Shown piece by piece: positions 1-46,934 of a stretch of 46,934 nt of DNA. Origin of the DNA: Verrucomicrobiota bacterium. Its GTDB lineage: Bacteria; Verrucomicrobiota; Verrucomicrobiia; Limisphaerales; DASXHY01. The position numbers and the translations under genes were made by a program. The notes under the pieces are model-generated. The model was not told the origin of the DNA. It did no database searches and saw only the letters and a program-made list of their open reading frames with translations. How positions within the stretch are numbered: the stretch's first letter is position 1; each line of letters begins with the position of its first letter. The stretch is from the NCBI GenBank assembly GCA_051960355.1, contig JBQCEJ010000013.1, positions 1-46,934 on the forward strand. Direction: 5' to 3'.

Positions 1-55
1 CAATGGGAATGTTGATGAGACTGAAACTGATCGAACCTTTCCAGATGGCGCGCAT
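1..55 (-). CDS. ku: Ku (NHEJ DNA end-binding protein), first 18 codons only; gene continues beyond the left edge
   Basis: Manual minus-strand translation from the ATG at 55-53 gives MRAIWKGSISFSLINIPI, which matches the highly conserved bacterial Ku N-terminus (MRAIWKG.ISFGLV.IPV). It is absent from the ORF track because it is open-ended. It lies 81 nt downstream of the DUF2254 gene on the same strand. Confidence 0.6.
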   Translation of the reverse strand, partial: MRAIWKGSISFSLINIPI

Positions 56-136
56 AAAATGACTCCTCAAACTAATCTGCTCCGTGGGGAGCGCGACTAG
101 GTTCATCACCCCGGTGTCTGGAAAACGGGGAGAGTT

Positions 137-1450
137 TCAACCGGGCTTGAGCGCTGCCGCTGAAAGAAGCGTGTCGGCAGTTCTTTGCACGCGATCCATG
201 ACTGCGTCCAGATCGGCGCGGGAATCGATGTGTTGGCGGGCAGCTTCATCCACGAGCCGGACGTGCTTCAAGAGCGCGGGCCGATATTCCGGTCGTGCGA
301 CGGTGGCGAGCAGGTGGATGACTTTGAGCAGACGCAGTAGAATGGCGGGATTTTCGCGGCCGCTCTGGCGGATTTGGAGCAGCGCCTCGTCGAGCAGACG
401 TTCGACGTTGAGCGGTTTTTGGAGGATAACTCGAAGCGTGCGATCCTTGTCCGTTTGCGTTGTCGGAACTTTGCGTTGAACCGCAAGGTGAAGAATGGGA
501 CTGAGATAATCCACGACGTTGATGGCGGTGGTGGTGTCGTTGATGCCCGGCGAGAGCGCCTTCATGGCGATGTCCACCAGTTGGCGGATGCCGTAGCTGG
601 GATCCTGTTCCACGGTGCGGAAGTTGTCGATGATGACGCAGCTTTGAAGTTTGCGAGTGAGTTTGGGATCAAGTCGGATAGCCGGTGTCACTGACAAAAG
701 CAGGGTGCCGGCGACGATGAATTCCCCAATCTTGCGCTCCACACGAACGCAGAGTTCATGTTCTTCGGCAAGCTTCAGCAAGCCCGAGCCGACCGACTGG
801 AGATAGCCGCTTTGTTGGGATTGGACTTCGGACCATTCGCAACGGCTGGGCAGTTCAAAGTGGAGCGCTTTTGCCTCCGGCGGATCGGCGGGAAATTCTT
901 TTTCCACAGCGCTCACCGTCTCGTTGGAAATGGATTCAATGATAGTCTGCGCCTGAATGACAGTGGCAATGTGGTGAATGAAGTAAACGAGAAATCCAAT
1001 GCTGCACATTGCCAGCGCGATCGTCGTGGTGATCGAGATCGCGGGCACAAAAGGCTGCGGACCGGAGCGGATCGTGCGCATCACAATCAGGCTGTAAGTG
1101 AACACCGCCACAAACACGCCGAGAACCAAACGAGTGCCGGGGTCGCGCATGAAATTGCGCAGAATCCGCGGCGTGTATTGATTGGAAGCCATGGAAAGCG
1201 CCACGATCGTCATGGAGAAAGTGATGCTCGTAACGGTGATCATGGAACCGGCGATCGCTTCCAGAATCCCTCGGGCACCTTCCGGGCTGACGCCAAACAG
1301 GCGAGGCCAGCGTTCTCCCAGGGCGGGCTCGAATCGGATGTCTGCTTCGATCGTGAGGATCGCCAGCCCAATGGCGCCCAGCACCATCAGCGAAGGCACA
1401 AACCAGAAGCTGGCGCGCAGGTGGATTTTGATTTTTTCAAGCCTTCCCAT
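137..1450 (-). CDS. DUF2254 family membrane protein
   Basis: 437-aa ORF. N-terminal multi-TM region (FWFVPSLMVLGAIGLAILTI..., GSMITVTSITFSMTIVALSMASNQYTPRILRNF) followed by a soluble domain with ALSPGINDTTTAINVVDYL, the pattern I recall for DUF2254. Confidence 0.8.
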   Translation of the reverse strand: MGRLEKIKIHLRASFWFVPSLMVLGAIGLAILTIEADIRFEPALGERWPRLFGVSPEGARGILEAIAGSMITVTSITFSMTIVALSMASNQYTPRILRNFMRDPGTRLVLGVFVAVFTYSLIVMRTIRSGPQPFVPAISITTTIALAMCSIGFLVYFIHHIATVIQAQTIIESISNETVSAVEKEFPADPPEAKALHFELPSRCEWSEVQSQQSGYLQSVGSGLLKLAEEHELCVRVERKIGEFIVAGTLLLSVTPAIRLDPKLTRKLQSCVIIDNFRTVEQDPSYGIRQLVDIAMKALSPGINDTTTAINVVDYLSPILHLAVQRKVPTTQTDKDRTLRVILQKPLNVERLLDEALLQIRQSGRENPAILLRLLKVIHLLATVARPEYRPALLKHVRLVDEAARQHIDSRADLDAVMDRVQRTADTLLSAAALKPG

Positions 1451-1509
1451 AAATAGGATTCGTCAACTGCGGGGAAGCGGGTCCCACTCGTTGCGTTCGC
1501 CGGACGCAC

Positions 1510-2481
1510 TCAAGCCGTTGGAAGTTTTTGTTTCAGCTTCAGGACGGGCTGGAACAAGTCTCCGTTCTTCGTGACTCGCTGAAGCACTTGGTCGGAAAGA
1601 AAGCTCAGTCGTCCGGCGTCTTTCTTTTTCAAGGCCGCTTTGACTTCATCCCATTCCACCGGCGTCGATGCCGTCGGGCGTTCTTTTGCGCGCAGTGAAT
1701 AAACGCAAACCGTCGTTTTATGCTGATCGTTCTGGCTCCAGTCCACGAAGACTTTTCCGGTGCGCAGGCGCTTCTCCATGCGTGAGACGATCAGTTCCGG
1801 GCGGGCGCTCTGCAACTGATCGGCCATGGCGTGGGCGAAAGGCTTGGTTTGCTCGTAAGTCGTCGGCGTGTTCAAGGGAACGTAAACCTGCAATCCCTTC
1901 GAGCCTGACGTTTTGGGAAAGCTCTGGAGTTTCAATTCGTCGAGCCGTTCCTTGAGCAGCAAGCCGACTTCGGCGCAGTGCAGCACATTGGCGGGCGGGC
2001 CGGGATCGAGATCGAAGACCAGCATCGTCGGCTGGTTGACCTTGTCGGCTTTGGCCAGAAAAGTGTGTAGTTCCAGGTCGCCGAGGTTGGCGGCCCAGAC
2101 CATCGATGGCAGGTCGTTGGCGAGGCAGTAATGAATCTCCGCGTTGTTGCCTTCGCTCCAGATCGGAGCGGTTTTGATCCACGTCGGACGATACGGCGGA
2201 CAACGTTTCTCGTAAAAAAAACCACCTTCCACTCCGTCGGGATAACGCTTGAGGGTCAGCGGCCGGTTTTCCAAATGCGGCAACAGCACCGGCGAAATCC
2301 GGATGTAATAGTCGATCACCTGCGCTTTGGTGAAACCGCTTTTCGGGTAGTAAACTTTGTTCAGTCGCGACACCGGCACGTCCCGGCCCTGGACATTCAA
2401 GATTTGCTTTTCGGAACTGGAATCAGGTTTGTGAGAGGATTTGCGAGGCGATGCCGCTTTCTTCGCGCGAGTGATGCTCAT
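1510..2481 (-). CDS. Stand-alone LigD polymerase/primase domain protein (NHEJ PolDom)
   Basis: 323-aa ORF with LNKVYYPKSGFTKAQVIDYY, RYPDGV..GFFYEKR, MLVFDLDPG, KTSGSKGLQVYVPL, VFVDWSQN and YSLRA motifs typical of the AEP-primase LigD Pol domain. No ligase or phosphoesterase domain is attached. Confidence 0.88.
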   Translation of the reverse strand: MSITRAKKAASPRKSSHKPDSSSEKQILNVQGRDVPVSRLNKVYYPKSGFTKAQVIDYYIRISPVLLPHLENRPLTLKRYPDGVEGGFFYEKRCPPYRPTWIKTAPIWSEGNNAEIHYCLANDLPSMVWAANLGDLELHTFLAKADKVNQPTMLVFDLDPGPPANVLHCAEVGLLLKERLDELKLQSFPKTSGSKGLQVYVPLNTPTTYEQTKPFAHAMADQLQSARPELIVSRMEKRLRTGKVFVDWSQNDQHKTTVCVYSLRAKERPTASTPVEWDEVKAALKKKDAGRLSFLSDQVLQRVTKNGDLFQPVLKLKQKLPTA

Positions 2482-2503
2482 ACCAGGGAGATGACTTCGG
2501 CAG

Positions 2504-2692
2504 TCAGCGATCCTTGTTCCGGCGTTGGCCCGACCGCGAAATCCATGATTCGGGTGCGAGCGCTAATTTCAACGGTTCGGTTTCTTTTTCGGCGAGCGCC
2601 TTGAGAAAGGCTTGGGGCTCGGCGGAAAACCCGGAGTTGCCCGGGACAATCTTCGCGGTTGCCAATTCTTCGGCTCTCAGTTTGCGCGCCAT
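2504..2692 (-). CDS. Small hypothetical protein (62 aa), speculative
   Basis: Internal ATG of the 2504..2830 ORF. It fills the gap between the upstream hypothetical gene (stop at 2698) and the PolDom start (2481) on the same strand. No recognisable motif and no clear SD. Confidence 0.2.
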   Translation of the reverse strand: MARKLRAEELATAKIVPGNSGFSAEPQAFLKALAEKETEPLKLALAPESWISRSGQRRNKDR

Positions 2693-2697
2693 GGGAG

Positions 2698-3273
2698 CTA
2701 CTCGTTGATGCCCCAATGGGACACATCCTTGTCGGTGGGTTGATGCGCCAATCCGACGAGAGTTGACAAGGTTTTGGTGTTTTGTTCCCAGTGGCTCTGG
2801 TCCGTCGTGGTGCCTTCCGCTTTGGGCCAAAGTCCCGGTTGTGAGAAGAAATCGATATGCGCCCGCTCGGCCACACTTGCCAGATAACTGCGCGCCGGAT
2901 TGTCCGTGTATTCCTCGCGATCAAAGAGGCCGACTATCGCGATGGCATTCATCTTTTCGCTCAACGCCATTTCAATCCACGATTTGGTTTCGGAGGGTAA
3001 ATCGCCGCGTCCATGGGCGGAAACAATGATCAAGTCAGCCGTTCCAGCGTCCTTGGCCGCCATGTCTCTCAGTTTCGGCACGGCGAGAACATCGAATTTC
3101 CACATCTGCTGATGGAAAATACAGTCCTCGCCCAAGTGTTCGGCGAGAAAGTCATAGGTCCGTTTCGCGTGCTTGCCGGTCTCAAAGTCTTCGTAGGCAA
3201 TGACAACGTTAAAGACGTGGTCATTCGGGGTTTTTAAGGCAGTCAAAGGGGGGAAAGTGAGTGCGTTTTGCAT
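2698..3273 (-). CDS. Hypothetical protein (191 aa)
   Basis: ORF 2698..3339, trimmed to the ATG at 3273 (MQNALTFPP...). The composition looks coding. No family recognised. Confidence 0.55.
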   Translation of the reverse strand: MQNALTFPPLTALKTPNDHVFNVVIAYEDFETGKHAKRTYDFLAEHLGEDCIFHQQMWKFDVLAVPKLRDMAAKDAGTADLIIVSAHGRGDLPSETKSWIEMALSEKMNAIAIVGLFDREEYTDNPARSYLASVAERAHIDFFSQPGLWPKAEGTTTDQSHWEQNTKTLSTLVGLAHQPTDKDVSHWGINE

Positions 3274-3354
3274 CAACCGACAATGAATTCCGGGTTGTTT
3301 TGTCTCAATAGGGTGTTGACCCCAAACGCTGGAAAACAAGACGCCAACCAGCGC

Positions 3355-4077
3355 TCACCGCAGCCAATAGGTCAGCAGCGGCGCCCAGATCAGGCTCGGC
3401 AGGTAATCCGTTACTTCGATTTTGCGGATCTCAAAGATGATCAGGGAAATGCAGAAGATCAGCAGTCCGGCGGTCGCATTGACGCAGTCGAGCAGATTGT
3501 GGGATTCCAGGAACGGCAGTAGAAATCTTGCGCACACCAACGTGATTGTTCCTTGAAACGCCAGCAACGGCACTGCCGACAGAATCGCTCCCAATCCAAA
3601 CAGCGCTGCGAAACTCATCGCCGCCAAACCGTCCATCACGGCCTTGATCGCCAGGGGACAGAAGTAGGCTGAAAGCCCGTCGGTGAGCGCGCCCAACAAA
3701 CCCAACGGCGCCGCGCAAAAGAGCAGGGCGCAAACCGCGAAACCATCGCTGAACCGATTCGGGTTTTCTGGCTTGGCTACGGTCATTTTGCGCCGCGCAA
3801 AATGGCCGAGGCGATTCGACGCCTTTTGCAGGTGCAACAACCGGCCGGTAAGACGGCCGAGTGTCAGGGCGATAAGCACGATCAGCAGTTGCTGGAGGAT
3901 TTGCAGGAATGAGCCATTGAAGCTGACCCAAGTCAGGCGCAGGCCGCACATCACAGTGAAGGCGCCCAGGGCCGTTTTGAAGAAAAGCTGGCTGCTGGGC
4001 GAAGGTTGATTCTTCCAGAGCAGGCCTAAAGCGCCGCCCACCACGATTCCCGCCACGTTGAGCCATGTTCCAACCAC
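3355..4077 (-). CDS. DUF554 family inner-membrane protein (YqgA/YdfK-like)
   Basis: ORF 3355..4179. A GTG at 4077 gives VVGTWLNVAGIVVGGALG, the usual DUF554 start. LFCAAPLGLLGALTDGL and AIKAVMDGLAAMSFAALFG resemble E. coli YqgA. The start is uncertain; the longest version begins at 4179. Confidence 0.8.
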   Translation of the reverse strand: MVGTWLNVAGIVVGGALGLLWKNQPSPSSQLFFKTALGAFTVMCGLRLTWVSFNGSFLQILQQLLIVLIALTLGRLTGRLLHLQKASNRLGHFARRKMTVAKPENPNRFSDGFAVCALLFCAAPLGLLGALTDGLSAYFCPLAIKAVMDGLAAMSFAALFGLGAILSAVPLLAFQGTITLVCARFLLPFLESHNLLDCVNATAGLLIFCISLIIFEIRKIEVTDYLPSLIWAPLLTYWLR

Positions 4078-4232
4078 GGCAAGACTCAAACAATTCCCGA
4101 GGCAAAGATCAAAGGGGAAATTCCGAAGCGCGGCTGATTTTGCGGGATCGCGTTCGAAGGTCTTTTTCAGCACCAGCACTTAAAACTTCCCTTGCGTTTC
4201 CGGCGACCCTCGTGAAAACTTTCACAATCTTT

Positions 4233-5321
4233 ATGGCACACGTCAAATTGCACATTCCGGGACCGGTTGAAGTCAGTGAAAAAACTTTCAAGGCATTTTG
4301 CTCGCCGATGATCGGTCACCGCGGGCAGGGTTTCAAAGATCTTTACGCCAAGATGCAGCCGCAACTGCAACAGTTGCTCTCAACAAAGCAGCTGGTTTAC
4401 ATCTCCACTTCATCCGCCTGGGGCGTGATGGAAGGCGCGCTCCGCAACCTGGTCACCAAGAAAGTGCTGAACTGCATGTGCGGCGCTTTCTCGGACAAAT
4501 GGTTCGATGTCTCCAAGCGTTGCGGCAAGGACGCCGACGCGTTGCAAGTGCCGTGGGGTTCGCCCATTCGCGCCTCCGAGATCGACAAGAAACTCGCCAC
4601 TGGCCAGTTCGACGCGCTCACGCTCATTCACAACGAGACGTCTACCGGCGTCATGAGCCCACTCGCGGAAATCGCCGCGCTCAAGAAAAAATATCCCGAC
4701 GTGATGTTCATCGTGGATGCGGTCAGTTCGATGACGGCCGTGCCGCTGAACTTCGATGAACTCGGAATTGACGTGTTGCTTGCGGGAACGCAAAAGGCCT
4801 TTGCGTTGCCGCCCGGAACCGCTGTTTTCACCTGCTCACCCGCTGCACTGGCCAAAGCTGCGACGGTCAAGGATCGCGGATATTATTTCGATTTCGTCGA
4901 ATTCCAGAAGAACGCCGAGCAGAGCATGACGCCGAGCACGCCCAGCATCGGCCACGTTTATGCGCTCGCTTCCAAGCTGGACGATATGTTCGCCGAAGGG
5001 CTGGAAGCCCGCTATGCGCGGCATCGCAAAACCAACCAGATGACGCGCGACTGGGCGGCGAAGCACGGTTTCACCTTGTTCCCGGACGCCGGTTTTGAAT
5101 CGATCACCTTGACCTGCGTGAATAACGGCGCCAAGCCCGGCGGTCGCACCGTCGATGCCGCCAAGCTGCAAAAGCTGGTGAAGGATCAGGGCTTCCTGAT
5201 CGATGGCGGCTACGGAAAAATCAAAGGCACGACGTTCCGCCTGTCGAACATGGGCGATGAAACCGAGGCCACGATGAATCAGCTCTACGCCGCTCTCGAC
5301 AAGGCGATGGCTCAACTTTGA
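4233..5321 (+). CDS. Class V PLP-dependent aminotransferase (alanine-glyoxylate / serine-pyruvate aminotransferase family)
   Basis: ORF 4065..5321, trimmed to the ATG at 4233 (MAHVKLHIPGPVEV...). LIHNETSTGV, IVDAVSS and the GTQKAFALPPG PLP-lysine motif are present. Confidence 0.85.
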   Translation: MAHVKLHIPGPVEVSEKTFKAFCSPMIGHRGQGFKDLYAKMQPQLQQLLSTKQLVYISTSSAWGVMEGALRNLVTKKVLNCMCGAFSDKWFDVSKRCGKDADALQVPWGSPIRASEIDKKLATGQFDALTLIHNETSTGVMSPLAEIAALKKKYPDVMFIVDAVSSMTAVPLNFDELGIDVLLAGTQKAFALPPGTAVFTCSPAALAKAATVKDRGYYFDFVEFQKNAEQSMTPSTPSIGHVYALASKLDDMFAEGLEARYARHRKTNQMTRDWAAKHGFTLFPDAGFESITLTCVNNGAKPGGRTVDAAKLQKLVKDQGFLIDGGYGKIKGTTFRLSNMGDETEATMNQLYAALDKAMAQL

Positions 5322-5335
5322 TTCGGCTGAATTCA

Positions 5336-5375
5336 GCCGGCAGTCCGCGCGAGCGGATTGCCGGCTTTTCATTTT
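5336..5375 (+). terminator. Putative rho-independent terminator after the aminotransferase gene
   Basis: GCCGGCA (5336-5342) pairs with TGCCGGC (5359-5365) and is followed by TTTTCATTTT. It is preceded by the palindrome CGGCTGAATTCAGCCG. Confidence 0.5.
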
Positions 5376-5401
5376 CTCCAACCGCTTTCTCCTGAACCGC
5401 C

Positions 5402-6334
5402 GTGCCAACCAACTCCGGTTACCAACTCGTTCGCCTGAACAACGGCATCTGTTCCGTGCGCTCGCTGGCTGACGATGAAACTTTTCATCCAGTCATCGGC
5501 CCGGTGGCGGAAGCGGAAGCGCTTTATGTGAATCAACTCCGGCTTCGAGAACGCCTTAAAAATCATCAGGGCGAATTCGTCATCTGGGATGTCGGTTTGG
5601 GCGCGGCCGCCAATGCACTCGCGGTCTTGCGCGCCACGCGGGACATCGCCTGTCGCATCCGGCTCGTCAGTTTCGACCACACCGCCGAGCCGCTGGAGTT
5701 TGCGTTACGACATGCGTCCGAGCTGGGCTATTTCGGCGGTTACGAAAATCACCTGCAAGAATTGCTGCGCGAGCATCGGGTTTCCTTTGGTGACGGTCCG
5801 CAATCGGTGGACTGGGCTTTCCGCCACGGCGATTTCCCAACTTTGCTGGCTCGTGAATCGGAACGGCGATCGGCGTCGCTCCGAGAAGTTTCGGACGAAT
5901 CGGTTTTTGGCGCGCCGCCTCACGCGATTCTTTTCGACGCCTTTTCGCCGGCGAAAAATCCCGCCATGTGGACGTTGCCGCTCTTCACGCAATTGTTCCG
6001 TCTGCTCGATCCGAAACGTCCCTGCGCGTTGCCGACGTATTCTCGCTCGACGATTTTGCGCGTCACCCTGCTGCTCGCCGGTTTCTATGTCGGAGTGGGT
6101 CACGCCACCGGCGAGAAGGAACAAACGACGATTGCCGCGAACACGCTGGAGATGCTGGCTGAACCGCTGGACCGCCGCTGGTTGGAACGCGCCGGGCGTT
6201 CGCACAGTGCGGAGCCAATGATGGAAGCAGTCTATCGCTGCGCGCCTTTGTCTGCCGAGACTTGGGACAAGTTGCAAAATCATCCGCAGTTTCAAAGCGA
6301 GCGGAAGGAGCGATCAATCAGCATTGAACGCTGA
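5402..6334 (+). CDS. MnmC-like SAM-dependent methyltransferase domain protein (no FAD oxidoreductase domain)
   Basis: 310-aa ORF with a GTG start. IWDVGLGAAANAL and ILFDAFSPAKNPAMWT are the motifs I associate with the MnmC methyltransferase domain (Methyltransf_30). Confidence 0.7.
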   Translation: MPTNSGYQLVRLNNGICSVRSLADDETFHPVIGPVAEAEALYVNQLRLRERLKNHQGEFVIWDVGLGAAANALAVLRATRDIACRIRLVSFDHTAEPLEFALRHASELGYFGGYENHLQELLREHRVSFGDGPQSVDWAFRHGDFPTLLARESERRSASLREVSDESVFGAPPHAILFDAFSPAKNPAMWTLPLFTQLFRLLDPKRPCALPTYSRSTILRVTLLLAGFYVGVGHATGEKEQTTIAANTLEMLAEPLDRRWLERAGRSHSAEPMMEAVYRCAPLSAETWDKLQNHPQFQSERKERSISIER

Positions 6335-6414
6335 ATCTGCAATGAGGAACGGATTGCTCGCGCGCCCGGCGTTTTGCAGTGTTCATCTCCCTCTGAGTAT
6401 GGTTTATTCTGGGC

Positions 6415-7464
6415 GTGAATTTCCACGAGACATTTGATGCCATGCTGGCTGCGTCGGCGCCGGTTCTGGCGCTGGCCCCGATGCAGGACGTCACGGATCT
6501 GCCATTTTGGAAACTCATGACGGCTTACGGCGGAACGGATGTTTACTACACGGAATACTTCCGCGTTCACGCCACTTCGAGCCTCGAAGGACACATTCTT
6601 AAATCGATCACGGAAAATCCGACCGGCAAACCGGTGATTGCGCAGATGATCGGCAACGACATTCCTTCGTTGGTCCGCACGGCGCGGCAGTTGCAGGAGC
6701 ACCCGATTGTGGCGGTCGATTTGAATCTCGGTTGCCCGGCGCCAATCGTTTACCGGAAGTGCGCTGGCGGCGGTTTGCTGCGGGAGCCGCAGAAGGTGGA
6801 CGCGATTCTGGGTGCGTTGCGGGATGCGGTGAAGATCAAGTTCACGGTGAAGACGCGGCTCGGTTTTGATTCGCCCGCAGTGTTCGAACAGTTCCTTCCG
6901 ATCTTCGCGAAACACTCGATCGATCTGCTGACGGTGCATGGACGAACGGTTTATGAGGGATACCGCAGTGAAGTGCATTACGATTACATCGCGCAAGCCG
7001 TCGCGGCGATGAATTGCCCCGTCCTCGCGAACGGTAATATTTATTCAGCGGAAAAAGCCGACGAGGTGTTGTCCCTCACTGGCGCCAAAGGCCTGATGAT
7101 CGGGCGGGGCGCGATTCGGAATCCCTGGCTTTTCCAGCAGATCAAGCAGCATCAACGCGGCGAGCCGATCACGTTGCCGAGTGGCCGCGATGTGCTGAGT
7201 TACGTGAAGGCACTTTATGGCGCGCTCTGCTCTCCCGATGTGCGCGAATCATCGCAGGTGGAAAAAATGAAAAAGTACATGAACTTCCTCGGGCTCGGCG
7301 TGGAGCCAACGGGACAGTTCCTGCATCAGATTCGGCGGGTGACAACCCGGGCGGATTTCTTCCGCGTTTGTGAAGATTTTTTGAATCACAATGATCCGCT
7401 GCCCTTGGAACCGTTTTCACTCGACCTGAAGAAGACCGACGTGATGGCGGGTGAACATCTTTGA
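6415..7464 (+). CDS. tRNA-dihydrouridine synthase (Dus family)
   Basis: 349-aa ORF with a GTG start. LAPMQDVTDLPFW, DLNLGCPAP, HGRT and GVMIGRGAIRNPW-type motifs are present. Confidence 0.9.
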   Translation: MNFHETFDAMLAASAPVLALAPMQDVTDLPFWKLMTAYGGTDVYYTEYFRVHATSSLEGHILKSITENPTGKPVIAQMIGNDIPSLVRTARQLQEHPIVAVDLNLGCPAPIVYRKCAGGGLLREPQKVDAILGALRDAVKIKFTVKTRLGFDSPAVFEQFLPIFAKHSIDLLTVHGRTVYEGYRSEVHYDYIAQAVAAMNCPVLANGNIYSAEKADEVLSLTGAKGLMIGRGAIRNPWLFQQIKQHQRGEPITLPSGRDVLSYVKALYGALCSPDVRESSQVEKMKKYMNFLGLGVEPTGQFLHQIRRVTTRADFFRVCEDFLNHNDPLPLEPFSLDLKKTDVMAGEHL

Positions 7465-7505
7465 GCGGTGCGCGAAGTTTCGAGGCTTCAGCAGCGGTGC
7501 AATGC

Positions 7506-7952
7506 TCACCCGTAGCGATACGGCTTTTCCATCACGAACGTGTTGGGCAGATGGCGCACCTCGTGAACGACGCCGTCTCGCAGGAGCACTTCGACAATAT
7601 CGAAGCGGATCTTCACTTCGGGATTTTTGAGCAGCCGCAGATAATCCAGAGCGGTCTGAGAAATCAAACGTCGCTTGCGAGCATTGGCCGCCGCAGCGGG
7701 GCGAACCCAATCTTCCGACGAACGCGTTTTGACTTCGATGAACACGAGGCAATCGTCGTCGCGAAAGACGAGATCGATTTCACCGTGGGCCGAGCGGAAG
7801 TTGGCCGTGAGAAACTTGAGGCCGTGTTGCTGAAGATGCTTTTTGGCTGCGCGTTCGCCGAGTTCGCCGCGAATCAAGTGGAGTGGTTTTTCCGTTCGGC
7901 TCAACCAGCTTTTGATTTTGGCTGCGAGATTCATTTCCCCATTTGAACCCAA
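7506..7952 (-). CDS. YraN family (UPF0102) endonuclease
   Basis: GELGERAAKKHLQQHGLKFLTANFRSAHGEIDLVF...LVFIEVKTR motif. It lies immediately downstream of rnhB on the same strand. An alternative start is at 7934. Confidence 0.85.
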   Translation of the reverse strand: MGSNGEMNLAAKIKSWLSRTEKPLHLIRGELGERAAKKHLQQHGLKFLTANFRSAHGEIDLVFRDDDCLVFIEVKTRSSEDWVRPAAAANARKRRLISQTALDYLRLLKNPEVKIRFDIVEVLLRDGVVHEVRHLPNTFVMEKPYRYG

Positions 7953-7957
7953 ACCGC

Positions 7958-8713
7958 TCAGGAAGCCCCGGGAGGCGTCGTTCCGCTTTCCGCTCCGGCA
8001 TCGGTGCTCTCAAACAAGTCCAGTTCCGTTTCCACTGGCCGAAACGGCGCGAAGCTGCGGCGATGGATGGGACAGGCGCCCAGTTGCGTGATCGCCGCGT
8101 AATGCCGTGGCGTGGCGTAGCCTTTGTGTTCGGAAAAACCGTAGCCGGGATAAAGCCGATCGTAATCCTGCATCAGGCGGTCGCGGGTGACCTTGGCGAG
8201 CACGCTGGCGGCGGCGATGGAATAGCTTTTCGCGTCGCCCTGCACCAAAGCCGTTTGAGGGTAGGGGAGCCACTTGATTTTCAAGCCGTCCACCAGCACG
8301 TGCTCGGGTCGTGGTTGGATTTGATCCAGCGCGAGGTTCATCGCGCGCCAGGCCGCCTGACGGCTATTGATTCGATCGATCGTTTCCACATCCACGATGG
8401 CCACGGCATGACGGACGTCCGGGTGTGCGGTCAGGATCGCGAAGAACTTTTCGCGCTGTTCCTCGGTGATCTGTTTGGAATCATTCAGGCCGCGCAGCTT
8501 GGAACACAGACCTTCTTCCAGCCAGCGATGGGGGAAGACCACCGCCGCCGCCACGACCGGACCGGCCAAAGGACCACAGCCCGCTTCATCGACGCCTGCG
8601 ACGAGTGTCGATCCGTTCTGCCAAAGCTCGCGTTCGTGCGAGAGTCGATTCCAGAATTTTGCGCCCATTTGGTCCGATTCACGATGGCGTCTGGTGGGAA
8701 TGGAGGCAATCAA
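7958..8713 (-). CDS. rnhB: Ribonuclease HII
   Basis: VAGVDEAGCGPLAGPVVAAAVV catalytic motif, DSKQIT, ASVLAKVTRD and HKGYATPRH. An alternative start is at 8668 (MGAKFW...). Confidence 0.92.
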   Translation of the reverse strand: MIASIPTRRHRESDQMGAKFWNRLSHERELWQNGSTLVAGVDEAGCGPLAGPVVAAAVVFPHRWLEEGLCSKLRGLNDSKQITEEQREKFFAILTAHPDVRHAVAIVDVETIDRINSRQAAWRAMNLALDQIQPRPEHVLVDGLKIKWLPYPQTALVQGDAKSYSIAAASVLAKVTRDRLMQDYDRLYPGYGFSEHKGYATPRHYAAITQLGACPIHRRSFAPFRPVETELDLFESTDAGAESGTTPPGAS

Positions 8714-8778
8714 AACCTGCTGGCTTGGGTCACAAAATCTCTGTTTATCCTCGGTGGCGCGTGGACTAGATTCGAAGC

Positions 8779-9309
8779 ATGAAAATTGAGGCGCTGCACA
8801 TCGGCATGAATGTTCGTCACCCGCAATACGGGTTGGGCGTGGTCAAAACCATTTCAGAAAGCACGGCGGAAATCCAATTCCTGGATGGCAAACGGACCGT
8901 TGCGCCTGAACCCGCCGAGCTTCAACCGGGCGAGCCGCAGGCGAACGTCAGCGGCCTGAGCGTGCCATTGAAACAGTTTGTCGAGCAGACGCTGGAGAGC
9001 GCGCTTCAAAAGCTTGGTTTGGAAAAGCCGGATGCGGAGGTGGAGAAACTCGGGTTGCGCTGGCACAATGGTAAACTGGTCTTGCACCCGGCCGATCCGA
9101 CCCTTCAGACCAAGGAAGTGCCGCTCGAAACGTTCTTTCACAAAGTTGTCGGCATGAGGAACCAGCTGCGCGTCTTGGAACAGAAAATCAACGCGCACGA
9201 AAAATTGACCGACGCCGAGAAGATCGAGATGCAGCAATACATCACCCGTTGCTACGGCTCCATGACAACGTTCAACGTGTTGTTCAAGGAGAAGGAAGAT
9301 CAATTCTAA
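8779..9309 (+). CDS. Hypothetical protein (176 aa) with an N-terminal Tudor/UvrD-C-like GxxVxHxxYGxGxV segment
   Basis: Clean ORF, divergent from rnhB. N-terminus reads [18 protein letters not shown]. No family name recognised. Confidence 0.6.
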
Positions 9310-9327
9310 ACATTTACGTTCATGCGC

Positions 9328-9861
9328 TCATGCCGTTTCGGCGGTCGTTCGTTTTCGAAAGAATAAATCGAGCATGCGGTTCTCACCCAGAATGCGCTCG
9401 AGTTCCTTGAAGGCAAAGAAGGGGATGAACAAGGTGAAAATAACGAGCAGTTCGGCCAGCAATTCATTTTTGCCTTTGCTCAAGAGTTCCTGAATTCCTC
9501 CGGCGACCCCTTTGTCGTGGAGCAGCCCGGCGATCGCGCTTTCCAGGAGTTTGAATGCGATAACGAACAAGCTGAACACAAACGCTTTGTATAAAGCCGG
9601 CACAATCAGAGGTTTGCTTTCCAGCCTGCGGCCCAGACCCAGGACATCTCCCACCAGAACGACTTTGGCCAGCACCAGAGCCTCGATCATGACAATTCCG
9701 TAATGAAGGTAAGTGATCTGGTATTCCGCCAGGATCAACCTTCGATACCAGGTGAACACCGCGAAGAAAAACGCGAGGTAAACGAAATTGATGAAATACT
9801 CCCTCAGCTCGTGACGTACTTTTTGTTGCCACGCGGGTTTTTGAAATGTGGATTCGTTCAT
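9328..9861 (-). CDS. Hypothetical membrane protein (177 aa)
   Basis: ORF 9328..9921, trimmed to the ATG at 9861 (MNESTFQK...). About four hydrophobic helices. No family recognised. Confidence 0.55.
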   Translation of the reverse strand: MNESTFQKPAWQQKVRHELREYFINFVYLAFFFAVFTWYRRLILAEYQITYLHYGIVMIEALVLAKVVLVGDVLGLGRRLESKPLIVPALYKAFVFSLFVIAFKLLESAIAGLLHDKGVAGGIQELLSKGKNELLAELLVIFTLFIPFFAFKELERILGENRMLDLFFRKRTTAETA

Positions 9862-10272
9862 ACAGTACCTTCCGCCACGGCTGGTAAAATCGTTTCGCCG
9901 GATTGGATCTGGCCGAAGCACTCTCCGCTCCTTGATCTCGCATGGTAAACGCCTCCATGACCTCGAACCATAGGGACTTTACCCGGAACCGGCTGCTTGC
10001 CGAATGAGCCGGAGCGAATTGATTCGCACAACTCACGAGATCGTCGCCTCGCTGTGAATCCCCGCTGAACGGTGCTGCGCTTCCGCTGGCGACGTGGGCC
10101 TGCGATTGTGTTGGGGCTCATGCCCTATTGAGAATTGACGGTCCAGAATTCACCCTTGCTGGCCAAGAAGGGGGAGTGCTCGCGTGCTTGATGTGCGTCG
10201 TGTATGAACAGTTCCAAATCAGGGAATAGGACCATGAGCTTTCAGTTCAGCCAACCAAAACGTCGTTGCGCC

Positions 10273-11250
10273 ATGCCCAATTTTTCCTCTTCCAAAGATT
10301 TGCAAACCCTTGTCTTGGCACTCGCCCTCAGCGCCAGCTTTTTGACTTCGGGCGTAAAGGCCGAAGAAGGCGGCAGCGGTCATTACCTGCCGGGCGCCAT
10401 GGCATCGTTCATTGACGAACTGCCCGGCAAAGAGGGCTTCGCGTACCTGAACGGCTTCACTTACTACAACGGCAGCATCGGCGGGTCGCGGCAACTGAAG
10501 TTCGGCGGCAACATTGTGGCGCAGGTCGACGGCACCATATATGCCGACACCTCGATTCTCCTTTACGAAACGCCGTGGAAAATCCTTGGCGGCCAGTATG
10601 CGGCGGCGGTCGCCATTCCCTACGTCTGGATGGATGTGACCGCCATGGTGCAACTCGGGTCGCGACTACCGCCTGGAATTCGGAGTGACGCAGCGAATGG
10701 CATTGGCGACATCGAGCTTTTTCCACTGATGCTTGGCTGGACGAACGGCGACATCAAGTTCGGCGGGCAACTCGGCATCTATGCGCCGACGGGTGAGTTT
10801 GAGCCGCGTAAACTGGCCGACCTTGGCAAGAACTTCTGGACCTTTGAACCGGGGGTGAATCTGAGCTGGCTCAGCAGCAAAATCGGAACGGAAGTCACTT
10901 TCTTCGCCGCGTTTGACTTCAACACGCGGAACGGCGAAACGGATTACCGAAGCGGCGATGTCTTCCACCTGGACGCGACCTTGGCCGAGCATCTGCCGCT
11001 GGGCGGCGGGTTCGTTGGCGCGGGCGTCAATGGATTCTATTACCAGCAGATCACCGGCGACAGCGGCAGCGGCGCCAAGCTCGGCGATTTGGAAAGTCAA
11101 ACCATGGGAGTGGGTCCCGTGTTGTCCTACGCGACCAAGTTATGCGGCAAAAACGATCTCATCGCGGAGGTGAAATGGCTGCCTGAGATGAAGGTGGAGA
11201 ATCGGCTCAAGGGCGACATCATCTGGTTCAAATTCGCGCTCCTCTTCTAG
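10273..11250 (+). CDS. Outer-membrane beta-barrel 'transporter', MetA-pathway-of-phenol-degradation-like family
   Basis: ORF 10204..11250, trimmed to the ATG at 10273, which gives a signal peptide (LVLALALSASFLTSGVKA). EGGSGHYLPGAMASF, DIELFPLMLGW and a C-terminal aromatic end (...FALLF) fit the Phenol_MetA_deg-type barrels I recall. Confidence 0.65.
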   Translation: MPNFSSSKDLQTLVLALALSASFLTSGVKAEEGGSGHYLPGAMASFIDELPGKEGFAYLNGFTYYNGSIGGSRQLKFGGNIVAQVDGTIYADTSILLYETPWKILGGQYAAAVAIPYVWMDVTAMVQLGSRLPPGIRSDAANGIGDIELFPLMLGWTNGDIKFGGQLGIYAPTGEFEPRKLADLGKNFWTFEPGVNLSWLSSKIGTEVTFFAAFDFNTRNGETDYRSGDVFHLDATLAEHLPLGGGFVGAGVNGFYYQQITGDSGSGAKLGDLESQTMGVGPVLSYATKLCGKNDLIAEVKWLPEMKVENRLKGDIIWFKFALLF

Positions 11251-11416
11251 CCAATCGAGGTCAACAAGGAACCGTGAAGATCCATTTAAACAGAAGCCAG
11301 TCACGATCGCGGAAACTCAAGGGGGATGCGCCGAGCCCGCTCGTGTGTCGCTTCCAGATCAAGCTGTTCGGACCAACAATTCGTGTCGGCAAACAAAAAC
11401 AAAAAGGAAATTAAAT

Positions 11417-12025
11417 ATGAAACAAACCATATTCTTAACGTCCCTGACTGTGGCCATGCTCGCCTTCACCTCTTGCTCATCGGATTCCCGTTCTAAACCG
11501 ACAGGCCGGACCTCTTCCTCTGCCGTTTACCAGGAAGGCGTGCCGGGCGGCATTGCGGTGGATACTCAGAAGATCACCGCGACAGTCACGGCCATTGATC
11601 CCGAAAAACGAGAGGTGACGCTCGTTGATCGCAACGGCAAAAAGCTGAACGTTAAATGCGGTCCCGCGGTTCGTAATTTCGATCAGATTCGCGTGGGAGA
11701 TCAGCTCAAAGCCACCGTCACGGAGCAGGTCGCCGTGGCCATGGCCAATTCCAGCAATGCGCTGCCAGAGGACGGTCGGACGGGAGTGGTGGCTTTGGCC
11801 CCCAAGGGAGCTAAGCCGGGTGCGGTGATGGCCAACACAACGCAGGTCACTGCTACAGTCAAGGACATCAATCTCAAACGGCACGAGGTCACACTGAGCT
11901 TCCCAGACGGGACCAGCCACAAATTCCCCGTCCGCCCTGACGTCGATCTCGGCCTGCGCAGAGTCGGCGAGCAGGTTGTCATTCGCACGACCGAGGCCGT
12001 GGCAGTGTCGGTGGAACAGCCATAG
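11417..12025 (+). CDS. Lipoprotein with two tandem ~57-aa repeats
   Basis: The ATG at 11417 is preceded by AAGGAAA. Lipobox LAFTSC. Repeat 1 starts at nt 11573 (ITATVTAIDPEKREVTL...VGDQLKATVTEQVAVAM). Repeat 2 starts at nt 11846 (VTATVKDINLKRHEVTL...VGEQVVIRTTEAVAVSV). Confidence 0.65.
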   Translation: MKQTIFLTSLTVAMLAFTSCSSDSRSKPTGRTSSSAVYQEGVPGGIAVDTQKITATVTAIDPEKREVTLVDRNGKKLNVKCGPAVRNFDQIRVGDQLKATVTEQVAVAMANSSNALPEDGRTGVVALAPKGAKPGAVMANTTQVTATVKDINLKRHEVTLSFPDGTSHKFPVRPDVDLGLRRVGEQVVIRTTEAVAVSVEQP

Positions 12026-12245
12026 CCTGGATTATCAATTCCGGACACAGACCGTTGCAAATGGAGAAGATGGAGGAGCAGTGCATTGGGCTGCTACGGC
12101 GGTAATGGCACGATTCACTGCCCTCCGGCATGTTTCCGGAACGAATTCAAAAACAAGTGATTCAAACAACGCTGAACCTGGCGACTTTTTGAAGCGGTAA
12201 GCGCAGGCTTCTTCTCGGCGTTGATCCAACGAAGGAGATGATAAA

Positions 12246-13832
12246 ATGAAACGAGACAAATTCCTCAGGTGCATTCTGATCGGATTCACCGCAGCGGTTG
12301 CGCTCGTGTGTGGCGCCATGGCCAGTCACGCGGCGGATGCGGCCCGTCCCAATGTCACCGCTCGGCAAAGCAAGAAACCCAACATTCTCATCATCTGGGG
12401 CGATGACATCGGCGGCTTCAATGTCAGCGCCTACAATCAAGGCGTGATGGGTTACAAGACACCCAATATCGATCGGTTGGCAAAGGAAGGCATGCTGTTC
12501 ACCGACTGGTATGGTCAGCAGAGTTGCACGGCCGGCCGCGCCGCCTTCATCACCGGCCAATCGCCCATCCGCACGGGCCTGACCAAAGTCGGCATGCCCG
12601 GCGCGCCGGAAGGGATAAAAAAGGAAGATCCGACGATCGCTGGATTACTCAAGCCGCTTGGCTACGTCACCGGACAGTTTGGAAAAAACCATTTGGGCGA
12701 TCGTGACGAGATGCTGCCGACGGTTCACGGGTTCGATGAATTCTTCGGCAACCTTTACCACCTGAGCGCGGAGGACGAGCCGGAGCATCCTGATTATCCG
12801 AAAAACCCGGAGTTCAAGAAGAAGTTTGGACCGCGCGGCGTCATCCACAGCTTTGCGGACGGCAGGATTGAAGACACGGGTCCTTTGACCAAGAAGCGCA
12901 TGGAAACGGTGGACGAAGAAGTGACCACCGCGGCCCTCGGCTTCATGGACAAAGCCGTCCGGGATGGGAAACCGTTCTTCGTCTGGTGGAACAGCACCCG
13001 CATGCACATCTTCACCCACCTCAAGCCGGCGTCCGTGGGCAAGACTGGTCTCGGCATTTATCCCGACGGGATGGTGGAACACGATGCAATGGTCGGCCAG
13101 TTGCTCGCCAAGCTCAAAGAACTGGGCGTGGAGGATAACACCATCGTGATGTATTACACGGACAACGGCGCCGAATCCTTCACCTGGCCTGACGGCGGCA
13201 CCACGATGTTTCGCGGTGAAAAGAACACGCAATGGGAAGGCGGCTACCGCGTGCCGTGTGTCATCCGCTGGCCGGGCGTGATCAAGCCCGGCACACTCAA
13301 TAACGAGGTCGGCGCTCATGAAGACATGATGACGACCCTGCTCGCGGCGGCCGGTGATCCCAACGTTAAGGAGGATTTGCTCAAAGGCAGGAAAGTCGGC
13401 GACCTGACCTACAAGGTCCATCTGGACGGCTACAACCTGATGCCGGCACTCAAAGGTGAGGGCGAGTGGCCGCGCAAAGAATTCGTCTATTGGACCGATG
13501 ACGGCAACGTCGCTGCGCTGCGCTACGACAATTGGAAGATCACCTTCCTGAAGCAGAACGCCGAAGGCTTGCACGTCTGGCAAGAGCCATTCGTGGAATT
13601 GCGCGCGCCAATGTTGTGCAATCTGCGCAGCGATCCATTCGAGCGCGCCGAGTACGAAGGGATGGATTACAACCGCTGGTACGTCGAGCACATGTTCGCC
13701 ATGTCTCCCGCGATCACCTATATCGGAAAGTGGCTGGAGAGCTTTCGCGAGTTTCCGCCGCGGCAGAAACCCGGCAGCTTCAATCTCGATCGCGTGATGG
13801 AAGCCGTGATCAAAGGTGCGGGCGACAAATGA
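12246..13832 (+). CDS. Arylsulfatase (S1 formylglycine-dependent sulfatase family)
   Basis: AGGAG RBS 8 nt upstream, and a signal peptide. ILIIWGDDIGG, SCTAGRAAFITGQ (the C-x-A-x-R active-site box), GKNHLGD, YTDNGA and GEKNTQWEGGYRVP are present. Confidence 0.9.
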   Translation: MKRDKFLRCILIGFTAAVALVCGAMASHAADAARPNVTARQSKKPNILIIWGDDIGGFNVSAYNQGVMGYKTPNIDRLAKEGMLFTDWYGQQSCTAGRAAFITGQSPIRTGLTKVGMPGAPEGIKKEDPTIAGLLKPLGYVTGQFGKNHLGDRDEMLPTVHGFDEFFGNLYHLSAEDEPEHPDYPKNPEFKKKFGPRGVIHSFADGRIEDTGPLTKKRMETVDEEVTTAALGFMDKAVRDGKPFFVWWNSTRMHIFTHLKPASVGKTGLGIYPDGMVEHDAMVGQLLAKLKELGVEDNTIVMYYTDNGAESFTWPDGGTTMFRGEKNTQWEGGYRVPCVIRWPGVIKPGTLNNEVGAHEDMMTTLLAAAGDPNVKEDLLKGRKVGDLTYKVHLDGYNLMPALKGEGEWPRKEFVYWTDDGNVAALRYDNWKITFLKQNAEGLHVWQEPFVELRAPMLCNLRSDPFERAEYEGMDYNRWYVEHMFAMSPAITYIGKWLESFREFPPRQKPGSFNLDRVMEAVIKGAGDK

Positions 13833-13890
13833 CGACCTGAAAGCCAACCAGCGCTTTCCGCGCGCATACAAACACTCGCGGAAAAAGATT

Positions 13891-13920
13891 CAGCCGGCGG
13901 AGGTGTTCCCCCGCCGGCTG
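13891..13920. terminator. Putative bidirectional terminator between the convergent sulfatase genes
   Basis: Perfect 10-bp GC-rich inverted repeat CAGCCGGCGG / CCGCCGGCTG with a 10-nt loop. A T-run (AATCTTTTTCC) follows it on the minus strand. Confidence 0.5.
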
Positions 13921-13943
13921 TGTTCATTTAGTTGGTCGCGCGG

Positions 13944-16148
13944 TTATTCCGGTACGGTCTCAAGGCATTTGTGCCCTTTGTTTGCCAGCGCAATATCGAG
14001 ATCCTGTTGATCGGTGGTGCCGTCCTGATTGAAATCAAAGACGCTTGGCTGGCCCCAGAACCGATGCACACCGCTGACATCTTTGTGATTCACAACTTTG
14101 TCCAGGTTGCCGTCGCCCGAACACTGCGGCTCAGAATTCAGGATATTTTGCAGCTCCAGCTGGAGATCCGCCAGAGCCTGGGACTGTTCCGGCGTCAGGC
14201 TGTCGTTTTGCAGCAGGTTGTTGAAGGAATTGTCCAGCCCGATCGGGTTCGATTCCGTCGGTTGAAGATCATACAGCTCATAGGGGTCCACGTCCGAATC
14301 ACAAGAAGCGCGCTCTGACTTGACCAGCTTGTAGCGGTCGTTGCGCACCGCCCACACATGCGACGGTTGAATGATCAGGTTGGGATACACGTTGGCGCGA
14401 ACGTCGCAGCAGTTGGTGTACATGACCGGCGCGCCGGGGCCAAACCATTCGCCGCCCGCATCCGCGCAGAGTTCAGCGGTGTTGAAGAGAATGTCGTTCC
14501 CGATTTTCTGACCAGCCACCGTGAAGACTGAAGGCCAGGTTTGCACGGAAGAAGGTTTCACGCCGTCACCCAACTGGCTGAAGTTGTAAGTGCGGAACGA
14601 ACCTTGGTTGGGATTTGTGAGATAAGGCAAAATCGGCTGGCAATCCAGCGTGTGCGATGCCGGCACGAGTTTGTGAACATCCAGTCCCGCGATTTCACCA
14701 AACAACTGGAACAGATCGACTGCATTGACCATGTTCGTGACCGTGCGACCCGGCTCAGAAACCAGCGGTCCCGCCACAACCATCGGCGCGCAAACGCCGG
14801 TCTGGTAGGGCGACGATTTGGACCGAAGCGGGTTGTAAGGCGTATTCACGCTCGACAGGTAAGTGCCGTTGTCTCCGACCAGAACGATCATGGTGTCGGT
14901 GGCTTCCGGAGTGTATTCCAGATCACCCGAGGGCAGGCGCGTTGCCAGGCCGGCACCCACGAGCAATCGGCCAATTTCCTGATCCATCGCATAGAGCATC
15001 AGATCGCTCAGCACCTTGATCTGCGCGGAATTCGTCCCGCCCTCAGGGATTTCGACCGGCCAGGTAAAGCCCGGCGGATAAAGGTTTGTGGGCGGTTGCT
15101 GATAAGGCGTGTGGATGCTGTTGTAGCTCACGGTGCACATCCAGGGCATTCCCGGATTGGAACGGCCGGAACCGCGTTTGGGCGCGCGCCGCTGAATCCA
15201 TTCCAACGCGTCATCGGTGTTGGCGATCGACATGTATTCGCGAGACGTGGAGCGGGTCAGATGTTTGCCTTCGTTGACGACGCGTGGCCAGACGTAATAG
15301 CCATTGTAGAGCGTGAAATCCGGGGTCAAGGTCGCTTCCGCGCAGCTCTGCGCAAATGCACCGCTCACGGTCAGCGCGGGAATTCCACCGAGCATCACGC
15401 ACTCGTGACCGGTGTAACCCGCGCCGTTATTGTCATCGCAGTAAGTCTTGCCCGACTTTTGAAACCAACCCACGCCGCGCTGGCTGCCGGTGGGAAAACC
15501 ACACGGATAAAGCGCCGTGTTGGTGGTTTGTCCACCGAGCGTGGCGTCAATCGAGGGCGGTCCGCCGTGAAGATTGCCATTGAAATAATTCCAACCCAAA
15601 GCCGCTGGCGCGCGAAATCCATCGGGATTATTGCTCGGGCCGCCGAGGTGATATTTGCCGATGAGCGCGCTGCTGTATCCGGCTCGAGCCAGCACGCGCG
15701 GCGTGGTCATTTCATACGGCGAAACCTGCGCCGCGGGCAGATCGTAATCGAGAATGGCGGTATCCACACCGGTGCGCAGGGGAAAACGACCGGTGAAAAA
15801 GCAACTCCGACTCGGCGAACATTCGGGCATCATCCAGCAGTTGTTGAACGACACGCCCCGGCGCACCAAAGTGTCAATGGCCGGCGTCGGCACGGGATGA
15901 GCGATAAAGGGATTGAAGGTGCTCAATTGATCGATCCCAACGTCATCCATGATGATAAAAAGGATGTTGGGCGGGCGGTGTTTTCGCGTCATCTGGCTCG
16001 CGGCCGGAAAGGCCAGACCGCAGAGCAGCAAGGCGAACGCGAAGCAGGAAAGCGTTCTGCCTGGAATGCGAGCGAATGGAGTTTTGCGCCGGAAGCTCTG
16101 AGCAAAGTCAGAGCCATGAGTGTAGTCGTTTGGGTTCACGCCCGGCAC
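13944..16148 (-). CDS. Large sulfatase-family protein with a C-terminal dockerin/EF-hand-like module
   Basis: 734-aa ORF with a signal peptide. ILFIIMDDVGIDQ, ECSPSRSCFFTGRFPLRTG (canonical C-x-P-x-R), GKYHLGG and VGDNGT are present. The C-terminal 59 aa carry two D-x-N/D-x-D-G-like loops. Confidence 0.85.
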   Translation of the reverse strand: MPGVNPNDYTHGSDFAQSFRRKTPFARIPGRTLSCFAFALLLCGLAFPAASQMTRKHRPPNILFIIMDDVGIDQLSTFNPFIAHPVPTPAIDTLVRRGVSFNNCWMMPECSPSRSCFFTGRFPLRTGVDTAILDYDLPAAQVSPYEMTTPRVLARAGYSSALIGKYHLGGPSNNPDGFRAPAALGWNYFNGNLHGGPPSIDATLGGQTTNTALYPCGFPTGSQRGVGWFQKSGKTYCDDNNGAGYTGHECVMLGGIPALTVSGAFAQSCAEATLTPDFTLYNGYYVWPRVVNEGKHLTRSTSREYMSIANTDDALEWIQRRAPKRGSGRSNPGMPWMCTVSYNSIHTPYQQPPTNLYPPGFTWPVEIPEGGTNSAQIKVLSDLMLYAMDQEIGRLLVGAGLATRLPSGDLEYTPEATDTMIVLVGDNGTYLSSVNTPYNPLRSKSSPYQTGVCAPMVVAGPLVSEPGRTVTNMVNAVDLFQLFGEIAGLDVHKLVPASHTLDCQPILPYLTNPNQGSFRTYNFSQLGDGVKPSSVQTWPSVFTVAGQKIGNDILFNTAELCADAGGEWFGPGAPVMYTNCCDVRANVYPNLIIQPSHVWAVRNDRYKLVKSERASCDSDVDPYELYDLQPTESNPIGLDNSFNNLLQNDSLTPEQSQALADLQLELQNILNSEPQCSGDGNLDKVVNHKDVSGVHRFWGQPSVFDFNQDGTTDQQDLDIALANKGHKCLETVPE

Positions 16149-16255
16149 CTTAAGCTGGAGATTCGTCCAATGGAAGCCCGGTTTTCAAAGCGGTGCACTC
16201 GGGCATTTCGCAGAGGCGTGTGGGGTTTGGGTGCTTCGAAAGATTCTGCAGAAGA

Positions 16256-16330
16256 TGGTGCGCGCTGTAGGTTTCGAACCTACGACCCCTACCGTGTGAA
16301 GGTAATGCTCTACCACTGAGCTAAGCGCGC
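16256..16330 (-). tRNA. tRNA-Val (anticodon CAC), CCA encoded
   Basis: The reverse complement GCGCGCTTAGCTCAGTGGTAGAGCATTACCTTCACACGGTAGGGGTCGTAGGTTCGAAACCTACAGCGCGCACCA folds as a 75-nt cloverleaf. Acceptor is GCGCGCT/AGCGCGC, D stem GCTC/GAGC, anticodon stem TTACC/GGTAG with loop TTCACAC, and T arm GTAGG-TTCGAAA-CCTAC. Confidence 0.93.
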
Positions 16331-16451
16331 TTTTCGCGTCGAACCACCTCAAAAAACGTTTGTTTTCTTAGGTTTTCAACCAATTACGAGCGCGTAATTT
16401 CGCTGTGTGCATCAGTGTTGGCAAGCCAAAAAACAAACTCAGGACAAACTC

Positions 16452-16611
16452 GGGTGCATCCTGACACTGCCCTGGTTCACATTGCAGGAGGAGCGCGGCG
16501 TTTAAGCCGCTTCAACGTGCGCAAACCCGCAGGGCAAAGATTTCACACAATCAGAATGCGCATTGAAGCGACCTGAAGGTCGCGCTCCGGGGCCAGTGTC
16601 AGGATGCACCC
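16452..16611. repeat. ~160-bp nested palindromic element (MITE/REP-like, or a structured RNA)
   Basis: Perfect 18-bp inverted repeat GGGTGCATCCTGACACTG (16452-16469) / CAGTGTCAGGATGCACCC (16594-16611). Inner arms GGAGCGCG (16490-16497) / CGCGCTCC (16581-16588) and GCTTCAA / TTGAAGC. There is also a local hairpin, GCGACC-TGAA-GGTCGC. Confidence 0.6.
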
Positions 16612-16720
16612 AAGAAACTCCCGTGCGCTGTTTGCTTTGGAATGGGCCGGTTCTCTGCTTTAGCCAGTGAAGGCGCTCAGTTTACGCGAGGCAGCCTGCT
16701 GGCAGAACCATGGCTGAGGC

Positions 16721-16736
16721 TCCCCGTTTTCGGGGT
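16721..16736 (+). promoter_or_regulatory. Palindromic site F (TCCCCgttttcGGGGt) upstream of the EEP-GH92 unit
   Basis: One of five TCCCC-N6-GGGG(A) cores. It lies 140 nt upstream of the ATG at 16877 and shares GGCTCCCCGT.TTCGGGG with site C. Confidence 0.35.
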
Positions 16737-16876
16737 GTGGTCAGCGGCCGCCGTTCTTGGATAGAGTTCTTGCGCAGGGCGGACTCGCTGCGGATCTCAG
16801 GCCGTGGAAGTGGACGGCAACAAGCCCGGAGTGGAGAGCTAAAAATCGCCTGCGCAGGAAATCGCTAAGCCATCAA

Positions 16877-17794
16877 ATGGAAAATTCCGAATCAAAACGA
16901 AGACTGTTGCTCCAGTGTGGAGTCGTGCCCGCCCTGCTGGCGGCGGCGCTTGCTGCGTTTCACCCGCTCTCCAGGCAGGCGCAGGCCACCAATCCATCGT
17001 CGCCCGGCATGCTGACAGTGATGACTTACAACCTGAAATTCGCGAGCTCCAATTCGCCGAATGCCTGGTCGGTGCGGCGCCCGCTGATGCAAGAAGTTAT
17101 TCAGCAGATTGCCCCAGATGTCTTCGGCACGCAGGAAGGTCTCTACCCGCAACTGAAGGACATCGCCTCCGACCTGCCGGATTATGATTGGATCGGGTTG
17201 GGACGCGAGGGCGGCAGCCAGGGCGAATTCATGGCCGTGTTTTATCGAAGGGCGCGGTTTGAACCGCTCGCTTATGATCACTTCTGGCTCTCCGACACGC
17301 CGGAGGTCACCGGATCGAGCACATGGGGTAATCGCAATCGCCGCATGGTCACTTGGGTCAAATTCCTTGATCGCCAGACGCAGCAGGAGTTCTTGCTGTG
17401 GAATACGCACTTTGACAATGAAATCCAGGTCGCACGCGAGAAGGCCGCGAAGCTGGTGCGCAAACGCGTGGCGGCGCTCGACACCAAGCTGCCACTGATC
17501 CTCACCGGGGATTTCAACGCCGCTGCCGGCAACAACGAAGCCTACAATATCCTCACCGCTGGTGCTTTCTTCGCCGATACCTGGATGACAGCCAAGGAGC
17601 GCCAGGGCGAAGGTCTCAACACTTCCAACGGCTTCAAGGAAATTAGAAAAAATGGCGTCCGCATCGACTGGATTCTCACGCGAGGCAATGTCGTAACGGA
17701 ATCCACCAAGATCGTTACGTTCTCGCGCAACGGTCAGTTCCCCAGTGACCATTTCCCGGTCGTCGCGCGGATGCGCTTTCCCGAGTCGAAGTAG
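16877..17794 (+). CDS. Endonuclease/exonuclease/phosphatase (EEP) family protein, secreted
   Basis: ORF 16757..17794, trimmed to the ATG at 16877, which gives a signal peptide. VMTYNLKF, GTQEG, NTHFD, LTGDFN and the terminal SDHFPV motif are present. Confidence 0.85.
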   Translation: MENSESKRRLLLQCGVVPALLAAALAAFHPLSRQAQATNPSSPGMLTVMTYNLKFASSNSPNAWSVRRPLMQEVIQQIAPDVFGTQEGLYPQLKDIASDLPDYDWIGLGREGGSQGEFMAVFYRRARFEPLAYDHFWLSDTPEVTGSSTWGNRNRRMVTWVKFLDRQTQQEFLLWNTHFDNEIQVAREKAAKLVRKRVAALDTKLPLILTGDFNAAAGNNEAYNILTAGAFFADTWMTAKERQGEGLNTSNGFKEIRKNGVRIDWILTRGNVVTESTKIVTFSRNGQFPSDHFPVVARMRFPESK

Positions 17795-17922
17795 ATGGAA
17801 ATTTTTTTATGAGGAAGAAATTAAGTGAGGTGCAATCAGTGTCTTTACTGGGCCGCGATGAAATCCAAAACCACCATGGCATCGCCAGCGGAAAAGACTC
17901 TCAACGAAACGAACTGACCGCC

Positions 17923-20217
17923 ATGAAGCTGACTTTGAAAAACTATCGCAATCTCCGACCGCTGCTTGTGCTGCTGGGCGTGGGCGGATCAAACCTCTCG
18001 GCGCAAACCACCGCCGCGGAGCGGTTGCAACAGGTTGACCCGTTCATCGGCACGGGCTTTCACGGTCACACCTTTCCCGGGGCCACGACGCCGTTTGGCA
18101 TGGTGCAACTCAGCCCGGACACGCGCACTTCCGGCTGGGACGCCTGCGGCGGCTACTATGATGCCGACACGGAAATCTGGGGGTTCAGTCACACTCATCT
18201 GAGCGGCACGGGAATTGGTGATTATGGCGACGTGCTCTTGATGCCGTTCACGGGCGACGTCCGCATTGGCTCGGGCACTCCTGACAATCCGGATTACGGC
18301 TACCGATCGGCTTTCAACAAAACAAATCAGTTCGCAACTCCTGGATACTATCGCGTGTTGCTGGATCGCTTTCAGATCAAAGCGGAACTTTCGGCCACGC
18401 CGCGAGCGGGAATTCATCGTTACACTTTTCCAAAGGCGGACAACGCGGGCGTGGTCATTGACCTGAAGCACAGCATTCAAAATCGCCAGACAATTGAGGC
18501 GGGAATCGAGGTCGTCAACGACCACGAAATCAGTGGCTGGCGACACGTTCGAGGCTGGGCGCCGGATCGTTGGATTTACTTTCACGCCGAGTTTTCCAAA
18601 CCGTTTAAAGCTGAATTGTTTGTGGAAGACGTCTTGCAGAAAGGGCAGCCCGCCGTCACCGGCAAAAATGTCAAGGCGCGGCTGAACTTTGCGACGGCCG
18701 ATGCCGAAGCCGTGCTGGTCAAGGTTGGCATCAGTCCGGTGGACTGTGCCGGAGCGAAGAAGAATTTGGCGTCGGAAATACCCGGTTGGAATTTCGATGG
18801 GGTGGTGACGCAAGCGGCCGCGGCTTGGGCGGAGCAACTGGCGCGAATCCAAGTCAAAGGCGGCACAGCTGATCAACGGAAAATTCTTGCCACCGCCCTG
18901 TATCACACGGCGATTTGCCCCAACCTGGCCAGCGATGTCGATGGGCGTTATCGCGGCATGGATCAGAAGATTCATCAGGACACCGGCTACACCAACTACA
19001 CGGTGTTCTCGCTGTGGGACACGTTTCGCGCCCAGCATCCGCTTTACACCGTCATCAATCCGGACCTGGATCAGGCGTGGATTCGCGCATTGCTCCGCAA
19101 GCATGAGCAGGGCGGCATATTGCCGATGTGGGAACTGGCCGCCAATTACACGGGTTGCATGATCGGCTATCACGCCGTTCCCGTGATCGTGGATGCTTAC
19201 GTCAAAGGACTGCGCGATTTCGACGTCAACCAAGCGATGGCGGCCGTTCTGTTTGCCTCGCAAAACGACGCCCAGAAACCCATCCCTTACAACTCGACCG
19301 CCGTTCGCACCGCTTTGATGCCAAAGGGGAAACTTTACAATGCCACCCAAGGTTTCATTCCTGCTGACCTCGAAGGCAAGTCGGTGTCCAAGGCTCTGGA
19401 ATTCGCTTACAACGACTGGACCATCGCCACCCTGGCCCAGAGCCTTGGACGCGAGGAAACGGCGACGGAGTATTTCAAGCGCGCCCGCTTTTATCGTCAG
19501 TATTTCGATTCCCAGACCGGCTTCATGCGGGGGAAAAAAGCGGATGGAAATTGGGTGGAGCCGTTCAACCCAACCGACTCAAGCCACAAAGGAGGCGAAT
19601 ATGTGGAAGGCAACGCCTGGCAGTGGACGTGGTTTGTGCCGCAGGTCGTGCCTGGGTTGATGGGGTTGTTCGGCGGACGGGAGCCATTTGCCGCGAGGCT
19701 GAATGAGTTGTTCACGACCAGTTCCGCTCTCACCGGTGAGCAAATCTCAGGCGACATCACCGGCTTGATTGGCCAATACGCGCACGGGAACGAGCCAAGC
19801 CATCACATTGCCTATCTTTTCAATTGGGCGGAGCAACCGTGGCGCACGGCGGAAATTGTCAGCCAGATCATGACGGAATTCTATCAAGCCGCGCCCGCCG
19901 GTCTGATCGGCAATGAAGACGCCGGCCAGATGTCCGCGTGGTTTGTGCTGAGTTCCCTGGGCATCTATCAAGTCTGTCCGGGCGACCCGAATTTCTCGCT
20001 TGGCTGCCCTCTTTTTGACGAAGGCCGCGTGGCGCTGCCCGGCGGGAAGACCTTTGTGGTCAGGCGTCAGGACGCTTCCGCGCACAATAAATATGTCCAG
20101 CAAGTCACCTTGGACGGACGGCCGCTGAAATCCCCATTTATCCGCTACGCCGACATCATGGCGGGGAGCGAGCTGGTGTTTAAAATGGGCGATCAGAAAA
20201 TCGTTTTCTGGAAATAG
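17923..20217 (+). CDS. Glycoside hydrolase family 92 (alpha-mannosidase-like)
   Basis: VDPFIGTGFHGHTFPGATTPFGMVQLSPDT and GFSHTHLSGTG are GH92 hallmarks, along with GNEPSHHIAYLF and NEDAGQMSAW. The start was chosen at 17923 (signal peptide); the longest ORF starts at 17809. Confidence 0.92.
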   Translation: MKLTLKNYRNLRPLLVLLGVGGSNLSAQTTAAERLQQVDPFIGTGFHGHTFPGATTPFGMVQLSPDTRTSGWDACGGYYDADTEIWGFSHTHLSGTGIGDYGDVLLMPFTGDVRIGSGTPDNPDYGYRSAFNKTNQFATPGYYRVLLDRFQIKAELSATPRAGIHRYTFPKADNAGVVIDLKHSIQNRQTIEAGIEVVNDHEISGWRHVRGWAPDRWIYFHAEFSKPFKAELFVEDVLQKGQPAVTGKNVKARLNFATADAEAVLVKVGISPVDCAGAKKNLASEIPGWNFDGVVTQAAAAWAEQLARIQVKGGTADQRKILATALYHTAICPNLASDVDGRYRGMDQKIHQDTGYTNYTVFSLWDTFRAQHPLYTVINPDLDQAWIRALLRKHEQGGILPMWELAANYTGCMIGYHAVPVIVDAYVKGLRDFDVNQAMAAVLFASQNDAQKPIPYNSTAVRTALMPKGKLYNATQGFIPADLEGKSVSKALEFAYNDWTIATLAQSLGREETATEYFKRARFYRQYFDSQTGFMRGKKADGNWVEPFNPTDSSHKGGEYVEGNAWQWTWFVPQVVPGLMGLFGGREPFAARLNELFTTSSALTGEQISGDITGLIGQYAHGNEPSHHIAYLFNWAEQPWRTAEIVSQIMTEFYQAAPAGLIGNEDAGQMSAWFVLSSLGIYQVCPGDPNFSLGCPLFDEGRVALPGGKTFVVRRQDASAHNKYVQQVTLDGRPLKSPFIRYADIMAGSELVFKMGDQKIVFWK

Positions 20218-20330
20218 AAACGCGGGCGGTGTGGAAAGGGTGCCGCACCTGGAAAACTGGCAAACGGGACGTTCGATAATTATTTGACTGGCGCGACTTT
20301 TGAGGCAGTTATTGAGCATTGAAACGAGCC

Positions 20331-20346
20331 TCCCCTCATTCGGGGA
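20331..20346 (+). promoter_or_regulatory. Palindromic site A (TCCCCtcattcGGGGA) within the 25-nt hairpin GCCTCCCCTCATTCGGGGAATAGGC (20328-20352)
   Basis: Exact palindrome 158 nt upstream of the PATR gene ATG. It is preceded by TTATTGA (20309-20315) at the same spacing as at site C. Confidence 0.4.
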
Positions 20347-20504
20347 ATAGGCACGGTTGCCGAGGCTGCTAGTGTCGTCACATGTTTCTACCCTATCCAA
20401 TCCAGCGCAAAGCTGGATGCGATCGGGAAGTGTGGGGCAACCGGCTGATGGCGCAGGGGGGCGACGTGCGAGTTCTGGCCAGCGGCTCAAATACAAAATC
20501 CAGC

Positions 20505-23500
20505 ATGAAAAGAATAACCCAAAACAAACCAATCCGCGTGTGTGACCTGAAATCTATCAACCAAAACGGAACCCGCCGCCCGGGCCCGTCGTGCAGGAAA
20601 CTGGCTTCGCTCGCCCTCGCCGCCGCCGCCCTCTTGACGGCCGCCAAATCCTCAGCGGCGCAATTGACCTGGGACGCTGGCAACACGAGCAACGCGGGCA
20701 CCGTTGATCCGGCCAGTGGCGCGTGGAATACGGACACCACCACCAACCTGAATTGGAACAACGGCAGTGGCAATGTGAGTTGGACTCAAACCAGCGTCAC
20801 TGCCGGGCTAAACGGCGCGACCTTCGCCGGGCCAGACGCCGCCGCGGGCACGTATCAAATTGCGCTGGATGGTTCCCAGATTGCATTCACCAGTCTTGCC
20901 ATCAATGCCAACGGCTATGAGTTTAGCGGCGCGCTGCTGTATCAGCCTGCTTCGAGTGCGATTTTATCGATCGCCGATGGGGTCAGCGTGACCTTCAATA
21001 ACAATATTTCCGGGCCCAACAATTCACTGTTCTGGCGGCTGGGTGCGGGTGGTTCACCGGCGTCCATGACTTTCCTGGGCAACTTCACGGGCGGCCAGTT
21101 TGCCTTTTGCAGCACCAACGGCAGCACCCTTTGGCTGGGCGGATCGGGAACTTCGTCGGGCGGGGTGAATACCATCAATGCGAACGTCATCCAGACCAAT
21201 GGCACTTGGAATAATACCGGCACCTGGCAGGTGGGCCGTCCAAATCAGCCGTCCGGCACTCCACAATCACTGGCAGGCAATGCCGCTTTCCCGGGCGTAT
21301 TCACATTGGATGGCGATAGCGCGGTGTTGAACCTGTCGCAGCAGATGCAAATTGCGCGCGGTGGCGGCATGGGAAAGGTGATCATCAAGAAGGGCGCAGT
21401 GAATCTGACGGCGGCGAGCGTGAACGCCACCATCCAAGTGCTGAACGATGGCAGTGCCGGGGGCCAAGGTTTCTTCTCCATGGAAGGCGGCACGATGAAC
21501 GTGGGAAGTTCGGGCGCTGCTGGCGTGATTGGTCTGGCCAAAGCGGGTGCGGGGACAAATTCCCAGGCGGTCTTTGCACAATCGGGCGGCATTATTAAAG
21601 CCTGGGGCGGCGTGAGCATCGGCGCGTCCAGCGGCACGTTTAATAGCGCCAGCCTCAGCGCCTTCACCAATTCCGGCGGCTTCCTCTATGTGGGCAATGT
21701 GGGTGGCGTCGGTATCACTCGCTACGCCTCCGCACCGGGCACGAACTATTTCGTCCTGTCCGGCGGCACGATTGGAGCCTTGCAAAGCTGGATCTCAACC
21801 ATGCCGATGACGCTCGACACGTTGAATGGTAACATCACGTTCCAATCTGCGGATGACGGTGGCTCACCGTTCAACATTTCGCTTTCCGGCGCGCTCACCG
21901 GCCCGGGCGGACTTTACAAGACGGGCGGCGGCACGCTGACCTTGAGCGGGGCCAACAATTATGCCGGCAGCACGGTGATCAGCAACGGCGTCCTAAAAAT
22001 TGTGCCGTCTGCCTCTCCCACCAACGGCCTGCTGACCTTGGACGGCTCGGCGGGTTCGCCCACCTTGACGGTCGCGCCGTCGGCGGCGGGCCAGTTTATG
22101 ACGGTCAATGGCAACCTGACCTACGCGGCGGGCACGGTGACGGCGAACTTTGACTTTGGCGCATTGCCGCCCAGCACCAGCGTGGCTCCGATTCAAGTCG
22201 CGAACAACGTCGCTTGCACGGTCACTCCGGACTTTGCCATTGAGGGCAGCGCCATCGCCGCGGGCACGTATCCGCTCATCAAGTACGGCGGCATCGTCAC
22301 AGGCAGCCTGCCCGCAACGCCGACGTTGCTGCCGACCTCAACGTTGGGTTATATCACCAACATCACCACCACGAAGACGATCGCCTTGGTGGTGACCAGT
22401 TCGCCGGTATCCGCCGCGCTCACCTGGCGGGTCGGCAGTGCTGATTGGGGTCTGATCGCCGCCGAGAACTGGAGCCTGTTTGGCAGCCCGGTTAGTTATA
22501 CCGAACCCAACGCGGTGCAATTGGATGACACCGCCAGCGGACCTTTCCCCATTACAGTGAGCGCCGTCACATCGGTCAGCCCCAGCGCAATCACAATTCT
22601 GAGCACAAACGACTGGACGATCGCCGCCAATGGCGGCTCGATTGACGGCTCGGGCAGTTTGACCAAGGCGGGAAGTGGCACGTTGACCCTTTCGGGCGCG
22701 AACACCTACGCGGGTGGCACCACGGTCAGCGGTGGTCAGTTGAATATCAACAACGGCGGCAACAGCTCTGCCGATTCAGCCATCGGCACCGGGCCGCTCA
22801 CGCTGGGTTTGGGCTCCGAGATTGACAATACCAGCGGTCAGGCGGTCACCTTGCAGCCCACCATTGCGCAGAATTGGCAGGACGACTGGACCTTTGTGGG
22901 CAGCACCAATCTGAATCTCGGCGCTGGTGCCGTTACGCTGGGCAGCAGCGTTGTGGTGCTGACAGTGTCCAGCGGCGAACTGGAGGTGGGTGGTTCCATC
23001 TCCGATGGCGGGAATGCTTACAAGCTAGAAAAGGCGGGCGCTGGCGCTCTGACGCTGGGTACTGACAGCTTTTTTACCGGCGGCATGCAGTTGGATTCCG
23101 GTCTGTTGCAGCTGAAAACGGCCAATGGTTTGGGAAGTGGTACCTTCACCATCACCGGTTCCGCCGCAATTGACAATCTAAGCGGAGCCGACATGACCCT
23201 GAGCGGAATTTCCGGGGTTGTCTTGCCGAGTAGTGCCACCATTACCTATCTGGGCACGTCGAATAACCTGGACTTCGGGATTGTGGCCGTTAACCAAGCC
23301 AGCCAGGGAACCAAGGTCTTGAACGTGGTCAGCAACCGCCTGACCTTTGGTGGTCCTTTTGTCTCTGGAAATTCCACCATGGTCAAAATCGGCCAAGGCA
23401 CGCTGGTTCTGGCTGGCAGCGCTTCGGGAAATCAAAGCCAGTTCGTCGGTGAGGTCAACGAAGGTGTGCTTGAACTTGCCCATGATTTTGGTTCAGCCAT

Positions 23501-24101
23501 TGGCACCGGCAACTCAGGCGATGGCATTCTGGTGCAATCGAATGCCGTGGCCAGACTGACTGGCACGCTGGCAAATCAAATCCCGAATGATGTGGAGACG
23601 AGGCTAAATGCCGGCGGCGTCTTTGATATGAACGGCAACAGCGAAACCATCGCCTTGCTGCGCATGACGAACGGCGTGTTGCGCAATGGTCTGGCCGGAA
23701 CCGCTTCCACGTTGACTACCGTCAATGGGAATGGGGTCATCCTTAGGAAGACAGATAACGTGTTTGACGTTCCGGATGCAGCCGCAAGCCTGACTATTGA
23801 CGGCAATGTCACGGGCCCGGGTTCATTGGTGAAATCCGGGGCGGGTGCTGTCACCGTGCAGGGAACCAATACCTACAGTGGCAATACCACCGTCAGCAAC
23901 GGAACCCTGACCCTCAACTTCCCCCTGCTTTCAACCAATTCCACCGTGCAGATCGACACGAACGGGGTGCTGAACCTGAACTTTGCCGGGGGAGAAACCA
24001 ACACCGTGGCCGCGCTCGTTCTGGGCGGGACGAACAAACTGGCGGGAATCTATAACGCGACGACCGATCCAACTTATCTCAACGGCTCAGAGCCTGTCTG
24101 A
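20505..24101 (+). pseudogene. Autotransporter-associated beta-strand repeat (PATR) giant secreted protein, 5' portion truncated by an IS insertion
   Basis: Signal peptide after the ATG at 20505. Many GGGTLTLSGANNYAGSTVISNGVL / GSGTLTLSGANTYAGGTTVSGGQL repeats. The reading frame runs into the IS left inverted repeat, which supplies the TGA at 24099-24101. Confidence 0.85.
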
Positions 24102-24986
24102 AAAAGGAGAAAGTGCTTGATTTTGTTGGTGGGTTGGTTGGTTTGTTATCGCGGTAGCGCCAGTGAGGCGATGAAAATCGCCAATTACGACACTGACCTG
24201 ACTGACGCCCAATGGACTTATCTCAAACCGATGCTTCCCAAGCCCGCCAAACGCGGACGCCCGACCAAAGATCGGAGGCGGATCGTTGATGCCATCCTCT
24301 ACCTCGTCAAATGCGGCTGTCCCTGGCGCTATCTGCCCGCCGACTTCCCCAACTGGAAAACCGTTTACCACGTCTTCCGCCAATGGGTCGCCAGCCATTA
24401 CTGGGCCGTCATTCACGACGCACTCCGCGTTCTGGTTCGCAGAACCCACGGCAGGTGCAGCCGTCCCACCGCCGCCGTTCTGGACAGCCAAAGCGTCAAG
24501 TCCTCCGGGCATGGCGGGCGCGTCGGCTACGACGCGGGCAAACGGATCAAAGGCCGCAAACGGCATCTGCTGGTGGACACTCTGGGATTGATTCTCGCGG
24601 TCACCGTCACTCCGGCCAGCACCACCGAACGGGACGGAGCACAATTGCTTTTGAAACCAGTCCTGGGCTGGCTCACCTGGTTGCGCATCCTGTGGGTGGA
24701 CGGCGGCTACAGCGGCGAAGCCTTCGCCCAATGGGTCAAGAATCTTCGCCCCAAATTGGCCGTTCAGGTAGTCAAACGTTCCGATGCCACCAAGGGGTTC
24801 AAGGTGTTGCCCCATCGCTGGGTGGTGGAGCGGACCTTTGGCTGGTTGATGCACCACCGCCGGTTGGTCCGCGATTACGAAACCACCGAATCCAGCGCCG
24901 AAGCCTGGATCTACATCGCGATGATCCGCATCCAACTCCGCCGCCTCGCTTGACCCCCAATCACTCATGATTTTTCAGACAGGCTC
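24090..24986 (+). mobile_element. Intact IS5-family insertion sequence (897 bp)
   Basis: Perfect 16-bp terminal inverted repeats GAGCCTGTCTGAAAAA (24090-24105) and TTTTTCAGACAGGCTC (24971-24986). A 3-bp TCA direct duplication flanks it (24087-24089 and 24987-24989). It carries a single DDE transposase ORF. Confidence 0.9.
24171..24953 (+). CDS. IS5-family DDE transposase (260 aa, uninterrupted)
   Basis: The ATG at 24171 follows GAGGCG. LTDAQW..L.P.LP, RGRP, CPWRYLP, AVLDSQSVK, LWVDGGYSG and VVERTFGWL are typical IS5/DDE_Tnp_1 motifs. Confidence 0.9.
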   Translation: MKIANYDTDLTDAQWTYLKPMLPKPAKRGRPTKDRRRIVDAILYLVKCGCPWRYLPADFPNWKTVYHVFRQWVASHYWAVIHDALRVLVRRTHGRCSRPTAAVLDSQSVKSSGHGGRVGYDAGKRIKGRKRHLLVDTLGLILAVTVTPASTTERDGAQLLLKPVLGWLTWLRILWVDGGYSGEAFAQWVKNLRPKLAVQVVKRSDATKGFKVLPHRWVVERTFGWLMHHRRLVRDYETTESSAEAWIYIAMIRIQLRRLA

Positions 24987-24989
24987 TCA

Positions 24990-25253
24990 GGCAGCTTGCG
25001 GGTTGTCCCGCTGGCGACAATCAATCCGCTGCCGGGCACAATTCAAGTCAGCGTCAGTGGCGGCACGCTCGCCTTGTCATGGCCCACCAACGCGGGCTGG
25101 ATACTACAAGCCCAGACCAATGCGCTAAGTGTGGGATTGGTTTCAAATAGCAATGCGTGGTTCAACGTTCCCGGTTCCGAACTGGTGACCAGCACGAATA
25201 TGCCGATCGTCCAAACAAATGGCGCGGTATTTTACCGGATGGTTCATCCGTGA
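24990..25253 (+). pseudogene. Displaced 3' end (about 87 codons) of the PATR gene, separated by the IS
   Basis: It is in the same frame (position mod 3) as 20505..24089. Deleting 24090-24989 joins ...LNGS to GSLRVVPLATINPL.... It encodes the same C-terminal module as the end of the next gene. Confidence 0.8.
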
Positions 25254-25420
25254 GCAGGTGACGGGGGTGGGTTGCGTCGGCGCGGTGTGGCCAAGGGTGG
25301 TCGCCCGCGCCGATTTAATCAACCAACAACGTGCCACACTGAGCGAATGCTGGAGAGCAAATGCCGACAATGAACGCAGTCGTGAACATCGCCCGGTCGC
25401 TTTGCCGGCTTGATGGAAGC

Positions 25421-28357
25421 ATGAAGTCCGCCCCGGCCTCGCGTTGTCGGTTGGTTGGGATTGTCCTCGCCCTCGGTCTGTTTGGCTTCTTCGCTCCCAT
25501 TACTCCGGCAGCCGTGCCGAATGCTGATATCAACTTGGAGCCCGTCGTCACCGATAATCTCCCGCTTATCTCCAGTCTCACCGCTTACGTCTATCCGAAC
25601 GACCGTGATGCCGTTTCCATAACGCTGGGCGGCAGCAATGTCCTTTACGACGCCCCGCTTTACTACCCGTTCGATACCGACACTCCCGGCTGGTGGGATA
25701 ATCTCGTGGCGGAACAATTGCAGGCCCGCCTCCCGGTCGTCATGTTCGCCAGTCGCGGAGCGAAAACCACAAACTCAACCCAGATAGACGGGAGCATGAA
25801 TCCCCGTCAACTCACCCGCATGGTCGCCGCCCTGGAACGCGCCAATGCCACCAACCTTTTCAAGCTCGCCTGTTTCATCGATTCCCCGAACATGCAGGAC
25901 ATTTACACCTACATCAACGGCCTGCCTTCGAGCACTCTCTGCGACATGTCCAGCGCATCCGATTGGACCAATGTCTTCTGGCTGCGCGGGGTGAAGCCCT
26001 GGTTTGACACGGTGCCCCGCCAATACTGGTTTACCGTCAACGGGCGCCCCGTGATTCAATGGTGGCACATCGGCAACTCCTGGTTTAGCAATCAGAATGG
26101 CAATTTGAGCCGAATGCTCCAAGTTTTGGCGAATGCATTTGAAGCGACCTACGGTGTCCGCCCGGGCTTCGTTCTGCATCACAGTTGGCCGACCTACGAT
26201 CCCAGCTCAACCAATCAACCAGATGTAATCGGAGTGGACAAGTGGTTCAGCCCGCCCAACACCTCTTACACCTACAACACCTTCAACGGTTTCACTTCGG
26301 GAACCTTGGTGCCGGGCTTTATTGACTCGAGCACGTTCGACCCTACCAGCTCGAATTACCAGAACGCAAACCGCGTCATTCCCCACAACGGGATGGCGGG
26401 CACCGGCACCAATGGCGACACGCTTATCGCCGGACTCGAAGCCGGCGTGATCGCCAAGCCCCGGCTCACCGTTCTCGAAGGCTGGAACGACGTTCGCGAG
26501 TGGGCGGGTTACTATCGCTGTGGCAATTCGTCGCGCTACGACTTTCCCAGCCAATACATTAACATCGTCCGCCGCTACACCGACTTGCGCACCCGTTCGC
26601 TCCGCCTGGAAGCCGAGGGTGCCGACGCCTACAACGACACCACCGCGGGCAATTCCGGCGGTGCGTGGCGGCGCTTCGGCGATCTGGACATCCGACCGCT
26701 CAGCGGCAGTGGTTGGGCCGTCACCGCCACCGCCGCCGGTGAGTGGGTTGAGTTCAAACAGATTAACTTTTCTGCCGGCAATTACCGCTTCCCGATCTGC
26801 TACGCTGCGTCGGCGTCGCGCACGGTTCGTCTGCTCATTGACGGCGTGCCGCTGCCCGATGTGGTTCTGCCTGCCACCGGGGGCACGAACAACTTCGACA
26901 CCTTCTCCCTTGGCTCCGCGGCCATCGCTCATGGCATCCACAACCTGAGGCTTTATTTTGTGGACGGCGGGGTGGACGTCGATTGGATTTTTGTCAGGAA
27001 ATACGATCCGGCGGTGACGTTTCAATCGGCAGTGAATGGTTGTTATCTCACCGCCGCTTGGGGCGGCAACGATGCGATGGTTTGCAATTGGACGGCGGCG
27101 GGCGCTTGGGAGCAATTCACAGTGGATGACCTGGCCGCCGGCGGTTCGCTCGTCAGCAGCAATAGTGTCAACCTCCAGGCTTACAATGGCCTTTATTTGT
27201 CCGCGACGAATGGCGGTGGTTCGTCCGTGCTGGCCAAAAAACGCACTCCGGCGAGCGCTGAAAATTTTTATCTCGTGAAGATCGGCGGCACCGGCACTCT
27301 CACCAACGGAAGCCAGGTGGCCATCAGAACCTCAGGCGGCAAGTATATTACCGTCAAGCTGGACGGCAGCGTTGACGCGAGCGGGGCGAGCATTGGAACG
27401 GCGCAGACATTTACCGTTAAGCTGGCGGGGGAGTTTATGCCGGTTACGCCAGTCGCTTCAACTCCCACCGGCCTGGTCGCCTCCGCAACGAGCAGCCGGA
27501 TCACTCTCTTCTGGACGGCCATCCCCGGAGCCATGAGTTACAACGTCAAGCGCGCTCCCAGCAGTGTCGGGCCTTACACCATCATCGCGGCCAACGTGAC
27601 CGCCACCACCACTTATGTTGATGCGTCGGTGTCTGCCGGGACGACTTATTACTATGTGGTCTCCGCCGTGAACTCTGGGGGTGAGAGCCCCAACTCCGTT
27701 CCCGCCGCCGCGCTATTTCCGATCATTTTGTCACAGGGCGCACCGGTCACGGCCAGCAGCCAACAGGGCGGAAATGAAGCGTTTAAAGGCAATGATGATG
27801 ACTCCGCTACGCGCTGGGCCGCTTCCGGTCCGGGGATGCCGCAATGGTGGCAGGTGGATTTGGGCACTAATCGCGATATAACCGGCGTGACCATTGAGTG
27901 GTACAACAGCAGTACGCGGGGTTACGGATATCAAATCGCGGTCAGCAGCGACAACGAGAACTTCACCACCGTCGTGGATAGGTCAGGGAACACGTCGTTG
28001 GGAGATGCCACGGAAAATTTCTCCGCTCTGCGCAAACGATTCGTCAAAATCACGGTGACCAGCTGCACGCAAGCGAATGGTTATGCTTCGTTTCACGAAT
28101 GCAGAGTTTATGGGGCGAGTACCCCGGCGGTGGCATTGAATCCGACCAATCTCACGGCGGTCGTTTCCGGCAATAGCTTGACGTTTTCCTGGCCAGCTGA
28201 TCATCTGGGCTGGTGGTTGCAGGTTCAGACAAATTCATTGCTTTCAGGATTGGGCACGAACTGGGTGACGCTGCCCGGATCTGATTTGGTGACCAGCACG
28301 AACATAACCATCAATCCCGCCAATGGCGCCGTGCTTTACCGATTGATTTATCCGTGA
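25421..28357 (+). CDS. Secreted multidomain carbohydrate-active protein
   Basis: Signal peptide after the ATG at 25421. Domain order, with approximate nt positions: an N-terminal ~400-aa catalytic-like domain of unrecognised family; CBM6-like (LRLEAEGADAY...GEWVEFKQINF..., ~26600-27000); beta-trefoil/fascin-like (~27010-27430); Fn3 (SYNVKRA...TTYYYVVSAVNSGGES, ~27460-27710); F5/8 type C (SATRWAA...WWQVDLG, ~27720-28110); and a C-terminal module ending YRLIYP. Confidence 0.8.
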   Translation: MKSAPASRCRLVGIVLALGLFGFFAPITPAAVPNADINLEPVVTDNLPLISSLTAYVYPNDRDAVSITLGGSNVLYDAPLYYPFDTDTPGWWDNLVAEQLQARLPVVMFASRGAKTTNSTQIDGSMNPRQLTRMVAALERANATNLFKLACFIDSPNMQDIYTYINGLPSSTLCDMSSASDWTNVFWLRGVKPWFDTVPRQYWFTVNGRPVIQWWHIGNSWFSNQNGNLSRMLQVLANAFEATYGVRPGFVLHHSWPTYDPSSTNQPDVIGVDKWFSPPNTSYTYNTFNGFTSGTLVPGFIDSSTFDPTSSNYQNANRVIPHNGMAGTGTNGDTLIAGLEAGVIAKPRLTVLEGWNDVREWAGYYRCGNSSRYDFPSQYINIVRRYTDLRTRSLRLEAEGADAYNDTTAGNSGGAWRRFGDLDIRPLSGSGWAVTATAAGEWVEFKQINFSAGNYRFPICYAASASRTVRLLIDGVPLPDVVLPATGGTNNFDTFSLGSAAIAHGIHNLRLYFVDGGVDVDWIFVRKYDPAVTFQSAVNGCYLTAAWGGNDAMVCNWTAAGAWEQFTVDDLAAGGSLVSSNSVNLQAYNGLYLSATNGGGSSVLAKKRTPASAENFYLVKIGGTGTLTNGSQVAIRTSGGKYITVKLDGSVDASGASIGTAQTFTVKLAGEFMPVTPVASTPTGLVASATSSRITLFWTAIPGAMSYNVKRAPSSVGPYTIIAANVTATTTYVDASVSAGTTYYYVVSAVNSGGESPNSVPAAALFPIILSQGAPVTASSQQGGNEAFKGNDDDSATRWAASGPGMPQWWQVDLGTNRDITGVTIEWYNSSTRGYGYQIAVSSDNENFTTVVDRSGNTSLGDATENFSALRKRFVKITVTSCTQANGYASFHECRVYGASTPAVALNPTNLTAVVSGNSLTFSWPADHLGWWLQVQTNSLLSGLGTNWVTLPGSDLVTSTNITINPANGAVLYRLIYP

Positions 28358-28577
28358 CGCAGGCCTTGTCTGCTGTATCGCTGGCTAATCAACCTGCCAC
28401 GTGATAACCTCGCGACGCGCTGCCGATTTGCAAACCGGCGCTACAGCACGTTGTGAAACGCTGCGCTACAAGCTTTGGAAGGTCTGTGCCTAATGCTGGG
28501 TGAATATCCGGGCTAAGCCCGCTCTGATCGCCCTCTGACGATTTTCTACTGCATTAAGTGTTTAAGCCCGTGCGGCC

Positions 28578-28593
28578 TCCCCCCTTTCGGGGA
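28578..28593 (+). promoter_or_regulatory. Palindromic site B (TCCCCcctttcGGGGA) within the hairpin GCCTCCCCCCTTTCGGGGAATAGGC (28575-28599)
   Basis: Exact palindrome 80 nt upstream of the ATG at 28674 (17 nt upstream of the alternative ATG at 28611). Confidence 0.4.
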
Positions 28594-28673
28594 ATAGGCA
28601 ATCCAGCGGTTTGATACATGATATGGCTATGAATCTTGGTTATCCCGATCAACCACACACTGGCATTGGTTCC

Positions 28674-29441
28674 ATGCAAAATAACGCTCCCCTCCTGAAG
28701 CGAAGCACGTCCAGAGCTTTTACGCTCATTGAGTTGCTGGTCGTCATCGCCATCATCGCCATCCTGGCGGCCATGCTGCTGCCAGCCTTGGCCAAGGCCA
28801 AGCAAAAGGCGAATCAGATTTCGTGTCTCAATAATCAAAAGCAACTGGCTTTGGGAATTATCATGTATGCGGGGGATTCGAATGAGGTCATGCCATCGGA
28901 CGCTTCGCGGGTTCGCAACCCGAGCACAGCGCCAGACATGTGGATCTGGTGGAATGGAGGCGCAGGGTTGTACGGTGCTGATAAGAGTCCGATTTTGTTA
29001 GCGATCCGGGGCAGCACGAATATTTTTCTCTGTCCGATGGATAAGTTGACCGGAAGCCAGCGGGAATCGTCAGCACAGCATGGCTGGAATTTCAGTTATA
29101 CCATGAATGGCTATGTGAAAACGGGCGGTGAACTCGCTGGCTGTGGTTCTACCTACGCTTCGGGTACCGGCACTTTCATGGCCAGAAAATCGACCAGCAT
29201 CAAGCGCCCGGTGGAAAAGATATTGCTGGCGGAAGAACCCGTGTCCAGCCAGGACATTCCCACCGGCTATCCCAGCACGGCGTATGCGGACGATGGTCGC
29301 TGGGTGCCTGGTGTCACCGGACCGAACACCATCACGACCCGCCACAGCAAACGGGGCAACGCCAACTTTGCGGACGGCCATGCCCAACCAGTGGATGCCA
29401 AGTATGCATCCGATCCTGACCACTTTGACACGTCGTACTGA
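28674..29441 (+). CDS. Prepilin-type N-terminal cleavage/methylation domain protein with a C-terminal H-X9-DG motif (DUF1559-like)
   Basis: [26 protein letters not shown], then [18 protein letters not shown]. The C-terminus reads [13 protein letters not shown], which is H-x9-DG. The start is uncertain (28611, 28623 or 28674). Confidence 0.85.
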
Positions 29442-29534
29442 AGGTTCCCTTGACCAATTGGCTTCCGTCGGGCCACTGCCAATGTTGCCAGATGATCCCC
29501 GGCTGAAATGGCTCCAACCACATCTGACTACTGG

Positions 29535-31280
29535 ATGAAACAAATCAAAGCGTTGCTGTGTCTTGCGGTTGCTCTGCTGGGCTCCATTCACTCAGCGGTA
29601 TCCCGCGGGGACCTTCGCTATGACTGGCCGCTGTTCACCTACAATTTCGGCGGCCTGGAAAAGCTTTCGATCGAAGAGCAGGTGAACCTGCTGCACCGCC
29701 ACGGCTATGCCGGGCTGGCCGTGGACATCGGGAGCGCCGCCAAGCTGGCCGAATTGGACCTCTACCGGACGGCCGCTCAAAAGGCGGAAGGGTTCAGGAT
29801 TTATGCGGCGTTCTACCGTTTCAACTTCGATGAAAAAACCGGCATCAGCCGTGAGTGGGTTCAGGCGGTTGACCAGCTTGCCGGAACGGGAACGGATCTG
29901 TGGCTCATTTCGGGGAAACCACAGACCGGCCTCACGCCAGAATTACTGGAGAAGGAAATCCGGAAGGTCGTGGATTACGCCGCTACGAAATCGGTGAAGG
30001 TCACGCTTTATCCGCACAGCAACAACGTGATCGCCACTGCGGAACAGGCGCTGGTTTATGTGGAAAAGATAAACCGCCCAAACCTCGACCTGGCCGTGCA
30101 TACTTGCCATGAGATTCGGGCGGGCAACGCCGATCGCATCGAGGATGTTCTGGAGAAAGTGAAGGATCATCTGGGCTATGTCACGATCGCCGGGAGCGAT
30201 AACATTCCCAACCAGACCAACGGGAGCGAGTGGGAATACTCCACGCTCAAGCCGCTTTACCGGGGAAACTTCGACCTGACCCGCGTGTTGAAAAAGCTCC
30301 GCAGTCTGGACTACCGCGGACCGATTGGATTCATCAATCACCGCGTTGCCGAAGCGCCGGAATTCTATCTGCCGCTGTCCAAATCCACCTACGACCAGTG
30401 GATTCAGGAATTGAATGCGTTGCCGTCCCGACCGTTCGACGCGCCGGATCAATGCGTCTGGCATGCACCCAGCCAGACTTGGTTCGTCTCGAATCTGGGC
30501 GGCGGCATCTCGCTGGCGAAGGATGCCTACGGCTGGATCACTCGGCTCGATAAAGACGGCAAGGTCATTGATCCCTTTTGGATCGGCCTGGCCGAGCGGA
30601 TGCACGCGCCGTCCGGCATGGTGGCGACCGACCGCTACCTTTACGTCTGTGACCGGGAAGGCGTGCATCAAATTGATATTGTTGCGCGAAAAATTTTGAA
30701 GTTTTACCCCATTCCTCAGGGCGAATTCATCAACGACATCGCTATTGCCGATAATGGCGATCTCTATGTCTCGGATTTCTTTGCCAACCAGATATACCGC
30801 TTGCCGGAGGAGTCGCGCGTGGTCGAGGTTTGGTTGAAAACCGATCGCTTGGAAGCGCCCGACGGACTCTATATTGATGGCGGCAAACTCATCGTCGGTT
30901 CGTGGGGCGTGCTGAGCGAGCCGGGAACGTTTAAGACTTCCAAGAAAGGTGATTTGCTCAAGATCGATCTCAAGACCAAGAAAATTGAAATGTTGTCCAA
31001 GGAGGCGGGCAACTTGGAGGGAATCACCCAGGCGGGAGAATTTTATTACGTCACGGATTGGGCCGCCGGCAAGTTGTTGAAGATTGACGCCGAGACCGGC
31101 ACCGTAAGCGAGTTGCTCGCCGGTTTGCGAAACCCGACGGATCCTGGTTATGCGCCCGAGTTGGGTGTGTTGGCGTTTCCGCAGCATACTGGGGATCAGG
31201 TGCTGTTTATCCAGGTGAAAACTGCCGCCGAGATGCGCCGGAATGGAAGCGCACCGTCTGATGCAAAAATCGATTTCTAG
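29535..31280 (+). CDS. Fusion protein: xylose-isomerase-like TIM barrel joined to an SMP-30/gluconolactonase/NHL-like beta-propeller
   Basis: Signal peptide MKQIKALLCLAVALLGS. The N-terminal half resembles sugar phosphate isomerase/epimerase (VTLYPHSNNVIAT, LDLAVHTCHE). The C-terminal ~280 aa have propeller-like repeats (DIAIADNGDLYVSDFFANQIYRL, APDGLYIDGGKLIV, YYVTDWAAGKLLKID). Confidence 0.75.
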   Translation: MKQIKALLCLAVALLGSIHSAVSRGDLRYDWPLFTYNFGGLEKLSIEEQVNLLHRHGYAGLAVDIGSAAKLAELDLYRTAAQKAEGFRIYAAFYRFNFDEKTGISREWVQAVDQLAGTGTDLWLISGKPQTGLTPELLEKEIRKVVDYAATKSVKVTLYPHSNNVIATAEQALVYVEKINRPNLDLAVHTCHEIRAGNADRIEDVLEKVKDHLGYVTIAGSDNIPNQTNGSEWEYSTLKPLYRGNFDLTRVLKKLRSLDYRGPIGFINHRVAEAPEFYLPLSKSTYDQWIQELNALPSRPFDAPDQCVWHAPSQTWFVSNLGGGISLAKDAYGWITRLDKDGKVIDPFWIGLAERMHAPSGMVATDRYLYVCDREGVHQIDIVARKILKFYPIPQGEFINDIAIADNGDLYVSDFFANQIYRLPEESRVVEVWLKTDRLEAPDGLYIDGGKLIVGSWGVLSEPGTFKTSKKGDLLKIDLKTKKIEMLSKEAGNLEGITQAGEFYYVTDWAAGKLLKIDAETGTVSELLAGLRNPTDPGYAPELGVLAFPQHTGDQVLFIQVKTAAEMRRNGSAPSDAKIDF

Positions 31281-31318
31281 TTCAAGAGACTGTCACACGT
31301 CTGGTATAAACGAATGAT

Positions 31319-31768
31319 ATGAAAACATTGCTCGATTTTGCTGCCGCCGCGCTGGCACTCCTGTTGCCGGCCTCCGCTCAGAACGACTCCGCCGCCCAGC
31401 AACTCGGCTGGACGCTCGCGGTTCACTCTTACACCTTCCAGAAATTCTCCATTTTGGAGGCGATTGATAAAACCGCAGCGGTCGGCGTGAAACACATGAG
31501 CATATCCGGCAGCGTGAATCTGCCGGACACAGATGGGAAGTTCACCAAAGCTTCAACCATCCGGATGACGACGAACGATGTTGCCGCCATCACGGATCGG
31601 ATGAAGGCGAAGGGGATTGATCCAGTGTTTGTGAACATGGGCGTGGTCAAGCCAGGCATCGATGAGGCCGAGAGCCGGAAGATTTTTGAAGGCGCGAAAC
31701 GTCTCGGCATCACCGTCCTGGTGGCTGAACCGGAAACGCACGACAAGATGGAAGAACTTGGCCCGTAA
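31319..31768 (+). CDS. Sugar phosphate isomerase/epimerase (xylose-isomerase-like TIM barrel), N-terminal half with signal peptide
   Basis: GWTLAVHSYTFQKFSILEAIDKTAAVGVKH...ITVLVAEPE matches the first half of a ~290-aa family common in PVC/Bacteroidota. It ends at a TAA that overlaps the next ATG. Confidence 0.6.
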   Translation: MKTLLDFAAAALALLLPASAQNDSAAQQLGWTLAVHSYTFQKFSILEAIDKTAAVGVKHMSISGSVNLPDTDGKFTKASTIRMTTNDVAAITDRMKAKGIDPVFVNMGVVKPGIDEAESRKIFEGAKRLGITVLVAEPETHDKMEELGP

Positions 31769-32214
31769 TGGACGTGGTGGAGAAACTCGCCATCGAATAC
31801 AACATCAAGGTCGCCATCCATAATCATCCCGGCCCGAAAAATTTTTATTGGAACCCCGACACCGTGGCCGCCGCTGTCAAAGGCCGCAGCCCGTTGCTGG
31901 GCGCGTGCGCGGACGTGGGACATTGGGTGCGCTCCGGGCTGGATCCAGTCGCGTGCCTCAAGAAATTGGAAGGTCGCGTGATCACACTGCTTTTCAAGGA
32001 TCTCAACGTGCCTGGCCCCAAAGCGCACGATGTGCCGTGGGGCACCGGCATCAGCAACGCGAAAGGCATGCTCGCCGAATTGCAACGTCAGAAGTTCAAG
32101 GGCGCCATCTGCATCGAATACGAATACAACTGGGAGAACTCCTCGCCAGAAATTGCCCAGTCTGTGGCTTGGTTCAATGCCACCTGTGCCGAACTGGTGC
32201 GCGCGGGACAATAA
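31768..32214 (+). CDS. Sugar phosphate isomerase/epimerase, C-terminal half (split or frameshifted)
   Basis: VEKLAIEYNIKVAIHNHPGPKNFYWNPDTV...GACADVGHW...LLFKDLN...AHDVPWGTG...ICIEYEY matches the second half of the same family. Confidence 0.6.
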   Translation: MDVVEKLAIEYNIKVAIHNHPGPKNFYWNPDTVAAAVKGRSPLLGACADVGHWVRSGLDPVACLKKLEGRVITLLFKDLNVPGPKAHDVPWGTGISNAKGMLAELQRQKFKGAICIEYEYNWENSSPEIAQSVAWFNATCAELVRAGQ

Positions 32215-32221
32215 ATCCAAA

Positions 32222-33577
32222 ATGAAATTCATTCTCGCAGCACTCCTCGGATTGCTCGCGCTGGCGCGCGCCAACTCGTTTGCCGCACGACCGAACTTCC
32301 TCATCATCCTCGCCGATGATCTCGGTTACGGCGATGTCTCGGCCTATCATCCGTCGGACGTGCGCACGCCGAATATTGATCGCTTGGGCGCGCAGGGATT
32401 GTTGTTCACCACCATGCGAGCCAACTGCACGGTGTGTTCGCCGTCGCGCGCGGCCTTGCTCACGGGGCGCTACGCGGATCGTGCGGGGGTGCCGGGACTC
32501 ATACGCACGCAGCCGGAGGATTCGTGGGGATATTTCAACCCGAAGATTCCAACGCTGGCCGATGAACTGAAACAGGCGGGCTACCGCACGGCCATCATCG
32601 GCAAGTGGAACCTCGGTCTCGAATCGCCGAACCTGCCGAACGAGCGCGGCTTTGAATTCTTCCACGGCTTTCTCGGCGACATGATGGACAGCTACACCAC
32701 GCACCTCCGCGAGGGGCACAATTACATGCGCCGCAACAGCGAGGTCATCGAACCTAAGGGCCACGCGACGGACATCTTCACCGCCTGGGCCGTCGAGTAT
32801 CTGCGCGAGCGGGCCAGGGCGAAGGATCAACCCTTCTTTCTCTACCTCGCCTACAATGCGCCGCATTTTCCCATCGAGCCGCCCGCCGACTGGCTGGCGC
32901 GCGTGAAAGCCCGCGCGCCGCAACTCGAGGAGAAGCGCGCAAAGAACGTCGCCTTGGTCGAGCATCTCGACGATGGCATCGGGCGCGTGCTCGCCGCCTT
33001 GAAGGAGAACGGGCTGGAGGAAAACACCGTGGTGGTTTTTTCCAGCGACAACGGCGGTTCGTTGCCGCATGCGCAGAACAACGACCCGTGGCGGGGCGGC
33101 AAGCAGGATCATTATGACGGCGGTCTGCGCGTCCCGTTCATTGTGCGCTGGCCGGCGCAGGTCCAAGCCGGTTCTCGCAGCGATTACGCCGGGCTGAACT
33201 TTGATGTTTTCCCCACGTTCTTGGAGCTGGCCGGCGCGAAACCCGCCGCCGATTTGGACGCCATCAGCCTCGTGCCTGTGCTCAAGGGCGGCACCATCAC
33301 CGCGTCACGCGATCTTTATTTTACCCGGCGCGAAGGGGGCATGCTTTACGACGGCAAGACTTACGAGGCGATCATTCGCGGCGACTGGAAACTCATGCAG
33401 AACGATCCCTTCAGCCCGCAGGAACTTTACAACCTGAAGACCGACCCGCAGGAACGCACCAATCTCGCGGCTACGAACAAGAAGATGTTCAACGAACTCT
33501 CCGCCGCTCTGCGCCGGCATATTCAGATTGGCGGCGCGACGCCGTGGCAGAAGCCGTCTCTCGGTAGTTCTCGATAA
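32222..33577 (+). CDS. Sulfatase (arylsulfatase A / GalNAc-6-sulfatase-like), Cys-type
   Basis: ORF 32030..33577, trimmed to the ATG at 32222 (signal peptide). FLIILADDLGYGD, CTVCSPSRAALLTGRY, GKWNLG, SSDNGG and GGLRVPFIVRWP are present. Confidence 0.9.
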   Translation: MKFILAALLGLLALARANSFAARPNFLIILADDLGYGDVSAYHPSDVRTPNIDRLGAQGLLFTTMRANCTVCSPSRAALLTGRYADRAGVPGLIRTQPEDSWGYFNPKIPTLADELKQAGYRTAIIGKWNLGLESPNLPNERGFEFFHGFLGDMMDSYTTHLREGHNYMRRNSEVIEPKGHATDIFTAWAVEYLRERARAKDQPFFLYLAYNAPHFPIEPPADWLARVKARAPQLEEKRAKNVALVEHLDDGIGRVLAALKENGLEENTVVVFSSDNGGSLPHAQNNDPWRGGKQDHYDGGLRVPFIVRWPAQVQAGSRSDYAGLNFDVFPTFLELAGAKPAADLDAISLVPVLKGGTITASRDLYFTRREGGMLYDGKTYEAIIRGDWKLMQNDPFSPQELYNLKTDPQERTNLAATNKKMFNELSAALRRHIQIGGATPWQKPSLGSSR

Positions 33578-35250
33578 TGCCTGCCACGGCAACTATCGTC
33601 ATGAACGTGAAACCATTTTCCGTGCTCGCTCTCACGTCATTGGTGTTGGCACTTGCCGCCATCGCCAACACCTCGCAAGCGCAAGACCTCGTTAAGATCC
33701 AAAAGGGAGAAATGGCCGGCTATCTTCTCGTCTCAGGCGAGAAAGCTCCCGAAACCTACAACGCCGGGTTCTCGATGTATGTTGCGGCTTGGCCCTTGTT
33801 GAAACATTACCCGGGACAGCAGTTCCAATCGGGTCTGCCGGGAACCTGGATGTTCGCGCAGTATTCCGGTCAGGCACCGACGAACCTCTATTCCGATGTA
33901 GAGGGCGGGCTTGGTTGGTGGCGCGACACGGAGTATGCCACCGAGACGCCGAAGTTTGTCATGGGCGGGGTGGCGCCGAACTTCATCGAGTGGGCCAACG
34001 GCCCCGGCGCCGGCAAAGGCCGCGACTGGAACAAACCCAAAGGCAAATACGGCATCGCCCAGATTAGTCCCTGGTTGCTGTGGCCGCCGGATGGTTTGAA
34101 CCTCAAGCAAGGCACACGCGGCGAGTTGTTCGGCTACGGTTATCTGCCGCTGCCGTTGACTGCGGCCAAAACCATCACGGCCGGCACAAACATCCCGACC
34201 GGAGACAATTGCTGGACGCTGTTTCTGAACACGGGAAACTTCAAAGGCCCCGTTGCCTTCTTCACTCCGTTCTTCTGGTCCCATGCCGCCGTCGCCGAAC
34301 CGCGCCTGAGCGGAATGCTCTTGGACAGCCGCCCCTCCAATCCAAACCGGGCGTTGCAGATGGAGACTCAGCATATCCCCAGCGCGCAGGCGACGGACGC
34401 AAAAGGTGACACCTACGCGCGCGTCGCGCCAACGTTTTTCCCCAGCGGTCCGAAGGGCGATTCACTGCTCGTGCATCAGGTGACTTCCTACGACAAGCAG
34501 GCGCTCTGGAATTCAGTGAAGGCCTGGTTTGACGGCGGCCCGCAGGCCAGCGGCACGATCAATCCGGAGGGGGCCGTGTTGCATGAATTCAGCGGACGCG
34601 GCGGAGCCACGTGGAGAATTTACACGAACGGGATTGCCAAAGACGAGAAGGTGGCGCTGGCCTGGAACAGCTTCGCGACACCCATTGCTCCGGATCCAAG
34701 GACGTTTGGATATCGATGGAATTCCGAGTGGGTGAAGAAAGCCGACGCTGGCGACGGCGCGCTCGTGATGCTCCCGGAATATTTTCGACTCACGACCAAC
34801 GCCAACAAGAAATCAGTCTGGGTTCCGGTGCGGGCGGAGGATGTCCCGGCTGAAACGGGATTGGCTCAGGTGCGCTTTGATCAGCGGCCCAAGCGGCATC
34901 CGGCAACTTATGTCACTCCCGACGATGCGACGAGCTGTTGGAAAAAGCCCGGACCCAAAGCCGGACCGTTCCAGGCGCAGTTGGGTGATGGAAGCGTCGT
35001 GACCTATTATTGGTATCGCTTCGCCGACCAGCCAGCGTTGCTCAACGCGGACCTCACGGATGAAGAGCGGGAAGCCATGCAGGCGCGGGTTGAGAAAATC
35101 CATCGCCATTGGAAGAAGAACCGAGACTACCTCGCGCCGCCTGCGTTTGGAAAGCTGGCGGAGATTGACCCGGCCTTGATTGTCGCACCACCGCCAGGGT
35201 TGGAGGTCGGTTATGTTCCCATTGCCACGAGGCAGGAAGCTAAAAACTAG
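33577..35250 (+). CDS. Secreted hypothetical protein (~550 aa), no recognisable family
   Basis: The start ATG overlaps the sulfatase stop (TAATG); an alternative start is at 33601. Signal peptide ...LALAAIANTSQAQ. Trp/Gly/Pro-rich globular sequence without repeats. Confidence 0.7.
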   Translation: MPATATIVMNVKPFSVLALTSLVLALAAIANTSQAQDLVKIQKGEMAGYLLVSGEKAPETYNAGFSMYVAAWPLLKHYPGQQFQSGLPGTWMFAQYSGQAPTNLYSDVEGGLGWWRDTEYATETPKFVMGGVAPNFIEWANGPGAGKGRDWNKPKGKYGIAQISPWLLWPPDGLNLKQGTRGELFGYGYLPLPLTAAKTITAGTNIPTGDNCWTLFLNTGNFKGPVAFFTPFFWSHAAVAEPRLSGMLLDSRPSNPNRALQMETQHIPSAQATDAKGDTYARVAPTFFPSGPKGDSLLVHQVTSYDKQALWNSVKAWFDGGPQASGTINPEGAVLHEFSGRGGATWRIYTNGIAKDEKVALAWNSFATPIAPDPRTFGYRWNSEWVKKADAGDGALVMLPEYFRLTTNANKKSVWVPVRAEDVPAETGLAQVRFDQRPKRHPATYVTPDDATSCWKKPGPKAGPFQAQLGDGSVVTYYWYRFADQPALLNADLTDEEREAMQARVEKIHRHWKKNRDYLAPPAFGKLAEIDPALIVAPPPGLEVGYVPIATRQEAKN

Positions 35251-35257
35251 CCCCAGT

Positions 35258-37296
35258 ATGAAACGCAGCATCACATCCGTTCTCATCGCACTGGTCGCAC
35301 TCGTCTCCGCGCAAGCGGCCACGAAGCCGGTGCGCGTCTTCATTCTTGCCGGACAATCCAACATGGAAGGGCACGGCTTCGTTTCCGCCGATCCGAAGCG
35401 CAACGGCGGGAAAGGTTCGCTGGAGTTTGTGGCGAAAGACCCGGACACGGCGCAACACTTCGCGCCGCTTGTCGATGCCACTGGGCAGTGGCGCACGCGC
35501 GACGATGTGTGGATCAGTTACCTCGACCGCCAAGGTCCGCTTACAGTCGGCTACGGCGCGCGCGCGGAGATGATCGGGCCTGAACTCGGCTTTGGCTGGG
35601 TGATGGGCGACGCGCTGGACGAGCCGGTGTTGCTCATCAAATGTGCTTGGGGCGGCAAGAGTCTCGCGGTGGATTTCCGTCCACCCAGTGCAGGCAAGCC
35701 GCCGTATTCGCTGGGCGAAAAGGGCGACGCCGCCATCGCGCAAGATCCTGCCATCATTGGGAAATATTATCGCGACACGCTGGCGCTCACGAAGGCCGCG
35801 CTGGCGAATATCAAGAATCTTGTGCCCGGAAGCGACGGCAGTTATGTGCTCGCGGGCTTTGCCTGGCACCAAGGTTGGAACGACCGTATCAACGACAAGT
35901 TCAACGCGGAATACGAAACCAACATGGCCTGCTTCATCCGTGATATTCGCAAAGACCTTGGCGCGCCGGCGCTGCCGTTTGTGATTGCCGAAACCGGCAT
36001 GACCGGGCCGGAGGAGAAGAACCCGCATGCGCTGTCATTGATGAAAGTGCAGGCCGCTGTGGCGGAGAATCCAGAGTTCAAGGGCAATGTGGCGTTCGTC
36101 GGCACCAGGGCCTTCTGGCGCGCTGAAAATCAGTCACCGACCAGGCAGGGTTACCATTGGAACTCAAATGCCGAAACTTACTATCTCATCGGCGAAGCGA
36201 TGGGCCGCGCGATGAAACAGTTGCTGGATGCGGAAAAAATTGCGCCGCCCACGGCCGCGTCGGACCGTGTTTCCGTCCGGCCTGAACTCGCCGTCACTAC
36301 GATCGGTTTTGGCTCCTGCGCCAAGCAAGAACGGCCCGAGCCCATCTGGAATACTATTAATGCCGAGCACTGCGATGCGTTTGTCCTCCTCGGCGACAAC
36401 ATCTACGCCGACACTTCCGATGCGACCGTGTTCCGACAGAAATACGCCCTGCTGGCGGCTATGCCGGGCTTCGCCAGACCACGCCGCTGTTTGCCACTTG
36501 GGACGATCACGATTACGGCACGAACGACGGCGGTGCGGGCTTCGTCGGCGCGGCGACCGCGCAAAAAGAGTTTTGTGATTTCTTTCAAGTGCCCGCGAAT
36601 TCACCGCTGCGCACCACGCCCGGGGTTTATGACTGCGTGACGCTTGGGCCGATCGGCAAGCGCGTCCAACTCATTCTCCTCGATACGCGAATGTTTCGCT
36701 CGCCGTTGAAAAAAGATTCCGCCAATCCCAAGGTTACCATTCCCAACACCGATCCTGACGCGACCGTGCTTGGCGAAGGGCAGTGGGCTTGGCTCGAGCG
36801 GCGCTTGCGCGAACCGGCGGAAATCCGCGTGGTGGTTTCCAGCATCCAGTTCATCGCGAATGAACACGGCTCGGAGAAGTGGGACAACTTCCCCAAGGAA
36901 CGCGCGCGGTTCATCGAACTTCTCCGCCGCACGCAAGCCAAAGGCGTCGTAGTTATCAGCGGTGATCGCCATATGGCCGAGCTTTCCATGCTCACACCCC
37001 CAGACGGAGTTGCCTATCCGCTCTATGATCTCACCACGAGCGGTCTCAACCTGGAAGTCCCTCCCAAGCCAGCGGCGCAGGAGACCGGACCGACCAAGCC
37101 CAAGGAAGCCGCTCCCAAGAAACCGCAGATCAATCGTTATCGTCTCCACGAGCGTCCCTACACGAGTTCCAACTTTGGCCTCATGCGCATCCAATGGGAC
37201 GACCCGAATCCTTCTCTTCGCCTGGAGGTCTGCGGATTGAAGGGCGAGGTTGTCATTTCCCGCGACATTCCTTTCGTCGAAATTCATCCAAAGTAA
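35258..37296 (+). pseudogene. SASA (sialate O-acetylesterase-like, DUF303) domain fused to a PhoD-like metallophosphatase, interrupted by a frameshift near 36461-36481
   Basis: N-terminal part: signal peptide plus VFILAGQSNMEG, AWHQGWND and the GYHWNS esterase motifs. The same frame continues into the PhoD-like start (IGFGSCAKQ, VLLGDNIYAD). The PhoD continuation (TPLFATWDDHDYGTNDGG ... VVISGDRHMAEL) is in the neighbouring frame (ORF 36589..37296, open back to 36361). The as-is ORF 35180..36640 ends in an Arg/Pro-rich out-of-frame tail. Confidence 0.8.
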
Positions 37297-37329
37297 GGCT
37301 GAATTGCGCCACGCCCGGGAAACCAATTT

Positions 37330-38241
37330 ATGAAGGGGATCAAATGTTTCAGTCTGATGCTGTGCCTCTTTTTGGCCAGCACGGGAGGGCTTTCCGCACA
37401 AGCAGTCCCGGCAATCCCGCCGGCGGATCCATTGAAGCCGGACTACGCTGCCTTGCCGCTCAGAGACTGGGAGAAGCGGTTTGAGTCGTTCAGTTTCATG
37501 GCTTATCAAAAGGACGGGCGTATGCTGCCTTATCGCCTCCACCAGCCTGCCGTTCGGAAAAAGGGTGAAACCTATCCGTTGGTTCTTTTTTTCCACGGCG
37601 CGGGCGAGCGGGGGAGCGATAACCGCGGCCAGTTTGAACGTTTCCGCTGCTTTAATTTCTGGGAGAAATACCCTTGTTTCGTGCTCGCCCCCCAATGCCC
37701 CAAACGCACTGCGGAGGGTGATCAGAAATGGGTCGAGACTTCCTTCGGCGCACCGTCACATACCATGAAGGCAGGCCCCGCTTGGCAGATGAAGCTGGCG
37801 ATGGAACTGCTGGACCAGACGATCAAAAGCCATCCCATCGATCCCAGCCGCATCTACGTTACGGGCCTTTCGATGGGTGGGTTCGCCACCTGGGAAATCC
37901 TCCAGCGTGAACCTCAGAAGTTCGCCGCGGCCACACCCGTATGTGGCGGAGGCGATGTGGCTTTTGCTCCCAAACTGGCGAAATTGCCATTGTGGGTGTT
38001 TCACGGAGAGGTGGATGACGTGGTGATGCCGATTCGTTCCCGTGACCTGATTGCCGCCATCAGGGCGGCGGGCGGTTCTCCGATATACACTGAGTATCCA
38101 GGCGCGGGACACGATGTTTGGGTTAATACATACTCCAATCCGATGATATGGGACTGGTTATTCGCCCAGCGGAAAACGGATATGCCGGGTTCTCAATCGG
38201 TAACTTCACCCATCAAATCAACGCAGAGCCGTGCGCGCTGA
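37330..38241 (+). CDS. Secreted alpha/beta-hydrolase (carboxylesterase / PHB-depolymerase-type esterase)
   Basis: Signal peptide. PLVLFFHGAGERG, the nucleophile elbow GLSMGG, and WVFHGEVDDVV...GAGHDVW. Confidence 0.8.
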   Translation: MKGIKCFSLMLCLFLASTGGLSAQAVPAIPPADPLKPDYAALPLRDWEKRFESFSFMAYQKDGRMLPYRLHQPAVRKKGETYPLVLFFHGAGERGSDNRGQFERFRCFNFWEKYPCFVLAPQCPKRTAEGDQKWVETSFGAPSHTMKAGPAWQMKLAMELLDQTIKSHPIDPSRIYVTGLSMGGFATWEILQREPQKFAAATPVCGGGDVAFAPKLAKLPLWVFHGEVDDVVMPIRSRDLIAAIRAAGGSPIYTEYPGAGHDVWVNTYSNPMIWDWLFAQRKTDMPGSQSVTSPIKSTQSRAR

Positions 38242-38329
38242 CTTGCGCGATGTGAAGTTTTCGGAAATTCGCTGATCTGTGCGGGCCGCAGGCAAGGACT
38301 GGTTTTGCTTTCCGTTTCGTTCGCCTCCA

Positions 38330-38345
38330 TCCCCGCAAGTGGGGA
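38330..38345 (+). promoter_or_regulatory. Palindromic site D (TCCCCgcaagtGGGGA, followed by AT)
   Basis: Exact palindrome 62 nt upstream of the sulfatase ATG at 38408. Flanking CGCC/GGCG could extend the stem. Confidence 0.35.
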
Positions 38346-38407
38346 ATGGCGGAAGGAATAATTTTCATCATCCTGTTCGCATACTGACGCAAACCAATCC
38401 CACCAAA

Positions 38408-40039
38408 ATGAAAGCGTTACGAATAATCATTGCCAGTCTGTTCGCTGTGCTGGCCGCGTGGCCGGCGACCGCTGCCACGCAGGCAACCAGCCAATCCGCC
38501 GTCGCCGAACCCGCGAAACCCAACATCCTTTTCATCTATTCCGACGACCACGCGCAGCACGCCATTTCGGCTTACGGCTCGAAGGTGAACCAAACGCCGA
38601 ATATTGATCGCCTCGCCCGGGAAGGCGTGCGGTTCAAGAATTCCTTTGTCGCCAATTCCATCTGCACCCCAAGCCGGGCCACGTTGCTCACCGGGCAGTA
38701 TTCGCACTTGAACGGAGTGCCGGTCTTTAATCGCTTGGACGGCGCGCGCGACAACGTCGCCAAACACCTGCAAGCCGGCGGCTACCACACCGGCATGATC
38801 GGCAAGTGGCACCTCGGCTCGGATCCCACGGGCTTTGATCGCTGGATTGTCCTTCCCGGCCAGGGCGAGTATTGGAATCCCACTTTCCTGGTTGCCGGTC
38901 ACAAGCTCACCATCGAAGGCCACTGCACCGACATTACCACCGAACTCGGAATCGAATTTCTGAGGACGCGTCCGCTAGACAAGCCTTTCTTTCTCATGCT
39001 GCATCAAAAAGCGCCGCACCGACCCTGGGAGCCCACGGAACGTCACCGCGCCATGTTCCAAGCTAAAGTCATCCCTGAACCCGACACGCTTTGGGATGAT
39101 TACCACACGCGCCCCGCCGCACTGCCCGCGAATCAGCAGACCGTCGCCAAAGACCTCACCCGTCGCGATCTCAAGCTCGCGCCGCCCGCCGGCCTCAAAG
39201 GCCCCGCGCTCAATCAATGGCTCGCAGGCAAGCCCATGGAACTCACCGTGGACGGCAGGACCCTCACCGGCAAGGAACTCGTGAAGTGGAAATACCAGCG
39301 CTACATGCGCGATTACCTTGCTTGCGTGCAGGGCGTGGATGATAGCGTGGGAAAAGTGCTCGACTACCTTGACCAGACTGGTTTGGCGACCAATACCATT
39401 GTCATCTATTCCGCCGACAACGGCTGGTATCTTGGCGACCTTGGCCTTTACGACAAACGTTTCATGTATGAGCCCGGCCTGAATGTCCCGCTTCTGGTTC
39501 GCGGCCCGGGTATCAAGGCGGGCATTGTCCCCACGCAGTTTGTGGCGAACATTGATCTCGCGCCCACCTTCCTCGACCTTGCGGGACTACCCATCCCGGC
39601 TTCGATGCAAGGGCGTTCGCTCGCCCCGTTGCTGCGCGGTGAAGCCCCGGCCGACTGGCGCACGAGTTTTTATTACCGCTACTATCACGACCCTGGACAT
39701 CACAATACCGCTGCGCATTACGGCGTCCGCACGGCCACGCACAAGCTGATTTACTACTGGAAAAAGGACGCCTACGAGCTGTTCGATCTCACCCAGGATC
39801 CCACCGAGCAGCACAACCTGCTCTTCTCCGAGGCTGAGGCCCGGCAGCCCGCTGTGGCGGCAAAGTTCGCCGAACTGAAAGCCGAGATGGCCCGCCTGCA
39901 AAAAGAATTCAAGGACGACGGCCAATACGCCGACGCCGCCACCTGGCCCAAGTCCAGCGCCGATGGTCCCTTCGACGCCTACAAACCGACGGGCAACAAA
40001 ACCATCGCTGAAGCCATCGCTGCTGCCGCCGTCAAATGA
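38408..40039 (+). CDS. Sulfatase (GlcNAc-6-sulfatase-like), Cys-type
   Basis: ORF 38279..40039, trimmed to the ATG at 38408 (signal peptide). ILFIYSDDH, SICTPSRATLLTGQY, GKWHLG, KPFFLMLHQKAPHRPW and YSADNG are present. Confidence 0.9.
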   Translation: MKALRIIIASLFAVLAAWPATAATQATSQSAVAEPAKPNILFIYSDDHAQHAISAYGSKVNQTPNIDRLAREGVRFKNSFVANSICTPSRATLLTGQYSHLNGVPVFNRLDGARDNVAKHLQAGGYHTGMIGKWHLGSDPTGFDRWIVLPGQGEYWNPTFLVAGHKLTIEGHCTDITTELGIEFLRTRPLDKPFFLMLHQKAPHRPWEPTERHRAMFQAKVIPEPDTLWDDYHTRPAALPANQQTVAKDLTRRDLKLAPPAGLKGPALNQWLAGKPMELTVDGRTLTGKELVKWKYQRYMRDYLACVQGVDDSVGKVLDYLDQTGLATNTIVIYSADNGWYLGDLGLYDKRFMYEPGLNVPLLVRGPGIKAGIVPTQFVANIDLAPTFLDLAGLPIPASMQGRSLAPLLRGEAPADWRTSFYYRYYHDPGHHNTAAHYGVRTATHKLIYYWKKDAYELFDLTQDPTEQHNLLFSEAEARQPAVAAKFAELKAEMARLQKEFKDDGQYADAATWPKSSADGPFDAYKPTGNKTIAEAIAAAAVK

Positions 40040-41505
40040 AAAACAACCAGGCCACCAGTATCAACGCGGTGCGAAACGGCGCCCGACTCTGCTTCTGTCT
40101 CCTTTTGATAAGCTTCGCCTGGGTTTCCCTCGCGGCGGAAAAACCCAACATCGTCATCCTCCTCGCTGCTGACATGGGCTATGGTGATCCGCATTGTTTC
40201 AACCCGCACTCGAAGATCGCCACGCCGAACATTGACCGGCTGGCGCGGGAAGGATTGCGGTTCACCGACGCCCATGCACCGGGGCCGCTCTGTCATCCCT
40301 CGCGCTACGGCCTTGTCACCGGACGCTATCCGTTCCGCACGGACATCACCAAATGGCCCGCGCAACCGCTCATTCACAGGGGCCAAATCACCATCGCCTC
40401 CTTGCTGAAAGCACAAGGTTATCAGACGGCGATGGTTGGCAAATGGCATCTCGGCTTTCAGGAAAATGGTTATGACCAACCGCTCACGGGCGGTCCCGTG
40501 GATCATGGGTTTGATACATTTTTTGGAACCCGCGCTTCCACGGATATCGCACCTTACTTCTGGATTCGCGGGAATCGGGCGGTCATGGCGCCCACCGGTC
40601 ATATCGCGGAGCGACACACTGAAGGTTGGACGCCCCATCAGGGCGAGTTTTTGCGCGAAGGTGGCATTGCTCCCGACTACGCGCATACCAACGTGCTGCC
40701 GCGACTGACGGATGAAGCCGTCACATTGGTTCGGTTGCACAAGGGAAAGAGCCAGCCACTGTTGCTCTATCTCGCCTTCACCGCGCCGCACACACCGTGG
40801 CTGCCGACGTCGGAATTTGCCGGGGCAAGTGGCGCGGGAATGTATGGCGACTTTGTGCAGATGGTGGACGCCGAAGTGGGACGCGTGCTGAAGGCGCTGG
40901 ACGAGGCCGGCATGACGGATGACACGCTGCTGATCTTCACCTCGGACAACGGACCGGTGTGGTATCCGGCCGATGTCGCGCGCTTCGGGCACGATGCCGC
41001 AGGTGGCTTACGTGGCATGAAGTCAGATGCGTGGGAAGCTGGGCATCGCATGCCGTTCATCGTGCGCTGGCCGGGCAAGGTGAAAGCCGGGAGCCAAAGC
41101 AAACAAACCATCTGCTTCACCGATCTGCTCGCCACGTTTGCCGACGTTTGCGGCGCAAAGCTTGCCGACGGCGCCGGGCCGGACAGTTTTAGTTTTCTGC
41201 CGGTGTTGCTGGGCCGGCAGCCGGAAGACAAACCCATTCGCGGTCCGATCGTGATGCAGGCAGGCAGCACGGGTGCCATGATGATTCGTTCGGGCGACTG
41301 GAAGCTCATTGACCAGCTCGGCTCCGGCGGCTTCACCAAACCGAGCAAGATTAAGCCGGGGCCGGGCGATCCCGCCGGCCAGCTTTACAATCTGCGCGAC
41401 GATCCTGCCGAAGCGCACAATCGCTATCTCGAACAGCCGGAGACGGTCGCCCGGCTCAAAGCCGAGATGAAAAAAATCGTGGAATCTCCCGTTACTCGCC
41501 AATGA
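40036..41505 (+). CDS. Arylsulfatase-family protein, Cys-type
   Basis: The start overlaps the upstream stop (ATGA). IVILLAADMGYGD, LCHPSRYGLVTGRYPFR, GKWHLG, TSDNGP and HRMPFIVRWPG are present. Confidence 0.9.
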   Translation: MKNNQATSINAVRNGARLCFCLLLISFAWVSLAAEKPNIVILLAADMGYGDPHCFNPHSKIATPNIDRLAREGLRFTDAHAPGPLCHPSRYGLVTGRYPFRTDITKWPAQPLIHRGQITIASLLKAQGYQTAMVGKWHLGFQENGYDQPLTGGPVDHGFDTFFGTRASTDIAPYFWIRGNRAVMAPTGHIAERHTEGWTPHQGEFLREGGIAPDYAHTNVLPRLTDEAVTLVRLHKGKSQPLLLYLAFTAPHTPWLPTSEFAGASGAGMYGDFVQMVDAEVGRVLKALDEAGMTDDTLLIFTSDNGPVWYPADVARFGHDAAGGLRGMKSDAWEAGHRMPFIVRWPGKVKAGSQSKQTICFTDLLATFADVCGAKLADGAGPDSFSFLPVLLGRQPEDKPIRGPIVMQAGSTGAMMIRSGDWKLIDQLGSGGFTKPSKIKPGPGDPAGQLYNLRDDPAEAHNRYLEQPETVARLKAEMKKIVESPVTRQ

Positions 41506-42914
41506 ATACAAACATGAAACTGACCGCGAAATCTTACACGTCACTTTTGCTTGCCCTGTTTTTTCTGTCCGGCAACTGTCTCTGGGCTGGAAAAATAATC
41601 AACCCTTGGAGGGCGACCACGGCGATTGTCAAAGCTGGCGGAAGTTTTGAAGTTTGGTTTGATGCGGACCACGGGCAGAGGGTCAACACGGTCACCTTGC
41701 AGGGGCCATACAACACCGTGACTGACACCAAGACGATTGCCACCCGCAGTTGGGTGTATGACCAAACCTCGTCGAATACTTACAACACCAAAATTTCCAT
41801 CGCGGTGCCAACCGGAGTTCCAGCCGACCGCTACGACTTGATACTGCATACCTCCAGCGGCGATGTGAAATCTCCGCGGTCGGTAAAGGTGGTTAAAGAT
41901 TTCAAGACGGATTATTACATTTTGCACATTTCAGATACGCATGCTTTTCAGCATGGTTATGACAGCACTTTGGAAAAGATTTCCACGATCGTGGACATCG
42001 CCAACATCATTGGCCCGGAGATGGTGTTTGAAACCGGCGACAATCTGTATCGCCCATCGGACGTCAGAATGGGCCAGTATTTTGAAGGCGATCGCTTGAA
42101 AGGCACCAAGGGGTTGAATGATTTCAATGCGCCGGTTTTTATCGCTGCCGGCAATCATGATTATGAAATGGACAAGGACGCCAAGAATGGCGATTACCGG
42201 GCAAAGGCGATCTGGTATAATCACTGGTGGGGCTTGCAGGCTTTTAATTTCACCTACGGAGACGGACGTTTCATGGTCATCAACGACGCCTGGGACGGAT
42301 ACGATCCGTCCTGGCAAATCGCGGAGGCGCTGTCCTGGTTGAATGGAGTTGGCCGGGGCAATTTCCGGCTGGGAGCAGCTCACATTAAGAACCAAGAACT
42401 GGAGCCGTTTCATAAAGGTGCCGGATTTAACATGATTTTGGTCGGACACAACCATCACATTGCCTCGGAAAATCCGGCGCTGTTGGGCCAAGACCCCATT
42501 CAATACGTCGCGAATTCTGTCCGGGATCATTTTGAATTCAATTTATTCCGAGTTGATGGCGCGACCGGAAGCTGTGTTCCGGTAAATGGGGCCACCGCCC
42601 GCGTTGAGGCCCTGCGGAATCCTGCCGACATCAAGAGCCCCGAATTGTATCAACCGAACCTGACTCTGCGCTACCTGCATCCTAATAGCGGGAGTTTCTC
42701 AGCCAATACAGCGACGGTTGAAAACAATTACGATTTTGAGATTTCCCCGGCGCGAATTCGCTTCGTCATGCCCAAGGGTTCGGTCTATGTGGTTTCTGAG
42801 GGAATGATTGAACAAGCATTCGACGGGACTTCATTCCATATTGTGGACGTTAATGTCAACGTGCACCCGCAGAGTAAAGTATCCGTATTGCTATCAGCCC
42901 AGCAACAGAGGTAA
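41502..42914 (+). CDS. Calcineurin-like metallophosphoesterase with an N-terminal beta-sandwich-like extension
   Basis: The start overlaps the upstream stop (ATGA); an alternative start is at 41514. ILHISDTHAF, ETGDNLY, IAAGNHDYE and LVGHNHH are metallophosphoesterase motifs I-IV. Confidence 0.85.
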   Translation: MNTNMKLTAKSYTSLLLALFFLSGNCLWAGKIINPWRATTAIVKAGGSFEVWFDADHGQRVNTVTLQGPYNTVTDTKTIATRSWVYDQTSSNTYNTKISIAVPTGVPADRYDLILHTSSGDVKSPRSVKVVKDFKTDYYILHISDTHAFQHGYDSTLEKISTIVDIANIIGPEMVFETGDNLYRPSDVRMGQYFEGDRLKGTKGLNDFNAPVFIAAGNHDYEMDKDAKNGDYRAKAIWYNHWWGLQAFNFTYGDGRFMVINDAWDGYDPSWQIAEALSWLNGVGRGNFRLGAAHIKNQELEPFHKGAGFNMILVGHNHHIASENPALLGQDPIQYVANSVRDHFEFNLFRVDGATGSCVPVNGATARVEALRNPADIKSPELYQPNLTLRYLHPNSGSFSANTATVENNYDFEISPARIRFVMPKGSVYVVSEGMIEQAFDGTSFHIVDVNVNVHPQSKVSVLLSAQQQR

Positions 42915-43052
42915 AGCCGATCACGCGGAGGAATGGGCACCGGACTGGGACAACCCGTAAACGGCATGTTCGAAGTGGATTGTCTTGCGACTGGGGCCAA
43001 ACCATGGGTTATATAAGGTCCTGACGCCCTTGGAAAACAAGGGTCGCTTCTA

Positions 43053-44834
43053 ATGAGCTTTCTGAAACATGAGAGTGGTTGCGGTTTTCTGAGGGCAATG
43101 TTGAGTCTTGGAGCAGTTGCCGCTGCGTCGCTCCTGGCTGTGCCAGCGGCCATGGCCCAGAGCCACCGGGATTCCCCGCCAGATTATTCCTCCAATTCCA
43201 AGGACCAAAACCCAGAGTTGACGTTGCGTTCGGTCAAAGTCAACGACCGGGAATTGCAGGGCGTTTCCATGGCGGGGGTGGACCTGCCGGCGCACCCTGG
43301 AGTTACCAGCATCTCCTTTGGCCCCAACCGGGGCGTTTCGAATGGGCCGATCCGGTTTCGCTGCCAGCTCGACGGTTACGAGTCGGTCTGGCATGAACGT
43401 TCGGTGGTAATGCGGCTGTTGATCCGGTTCATTGATGCCAACGAGCGGGACATCGCCGAGCAGATTTTTACCGTAAGCGGGGAAAGCCCGGGGTGGACAG
43501 GCAATTTCAACGATTCTCCCTGGGTTCATCGGAAAGAACTCATCACGGTCCCTCCGAATGCCGTGCGATTCTGGGTGGTGATTTCCTCGGCAGGACCGCC
43601 TGAAGCGGTGGGGGTTTTTGCCGTGCGGAACCTGAGGGTGTGGCCGTCTCGGAGCGAGACTAACGGGATTTTGATGATTCCCCCGGTGGAGCGCGAGGCC
43701 AGCAAAGCGGCGATTGAAGCAACTGAAGTATCGCCCGTGGGGTGGGGGCGGGCGGGTATCCGGCCGGACGATGCCCGTCTCGTGCGCTGCGGCCCGGGTT
43801 CGGAGGTGGCGCTGGCCATTTTCGATGATCATCCGCTGGGTCATGCGGACTGGGGTACGGCGAAGGCACGAGGGCCCAAACTCACGCCGGGAGAAACGCT
43901 GACGTTAAAATGGGAGGAGGTCTACAGCATTGGTCCGGCGGATTATGGCGTGGCGCTTTACACCAATCTTCCGGCAGGACTCTACCGATTTCGGATGGAA
44001 GCTTTGGACCTCATGGGGATTCCGAGCGGGCGCAATATTTCCTTCCCGGTGACGGTGCCGGTCGCGTTTTGGAGAACGGTTTGGTTTTGGGTGACTGCCG
44101 GGGTGGCATTGGTTGGGCTGGCGGTTGGCAGGTTGCGGCTGGTCGAGGCGCAGAAGATGAAGCGTCAGGTCCAGAATCTCGAGCGGCAGCGGGTGCTGGA
44201 GCAGGAACGTTTTCGAATTGCGCAGGACATCCACGATGATTTGGGCGCGCGGGTGGCGCAGATTTCCCTGTTGAGTTCTGCGGCGGAGGAGAAGGAATCG
44301 TTGTCCGTCGCCGAGGCGAGGGTGGAACTGGGCATGGTTTCACGGATGAGCCAGGAACTGGTGGCGGCGTTGTATGAAACGGTTTGGGCGGTCAGCCCTG
44401 AAAACGACCATCTGGATTCGCTGATCAGTTATGTCTGCCAAGTAGCGGATCAGATGTGTGCCGCGGCCCATTTGAAATGCCGCTTTGAGATGCCGGACAT
44501 GGCGCCGGCCACTTTTCTGCCCAGCAATATCCGGCACAACCTGATCATGACCATCAAGGAAGCCATTCACAATGTGATCAAGCATGCGCATGCCTCGGAG
44601 ATTCAGATCCGCATTCAGCTCGCGAGTGGAGTGTTGCGCGTTCAAGTGAGCGACAACGGCTGCGGCTTCGATGTCGGGTCCATCGTTCGCGGCAACGGTC
44701 TGGACAATATGGAGCGCCGGTTGCGTTCGATGGGCGGACGCTGTTCAGTGGAGAGCCAGCCCGGGGCGGAAACTCGGGTGAAAATCGAGCTGCCCTTGCC
44801 GGGTTTAACTTCAATTCCTCCCCAACCCAACTAA
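43053..44834 (+). CDS. Sensor histidine kinase (HisKA_3 + HATPase_c) with an extracytoplasmic Y_Y_Y-like sensor region
   Basis: Signal/TM segment, then a ~330-aa outer domain ending YTNLPAGLYRFRMEALD...PVAFWRTVWFWV (Y_Y_Y-like, followed by a TM helix). H-box RFRIAQDIHDDLGARV. ATPase motifs VSDNGCGF and GNGLDNMERR. Confidence 0.88.
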   Translation: MSFLKHESGCGFLRAMLSLGAVAAASLLAVPAAMAQSHRDSPPDYSSNSKDQNPELTLRSVKVNDRELQGVSMAGVDLPAHPGVTSISFGPNRGVSNGPIRFRCQLDGYESVWHERSVVMRLLIRFIDANERDIAEQIFTVSGESPGWTGNFNDSPWVHRKELITVPPNAVRFWVVISSAGPPEAVGVFAVRNLRVWPSRSETNGILMIPPVEREASKAAIEATEVSPVGWGRAGIRPDDARLVRCGPGSEVALAIFDDHPLGHADWGTAKARGPKLTPGETLTLKWEEVYSIGPADYGVALYTNLPAGLYRFRMEALDLMGIPSGRNISFPVTVPVAFWRTVWFWVTAGVALVGLAVGRLRLVEAQKMKRQVQNLERQRVLEQERFRIAQDIHDDLGARVAQISLLSSAAEEKESLSVAEARVELGMVSRMSQELVAALYETVWAVSPENDHLDSLISYVCQVADQMCAAAHLKCRFEMPDMAPATFLPSNIRHNLIMTIKEAIHNVIKHAHASEIQIRIQLASGVLRVQVSDNGCGFDVGSIVRGNGLDNMERRLRSMGGRCSVESQPGAETRVKIELPLPGLTSIPPQPN

Positions 44835-44836
44835 CT

Positions 44837-45490
44837 ATGTCGCTACAGAAAAATAATCCCAAGCTCCGTCGCGTGGCCGTGGTTGAGGACGACAGCGGGT
44901 TGCGAAACCAATTGGAGCGCATCCTTGATTCCGCCCCCGGAGTTTGCTGTGTGGGCACCTTCAGTTCTGCGGAGAAAGCGTTGGAGGGAATGGCCGCCGC
45001 CCAGCCCGATGTCATCTTGATGGATATCAATCTGCCCGGAATGTCAGGCATCGAGTGTGTCGCGCGACTCCGGAAAGAACTGTCGGTGGCCCATGTCATC
45101 ATGCTGACCATCTATGAGGACAGTGAGCGCATTTTTCAGGCGCTCCAGGCGGGTGCGGATGGTTATCTGGTCAAGGCCAGCCCGACCAAGACGTTGCTCC
45201 AGGCAATTGAGGACGTTTATATGGGTGGCTCTCCCATGTCCAGCCACATTGCCCGCAAGGTGGTCCGGCAATTTCGGCAGCCTGATTTTTCGCACGACGA
45301 AACCAAGAGTCTGTCGCCGCGGGAACGGGAGACGCTGGAGTTGCTCGCCGCCGGCTATGTGTACAAAGAAATTGCCGACAAGATGGGCATTGGCAGCGAG
45401 ACCGTGCGCACGTACATCAAAGGGGTTTGCAAGAAACTACATGTGCGCAACCGGATTGAAGCGGTCGCCCGTTATTCTGCCTTGAAATAG
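44837..45490 (+). CDS. Response regulator, NarL/LuxR family (REC + LuxR-type HTH)
   Basis: VAVVEDD, DVILMDINLPGMSG, LVKAS, then LSPRERETLELLAAGYVYKEIADKMGIGSETVRTYIKGVCKKLHV. Confidence 0.92.
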   Translation: MSLQKNNPKLRRVAVVEDDSGLRNQLERILDSAPGVCCVGTFSSAEKALEGMAAAQPDVILMDINLPGMSGIECVARLRKELSVAHVIMLTIYEDSERIFQALQAGADGYLVKASPTKTLLQAIEDVYMGGSPMSSHIARKVVRQFRQPDFSHDETKSLSPRERETLELLAAGYVYKEIADKMGIGSETVRTYIKGVCKKLHVRNRIEAVARYSALK

Positions 45491-45509
45491 GTGAGGCTCG
45501 AGTAACCAG

Positions 45510-45535
45510 CGTGCTCCAGGAGCGCGATTTTTCTT
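45510..45535 (+). terminator. Putative rho-independent terminator after the response regulator
   Basis: The stem CGTGCTC / GAGCGCG (7 bp including one G-U pair, 3-nt loop) is followed by ATTTTTCTT. Confidence 0.45.
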
Positions 45536-45616
45536 CGTTCCCCGGGCCGCGGGGTTCGTGGTGATGTTCCATTCCCCGGCGTTTGCTTTTGGTCTTATTG
45601 ACGTTCGGGAACAGGC

Positions 45617-45632
45617 TCCCCGTATTCGGGGA
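45617..45632 (+). promoter_or_regulatory. Palindromic site C (TCCCCgtattcGGGGA) within GGCTCCCCGTATTCGGGGAATAGGC (45614-45638)
   Basis: Exact palindrome 158 nt upstream of the ATG at 45791, the same distance as site A. It is preceded by TTATTGA (45595-45601). Confidence 0.4.
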
Positions 45633-45790
45633 ATAGGCGAGGTTTCCACGTTTTGCTTTGATATCGGTGGGTCCGATAAATTCAATTTCGCCCCGGAGTT
45701 GGGTGAATTGGAAAGGATGTGGTGGCAACCGCCTCTTGGACAAGGTTCGCGGTGCGAGCTTTGGTCCCAGGGCATAACAACTGAACCAAA

Positions 45791-46934
45791 ATGAAAAGAC
45801 CAACCTCAAAAAAGATCCTCGTGTGTGCCCTGCTGGGCTGCATGGTCGCTGGCCAGGCGATGGCGGCTACTATTCGCTACAAGTCAAGTGGTGACTATTT
45901 TGATACCACCAACGACACGGCTAACGCCAGAGGTTGGCAGAACACCACTGTCCCCGGCTGGGAAGATGTTGCCCGATTGAACTGGGGCGGCACCATTGGC
46001 AATGTCGTCACTTTGAACAGCGAGGCTCCCGAGGTGCTTCAATTCCAATTTGGCGTGGGTGAGTCCGGCCATTTGGTCATCAACAGCGGTGGCAAATTCA
46101 CCTCCACCGGCGCCATCAGCGGCAGCACGGTGGGCAACAACGGCGGCAGCACCATTTTCGGACGAATCACCGTGAACGCGGGGGGGGAGTTGCACGCGAT
46201 GACCGCCGCGATGCAGGTCGGCGTTGGTGCCACGGGAATGATCACCAACAACGGCGGCACGGTGAACGTTGACAGCCATCTTTGGGTTGGCAGCGGAAAC
46301 AGCAACAGCAATCCCGGAATCAACGGCACCATCGTCATAAAAAATGGCGGCGTGTTCAACGTGGGAGGCATGATCGGTTTGGGCACAGTCAATTCAACCG
46401 GTCCATCCGGCAACAAGGGTTTCGTGTATGTCCAAACCAATGGTGTTCTGAATCTGCACAACATTCAGGCGGCGGCCTCCACTAATCTGGACGGATCGGT
46501 TAACACGAATTATTTGGGATCCATTCAGCCCGGCTCGGTCCTGAATATCGCTGATAACGGCCTGGTCACCCTTCCTGGGAATTTCATCAATGTAATTAGC
46601 AACTATGTTACTGCCGGCAGAATCACCAGTTATGGGGGATTGGGAGCCGTGGAGATAAAAACGGTGGTAGATGCATTTGACGTAACCAATACATGGATCA
46701 CCGCGGTGGCACCTTTTTTGCCGACGGAAACCGTTTGGAATCCGGCAGGCAATCCATCCGGTACTGGCAAGTGGAATGAGGCTACCAACTGGACCAGCTC
46801 CGTGGTTCCGGCGGACGTGACCAAGGTGATCTTCAATGTGGAAGGAGCGAGTCCTTGCACTGTGACCAATGCGGCGGTGGCGAAGTACGTGACCATGGGC
46901 GATTCCGGTCCCGGCGGCATCCTGATCATTACCA
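45791..46934 (+). CDS. Secreted Gly/Asn/Thr-rich beta-helix-like protein, 5' part only (runs off the right edge)
   Basis: Found by manual translation; it is not in the ORF track because it has no stop. Sequence reads MKRPTSKKILVCALLGCMVAGQAMAATIRY... and stays open to the window end, as I checked by translating every codon from 45791 to 46934 by hand. An in-frame TGA at 45782-45784 bounds the start. The minus-strand ORFs here are shadows. Confidence 0.75.
   Translation, partial: MKRPTSKKILVCALLGCMVAGQAMAATIRYKSSGDYFDTTNDTANARGWQNTTVPGWEDVARLNWGGTIGNVVTLNSEAPEVLQFQFGVGESGHLVINSGGKFTSTGAISGSTVGNNGGSTIFGRITVNAGGELHAMTAAMQVGVGATGMITNNGGTVNVDSHLWVGSGNSNSNPGINGTIVIKNGGVFNVGGMIGLGTVNSTGPSGNKGFVYVQTNGVLNLHNIQAAASTNLDGSVNTNYLGSIQPGSVLNIADNGLVTLPGNFINVISNYVTAGRITSYGGLGAVEIKTVVDAFDVTNTWITAVAPFLPTETVWNPAGNPSGTGKWNEATNWTSSVVPADVTKVIFNVEGASPCTVTNAAVAKYVTMGDSGPGGILIIT

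Follow-up and report, generated by a model that had tools for sequence, protein, structure and literature searches.

The stretch of DNA analysed here (the window, 46,934 nt) is the entire contig of a Verrucomicrobiota (Limisphaerales-like) MAG, and it carries an island of glycan-degradation genes in which a short palindrome recurs ahead of plus-strand units. What does this element do? The first-pass annotation had offered three candidate roles: an operator for a dimeric helix-turn-helix regulator, a hairpin overlapping an ECF-like -35 element, or a 5' RNA hairpin. We consider it likely that the palindrome is an operator in glycan-degradation promoters, with the neighbouring NarL-family regulator as its predicted and probable binder, and that it is not a hairpin, a terminator or a dispersed repeat.

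Five palindromes in the glycan island

A scan of the window with the core pattern TCCCCNNNNNNGGGGA finds exact copies at 20331, 28578, 38330 and 45617, all on the plus strand, and a one-mismatch copy at 16721, in which the final A is replaced by T.

16721..16736, + strand: site A, TCCCCGTTTTCGGGGT, with one core mismatch; in the gap that separates the EEP+GH92 unit (ATG 16877) from a diverging tRNA gene on the minus strand
20331..20346, + strand: site B, TCCCCTCATTCGGGGA; in a 26-nt unit (20328-20353), upstream of the PATR giant gene (ATG 20505)
28578..28593, + strand: site C, TCCCCCCTTTCGGGGA; in a 26-nt unit (28575-28600), upstream of a prepilin-like gene (ATG 28674) that heads a TIM-barrel/sulfatase/esterase run
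38330..38345, + strand: site D, TCCCCGCAAGTGGGGA; upstream of a sulfatase-sulfatase-metallophosphoesterase operon (ATG 38408)
45617..45632, + strand: site E, TCCCCGTATTCGGGGA; in a unit at 45614-45639, upstream of the terminal beta-helix gene (ATG 45791)

The five palindromes reported initially are therefore real, and the accompanying estimate of well under one chance occurrence per window is borne out: shuffles give 0.04 exact matches to TCCCC-N6-GGGGA where four are observed, and none of 100 shuffles reaches four. One-mismatch matches are expected 1.8 times by chance, so that site A is not significant on its own. It still belongs to the family, since it has 18 of 20 bases in common with copy E (AGGCTCCCCGT.TTCGGGG), matches the consensus ARTRG at four of the five bases of its 3' extension (GGGG-TGTGG; AGTGG is found in relatives), is intergenic and oriented towards the gene, and is followed 26 nt downstream by TAGAGT.

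All five copies are intergenic, as had been claimed; on the gene map of this analysis intergenic DNA makes up only ~6.6% of the window, and the copies occupy the five largest gaps of the island. Each is co-oriented with the gene downstream, and the co-directional units that follow match the earlier description in every case; the core ends 140 (A), 158 (B), 80 (C), 62 (D) and 158 nt (E) ahead of the most plausible ATG. The shared unit described previously is present as a 26-nt unit, GCCTCCCC-N6-GGGGAATAGGCA, common to copies B, C and E (repeat family D10); relatives do not conserve the extension of the stem by an outer GCCT/AGGC pairing, proposed along with it. As an exact sequence, the 23-mer that ends in AATAGGC is lineage-specific, and whole-collection scans with it returned only unrelated matches, in about the number estimated for chance. 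The motif has no match in Rfam, even at E<=1, and we found no equivalent in the literature; the statement that no described motif matches it stands, and the element is an undescribed regulon motif.

Conservation in related Verrucomicrobia

Loci of relatives were fetched through orthologues of the response regulator encoded at 44837-45490 (71-93% identical), and ten lineages were sampled. In these uncultured Verrucomicrobia T-CCC(C/A)-N6-GGGG-A-R-T-R-G recurs at operon heads; the distinct sites number 21, all of them intergenic and co-oriented, with flanks that are diverged and not alignable. The view of a regulatory element at the heads of plus-strand units not only holds but generalises, the motif being conserved at orthologous and at other operon heads.

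In every relative fetched the motif occupies the gap just 3' of the regulator gene, the position orthologous to that of site E, which starts 127 nt past the regulator stop codon; this constant adjacency is partly built into the sampling, since each relative was reached through its regulator orthologue. In L136 and L123 the sites that lie 3' of the regulator gene are orthologous to site B. Two relatives, L130 and L120, also carry the motif ahead of their kinase-regulator operon, and a third, L129, has it ahead of an MFS-GH99-GH92-kinase-regulator operon; this arrangement suggests autoregulation. Among 19 aligned sites the CCC and GGGG bases are invariant, and a TCCCA variant recurs in four lineages with its spacing to the -10-like hexamer retained.

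These alignments bear directly on whether the element acts as RNA, that is, as a stem-loop within a 5' UTR or between the cistrons of a read-through transcript, where it might stabilise the RNA, mark a site of processing or bind a protein. Most copies could form a 4-5 bp GC stem with a 6-nt loop, folding energies of the 36-nt contexts range from -12 to -20 kcal/mol (z-scores of -0.7 to -3.8 against shuffles), and most copies come after a same-strand gene. Against this, the 19 sites contain no compensatory change, and each of the three departures disrupts a pair; with the recurrent TCCCA variant just 3 bp remain, relatives do not keep the outer stem, and Rfam offers no match. Invariant half-sites without compensatory changes indicate a constraint on sequence rather than on structure. 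In addition, the fixed spacing to a -10-like hexamer would place the element upstream of the likely start, and at site E, as in L136, it comes after a canonical terminator. The third of the candidate roles is accordingly very improbable and we do not retain it; the element is able to form a hairpin, and the palindrome may have an added role at the RNA level or as a DNA cruciform.

A palindromic, GC-rich element that lies between same-strand genes in four of the five window cases could also act on the upstream gene, as its factor-independent terminator or as an insulator, or could be a dispersed repeat of the REP/MITE type devoid of regulatory function, but we would give these readings hardly any credence. 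No T-run follows the element on either strand and a terminator scan does not detect it; site A and the site ahead of the L130 kinase gene lie between diverging genes; the conserved stretch is only ~16-25 nt long and has neither terminal repeats nor duplicated flanks; and its orientation is always towards the downstream gene, at positions conserved across genomes. The regulator gene is moreover followed by a terminator of the usual kind:

45510..45536, + strand: canonical intrinsic terminator, a 7-bp stem then a T-run; between the regulator stop codon and site E

Site E is therefore not the terminator of the kinase-regulator operon; in L136 a canonical terminator likewise lies between the regulator gene and the motif.

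Predicted promoter geometry

The hexamer TANNNT (e.g. TAGTAT, TAGGAT or TAAGGT) is observed 24-26 nt past the last G in 13 of the 21 sites, against a background of 0.4% per position (binomial P ~3e-20), and NANNNT at that spacing in 18 of 21; the consensus behind this putative -10 call is borrowed from other phyla. The strict form is absent from the remaining eight sites, and within the window it is present at A and B only.

16762..16767, + strand: TAGAGT, -10-like, 26 nt after the G-run of site A
20348-20353, + strand: TAGGCA, weak -35-like, site B
20370..20375, + strand: TAGTGT, -10-like, site B, 24 nt past its G-run; TGC directly in front (20367-20369, extended -10-like)
28617..28622, + strand: CATGAT, weaker -10-like, site C, 24 nt past its G-run; positions 2 (A) and 6 (T) retained
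38369..38374, + strand: CATCCT, weak -10-like, site D, 24 nt past its G-run; the poorest candidate among the five
45657..45662, + strand: TTTGAT, candidate -10, site E, 25 nt past its G-run; TGC directly in front (45654-45656), as for site B

The assignment of TTTGAT to site E is tentative, as this hexamer departs from NANNNT. If the hexamers are -10 elements, the dyad would cover about -51 to -36 relative to the start positions that they predict, centred near -43.5 and directly against the -35 position, and the -35 elements of these promoters would be weak or absent (TAGGCA or ATAGCG). A window scan finds no TTGACA/TATAAT promoters in the island, which fits dependence on an activator.

The lack of canonical sigma-70 promoters in the island could also be expected if the conserved block were the recognition element of an alternative sigma factor, ECF-type or other, with GGGGAAT as its -35; GGAAT resembles ECF -35 elements, and the 3' extension A-R-T-R-G is oriented and conserved. 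We think this quite unlikely. The conserved hexamer downstream is TAnnnT rather than CGT/GTC-like, and begins 21-22 nt beyond GGAAT, a greater distance than an ECF spacer would span; the upstream half-site TCCC, 11 bp away and equally invariant, would be superfluous for a sigma factor; and the window encodes no sigma or anti-sigma genes. Of the proposed hairpin over an ECF-like -35, what survives is that the element abuts the -35 position; a TAnnnT at this distance from GGAAT does not suit an ECF factor.

The neighbouring two-component system

43053..44834, + strand: sensor histidine kinase, with a signal/transmembrane segment, a ~310-aa periplasmic domain, a second transmembrane segment, HisKA_3 and HATPase_c
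44837..45490, + strand: NarL/FixJ-family response regulator, with a receiver domain and a GerE-type HTH (Pfam); proposed binder of the palindrome

The NarL/LuxR gene put forward earlier as the regulator of the island is confirmed as a regulator by Pfam, with the correction that it has a partner histidine kinase. Both genes come after the sulfatase operon of site D, across a 138-nt gap without a predicted terminator, and this gap, directly 5' of the kinase gene (42915-43052), contains no palindrome site. The closest solved structure to the regulator is NarL (1a04, E = 1.7e-31), and DevR (3c3w, E = 6e-26) is among its closest solved homologues. With its GerE-type HTH and NarL as its closest solved relative, it is a regulator of the right kind. 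Its recognition helix, ETV(R/K)TY(I/V)K..CKKL, is nearly invariant across the orthologues, which matches the invariant half-sites. The recognition helices of paralogous regulators in relatives are almost identical, so that the pairing of paralogues with sites is ambiguous.

That this regulator is the binder is probable, the link being one of proximity. The same promoter position might instead be occupied by another dimeric regulator whose gene lies elsewhere in the genome, such as a CRP/FNR-like protein or some other global carbon regulator; this protein might repress by blocking the -35 region, with the neighbouring two-component system as one target only. Sites A to D, four of the five in the window, are 5-29 kb from the regulator gene, the regulon comprises enzymes for seemingly different substrates, the 5-6-5 geometry is that of CRP sites, and the sampling of relatives is biased towards the NarL-type regulator. 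We nevertheless judge another regulator unlikely. Apart from the kinase-regulator pairs, the window and fetched loci encode no other regulator except one small protein of the GerE type in L133; motif and regulator gene are found together in each of the 10 lineages sampled; and two site subtypes follow two regulator clades, even within a single genome, L120, where two paralogous regulators stand in tandem, each with the characteristic site subtype of its clade behind it.

The operator for a dimeric helix-turn-helix protein, the first of the roles suggested, is thus the one favoured by the invariant half-sites, the fixed 24-26 nt spacing and the linkage to the regulator gene. Under this reading a dimer would recognise two half-sites, TCCC(C/A) and GGGGA, with a centre-to-centre distance of 11 bp. 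The kinase would sense a periplasmic signal, presumably a glycan, and phosphorylate the regulator, which would then bind the palindrome. A dyad beside a poor -35 would have the geometry of a class-II activator site, at which the activator would contact RNA polymerase; we infer activation rather than repression, two modes that sequence alone cannot separate. The bound regulator would switch on the EEP+GH92 unit, the PATR gene, the prepilin-like/sulfatase run, the beta-helix gene and the sulfatase operon, the last probably along with the kinase and regulator genes downstream of it.

Comparison with known systems

The Dev-box consensus is a 20-bp palindrome built on GGGAC/GTCCC. The DevR/DosR system of Mycobacterium tuberculosis resembles the one proposed here in combining a receiver and GerE-type HTH regulator with a G/C-rich dyad operator at the -35 position. 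For DevR, a member of the NarL subfamily, the start-site-proximal boxes overlap the -35 element and activation is phosphorylation-dependent (PMC3029386). Dev boxes are, however, usually tandem cooperative pairs, whereas each promoter here has a single dyad, and sequence, phylum and regulon (hypoxia as against glycan catabolism) all differ. The lux and tra boxes of LuxR and TraR are dyads centred near -42 that overlap a weak -35 and precede a normal -10, the activator being thought to contact RNA polymerase. Our sites would share with them this position over a weak -35 and a class-II-type activation by a GerE-HTH protein, but LuxR and TraR are acyl-homoserine-lactone receptors and not phospho-accepting, and their boxes are 18-20 bp long, A/T-rich and dissimilar in sequence.

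In CRP class-II sites (TGTGA-N6-TCACA, centre at -41.5) the 5-6-5 layout is identical and the promoter position roughly equal to that predicted here; the half-site is unrelated and the window and fetched loci lack a CRP/FNR-family gene. NarL of Escherichia coli, the closest solved homologue, binds as a dimer to inverted repeats in the 7-2-7 arrangement. Its heptamers are A/T-rich (TACYYMT) with a 2-bp spacer, and in contrast to the present sites they are variable in position and often multiple. The Lys-Val-Lys that we take to be the base-contacting residues of NarL align with Arg/Lys-Thr-Lys in the regulator described here.

The regulators of Bacteroides PULs (hybrid two-component systems, SusR and ECF sigma/anti-sigma pairs) place, as is proposed here, a periplasmic glycan sensor beside the CAZyme and sulfatase operons that it controls, and the weak Y_Y_Y match in the periplasmic domain of the kinase recalls their hybrid sensors. 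The system here belongs to another phylum, uses another cis element and is a classical two-protein one, with a HisKA_3 kinase and NarL-type output in place of a hybrid with AraC-type output. If the proposed binder is the right one, the operons of this island for the breakdown of complex sugars would be switched on by the neighbouring two-component system.

Copies of the palindrome and the units that they head

The pattern TCCCCNNNNNNGGGGA has four exact matches in the 46,934 nt of the window, at 20331, 28578, 38330 and 45617, all on the plus strand, against an expectation of 0.04 from dinucleotide-preserving shuffles of the window. A fifth copy, at 16721, carries one mismatch; 1.8 such one-mismatch matches are expected, so that taken alone it is within chance, and it is identical to the last copy at 18 of 20 bases and retains most of the conserved 3' extension. 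The five sites, with the units that follow them, are:

16721-16736, plus strand: site A, one mismatch, ahead of the EEP and GH92 genes
20331-20346, plus strand: site B, ahead of the PATR giant gene
28578-28593, plus strand: site C, ahead of the prepilin-like/sulfatase/esterase run
38330-38345, plus strand: site D, ahead of the sulfatase-sulfatase-metallophosphoesterase operon
45617-45632, plus strand: site E, ahead of the beta-helix gene

The first-pass annotation had placed these palindromes at the heads of plus-strand units, and this is confirmed: four exact copies and one with a single mismatch are all intergenic (5/5) and lie on the same strand as the gene that follows, while its descriptions of the downstream units are borne out by Pfam. 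Intergenic DNA makes up about 6.6% of the window by the reported gene map, and the sites occupy the five widest gaps of the glycan island (16-47 kb), with 62-158 nt between the core and the most plausible ATG of the same-strand gene. Within TCCC(C/A)-N6-GGGGA the centres of the half-sites are 11 bp apart, and copies B, C and E have in common a 26-nt unit, GCCTCCCC-N6-GGGGAATAGGCA.

A second GC palindrome, CCCC-GGGCCGC-GGGG with a 7-nt spacer, is located at 45540-45554, some 63 nt 5' of site E and between that site and the terminator of the preceding regulator gene; it may represent a further hairpin behind this terminator, or else a weak accessory site.

Conservation in relatives

Relatives were sampled as contigs encoding orthologues (71-93% identical) of the regulator encoded at 44837-45490, whose closest named relative is a protein from a Limisphaerales MAG, and ten lineages were represented. 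Gene order in these loci is conserved, running through GH92/GH99, kinase, regulator, a large PATR or ~800-aa protein, a ~716-aa protein, a prepilin-like protein and CAZymes or sulfatases. The motif T-CCC(C/A)-N6-GGGG-A-R-T-R-G is present in the gap directly 3' of the regulator gene in 10/10 lineages, although all of these were found via the regulator and the adjacency of motif and regulator is thus partly built into the sample. Additional copies in the relatives head sulfatase, MFS-GH99-GH92-kinase-regulator, GH99 and kinase-regulator units. Including those in the window there are 21 distinct sites, every one of them intergenic and oriented towards the downstream gene, with none in coding DNA, and CCC and GGGG are invariant in all 19 sites that were aligned. 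The DNA flanking the motif cannot be aligned between lineages, which argues that the motif itself is under selection; the comparison of orthologous intergenic regions that had been proposed as a check thus finds the motif kept in every lineage amid diverged flanks. A dispersed repeat of the REP or MITE kind is rejected here on the uniform orientation to genes, the lack of coding copies and a shared length of 16-26 nt at most.

Larger collections were scanned with the 23-mer CTCCCCNNNNNNGGGGAATAGGC, giving 53 matches in 185,579 species genomes (one per species) and 63 in the JGI metagenomes, all of them single and about as many as estimated for chance. None of these 53 and 63 matches has a homologue of a window protein nearby, and no genome among the 185,579 contains multiple exact copies; the AATAGGC tail is therefore lineage-specific. 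As a query the 23-mer is overly specific, the tails in relatives being AATAGCG or AGTGG.

The locus L125/L126 of one relative (6038-9971) also contains a complete sigma-70 gene of the primary type (628 aa, regions 1.1 to 4), which directly precedes the orthologous kinase gene and runs into the start of the latter.

Promoter geometry

All 21 sites were aligned on the GGGG of the right half-site and the downstream bases compared. A -10-like hexamer, TANNNT, starts 24-26 nt after the last G at 13 of the 21 sites (TAGTAT, TAGGAT, TAAGGT, TAGTGT, TAAAGT, TAATAT and TAGAGT, among others), with a binomial P of ~3e-20 against a background of 0.4% per position in the DNA flanking these sites; the relaxed form NANNNT has this spacing at 18/21 sites. 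If the hexamer is the -10 element, the dyad formed by the two half-sites would reach from roughly -51 to -36 and be centred near -43.5, and dyad and candidate -10 would together have, as read from sequence, the layout of a promoter that depends on a class-II activator. The -35 position is then occupied either by TAGGCA, which matches TTGACA at 4/6 positions with a 16-bp spacer, or by ATAGCG, which matches at 1-2/6, a poor fit in both cases. In-frame upstream starts of the genes following sites B, C and D (20382, 28611 and 38279) would fall no further downstream than the predicted transcription start and thus are probably not real.

A scan for sigma-70-type promoters (TTGACA-N16-18-TATAAT, at least 9/12 matches) found none in the 31 kb from 16000 to 46934, where shuffles give an expectation of about 5-6 per half, with the proviso that this consensus may not be that of the phylum. 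The deficit suggests either a depletion of canonical promoter-like sequences or a different -35 preference in this lineage. The tRNA promoter, taken as a local standard for the sigma-70 consensus, was uninformative. A candidate -35 element (TTGACG or TTGAGC) 13 nt upstream of B and E, which would put the dyad over a -10, is not general, since it is found only in the paralogous leaders of B and E and at other distances elsewhere.

Recognition by an alternative sigma factor has also been considered. The proposal that GGAAT within the 3' extension serves as an ECF-like -35 has a textual resemblance in its favour, as ECF promoters have a -35 of GGAAC/T, followed after a 16-17 nt spacer by a CGT/GTC-type -10; it is not borne out, because the element found downstream, at 21-22 nt from GGAAT, is TAnnnT, and the upstream half-site is left unexplained. 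A sigma-54 reading was ruled out, by eye, on spacing.

Structured RNA and termination

A palindrome at the head of a transcription unit might also act as a hairpin in the 5' UTR, and the formation of a hairpin is thermodynamically possible at these sites; nothing requires it. Pair counts over the 19 aligned sites give no compensatory changes in the five core pairs, and the departures (three cells) are all pair-breaking. The variant TCCCA-CCTTTA-GGGGA, which places A opposite G, recurs in four lineages (L120, L133, L136 and L140), with the -10 still at 24-26 nt. RNAalifold recovers the 5-bp core alone from the 19 sites; the extension of the stem by outer bases noted in the first-pass annotation is seen (as GCC/GGC) in B and C but is not conserved in the relatives. 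Rfam at gathering thresholds finds a tRNA alone in the whole window, and at E<=1 finds no match in the intergenic regions of B and E. With no covariation, a recurrent pair-breaking variant and no Rfam match, a structured cis-regulatory RNA is an unlikely role for the palindrome.

The same symmetry could be that of an intrinsic terminator, and a canonical one does occupy 45510-45536, between the regulator stop codon and site E, with a like arrangement in L136. The palindrome itself is followed by AATAGGC, has no T-run on either strand, and was not picked up by the terminator scan; at site A and at the kinase site of L130 it lies between diverging genes, so that there it can have no terminator role. 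A terminator is rejected on the scan and on these divergent contexts.

The NarL-type regulator and its partner kinase

The identity of the regulator given in the first-pass annotation stands, with a partner kinase to be added:

43053-44834, plus strand: histidine kinase (HisKA_3)
44837-45490, plus strand: NarL-family response regulator (Response_reg plus GerE, Pfam)

The best solved relative of the regulator is NarL (1a04, E = 1.7e-31), and DevR and VraR match too. Its recognition helix, ETV(R/K)TY(I/V)K..CKKL, hardly varies among orthologues and paralogues, and at the level of sequence this matches the invariance of the CCC and GGGG half-sites. The residues aligned with those of NarL that contact bases, which we take to be Lys-Val-Lys, are Arg/Lys-Thr-Lys. 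Two regulator clades accompany two flavours of site:

Clade I, including the window regulator: CT-CCCC-(ACATGT or nnnTTC)-GGGG-AATAGGC
Clade II: AT-CCC(C/A)-nCTTTA-GGGG-AATAGCG

Paralogous regulators are in tandem in L120, each followed by a site of its own flavour; this is a single genome, and elsewhere the correspondence is confounded with phylogeny. The L120 duplication (2938-7905) includes the kinases, which are 77% identical overall and 100% identical over the first ~80 residues, suggesting that the 5' end was recently converted or partially duplicated.

Because the motif is upstream of operons containing the kinase and regulator genes in L120, L129 and L130, the sequences suggest that the pair is autoregulated. 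No site was found directly upstream of the kinase genes of the window, L118 or L133; in the window the pair comes next after the site-D operon, across a gap of 138 nt in which no terminator is predicted. The periplasmic domain of the kinase (~310 aa) has a weak Y_Y_Y match alone, and from its context the kinase may be a glycan sensor.

Leader hairpins and other features of the island

The leaders of the PATR and beta-helix genes (~120 nt), 3' of the motif, have a conserved block in common, identified by alignment, which contains a hairpin of ~23 nt located 28-50 nt ahead of the ATG:

20454-20477: leader hairpin, window
45741-45763: leader hairpin, window
~8180-8202: leader hairpin, L120
L123, L129 and L136: hairpins in the corresponding leaders

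The stem varies between lineages with pairing kept, for example CAAGGUUCGC/GCGAGCUUUG versus CAGGCUUU/AAAG-CCUG, and an RNAalifold consensus of the whole block from seven sequences has compensatory changes in 8/14 pairs. Three of six hairpins are clearly more stable than shuffles, and the block has no Rfam match; it may be a leader RNA element.

The PATR giant gene is interrupted by an insertion sequence with 20-nt terminal inverted repeats (CTCAGAGCCTGTCTGAAAAA / TTTTTCAGACAGGCTCTCAG), after which its C-terminal 87 codons resume:

24086-24990: IS5-family insertion sequence, ~905 bp
24171-24953: transposase within it, 260 aa, DDE_Tnp_1 plus DUF4096
~24990-25253: remainder of the PATR gene

A C-terminal domain of ~85 aa is common to the PATR protein (24990-25253) and a DUF5010/CBM protein (28091-28357), with the pattern ...SWP...GW.LQ.QTN.L...W...PGS.LVTSTN..I...NGAV.YR..(H/Y)P*. 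It has no Pfam annotation in either protein, the last 84 nt of the two genes are 74% identical at the DNA level, and it may be a sorting or secretion signal of this lineage. Fragment-like genes are present at 31319-32214, as two adjacent ORFs of ~149 aa of which the second is the C-terminal half alone of a xylose-isomerase-like TIM barrel, and at 36589-37296, as a 235-aa ORF covering PhoD profile positions 150-332 alone; these may be pseudogenes or frameshifts of the MAG assembly.

Discussion

The element is very probably a protein-binding site embedded in a promoter. The neighbouring NarL-type regulator is the candidate binder that we somewhat favour, acting as an activator, and taken together an operator at which this regulator binds and activates the promoter is a likely description. 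Of the roles first proposed, that of an operator for a dimeric HTH regulator, with 44837-45490 as the candidate, is the one supported by the geometry, the conservation and the adjacency of the regulator.

Boxes recognized by LuxR and TraR are centred near -42, and class-II sites of CRP have a 5-6-5 layout; both are geometric analogues of the dyad, and CRP shares its 5-6-5 arrangement. The closest precedent is DevR/DosR, likewise a NarL-subfamily regulator, in which the box proximal to the start site overlaps the -35 element (PMC3029386). Regulators of Bacteroides glycan loci are parallel in function, whereas the proteins and the cis element here are different, and the loci described here are without the SusC/D and hybrid two-component signatures that define such loci in Bacteroidota. 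A literature search turned up neither a description of the motif or the regulon nor any paper on the regulation of glycan-degradation loci in free-living Verrucomicrobiota, and with the Rfam results the earlier statement that no described motif matches still stands. The element is an undescribed, if conceptually ordinary, operator/promoter module, which would define the regulon of a two-component system in glycan loci of the Limisphaerales.

A broader scheme, which we consider speculative and rather unlikely as a whole, joins the dyad and the kinase-regulator pair into a master regulon throughout the Limisphaerales. Its targets would be an uncharacterised cell-surface apparatus for glycan capture (the PATR/beta-helix giant protein, the conserved ~716-aa protein and the prepilin-like protein) and the CAZymes and sulfatases that go with it. 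Regulator paralogues reading CT-CCCC-ACATGT-GGGG versus AT-CCC(C/A)-nCTTTA-GGGG would constitute a small operator code by which glycan loci are divided between sensors, and the conserved hairpin in the long PATR leaders would add a second layer of control.

The sites also offer, indirectly, a first glimpse of how promoters of this order are built, with a TAnnnT -10 and no canonical -35. A searchable operator, TCCCMNNNNNNGGGGARTRG followed by a -10 and tied to a conserved kinase-regulator pair, marks regulons and operon heads in MAGs, brings sulfatases, GH92/GH99 enzymes, PATR proteins and prepilin-like proteins together in units under probable joint control, and permits simple tests in cultured relatives, such as DAP-seq and reporter fusions. 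The mechanism is a familiar one from textbooks, and the utility of the element is in marking regulons in an uncultured and ecologically important group.

Follow-up and report, generated by a model that had tools for sequence, protein, structure and literature searches.

The analyzed window (46,934 nt, a contig of a Verrucomicrobiota bacterium) contains two 200-nt regions, at positions 20309–20507 (termed A) and 45595–45793 (termed B), which share a common promoter/leader cassette. The question raised by this locus is what such a cassette does in front of two different genes, and whether the palindrome within it acts in RNA or in DNA. The original prediction assumed a promoter followed by a long leader; the shared promoter and the non-coding leader stood up to analysis, whereas the placement of the palindrome within the leader and a riboswitch or attenuator function did not. 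The two regions are probably copies of a portable regulatory cassette composed of (i) an operator with a weak promoter, (ii) a leader with a hairpin (P3) and (iii) signal-peptide codons.

Extent of the similarity between regions A and B

All elements of the predicted layout were found in place. Both regions start with TTATTGA (20309–20315 in A; 45595–45601 in B), separated by 15 nt from the palindrome TCCCC-N6-GGGGA (20331–20346 and 45617–45632), which in turn lies 158 nt from the ATG codon (20505 and 45791). The distal blocks (20430–20446 in A; 45717–45734 in B), the GTGCGAG sequence 39 nt upstream of the ATG (20466–20472 and 45752–45758) and the in-frame TGA of copy B (45782–45784) were likewise verified. 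Comparison of the motif-to-ATG stretches (152 nt) gave z = 5.6 in local and global alignment alike, and the observed score was matched by only 0–1 of 1000 dinucleotide shuffles.

The similarity starts at about position 20305, with background identity further upstream, and stops about 45 nt inside the ORFs. It comprises an A/C-rich tail, the ATG and the first ~15 codons (20487–20549 on the forward strand in A, with an unpaired tail at 20487–20504 and codons MKRITQNKPIRVCDL; 45774–45835 on the forward strand in B, codons MKRPTSKKILVCALL). These codons, common to both genes at the DNA level, most likely encode a signal peptide and would constitute the third part of the cassette. Since proteins A and B show no homology past them (BLASTP, E = 0.086) and nucleotide identity falls to background instead of extending uniformly into the coding regions, simple gene duplication can be excluded, as had been proposed. 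The TTATTGA sequence is common to A and B only and delimits the duplicated cassette on its upstream side. It is absent at the equivalent place in two further copies (C and D, see below) and in the orthologous promoter of metagenome locus L060, and so cannot be counted among the conserved parts of the element. The promoter and leader appear to move jointly with the start-codon region, as a cassette, before unrelated secreted proteins, and knowledge of this arrangement aids start-site and regulon annotation in metagenome-assembled genomes.

The palindrome and its promoter

The inverted repeat (core TCCCC-N6-GGGGA) measures 18 bp. Its spacer is rich in T, and on the side facing the gene it is extended by AATAG. 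Operator A (CTCCCC-TCATTC-GGGGAA) occupies positions 20330–20347 of the forward strand. Operator B (CTCCCC-GTATTC-GGGGAA; 45616–45633, forward strand) is located 126 nt past the stop codon of a response-regulator gene, whose terminator-like hairpin (45510–45526) precedes it. The motif is not limited to these two regions: CTCCCC-N6-GGGGAATAG occurs in four copies in the 5-Mb assembly (positions 20330, 28577 and 45616 of the window, and 9188 of contig C393), three of them within the 47-kb contig, a sulfatase/GH92 island, and each precedes a gene start. The expected count of the full motif in window shuffles was 0. The spacing of the repeat is fixed, with seven sites at N6 versus 0–2 at N4, N5, N7 and N8.

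Copy C (28577–28624, forward strand; CTCCCC-CCTTTC-GGGGAA followed by TAGGCA and −10 candidates) has a short leader without P3 and lies upstream of a prepilin-like gene (ATG 28674), while copy D (C393) heads a PEP-CTERM-type gene. Two further candidate operators were found on the forward strand of the window: a weaker one, CTCCCC-GTTTTC-GGGGTG with TAGAGT at +30 (16720–16767), before Exo_endo_phos and GH92 genes, and ATCCCC-GCAAGT-GGGGAA with CATCCT at +28 (38329–38374; orientation ambiguous), before a sulfatase gene (ATG 38408). Elsewhere, the palindrome occurs with short leaders of 20–45 nt and in front of regulator genes; in two loci with back-to-back operators (L100 and L145), the AATAG side of each faces its own gene. 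An exact-motif scan of 11 genomes of the same genus gave no match, and the 12 matches obtained among 185,000 species genomes were at chance level and in unrelated phyla. The order-wide pattern TCCC-N7-GGGGARTAG was at control level overall, with the real copies concentrated in few genomes. GGCACGGTTGCC was also considered as a sigma-54 element, but its spacing is wrong (9, not 12), and an intrinsic terminator was rejected because no T-run follows the palindrome.

Downstream of the palindrome, 25 of the 41 oriented sites collected in this genome and its relatives have a −10-like TAnnnT hexamer 27–30 nt after GGGG (background 2.6%); many of these sites are kin by descent, so that binomial p-values overstate independence. 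The modal position, which is also that of A, is 28 nt counted from the first G of GGGGA. In the first set of sites the hexamer was present in 16 of 26 (opposite orientation, 1 of 16; other windows, 2.6%), and the larger count adds independent later sites. These statistics show a constant, orientation-dependent distance between the dyad and the −10, with the dyad abutting the −35, as in class-II (lux-box) promoters. At this spacing the repeat would be placed at about −52 to −35, adjoining a −35-like TAGGCA. Since it lies upstream of the putative −10 at a fixed distance, the palindrome is best read as a DNA operator and not as the leader hairpin originally proposed; an operator plus promoter is very probable.

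The promoter itself appears to be a weak sigma-70-type promoter, with TAGGCA as its −35-like element and TAnnnT 16–17 nt further on. Core promoter A (20348–20375, forward strand) would comprise TAGGCA (20348–20353), a 16-nt spacer and the −10 TAGTGT (20370–20375), with a predicted transcription start near 20382. In core promoter B (45634–45662, forward strand), TAGGCG resembles a −35 and TTTGAT (45657–45662; offset +29) is a weak candidate for the −10, pointing to a start near 45669. Perfect TAnnnT is missing in B, C and D, and promoter B, lacking it, is the weakest of the four. A generic sigma-70 scan (at least 9 of 12 matches required) detected no promoter in region A or B. The ~70 nt following the palindrome have indeed diverged, as had been noted, but this stretch would represent the −35, spacer, −10 and transcript start, not the beginning of a leader.

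A ~200-nt structured leader that starts with the palindrome as an RNA hairpin, is transcribed from a −35 of TTGACG or TTGAGC and acts as a riboswitch or attenuator is very improbable. Both hexamers match a −35 well and are placed alike in A and B, RNA folding of the palindrome yields −12 to −14 kcal/mol and the leader downstream is conserved and partly structured; however, TTATTGA/TTGA is lost from C, D and L060, no conservation is seen on the upstream side of the palindrome, and the −10-like hexamer stands 28–29 nt 3′ of the palindrome in most sites. The occurrence of the palindrome with short leaders and before regulator genes, as well as the lack of an Rfam match, a terminator or AUG sequestration (see below), also argues against such a hairpin. 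Recognition by an ECF-type sigma factor, or by some other regulator, is quite improbable too, even though GGGGAAT loosely resembles ECF −35 elements (GGAAC/GGAAT) and the helix-turn-helix of the regulator encoded next to operator B scores on Sigma70_r4 models as well. The downstream element is of the housekeeping type (TAnnnT), not a CGT-type ECF −10, and the ECF-type reading was rejected on this ground; moreover, the two arms form a genuine inverted repeat with a constant N6 spacing, and Pfam scans of the ORFs of the window identified no ECF sigma or anti-sigma factor. Both forms of this alternative are opposed by the ~90-fold enrichment of operators beside homologs of the regulator, described below.

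The leader and hairpin P3

The putative 5′ UTR of gene A, which encodes a giant PATR protein, extends over ~123 nt (20382–20504, forward strand), as judged from folds and from block conservation with L060. Covariance models identified 13 homologous leaders from at least four lineages, three GTDB families among them; this leader family was recovered solely by profile or covariance-model searches, and blastn-short within the genome found nothing past the palindrome. The leaders keep the blocks while the flank of the operator varies, as does the protein encoded downstream: in families f52 and f25 the flank is changed to GGGGATACC or GGGGATGGG and the leader sequence is retained. As originally claimed for copy B, the blocks are non-coding, since the reading frames differ among the copies and in-frame stops occur in 6 of the 13 leaders. 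On the same grounds, ATG 20382 was rejected as the start of an upstream ORF or of a longer N-terminus of protein A.

Leader A contains hairpin P1 (20400–20418; AUCCAGC/GCUGGAU) and the imperfect hairpin P3 (20443–20486, forward strand), which spans CAACCGGCT...GTGCGAG...GCCAGCGGC. In leader B, P3 is located at 45731–45773 (forward strand), and its outer helix shows compensatory changes relative to A. Covariance models and RNAalifold revealed that the distal blocks, kept in distant relatives, form this hairpin (P3 matches of 56.9–70.8 bits), and MAFFT combined with RNAalifold recovered P3 without model fitting. In the 13-sequence alignment, which is fitted to the model, 87.8% of P3 cells are paired (21–45% with slid partners), 4 of 15 pairs carry double-sided changes, and covariation amounts to 0.221 versus 0.183 in shuffles, 19 of 500 shuffles being equally high. 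In helix 3, 95% of cells are paired, chiefly via G-U-compatible transitions, and nearly every substitution in the 3′ arm preserves pairing. The RNAalifold covariation term for P3 is small (−0.14 to −0.5), and fold energy z-scores of the leaders are ordinary (A, −0.5; B, −1.9). In copy D, the 5′ half of P3 is missing.

Neither an aptamer family nor an expression platform was found. A search of Rfam 15 with the four loci (E ≤ 1) gave no match, no intrinsic terminator was detected in leader A and only one weak, chance-level candidate in B, and the folds showed no pairing over the AUG, leaving the start codon unsequestered. The predicted “riboswitch-like” or attenuator leader is therefore unsupported, the ordinary z-scores being in line with this. 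All single-sequence folds leave the final ~20 nt upstream of the AUG free of pairing, and the leader contains no Shine-Dalgarno sequence. The ~120-nt non-coding 5′ UTR would thus consist of the imperfect, ~44-nt P3 followed by an unpaired A/C-rich run into the AUG. P3 may well be a functional RNA, most likely stabilizing the mRNA and/or keeping the ribosome landing zone open, or alternatively providing a handle for a post-transcriptional factor. Such a leader resembles ompA-type stabilizing or insulating leaders and the protein- or sRNA-targeted leaders of Bacteroides utilization-locus mRNAs in its length, its conserved stem-loops followed by an unstructured ribosome-binding zone, and its presence on mRNAs of abundant envelope proteins. 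It differs from these in having no sequence relation to them and no Rfam family, and in that its function here is inferred.

The operator-promoter could be correctly identified and the likeness of the leaders merely inherited from duplication of the cassette, with the hairpin incidental and the leader devoid of a function as RNA. This is not very likely. Weak covariation, the ordinary z-scores of A and B, the incomplete P3 of copy D, and copies C and 38329, which function, if at all, without the leader, are compatible with it; against this, the blocks persist in leaders of at least four lineages with differing flanks and proteins. In the pair A/L060 the leader shows approximately coding-level identity while the stretch preceding the palindrome has become randomized, and the substitutions in helix 3 are almost all pair-preserving. 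The RNA element of the leader is possibly new. That the whole leader (P1/P3 and the A/C-rich tail) is an undescribed cis-regulatory RNA of Verrucomicrobia-like bacteria is unlikely. If it were, a ligand, RNA-binding protein or sRNA would be sensed, imposing a post-transcriptional checkpoint, on top of two-component control, on PEP-CTERM/PATR surface proteins. Operator, leader and first codons would then form a mobile “expression cassette” that recombination has placed before unrelated genes, namely those of a PATR adhesin-like protein, of a PEP-CTERM protein and, in L060, of the kinase.

The neighboring two-component system and the candidate regulon

A two-component system is encoded directly upstream of operator B (43053–45490, forward strand); its assignment to the operator is based on domains, operator enrichment and synteny with L060. 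The histidine kinase (43053–44834) contains HisKA_3 and HATPase_c domains and matches Y_Y_Y faintly. The response regulator (44837–45490), with its receiver (Response_reg, 1.1e-26), GerE helix-turn-helix (2.8e-15) and adjacent HisKA_3 kinase, belongs to the NarL/FixJ (LuxR C-terminal) type; its best NCBIfam match is NarL (137 bits, under the equivalog cut-off). Genomes of this order carry at least seven paralogs of the family each.

In 101 kb of loci picked solely by similarity to the regulator, 13 palindromes were found versus 0.14 expected (~90-fold), which shows a linkage to the regulator family. Some of them lie 50–70 nt upstream of the regulator homolog's own gene. The gene-side extension tracks regulator identity (AATAG at 78% or more, AGTAG at ~71–72%, ATGG/ATAC at ~60%), and in L060 the kinase-regulator-operator-PATR order is kept (regulator 84% and kinase 67% identical). 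By association, the neighboring NarL/LuxR-type regulator is the likely binder of the operator. A dimer of the phosphorylated protein would occupy the repeat and recruit RNA polymerase, lux-box/class-II style.

As a concept, this remains an ordinary, already known NarL/LuxR-type activation switch. The lux box, a 20-bp palindrome centered near −42.5 at luxI, serves LuxR-type class-II activation. Common to both systems are a GerE/LuxR-type regulator, a dyad abutting or overlapping a poor −35, a constant −10 distance and weak core promoters needing an activator (activation being inferred here). In contrast, the regulator described here is a phosphorylation-controlled response regulator and not an acyl-homoserine-lactone receptor, and its predicted binding site is 18 bp long, with 5–6-bp arms, a 6-nt T-rich spacer and a directional AATAG. 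The NarL/NarP operators of E. coli are 7-2-7 sites, centered, for example, near −43.5/−44.5. The regulator family, HisKA_3 kinase, inverted half-sites near the −35 and several operons per regulator are shared with this system, whereas the half-site sequence and spacing are different, the signal is probably a glycan and not nitrate, and the family is expanded. Bacteroides hybrid two-component systems of polysaccharide utilization loci are similar in their Y_Y_Y-type periplasmic kinase module (faint here), in the location of the kinase beside sulfatases, GH92, esterases and surface proteins, and in a locus-specific regulon. Here, however, the kinase is a protein distinct from the regulator, whose output domain is GerE and not AraC, and PATR, PEP-CTERM and prepilin-like proteins are the surface parts, with no SusC/SusD pair.

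At least four transcription units begin with the operator: the PATR gene, the prepilin-like/sulfatase operon (the prepilin-like gene of copy C leads a TIM-barrel/sulfatase/SASA gene run) and the PEP-CTERM-type genes B and D. Given these units and the two additional candidates, the two-component system would activate the entire sulfated-glycan island jointly, with its surface-protein and glycan-degrading genes, in an uncultured bacterium. To our knowledge, gene regulation in uncultured glycan degraders of the PVC/Verrucomicrobia type is almost unmapped. The locus offers a testable operator sequence, a promoter geometry in which 28 nt separate the dyad arm from the −10, a candidate pair of regulator and regulon for a sulfated-glycan island and a 13-member conserved 5′-UTR motif without Rfam match.

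BLAST of leader B against the 11 genomes of the same genus gave no significant match, and protein B has no full-length ortholog in them (weak, partial C-terminal matches of 45–46% over ~70 residues in two). Together with the missing motif, this suggests that the cassette and island are patchy or accessory. Operator targets in relatives are glycan genes, encoding GH92, a sulfatase, a FucP-like permease and a prepilin-like protein; in relative G186, a full operator is located upstream of a GH92 gene, as is the weaker candidate at 16720–16767 of the window.

Promoter, leader and first codons common to regions A and B

Direct reading of the sequence bore out the colinearity originally noted for regions A (20309-20507) and B (45595-45793). 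Both contain TTATTGA (20309-20315 and 45595-45601), separated by 15 nt from the palindrome TCCCC-N6-GGGGA, which in turn lies 158 nt ahead of the ATG (at 20505 and 45791). The common distal blocks (20430-20446 and 45717-45734), the GTGCGAG located 39 nt ahead of each ATG, and the in-frame TGA of region B (45782-45784) are likewise present. Similarity over the 152 nt that separate motif and ATG exceeds chance (z = 5.6 in local and global alignment; score matched by 0-1 of 1000 dinucleotide shuffles), and an ungapped comparison peaked at offset 0. The likeness spans the region from ~20305 to ~45 nt inside the ORFs, and BLASTP comparison of the two proteins gave E = 0.086. The unit common to A and B therefore comprises a promoter, a leader and the first ~15 codons, while the mature proteins are, judged by sequence statistics, unrelated. 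The claim that A and B did not arise by simple gene duplication was thereby upheld.

The window represents a sulfated-glycan island, encoding six sulfatases, a GH92 enzyme, a DUF5010/CBM protein and a SASA esterase. PATR (autotransporter-repeat), PEP-CTERM and prepilin-like DUF1559 proteins are also present, together with a weak match to the "Verru_Chthon cassette", features that would suit a Verrucomicrobia-type organism.

Operator copies and promoter geometry

The palindrome had been regarded as a leader hairpin. Its fixed distance from the -10 element identifies it instead as a DNA operator joined to a promoter, i.e. a predicted binding site. The sequence CTCCCC-N6-GGGGAATAG(G/A)C occurs in four copies in the assembly (5 Mb, 88% complete), whose number and placement are statistically supported: operator A (20330) upstream of the IS5-interrupted PATR giant protein gene, operator C (28577) upstream of a prepilin-like gene (ATG at 28674), operator B (45616) upstream of a PEP-CTERM-type gene, and operator D (C393:9188) upstream of a PEP-CTERM paralogue 51% identical to B. 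The prepilin-like gene is the first of a run of TIM-barrel, sulfatase, SASA, PhoD and esterase genes. Since the PATR gene fragment runs up to an IS5-family transposase ORF (DDE_Tnp_1, DUF4096; 24087-24989), gene A, under promoter A, is probably truncated in the assembly. The putative regulon would also include weaker candidate operators at 16720 (upstream of Exo_endo_phos and GH92 genes) and 38329 (upstream of a sulfatase gene, ATG at 38408).

The N6 spacing is specific (7 genomic sites, compared to 0-2 at N4, N5, N7 and N8). In the whole genome, an unrelated palindrome, TGGGG-N6-CCCCA, has 10 sites, and AGGGG-N6-CCCCT and ACCCC-N6-GGGGT have none. The TCCCC-N6-GGGGA core also lies inside longer perfect palindromes at C227:5318-5335 and C45:3590-3607 (CATCTCCCC...GGGGAGATG and CTGTCCCC...GGGGACAG, respectively), the former situated between paralogues of gene B.

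Relatives were gathered by (i) a metagenome motif scan, (ii) an order-wide search for regulator homologues and (iii) motif and covariance-model searches, and site orientation was set by an independent rule (spacer T > A). Counted from the first G of GGGGA, TAnnnT starts 27-30 nt downstream (28 or 29 nt in most cases) in 16 of 26 oriented sites (25/41 with the later leader-model sites added), compared to 2.6% for other four-offset windows and 1/16 in the opposite orientation. A hexamer abutting the palindrome (TAGGCA, TAGACA) is -35-like and lies 16-17 nt from the -10 element, which places the dyad at about -52 to -35, with its centre near -44. The -10 element of promoter A is TAGTGT (20370-20375), and transcription would start near 20382; those of B, C and D are poorer, and the start sites of all operator-linked promoters are predictions. 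A generic sigma-70 scan (9-of-12 criterion) detected no promoter in regions A or B, as expected of activator-dependent promoters.

In the back-to-back operators of loci L100 and L145 each gene-side extension faces its own gene, and the element is therefore directional; this directionality and the fixed dyad-to--10 geometry both have statistical support. The opposite-facing operators of L100 (G171:C133, 305-353) and L145 (G180:C87) are separated by 10 nt, and the divergent genes of L100 are prepilin-like and sulfatase-like. Locus L083 (G170:C107) carries, downstream of a response-regulator gene, two tandem ATCCCC-N6-GGGGAT operators 131 nt apart, each followed after ~76 nt by an ATG and with similar flanks, GGTGC(G/C)GAAAT(T)GC, as if a promoter unit had been duplicated locally in tandem.

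The adjoining response regulator as candidate reader

Directly upstream of B are genes for a HisKA_3 histidine kinase (43053-44834) and a NarL/FixJ-type response regulator (44837-45490). A terminator-like hairpin (45510-45536; CGTGCTCCAGGAGCGCG then ATTTTTCTTC), 20 nt past the response-regulator stop codon, stands between this two-component operon and promoter B.

In 29 loci (101 kb) picked solely by regulator similarity, TCCCC-N6-GGGGA was found 13 times, compared to 0.14 expected (~90-fold), a strong statistical association between operator and regulator family. Some of these sites follow the regulator gene at 110-190 nt, the arrangement seen at B; the others precede it by 50-70 nt, which suggests autoregulation. 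The gene-side flank varies with regulator identity: AATAG at ≥78%, AGTAG at ~71-72%, and ATGG or ATAC at ~60%. Operator targets in relatives include genes for a FucP-like permease, a GH92 enzyme, a sulfatase, and prepilin-like and PEP-CTERM proteins. The metagenome motif scan yielded locus L058 and the syntenic locus L060, with kinase (67% identical), regulator (84%), operator and PATR orthologue. From this linkage we infer that the neighbouring regulator binds the operator and activates. The NarL-type family is strongly expanded, with at least 7 matches at E ≤ 1e-40 in most genomes of the order, each 50-60% identical to the window's regulator.

The lux-box and NarL 7-2-7 systems are class-II activation systems, and the operator/promoter architecture appears similar to theirs. 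Operator and promoter belong to a well-known kind of system; a literature search returned no description of the motif.

The leader family and its hairpin

When A is compared with its L060 orthologue, everything upstream of the palindrome, including TTATTGA, is randomised; from palindrome to ATG, identity is roughly at the coding-region level and is concentrated in blocks. Searches with a distal-block covariance model (R1, followed by R2) recovered 13 leaders: the two of this window (A and B), two in L060, those of G323, G419, G180, G411, G413 and G375 (family f52), and those of G114, G166 and G203 (family f25). Eleven head MKxTTxKNSILVGALLG-type genes; A and the second L060 copy head a PATR gene. 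The f52 and f25 leaders are retained next to a different type of operator flank (GGGGATACC or GGGGATGGG), which indicates that the leader is part of the cassette (operator, promoter, leader and first codons) and is not tied to one operator variant. Statistically, the leaders are homologous across lineages and non-coding, the latter as originally noted for B: block frames relative to the ATG vary, and 6/13 leaders contain in-frame stops.

The 5′ UTRs of A and B, reckoned from the predicted start sites, are ~120 nt long. Folding of the blocks gives an imperfect hairpin, P3 (A, 20443-20486; B, 45731-45773), in which 87.8% of cells are paired across the 13 sequences, compared to 21-45% with the partners slid; in the apical helix 95% are paired, and 3′-arm substitutions are nearly all G-U-compatible. 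The covariation score was 0.221, compared to 0.183 in shuffles (19/500 as high). MAFFT with RNAalifold recovered the same hairpin without model fitting, and single-sequence folds contain it in most members, the last ~20 nt (CACAACAA...AAAAUG), which carry no Shine-Dalgarno sequence, being always unpaired. A 5′-proximal hairpin, P1, is common to A, B and L060_2.

The proposal of a structured leader thus stands in part: pairing potential is conserved and the blocks likely make up a conserved RNA hairpin, but fold z-scores are unremarkable (A, -0.5; B, -1.9). Compensatory changes were similarly mixed, with 4/15 P3 pairs changed on both sides but a small RNAalifold covariation term. The riboswitch or attenuator reading is unsupported, the leader having no Rfam match, no terminator and no AUG sequestration. 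Most economically, P3 would stabilise the mRNA or insulate the ribosome landing zone; it may possibly serve as a handle for a protein or sRNA. The 13-member motif is a moderately supported candidate for a new cis-regulatory RNA.

The whole cassette recurs in L060 in degenerate form (metagenome contig Ga0316231_1002024, 925-1260), with ATCCCA-N6-GGGGAATAGCC, leader, P3 and ATG. Here it is joined in frame to the front of the kinase ORF, which it extends by 44 codons (N-terminus MGKTSKSNL...), an arrangement suggesting that the cassette was transplanted and that the two-component system is autoregulated.
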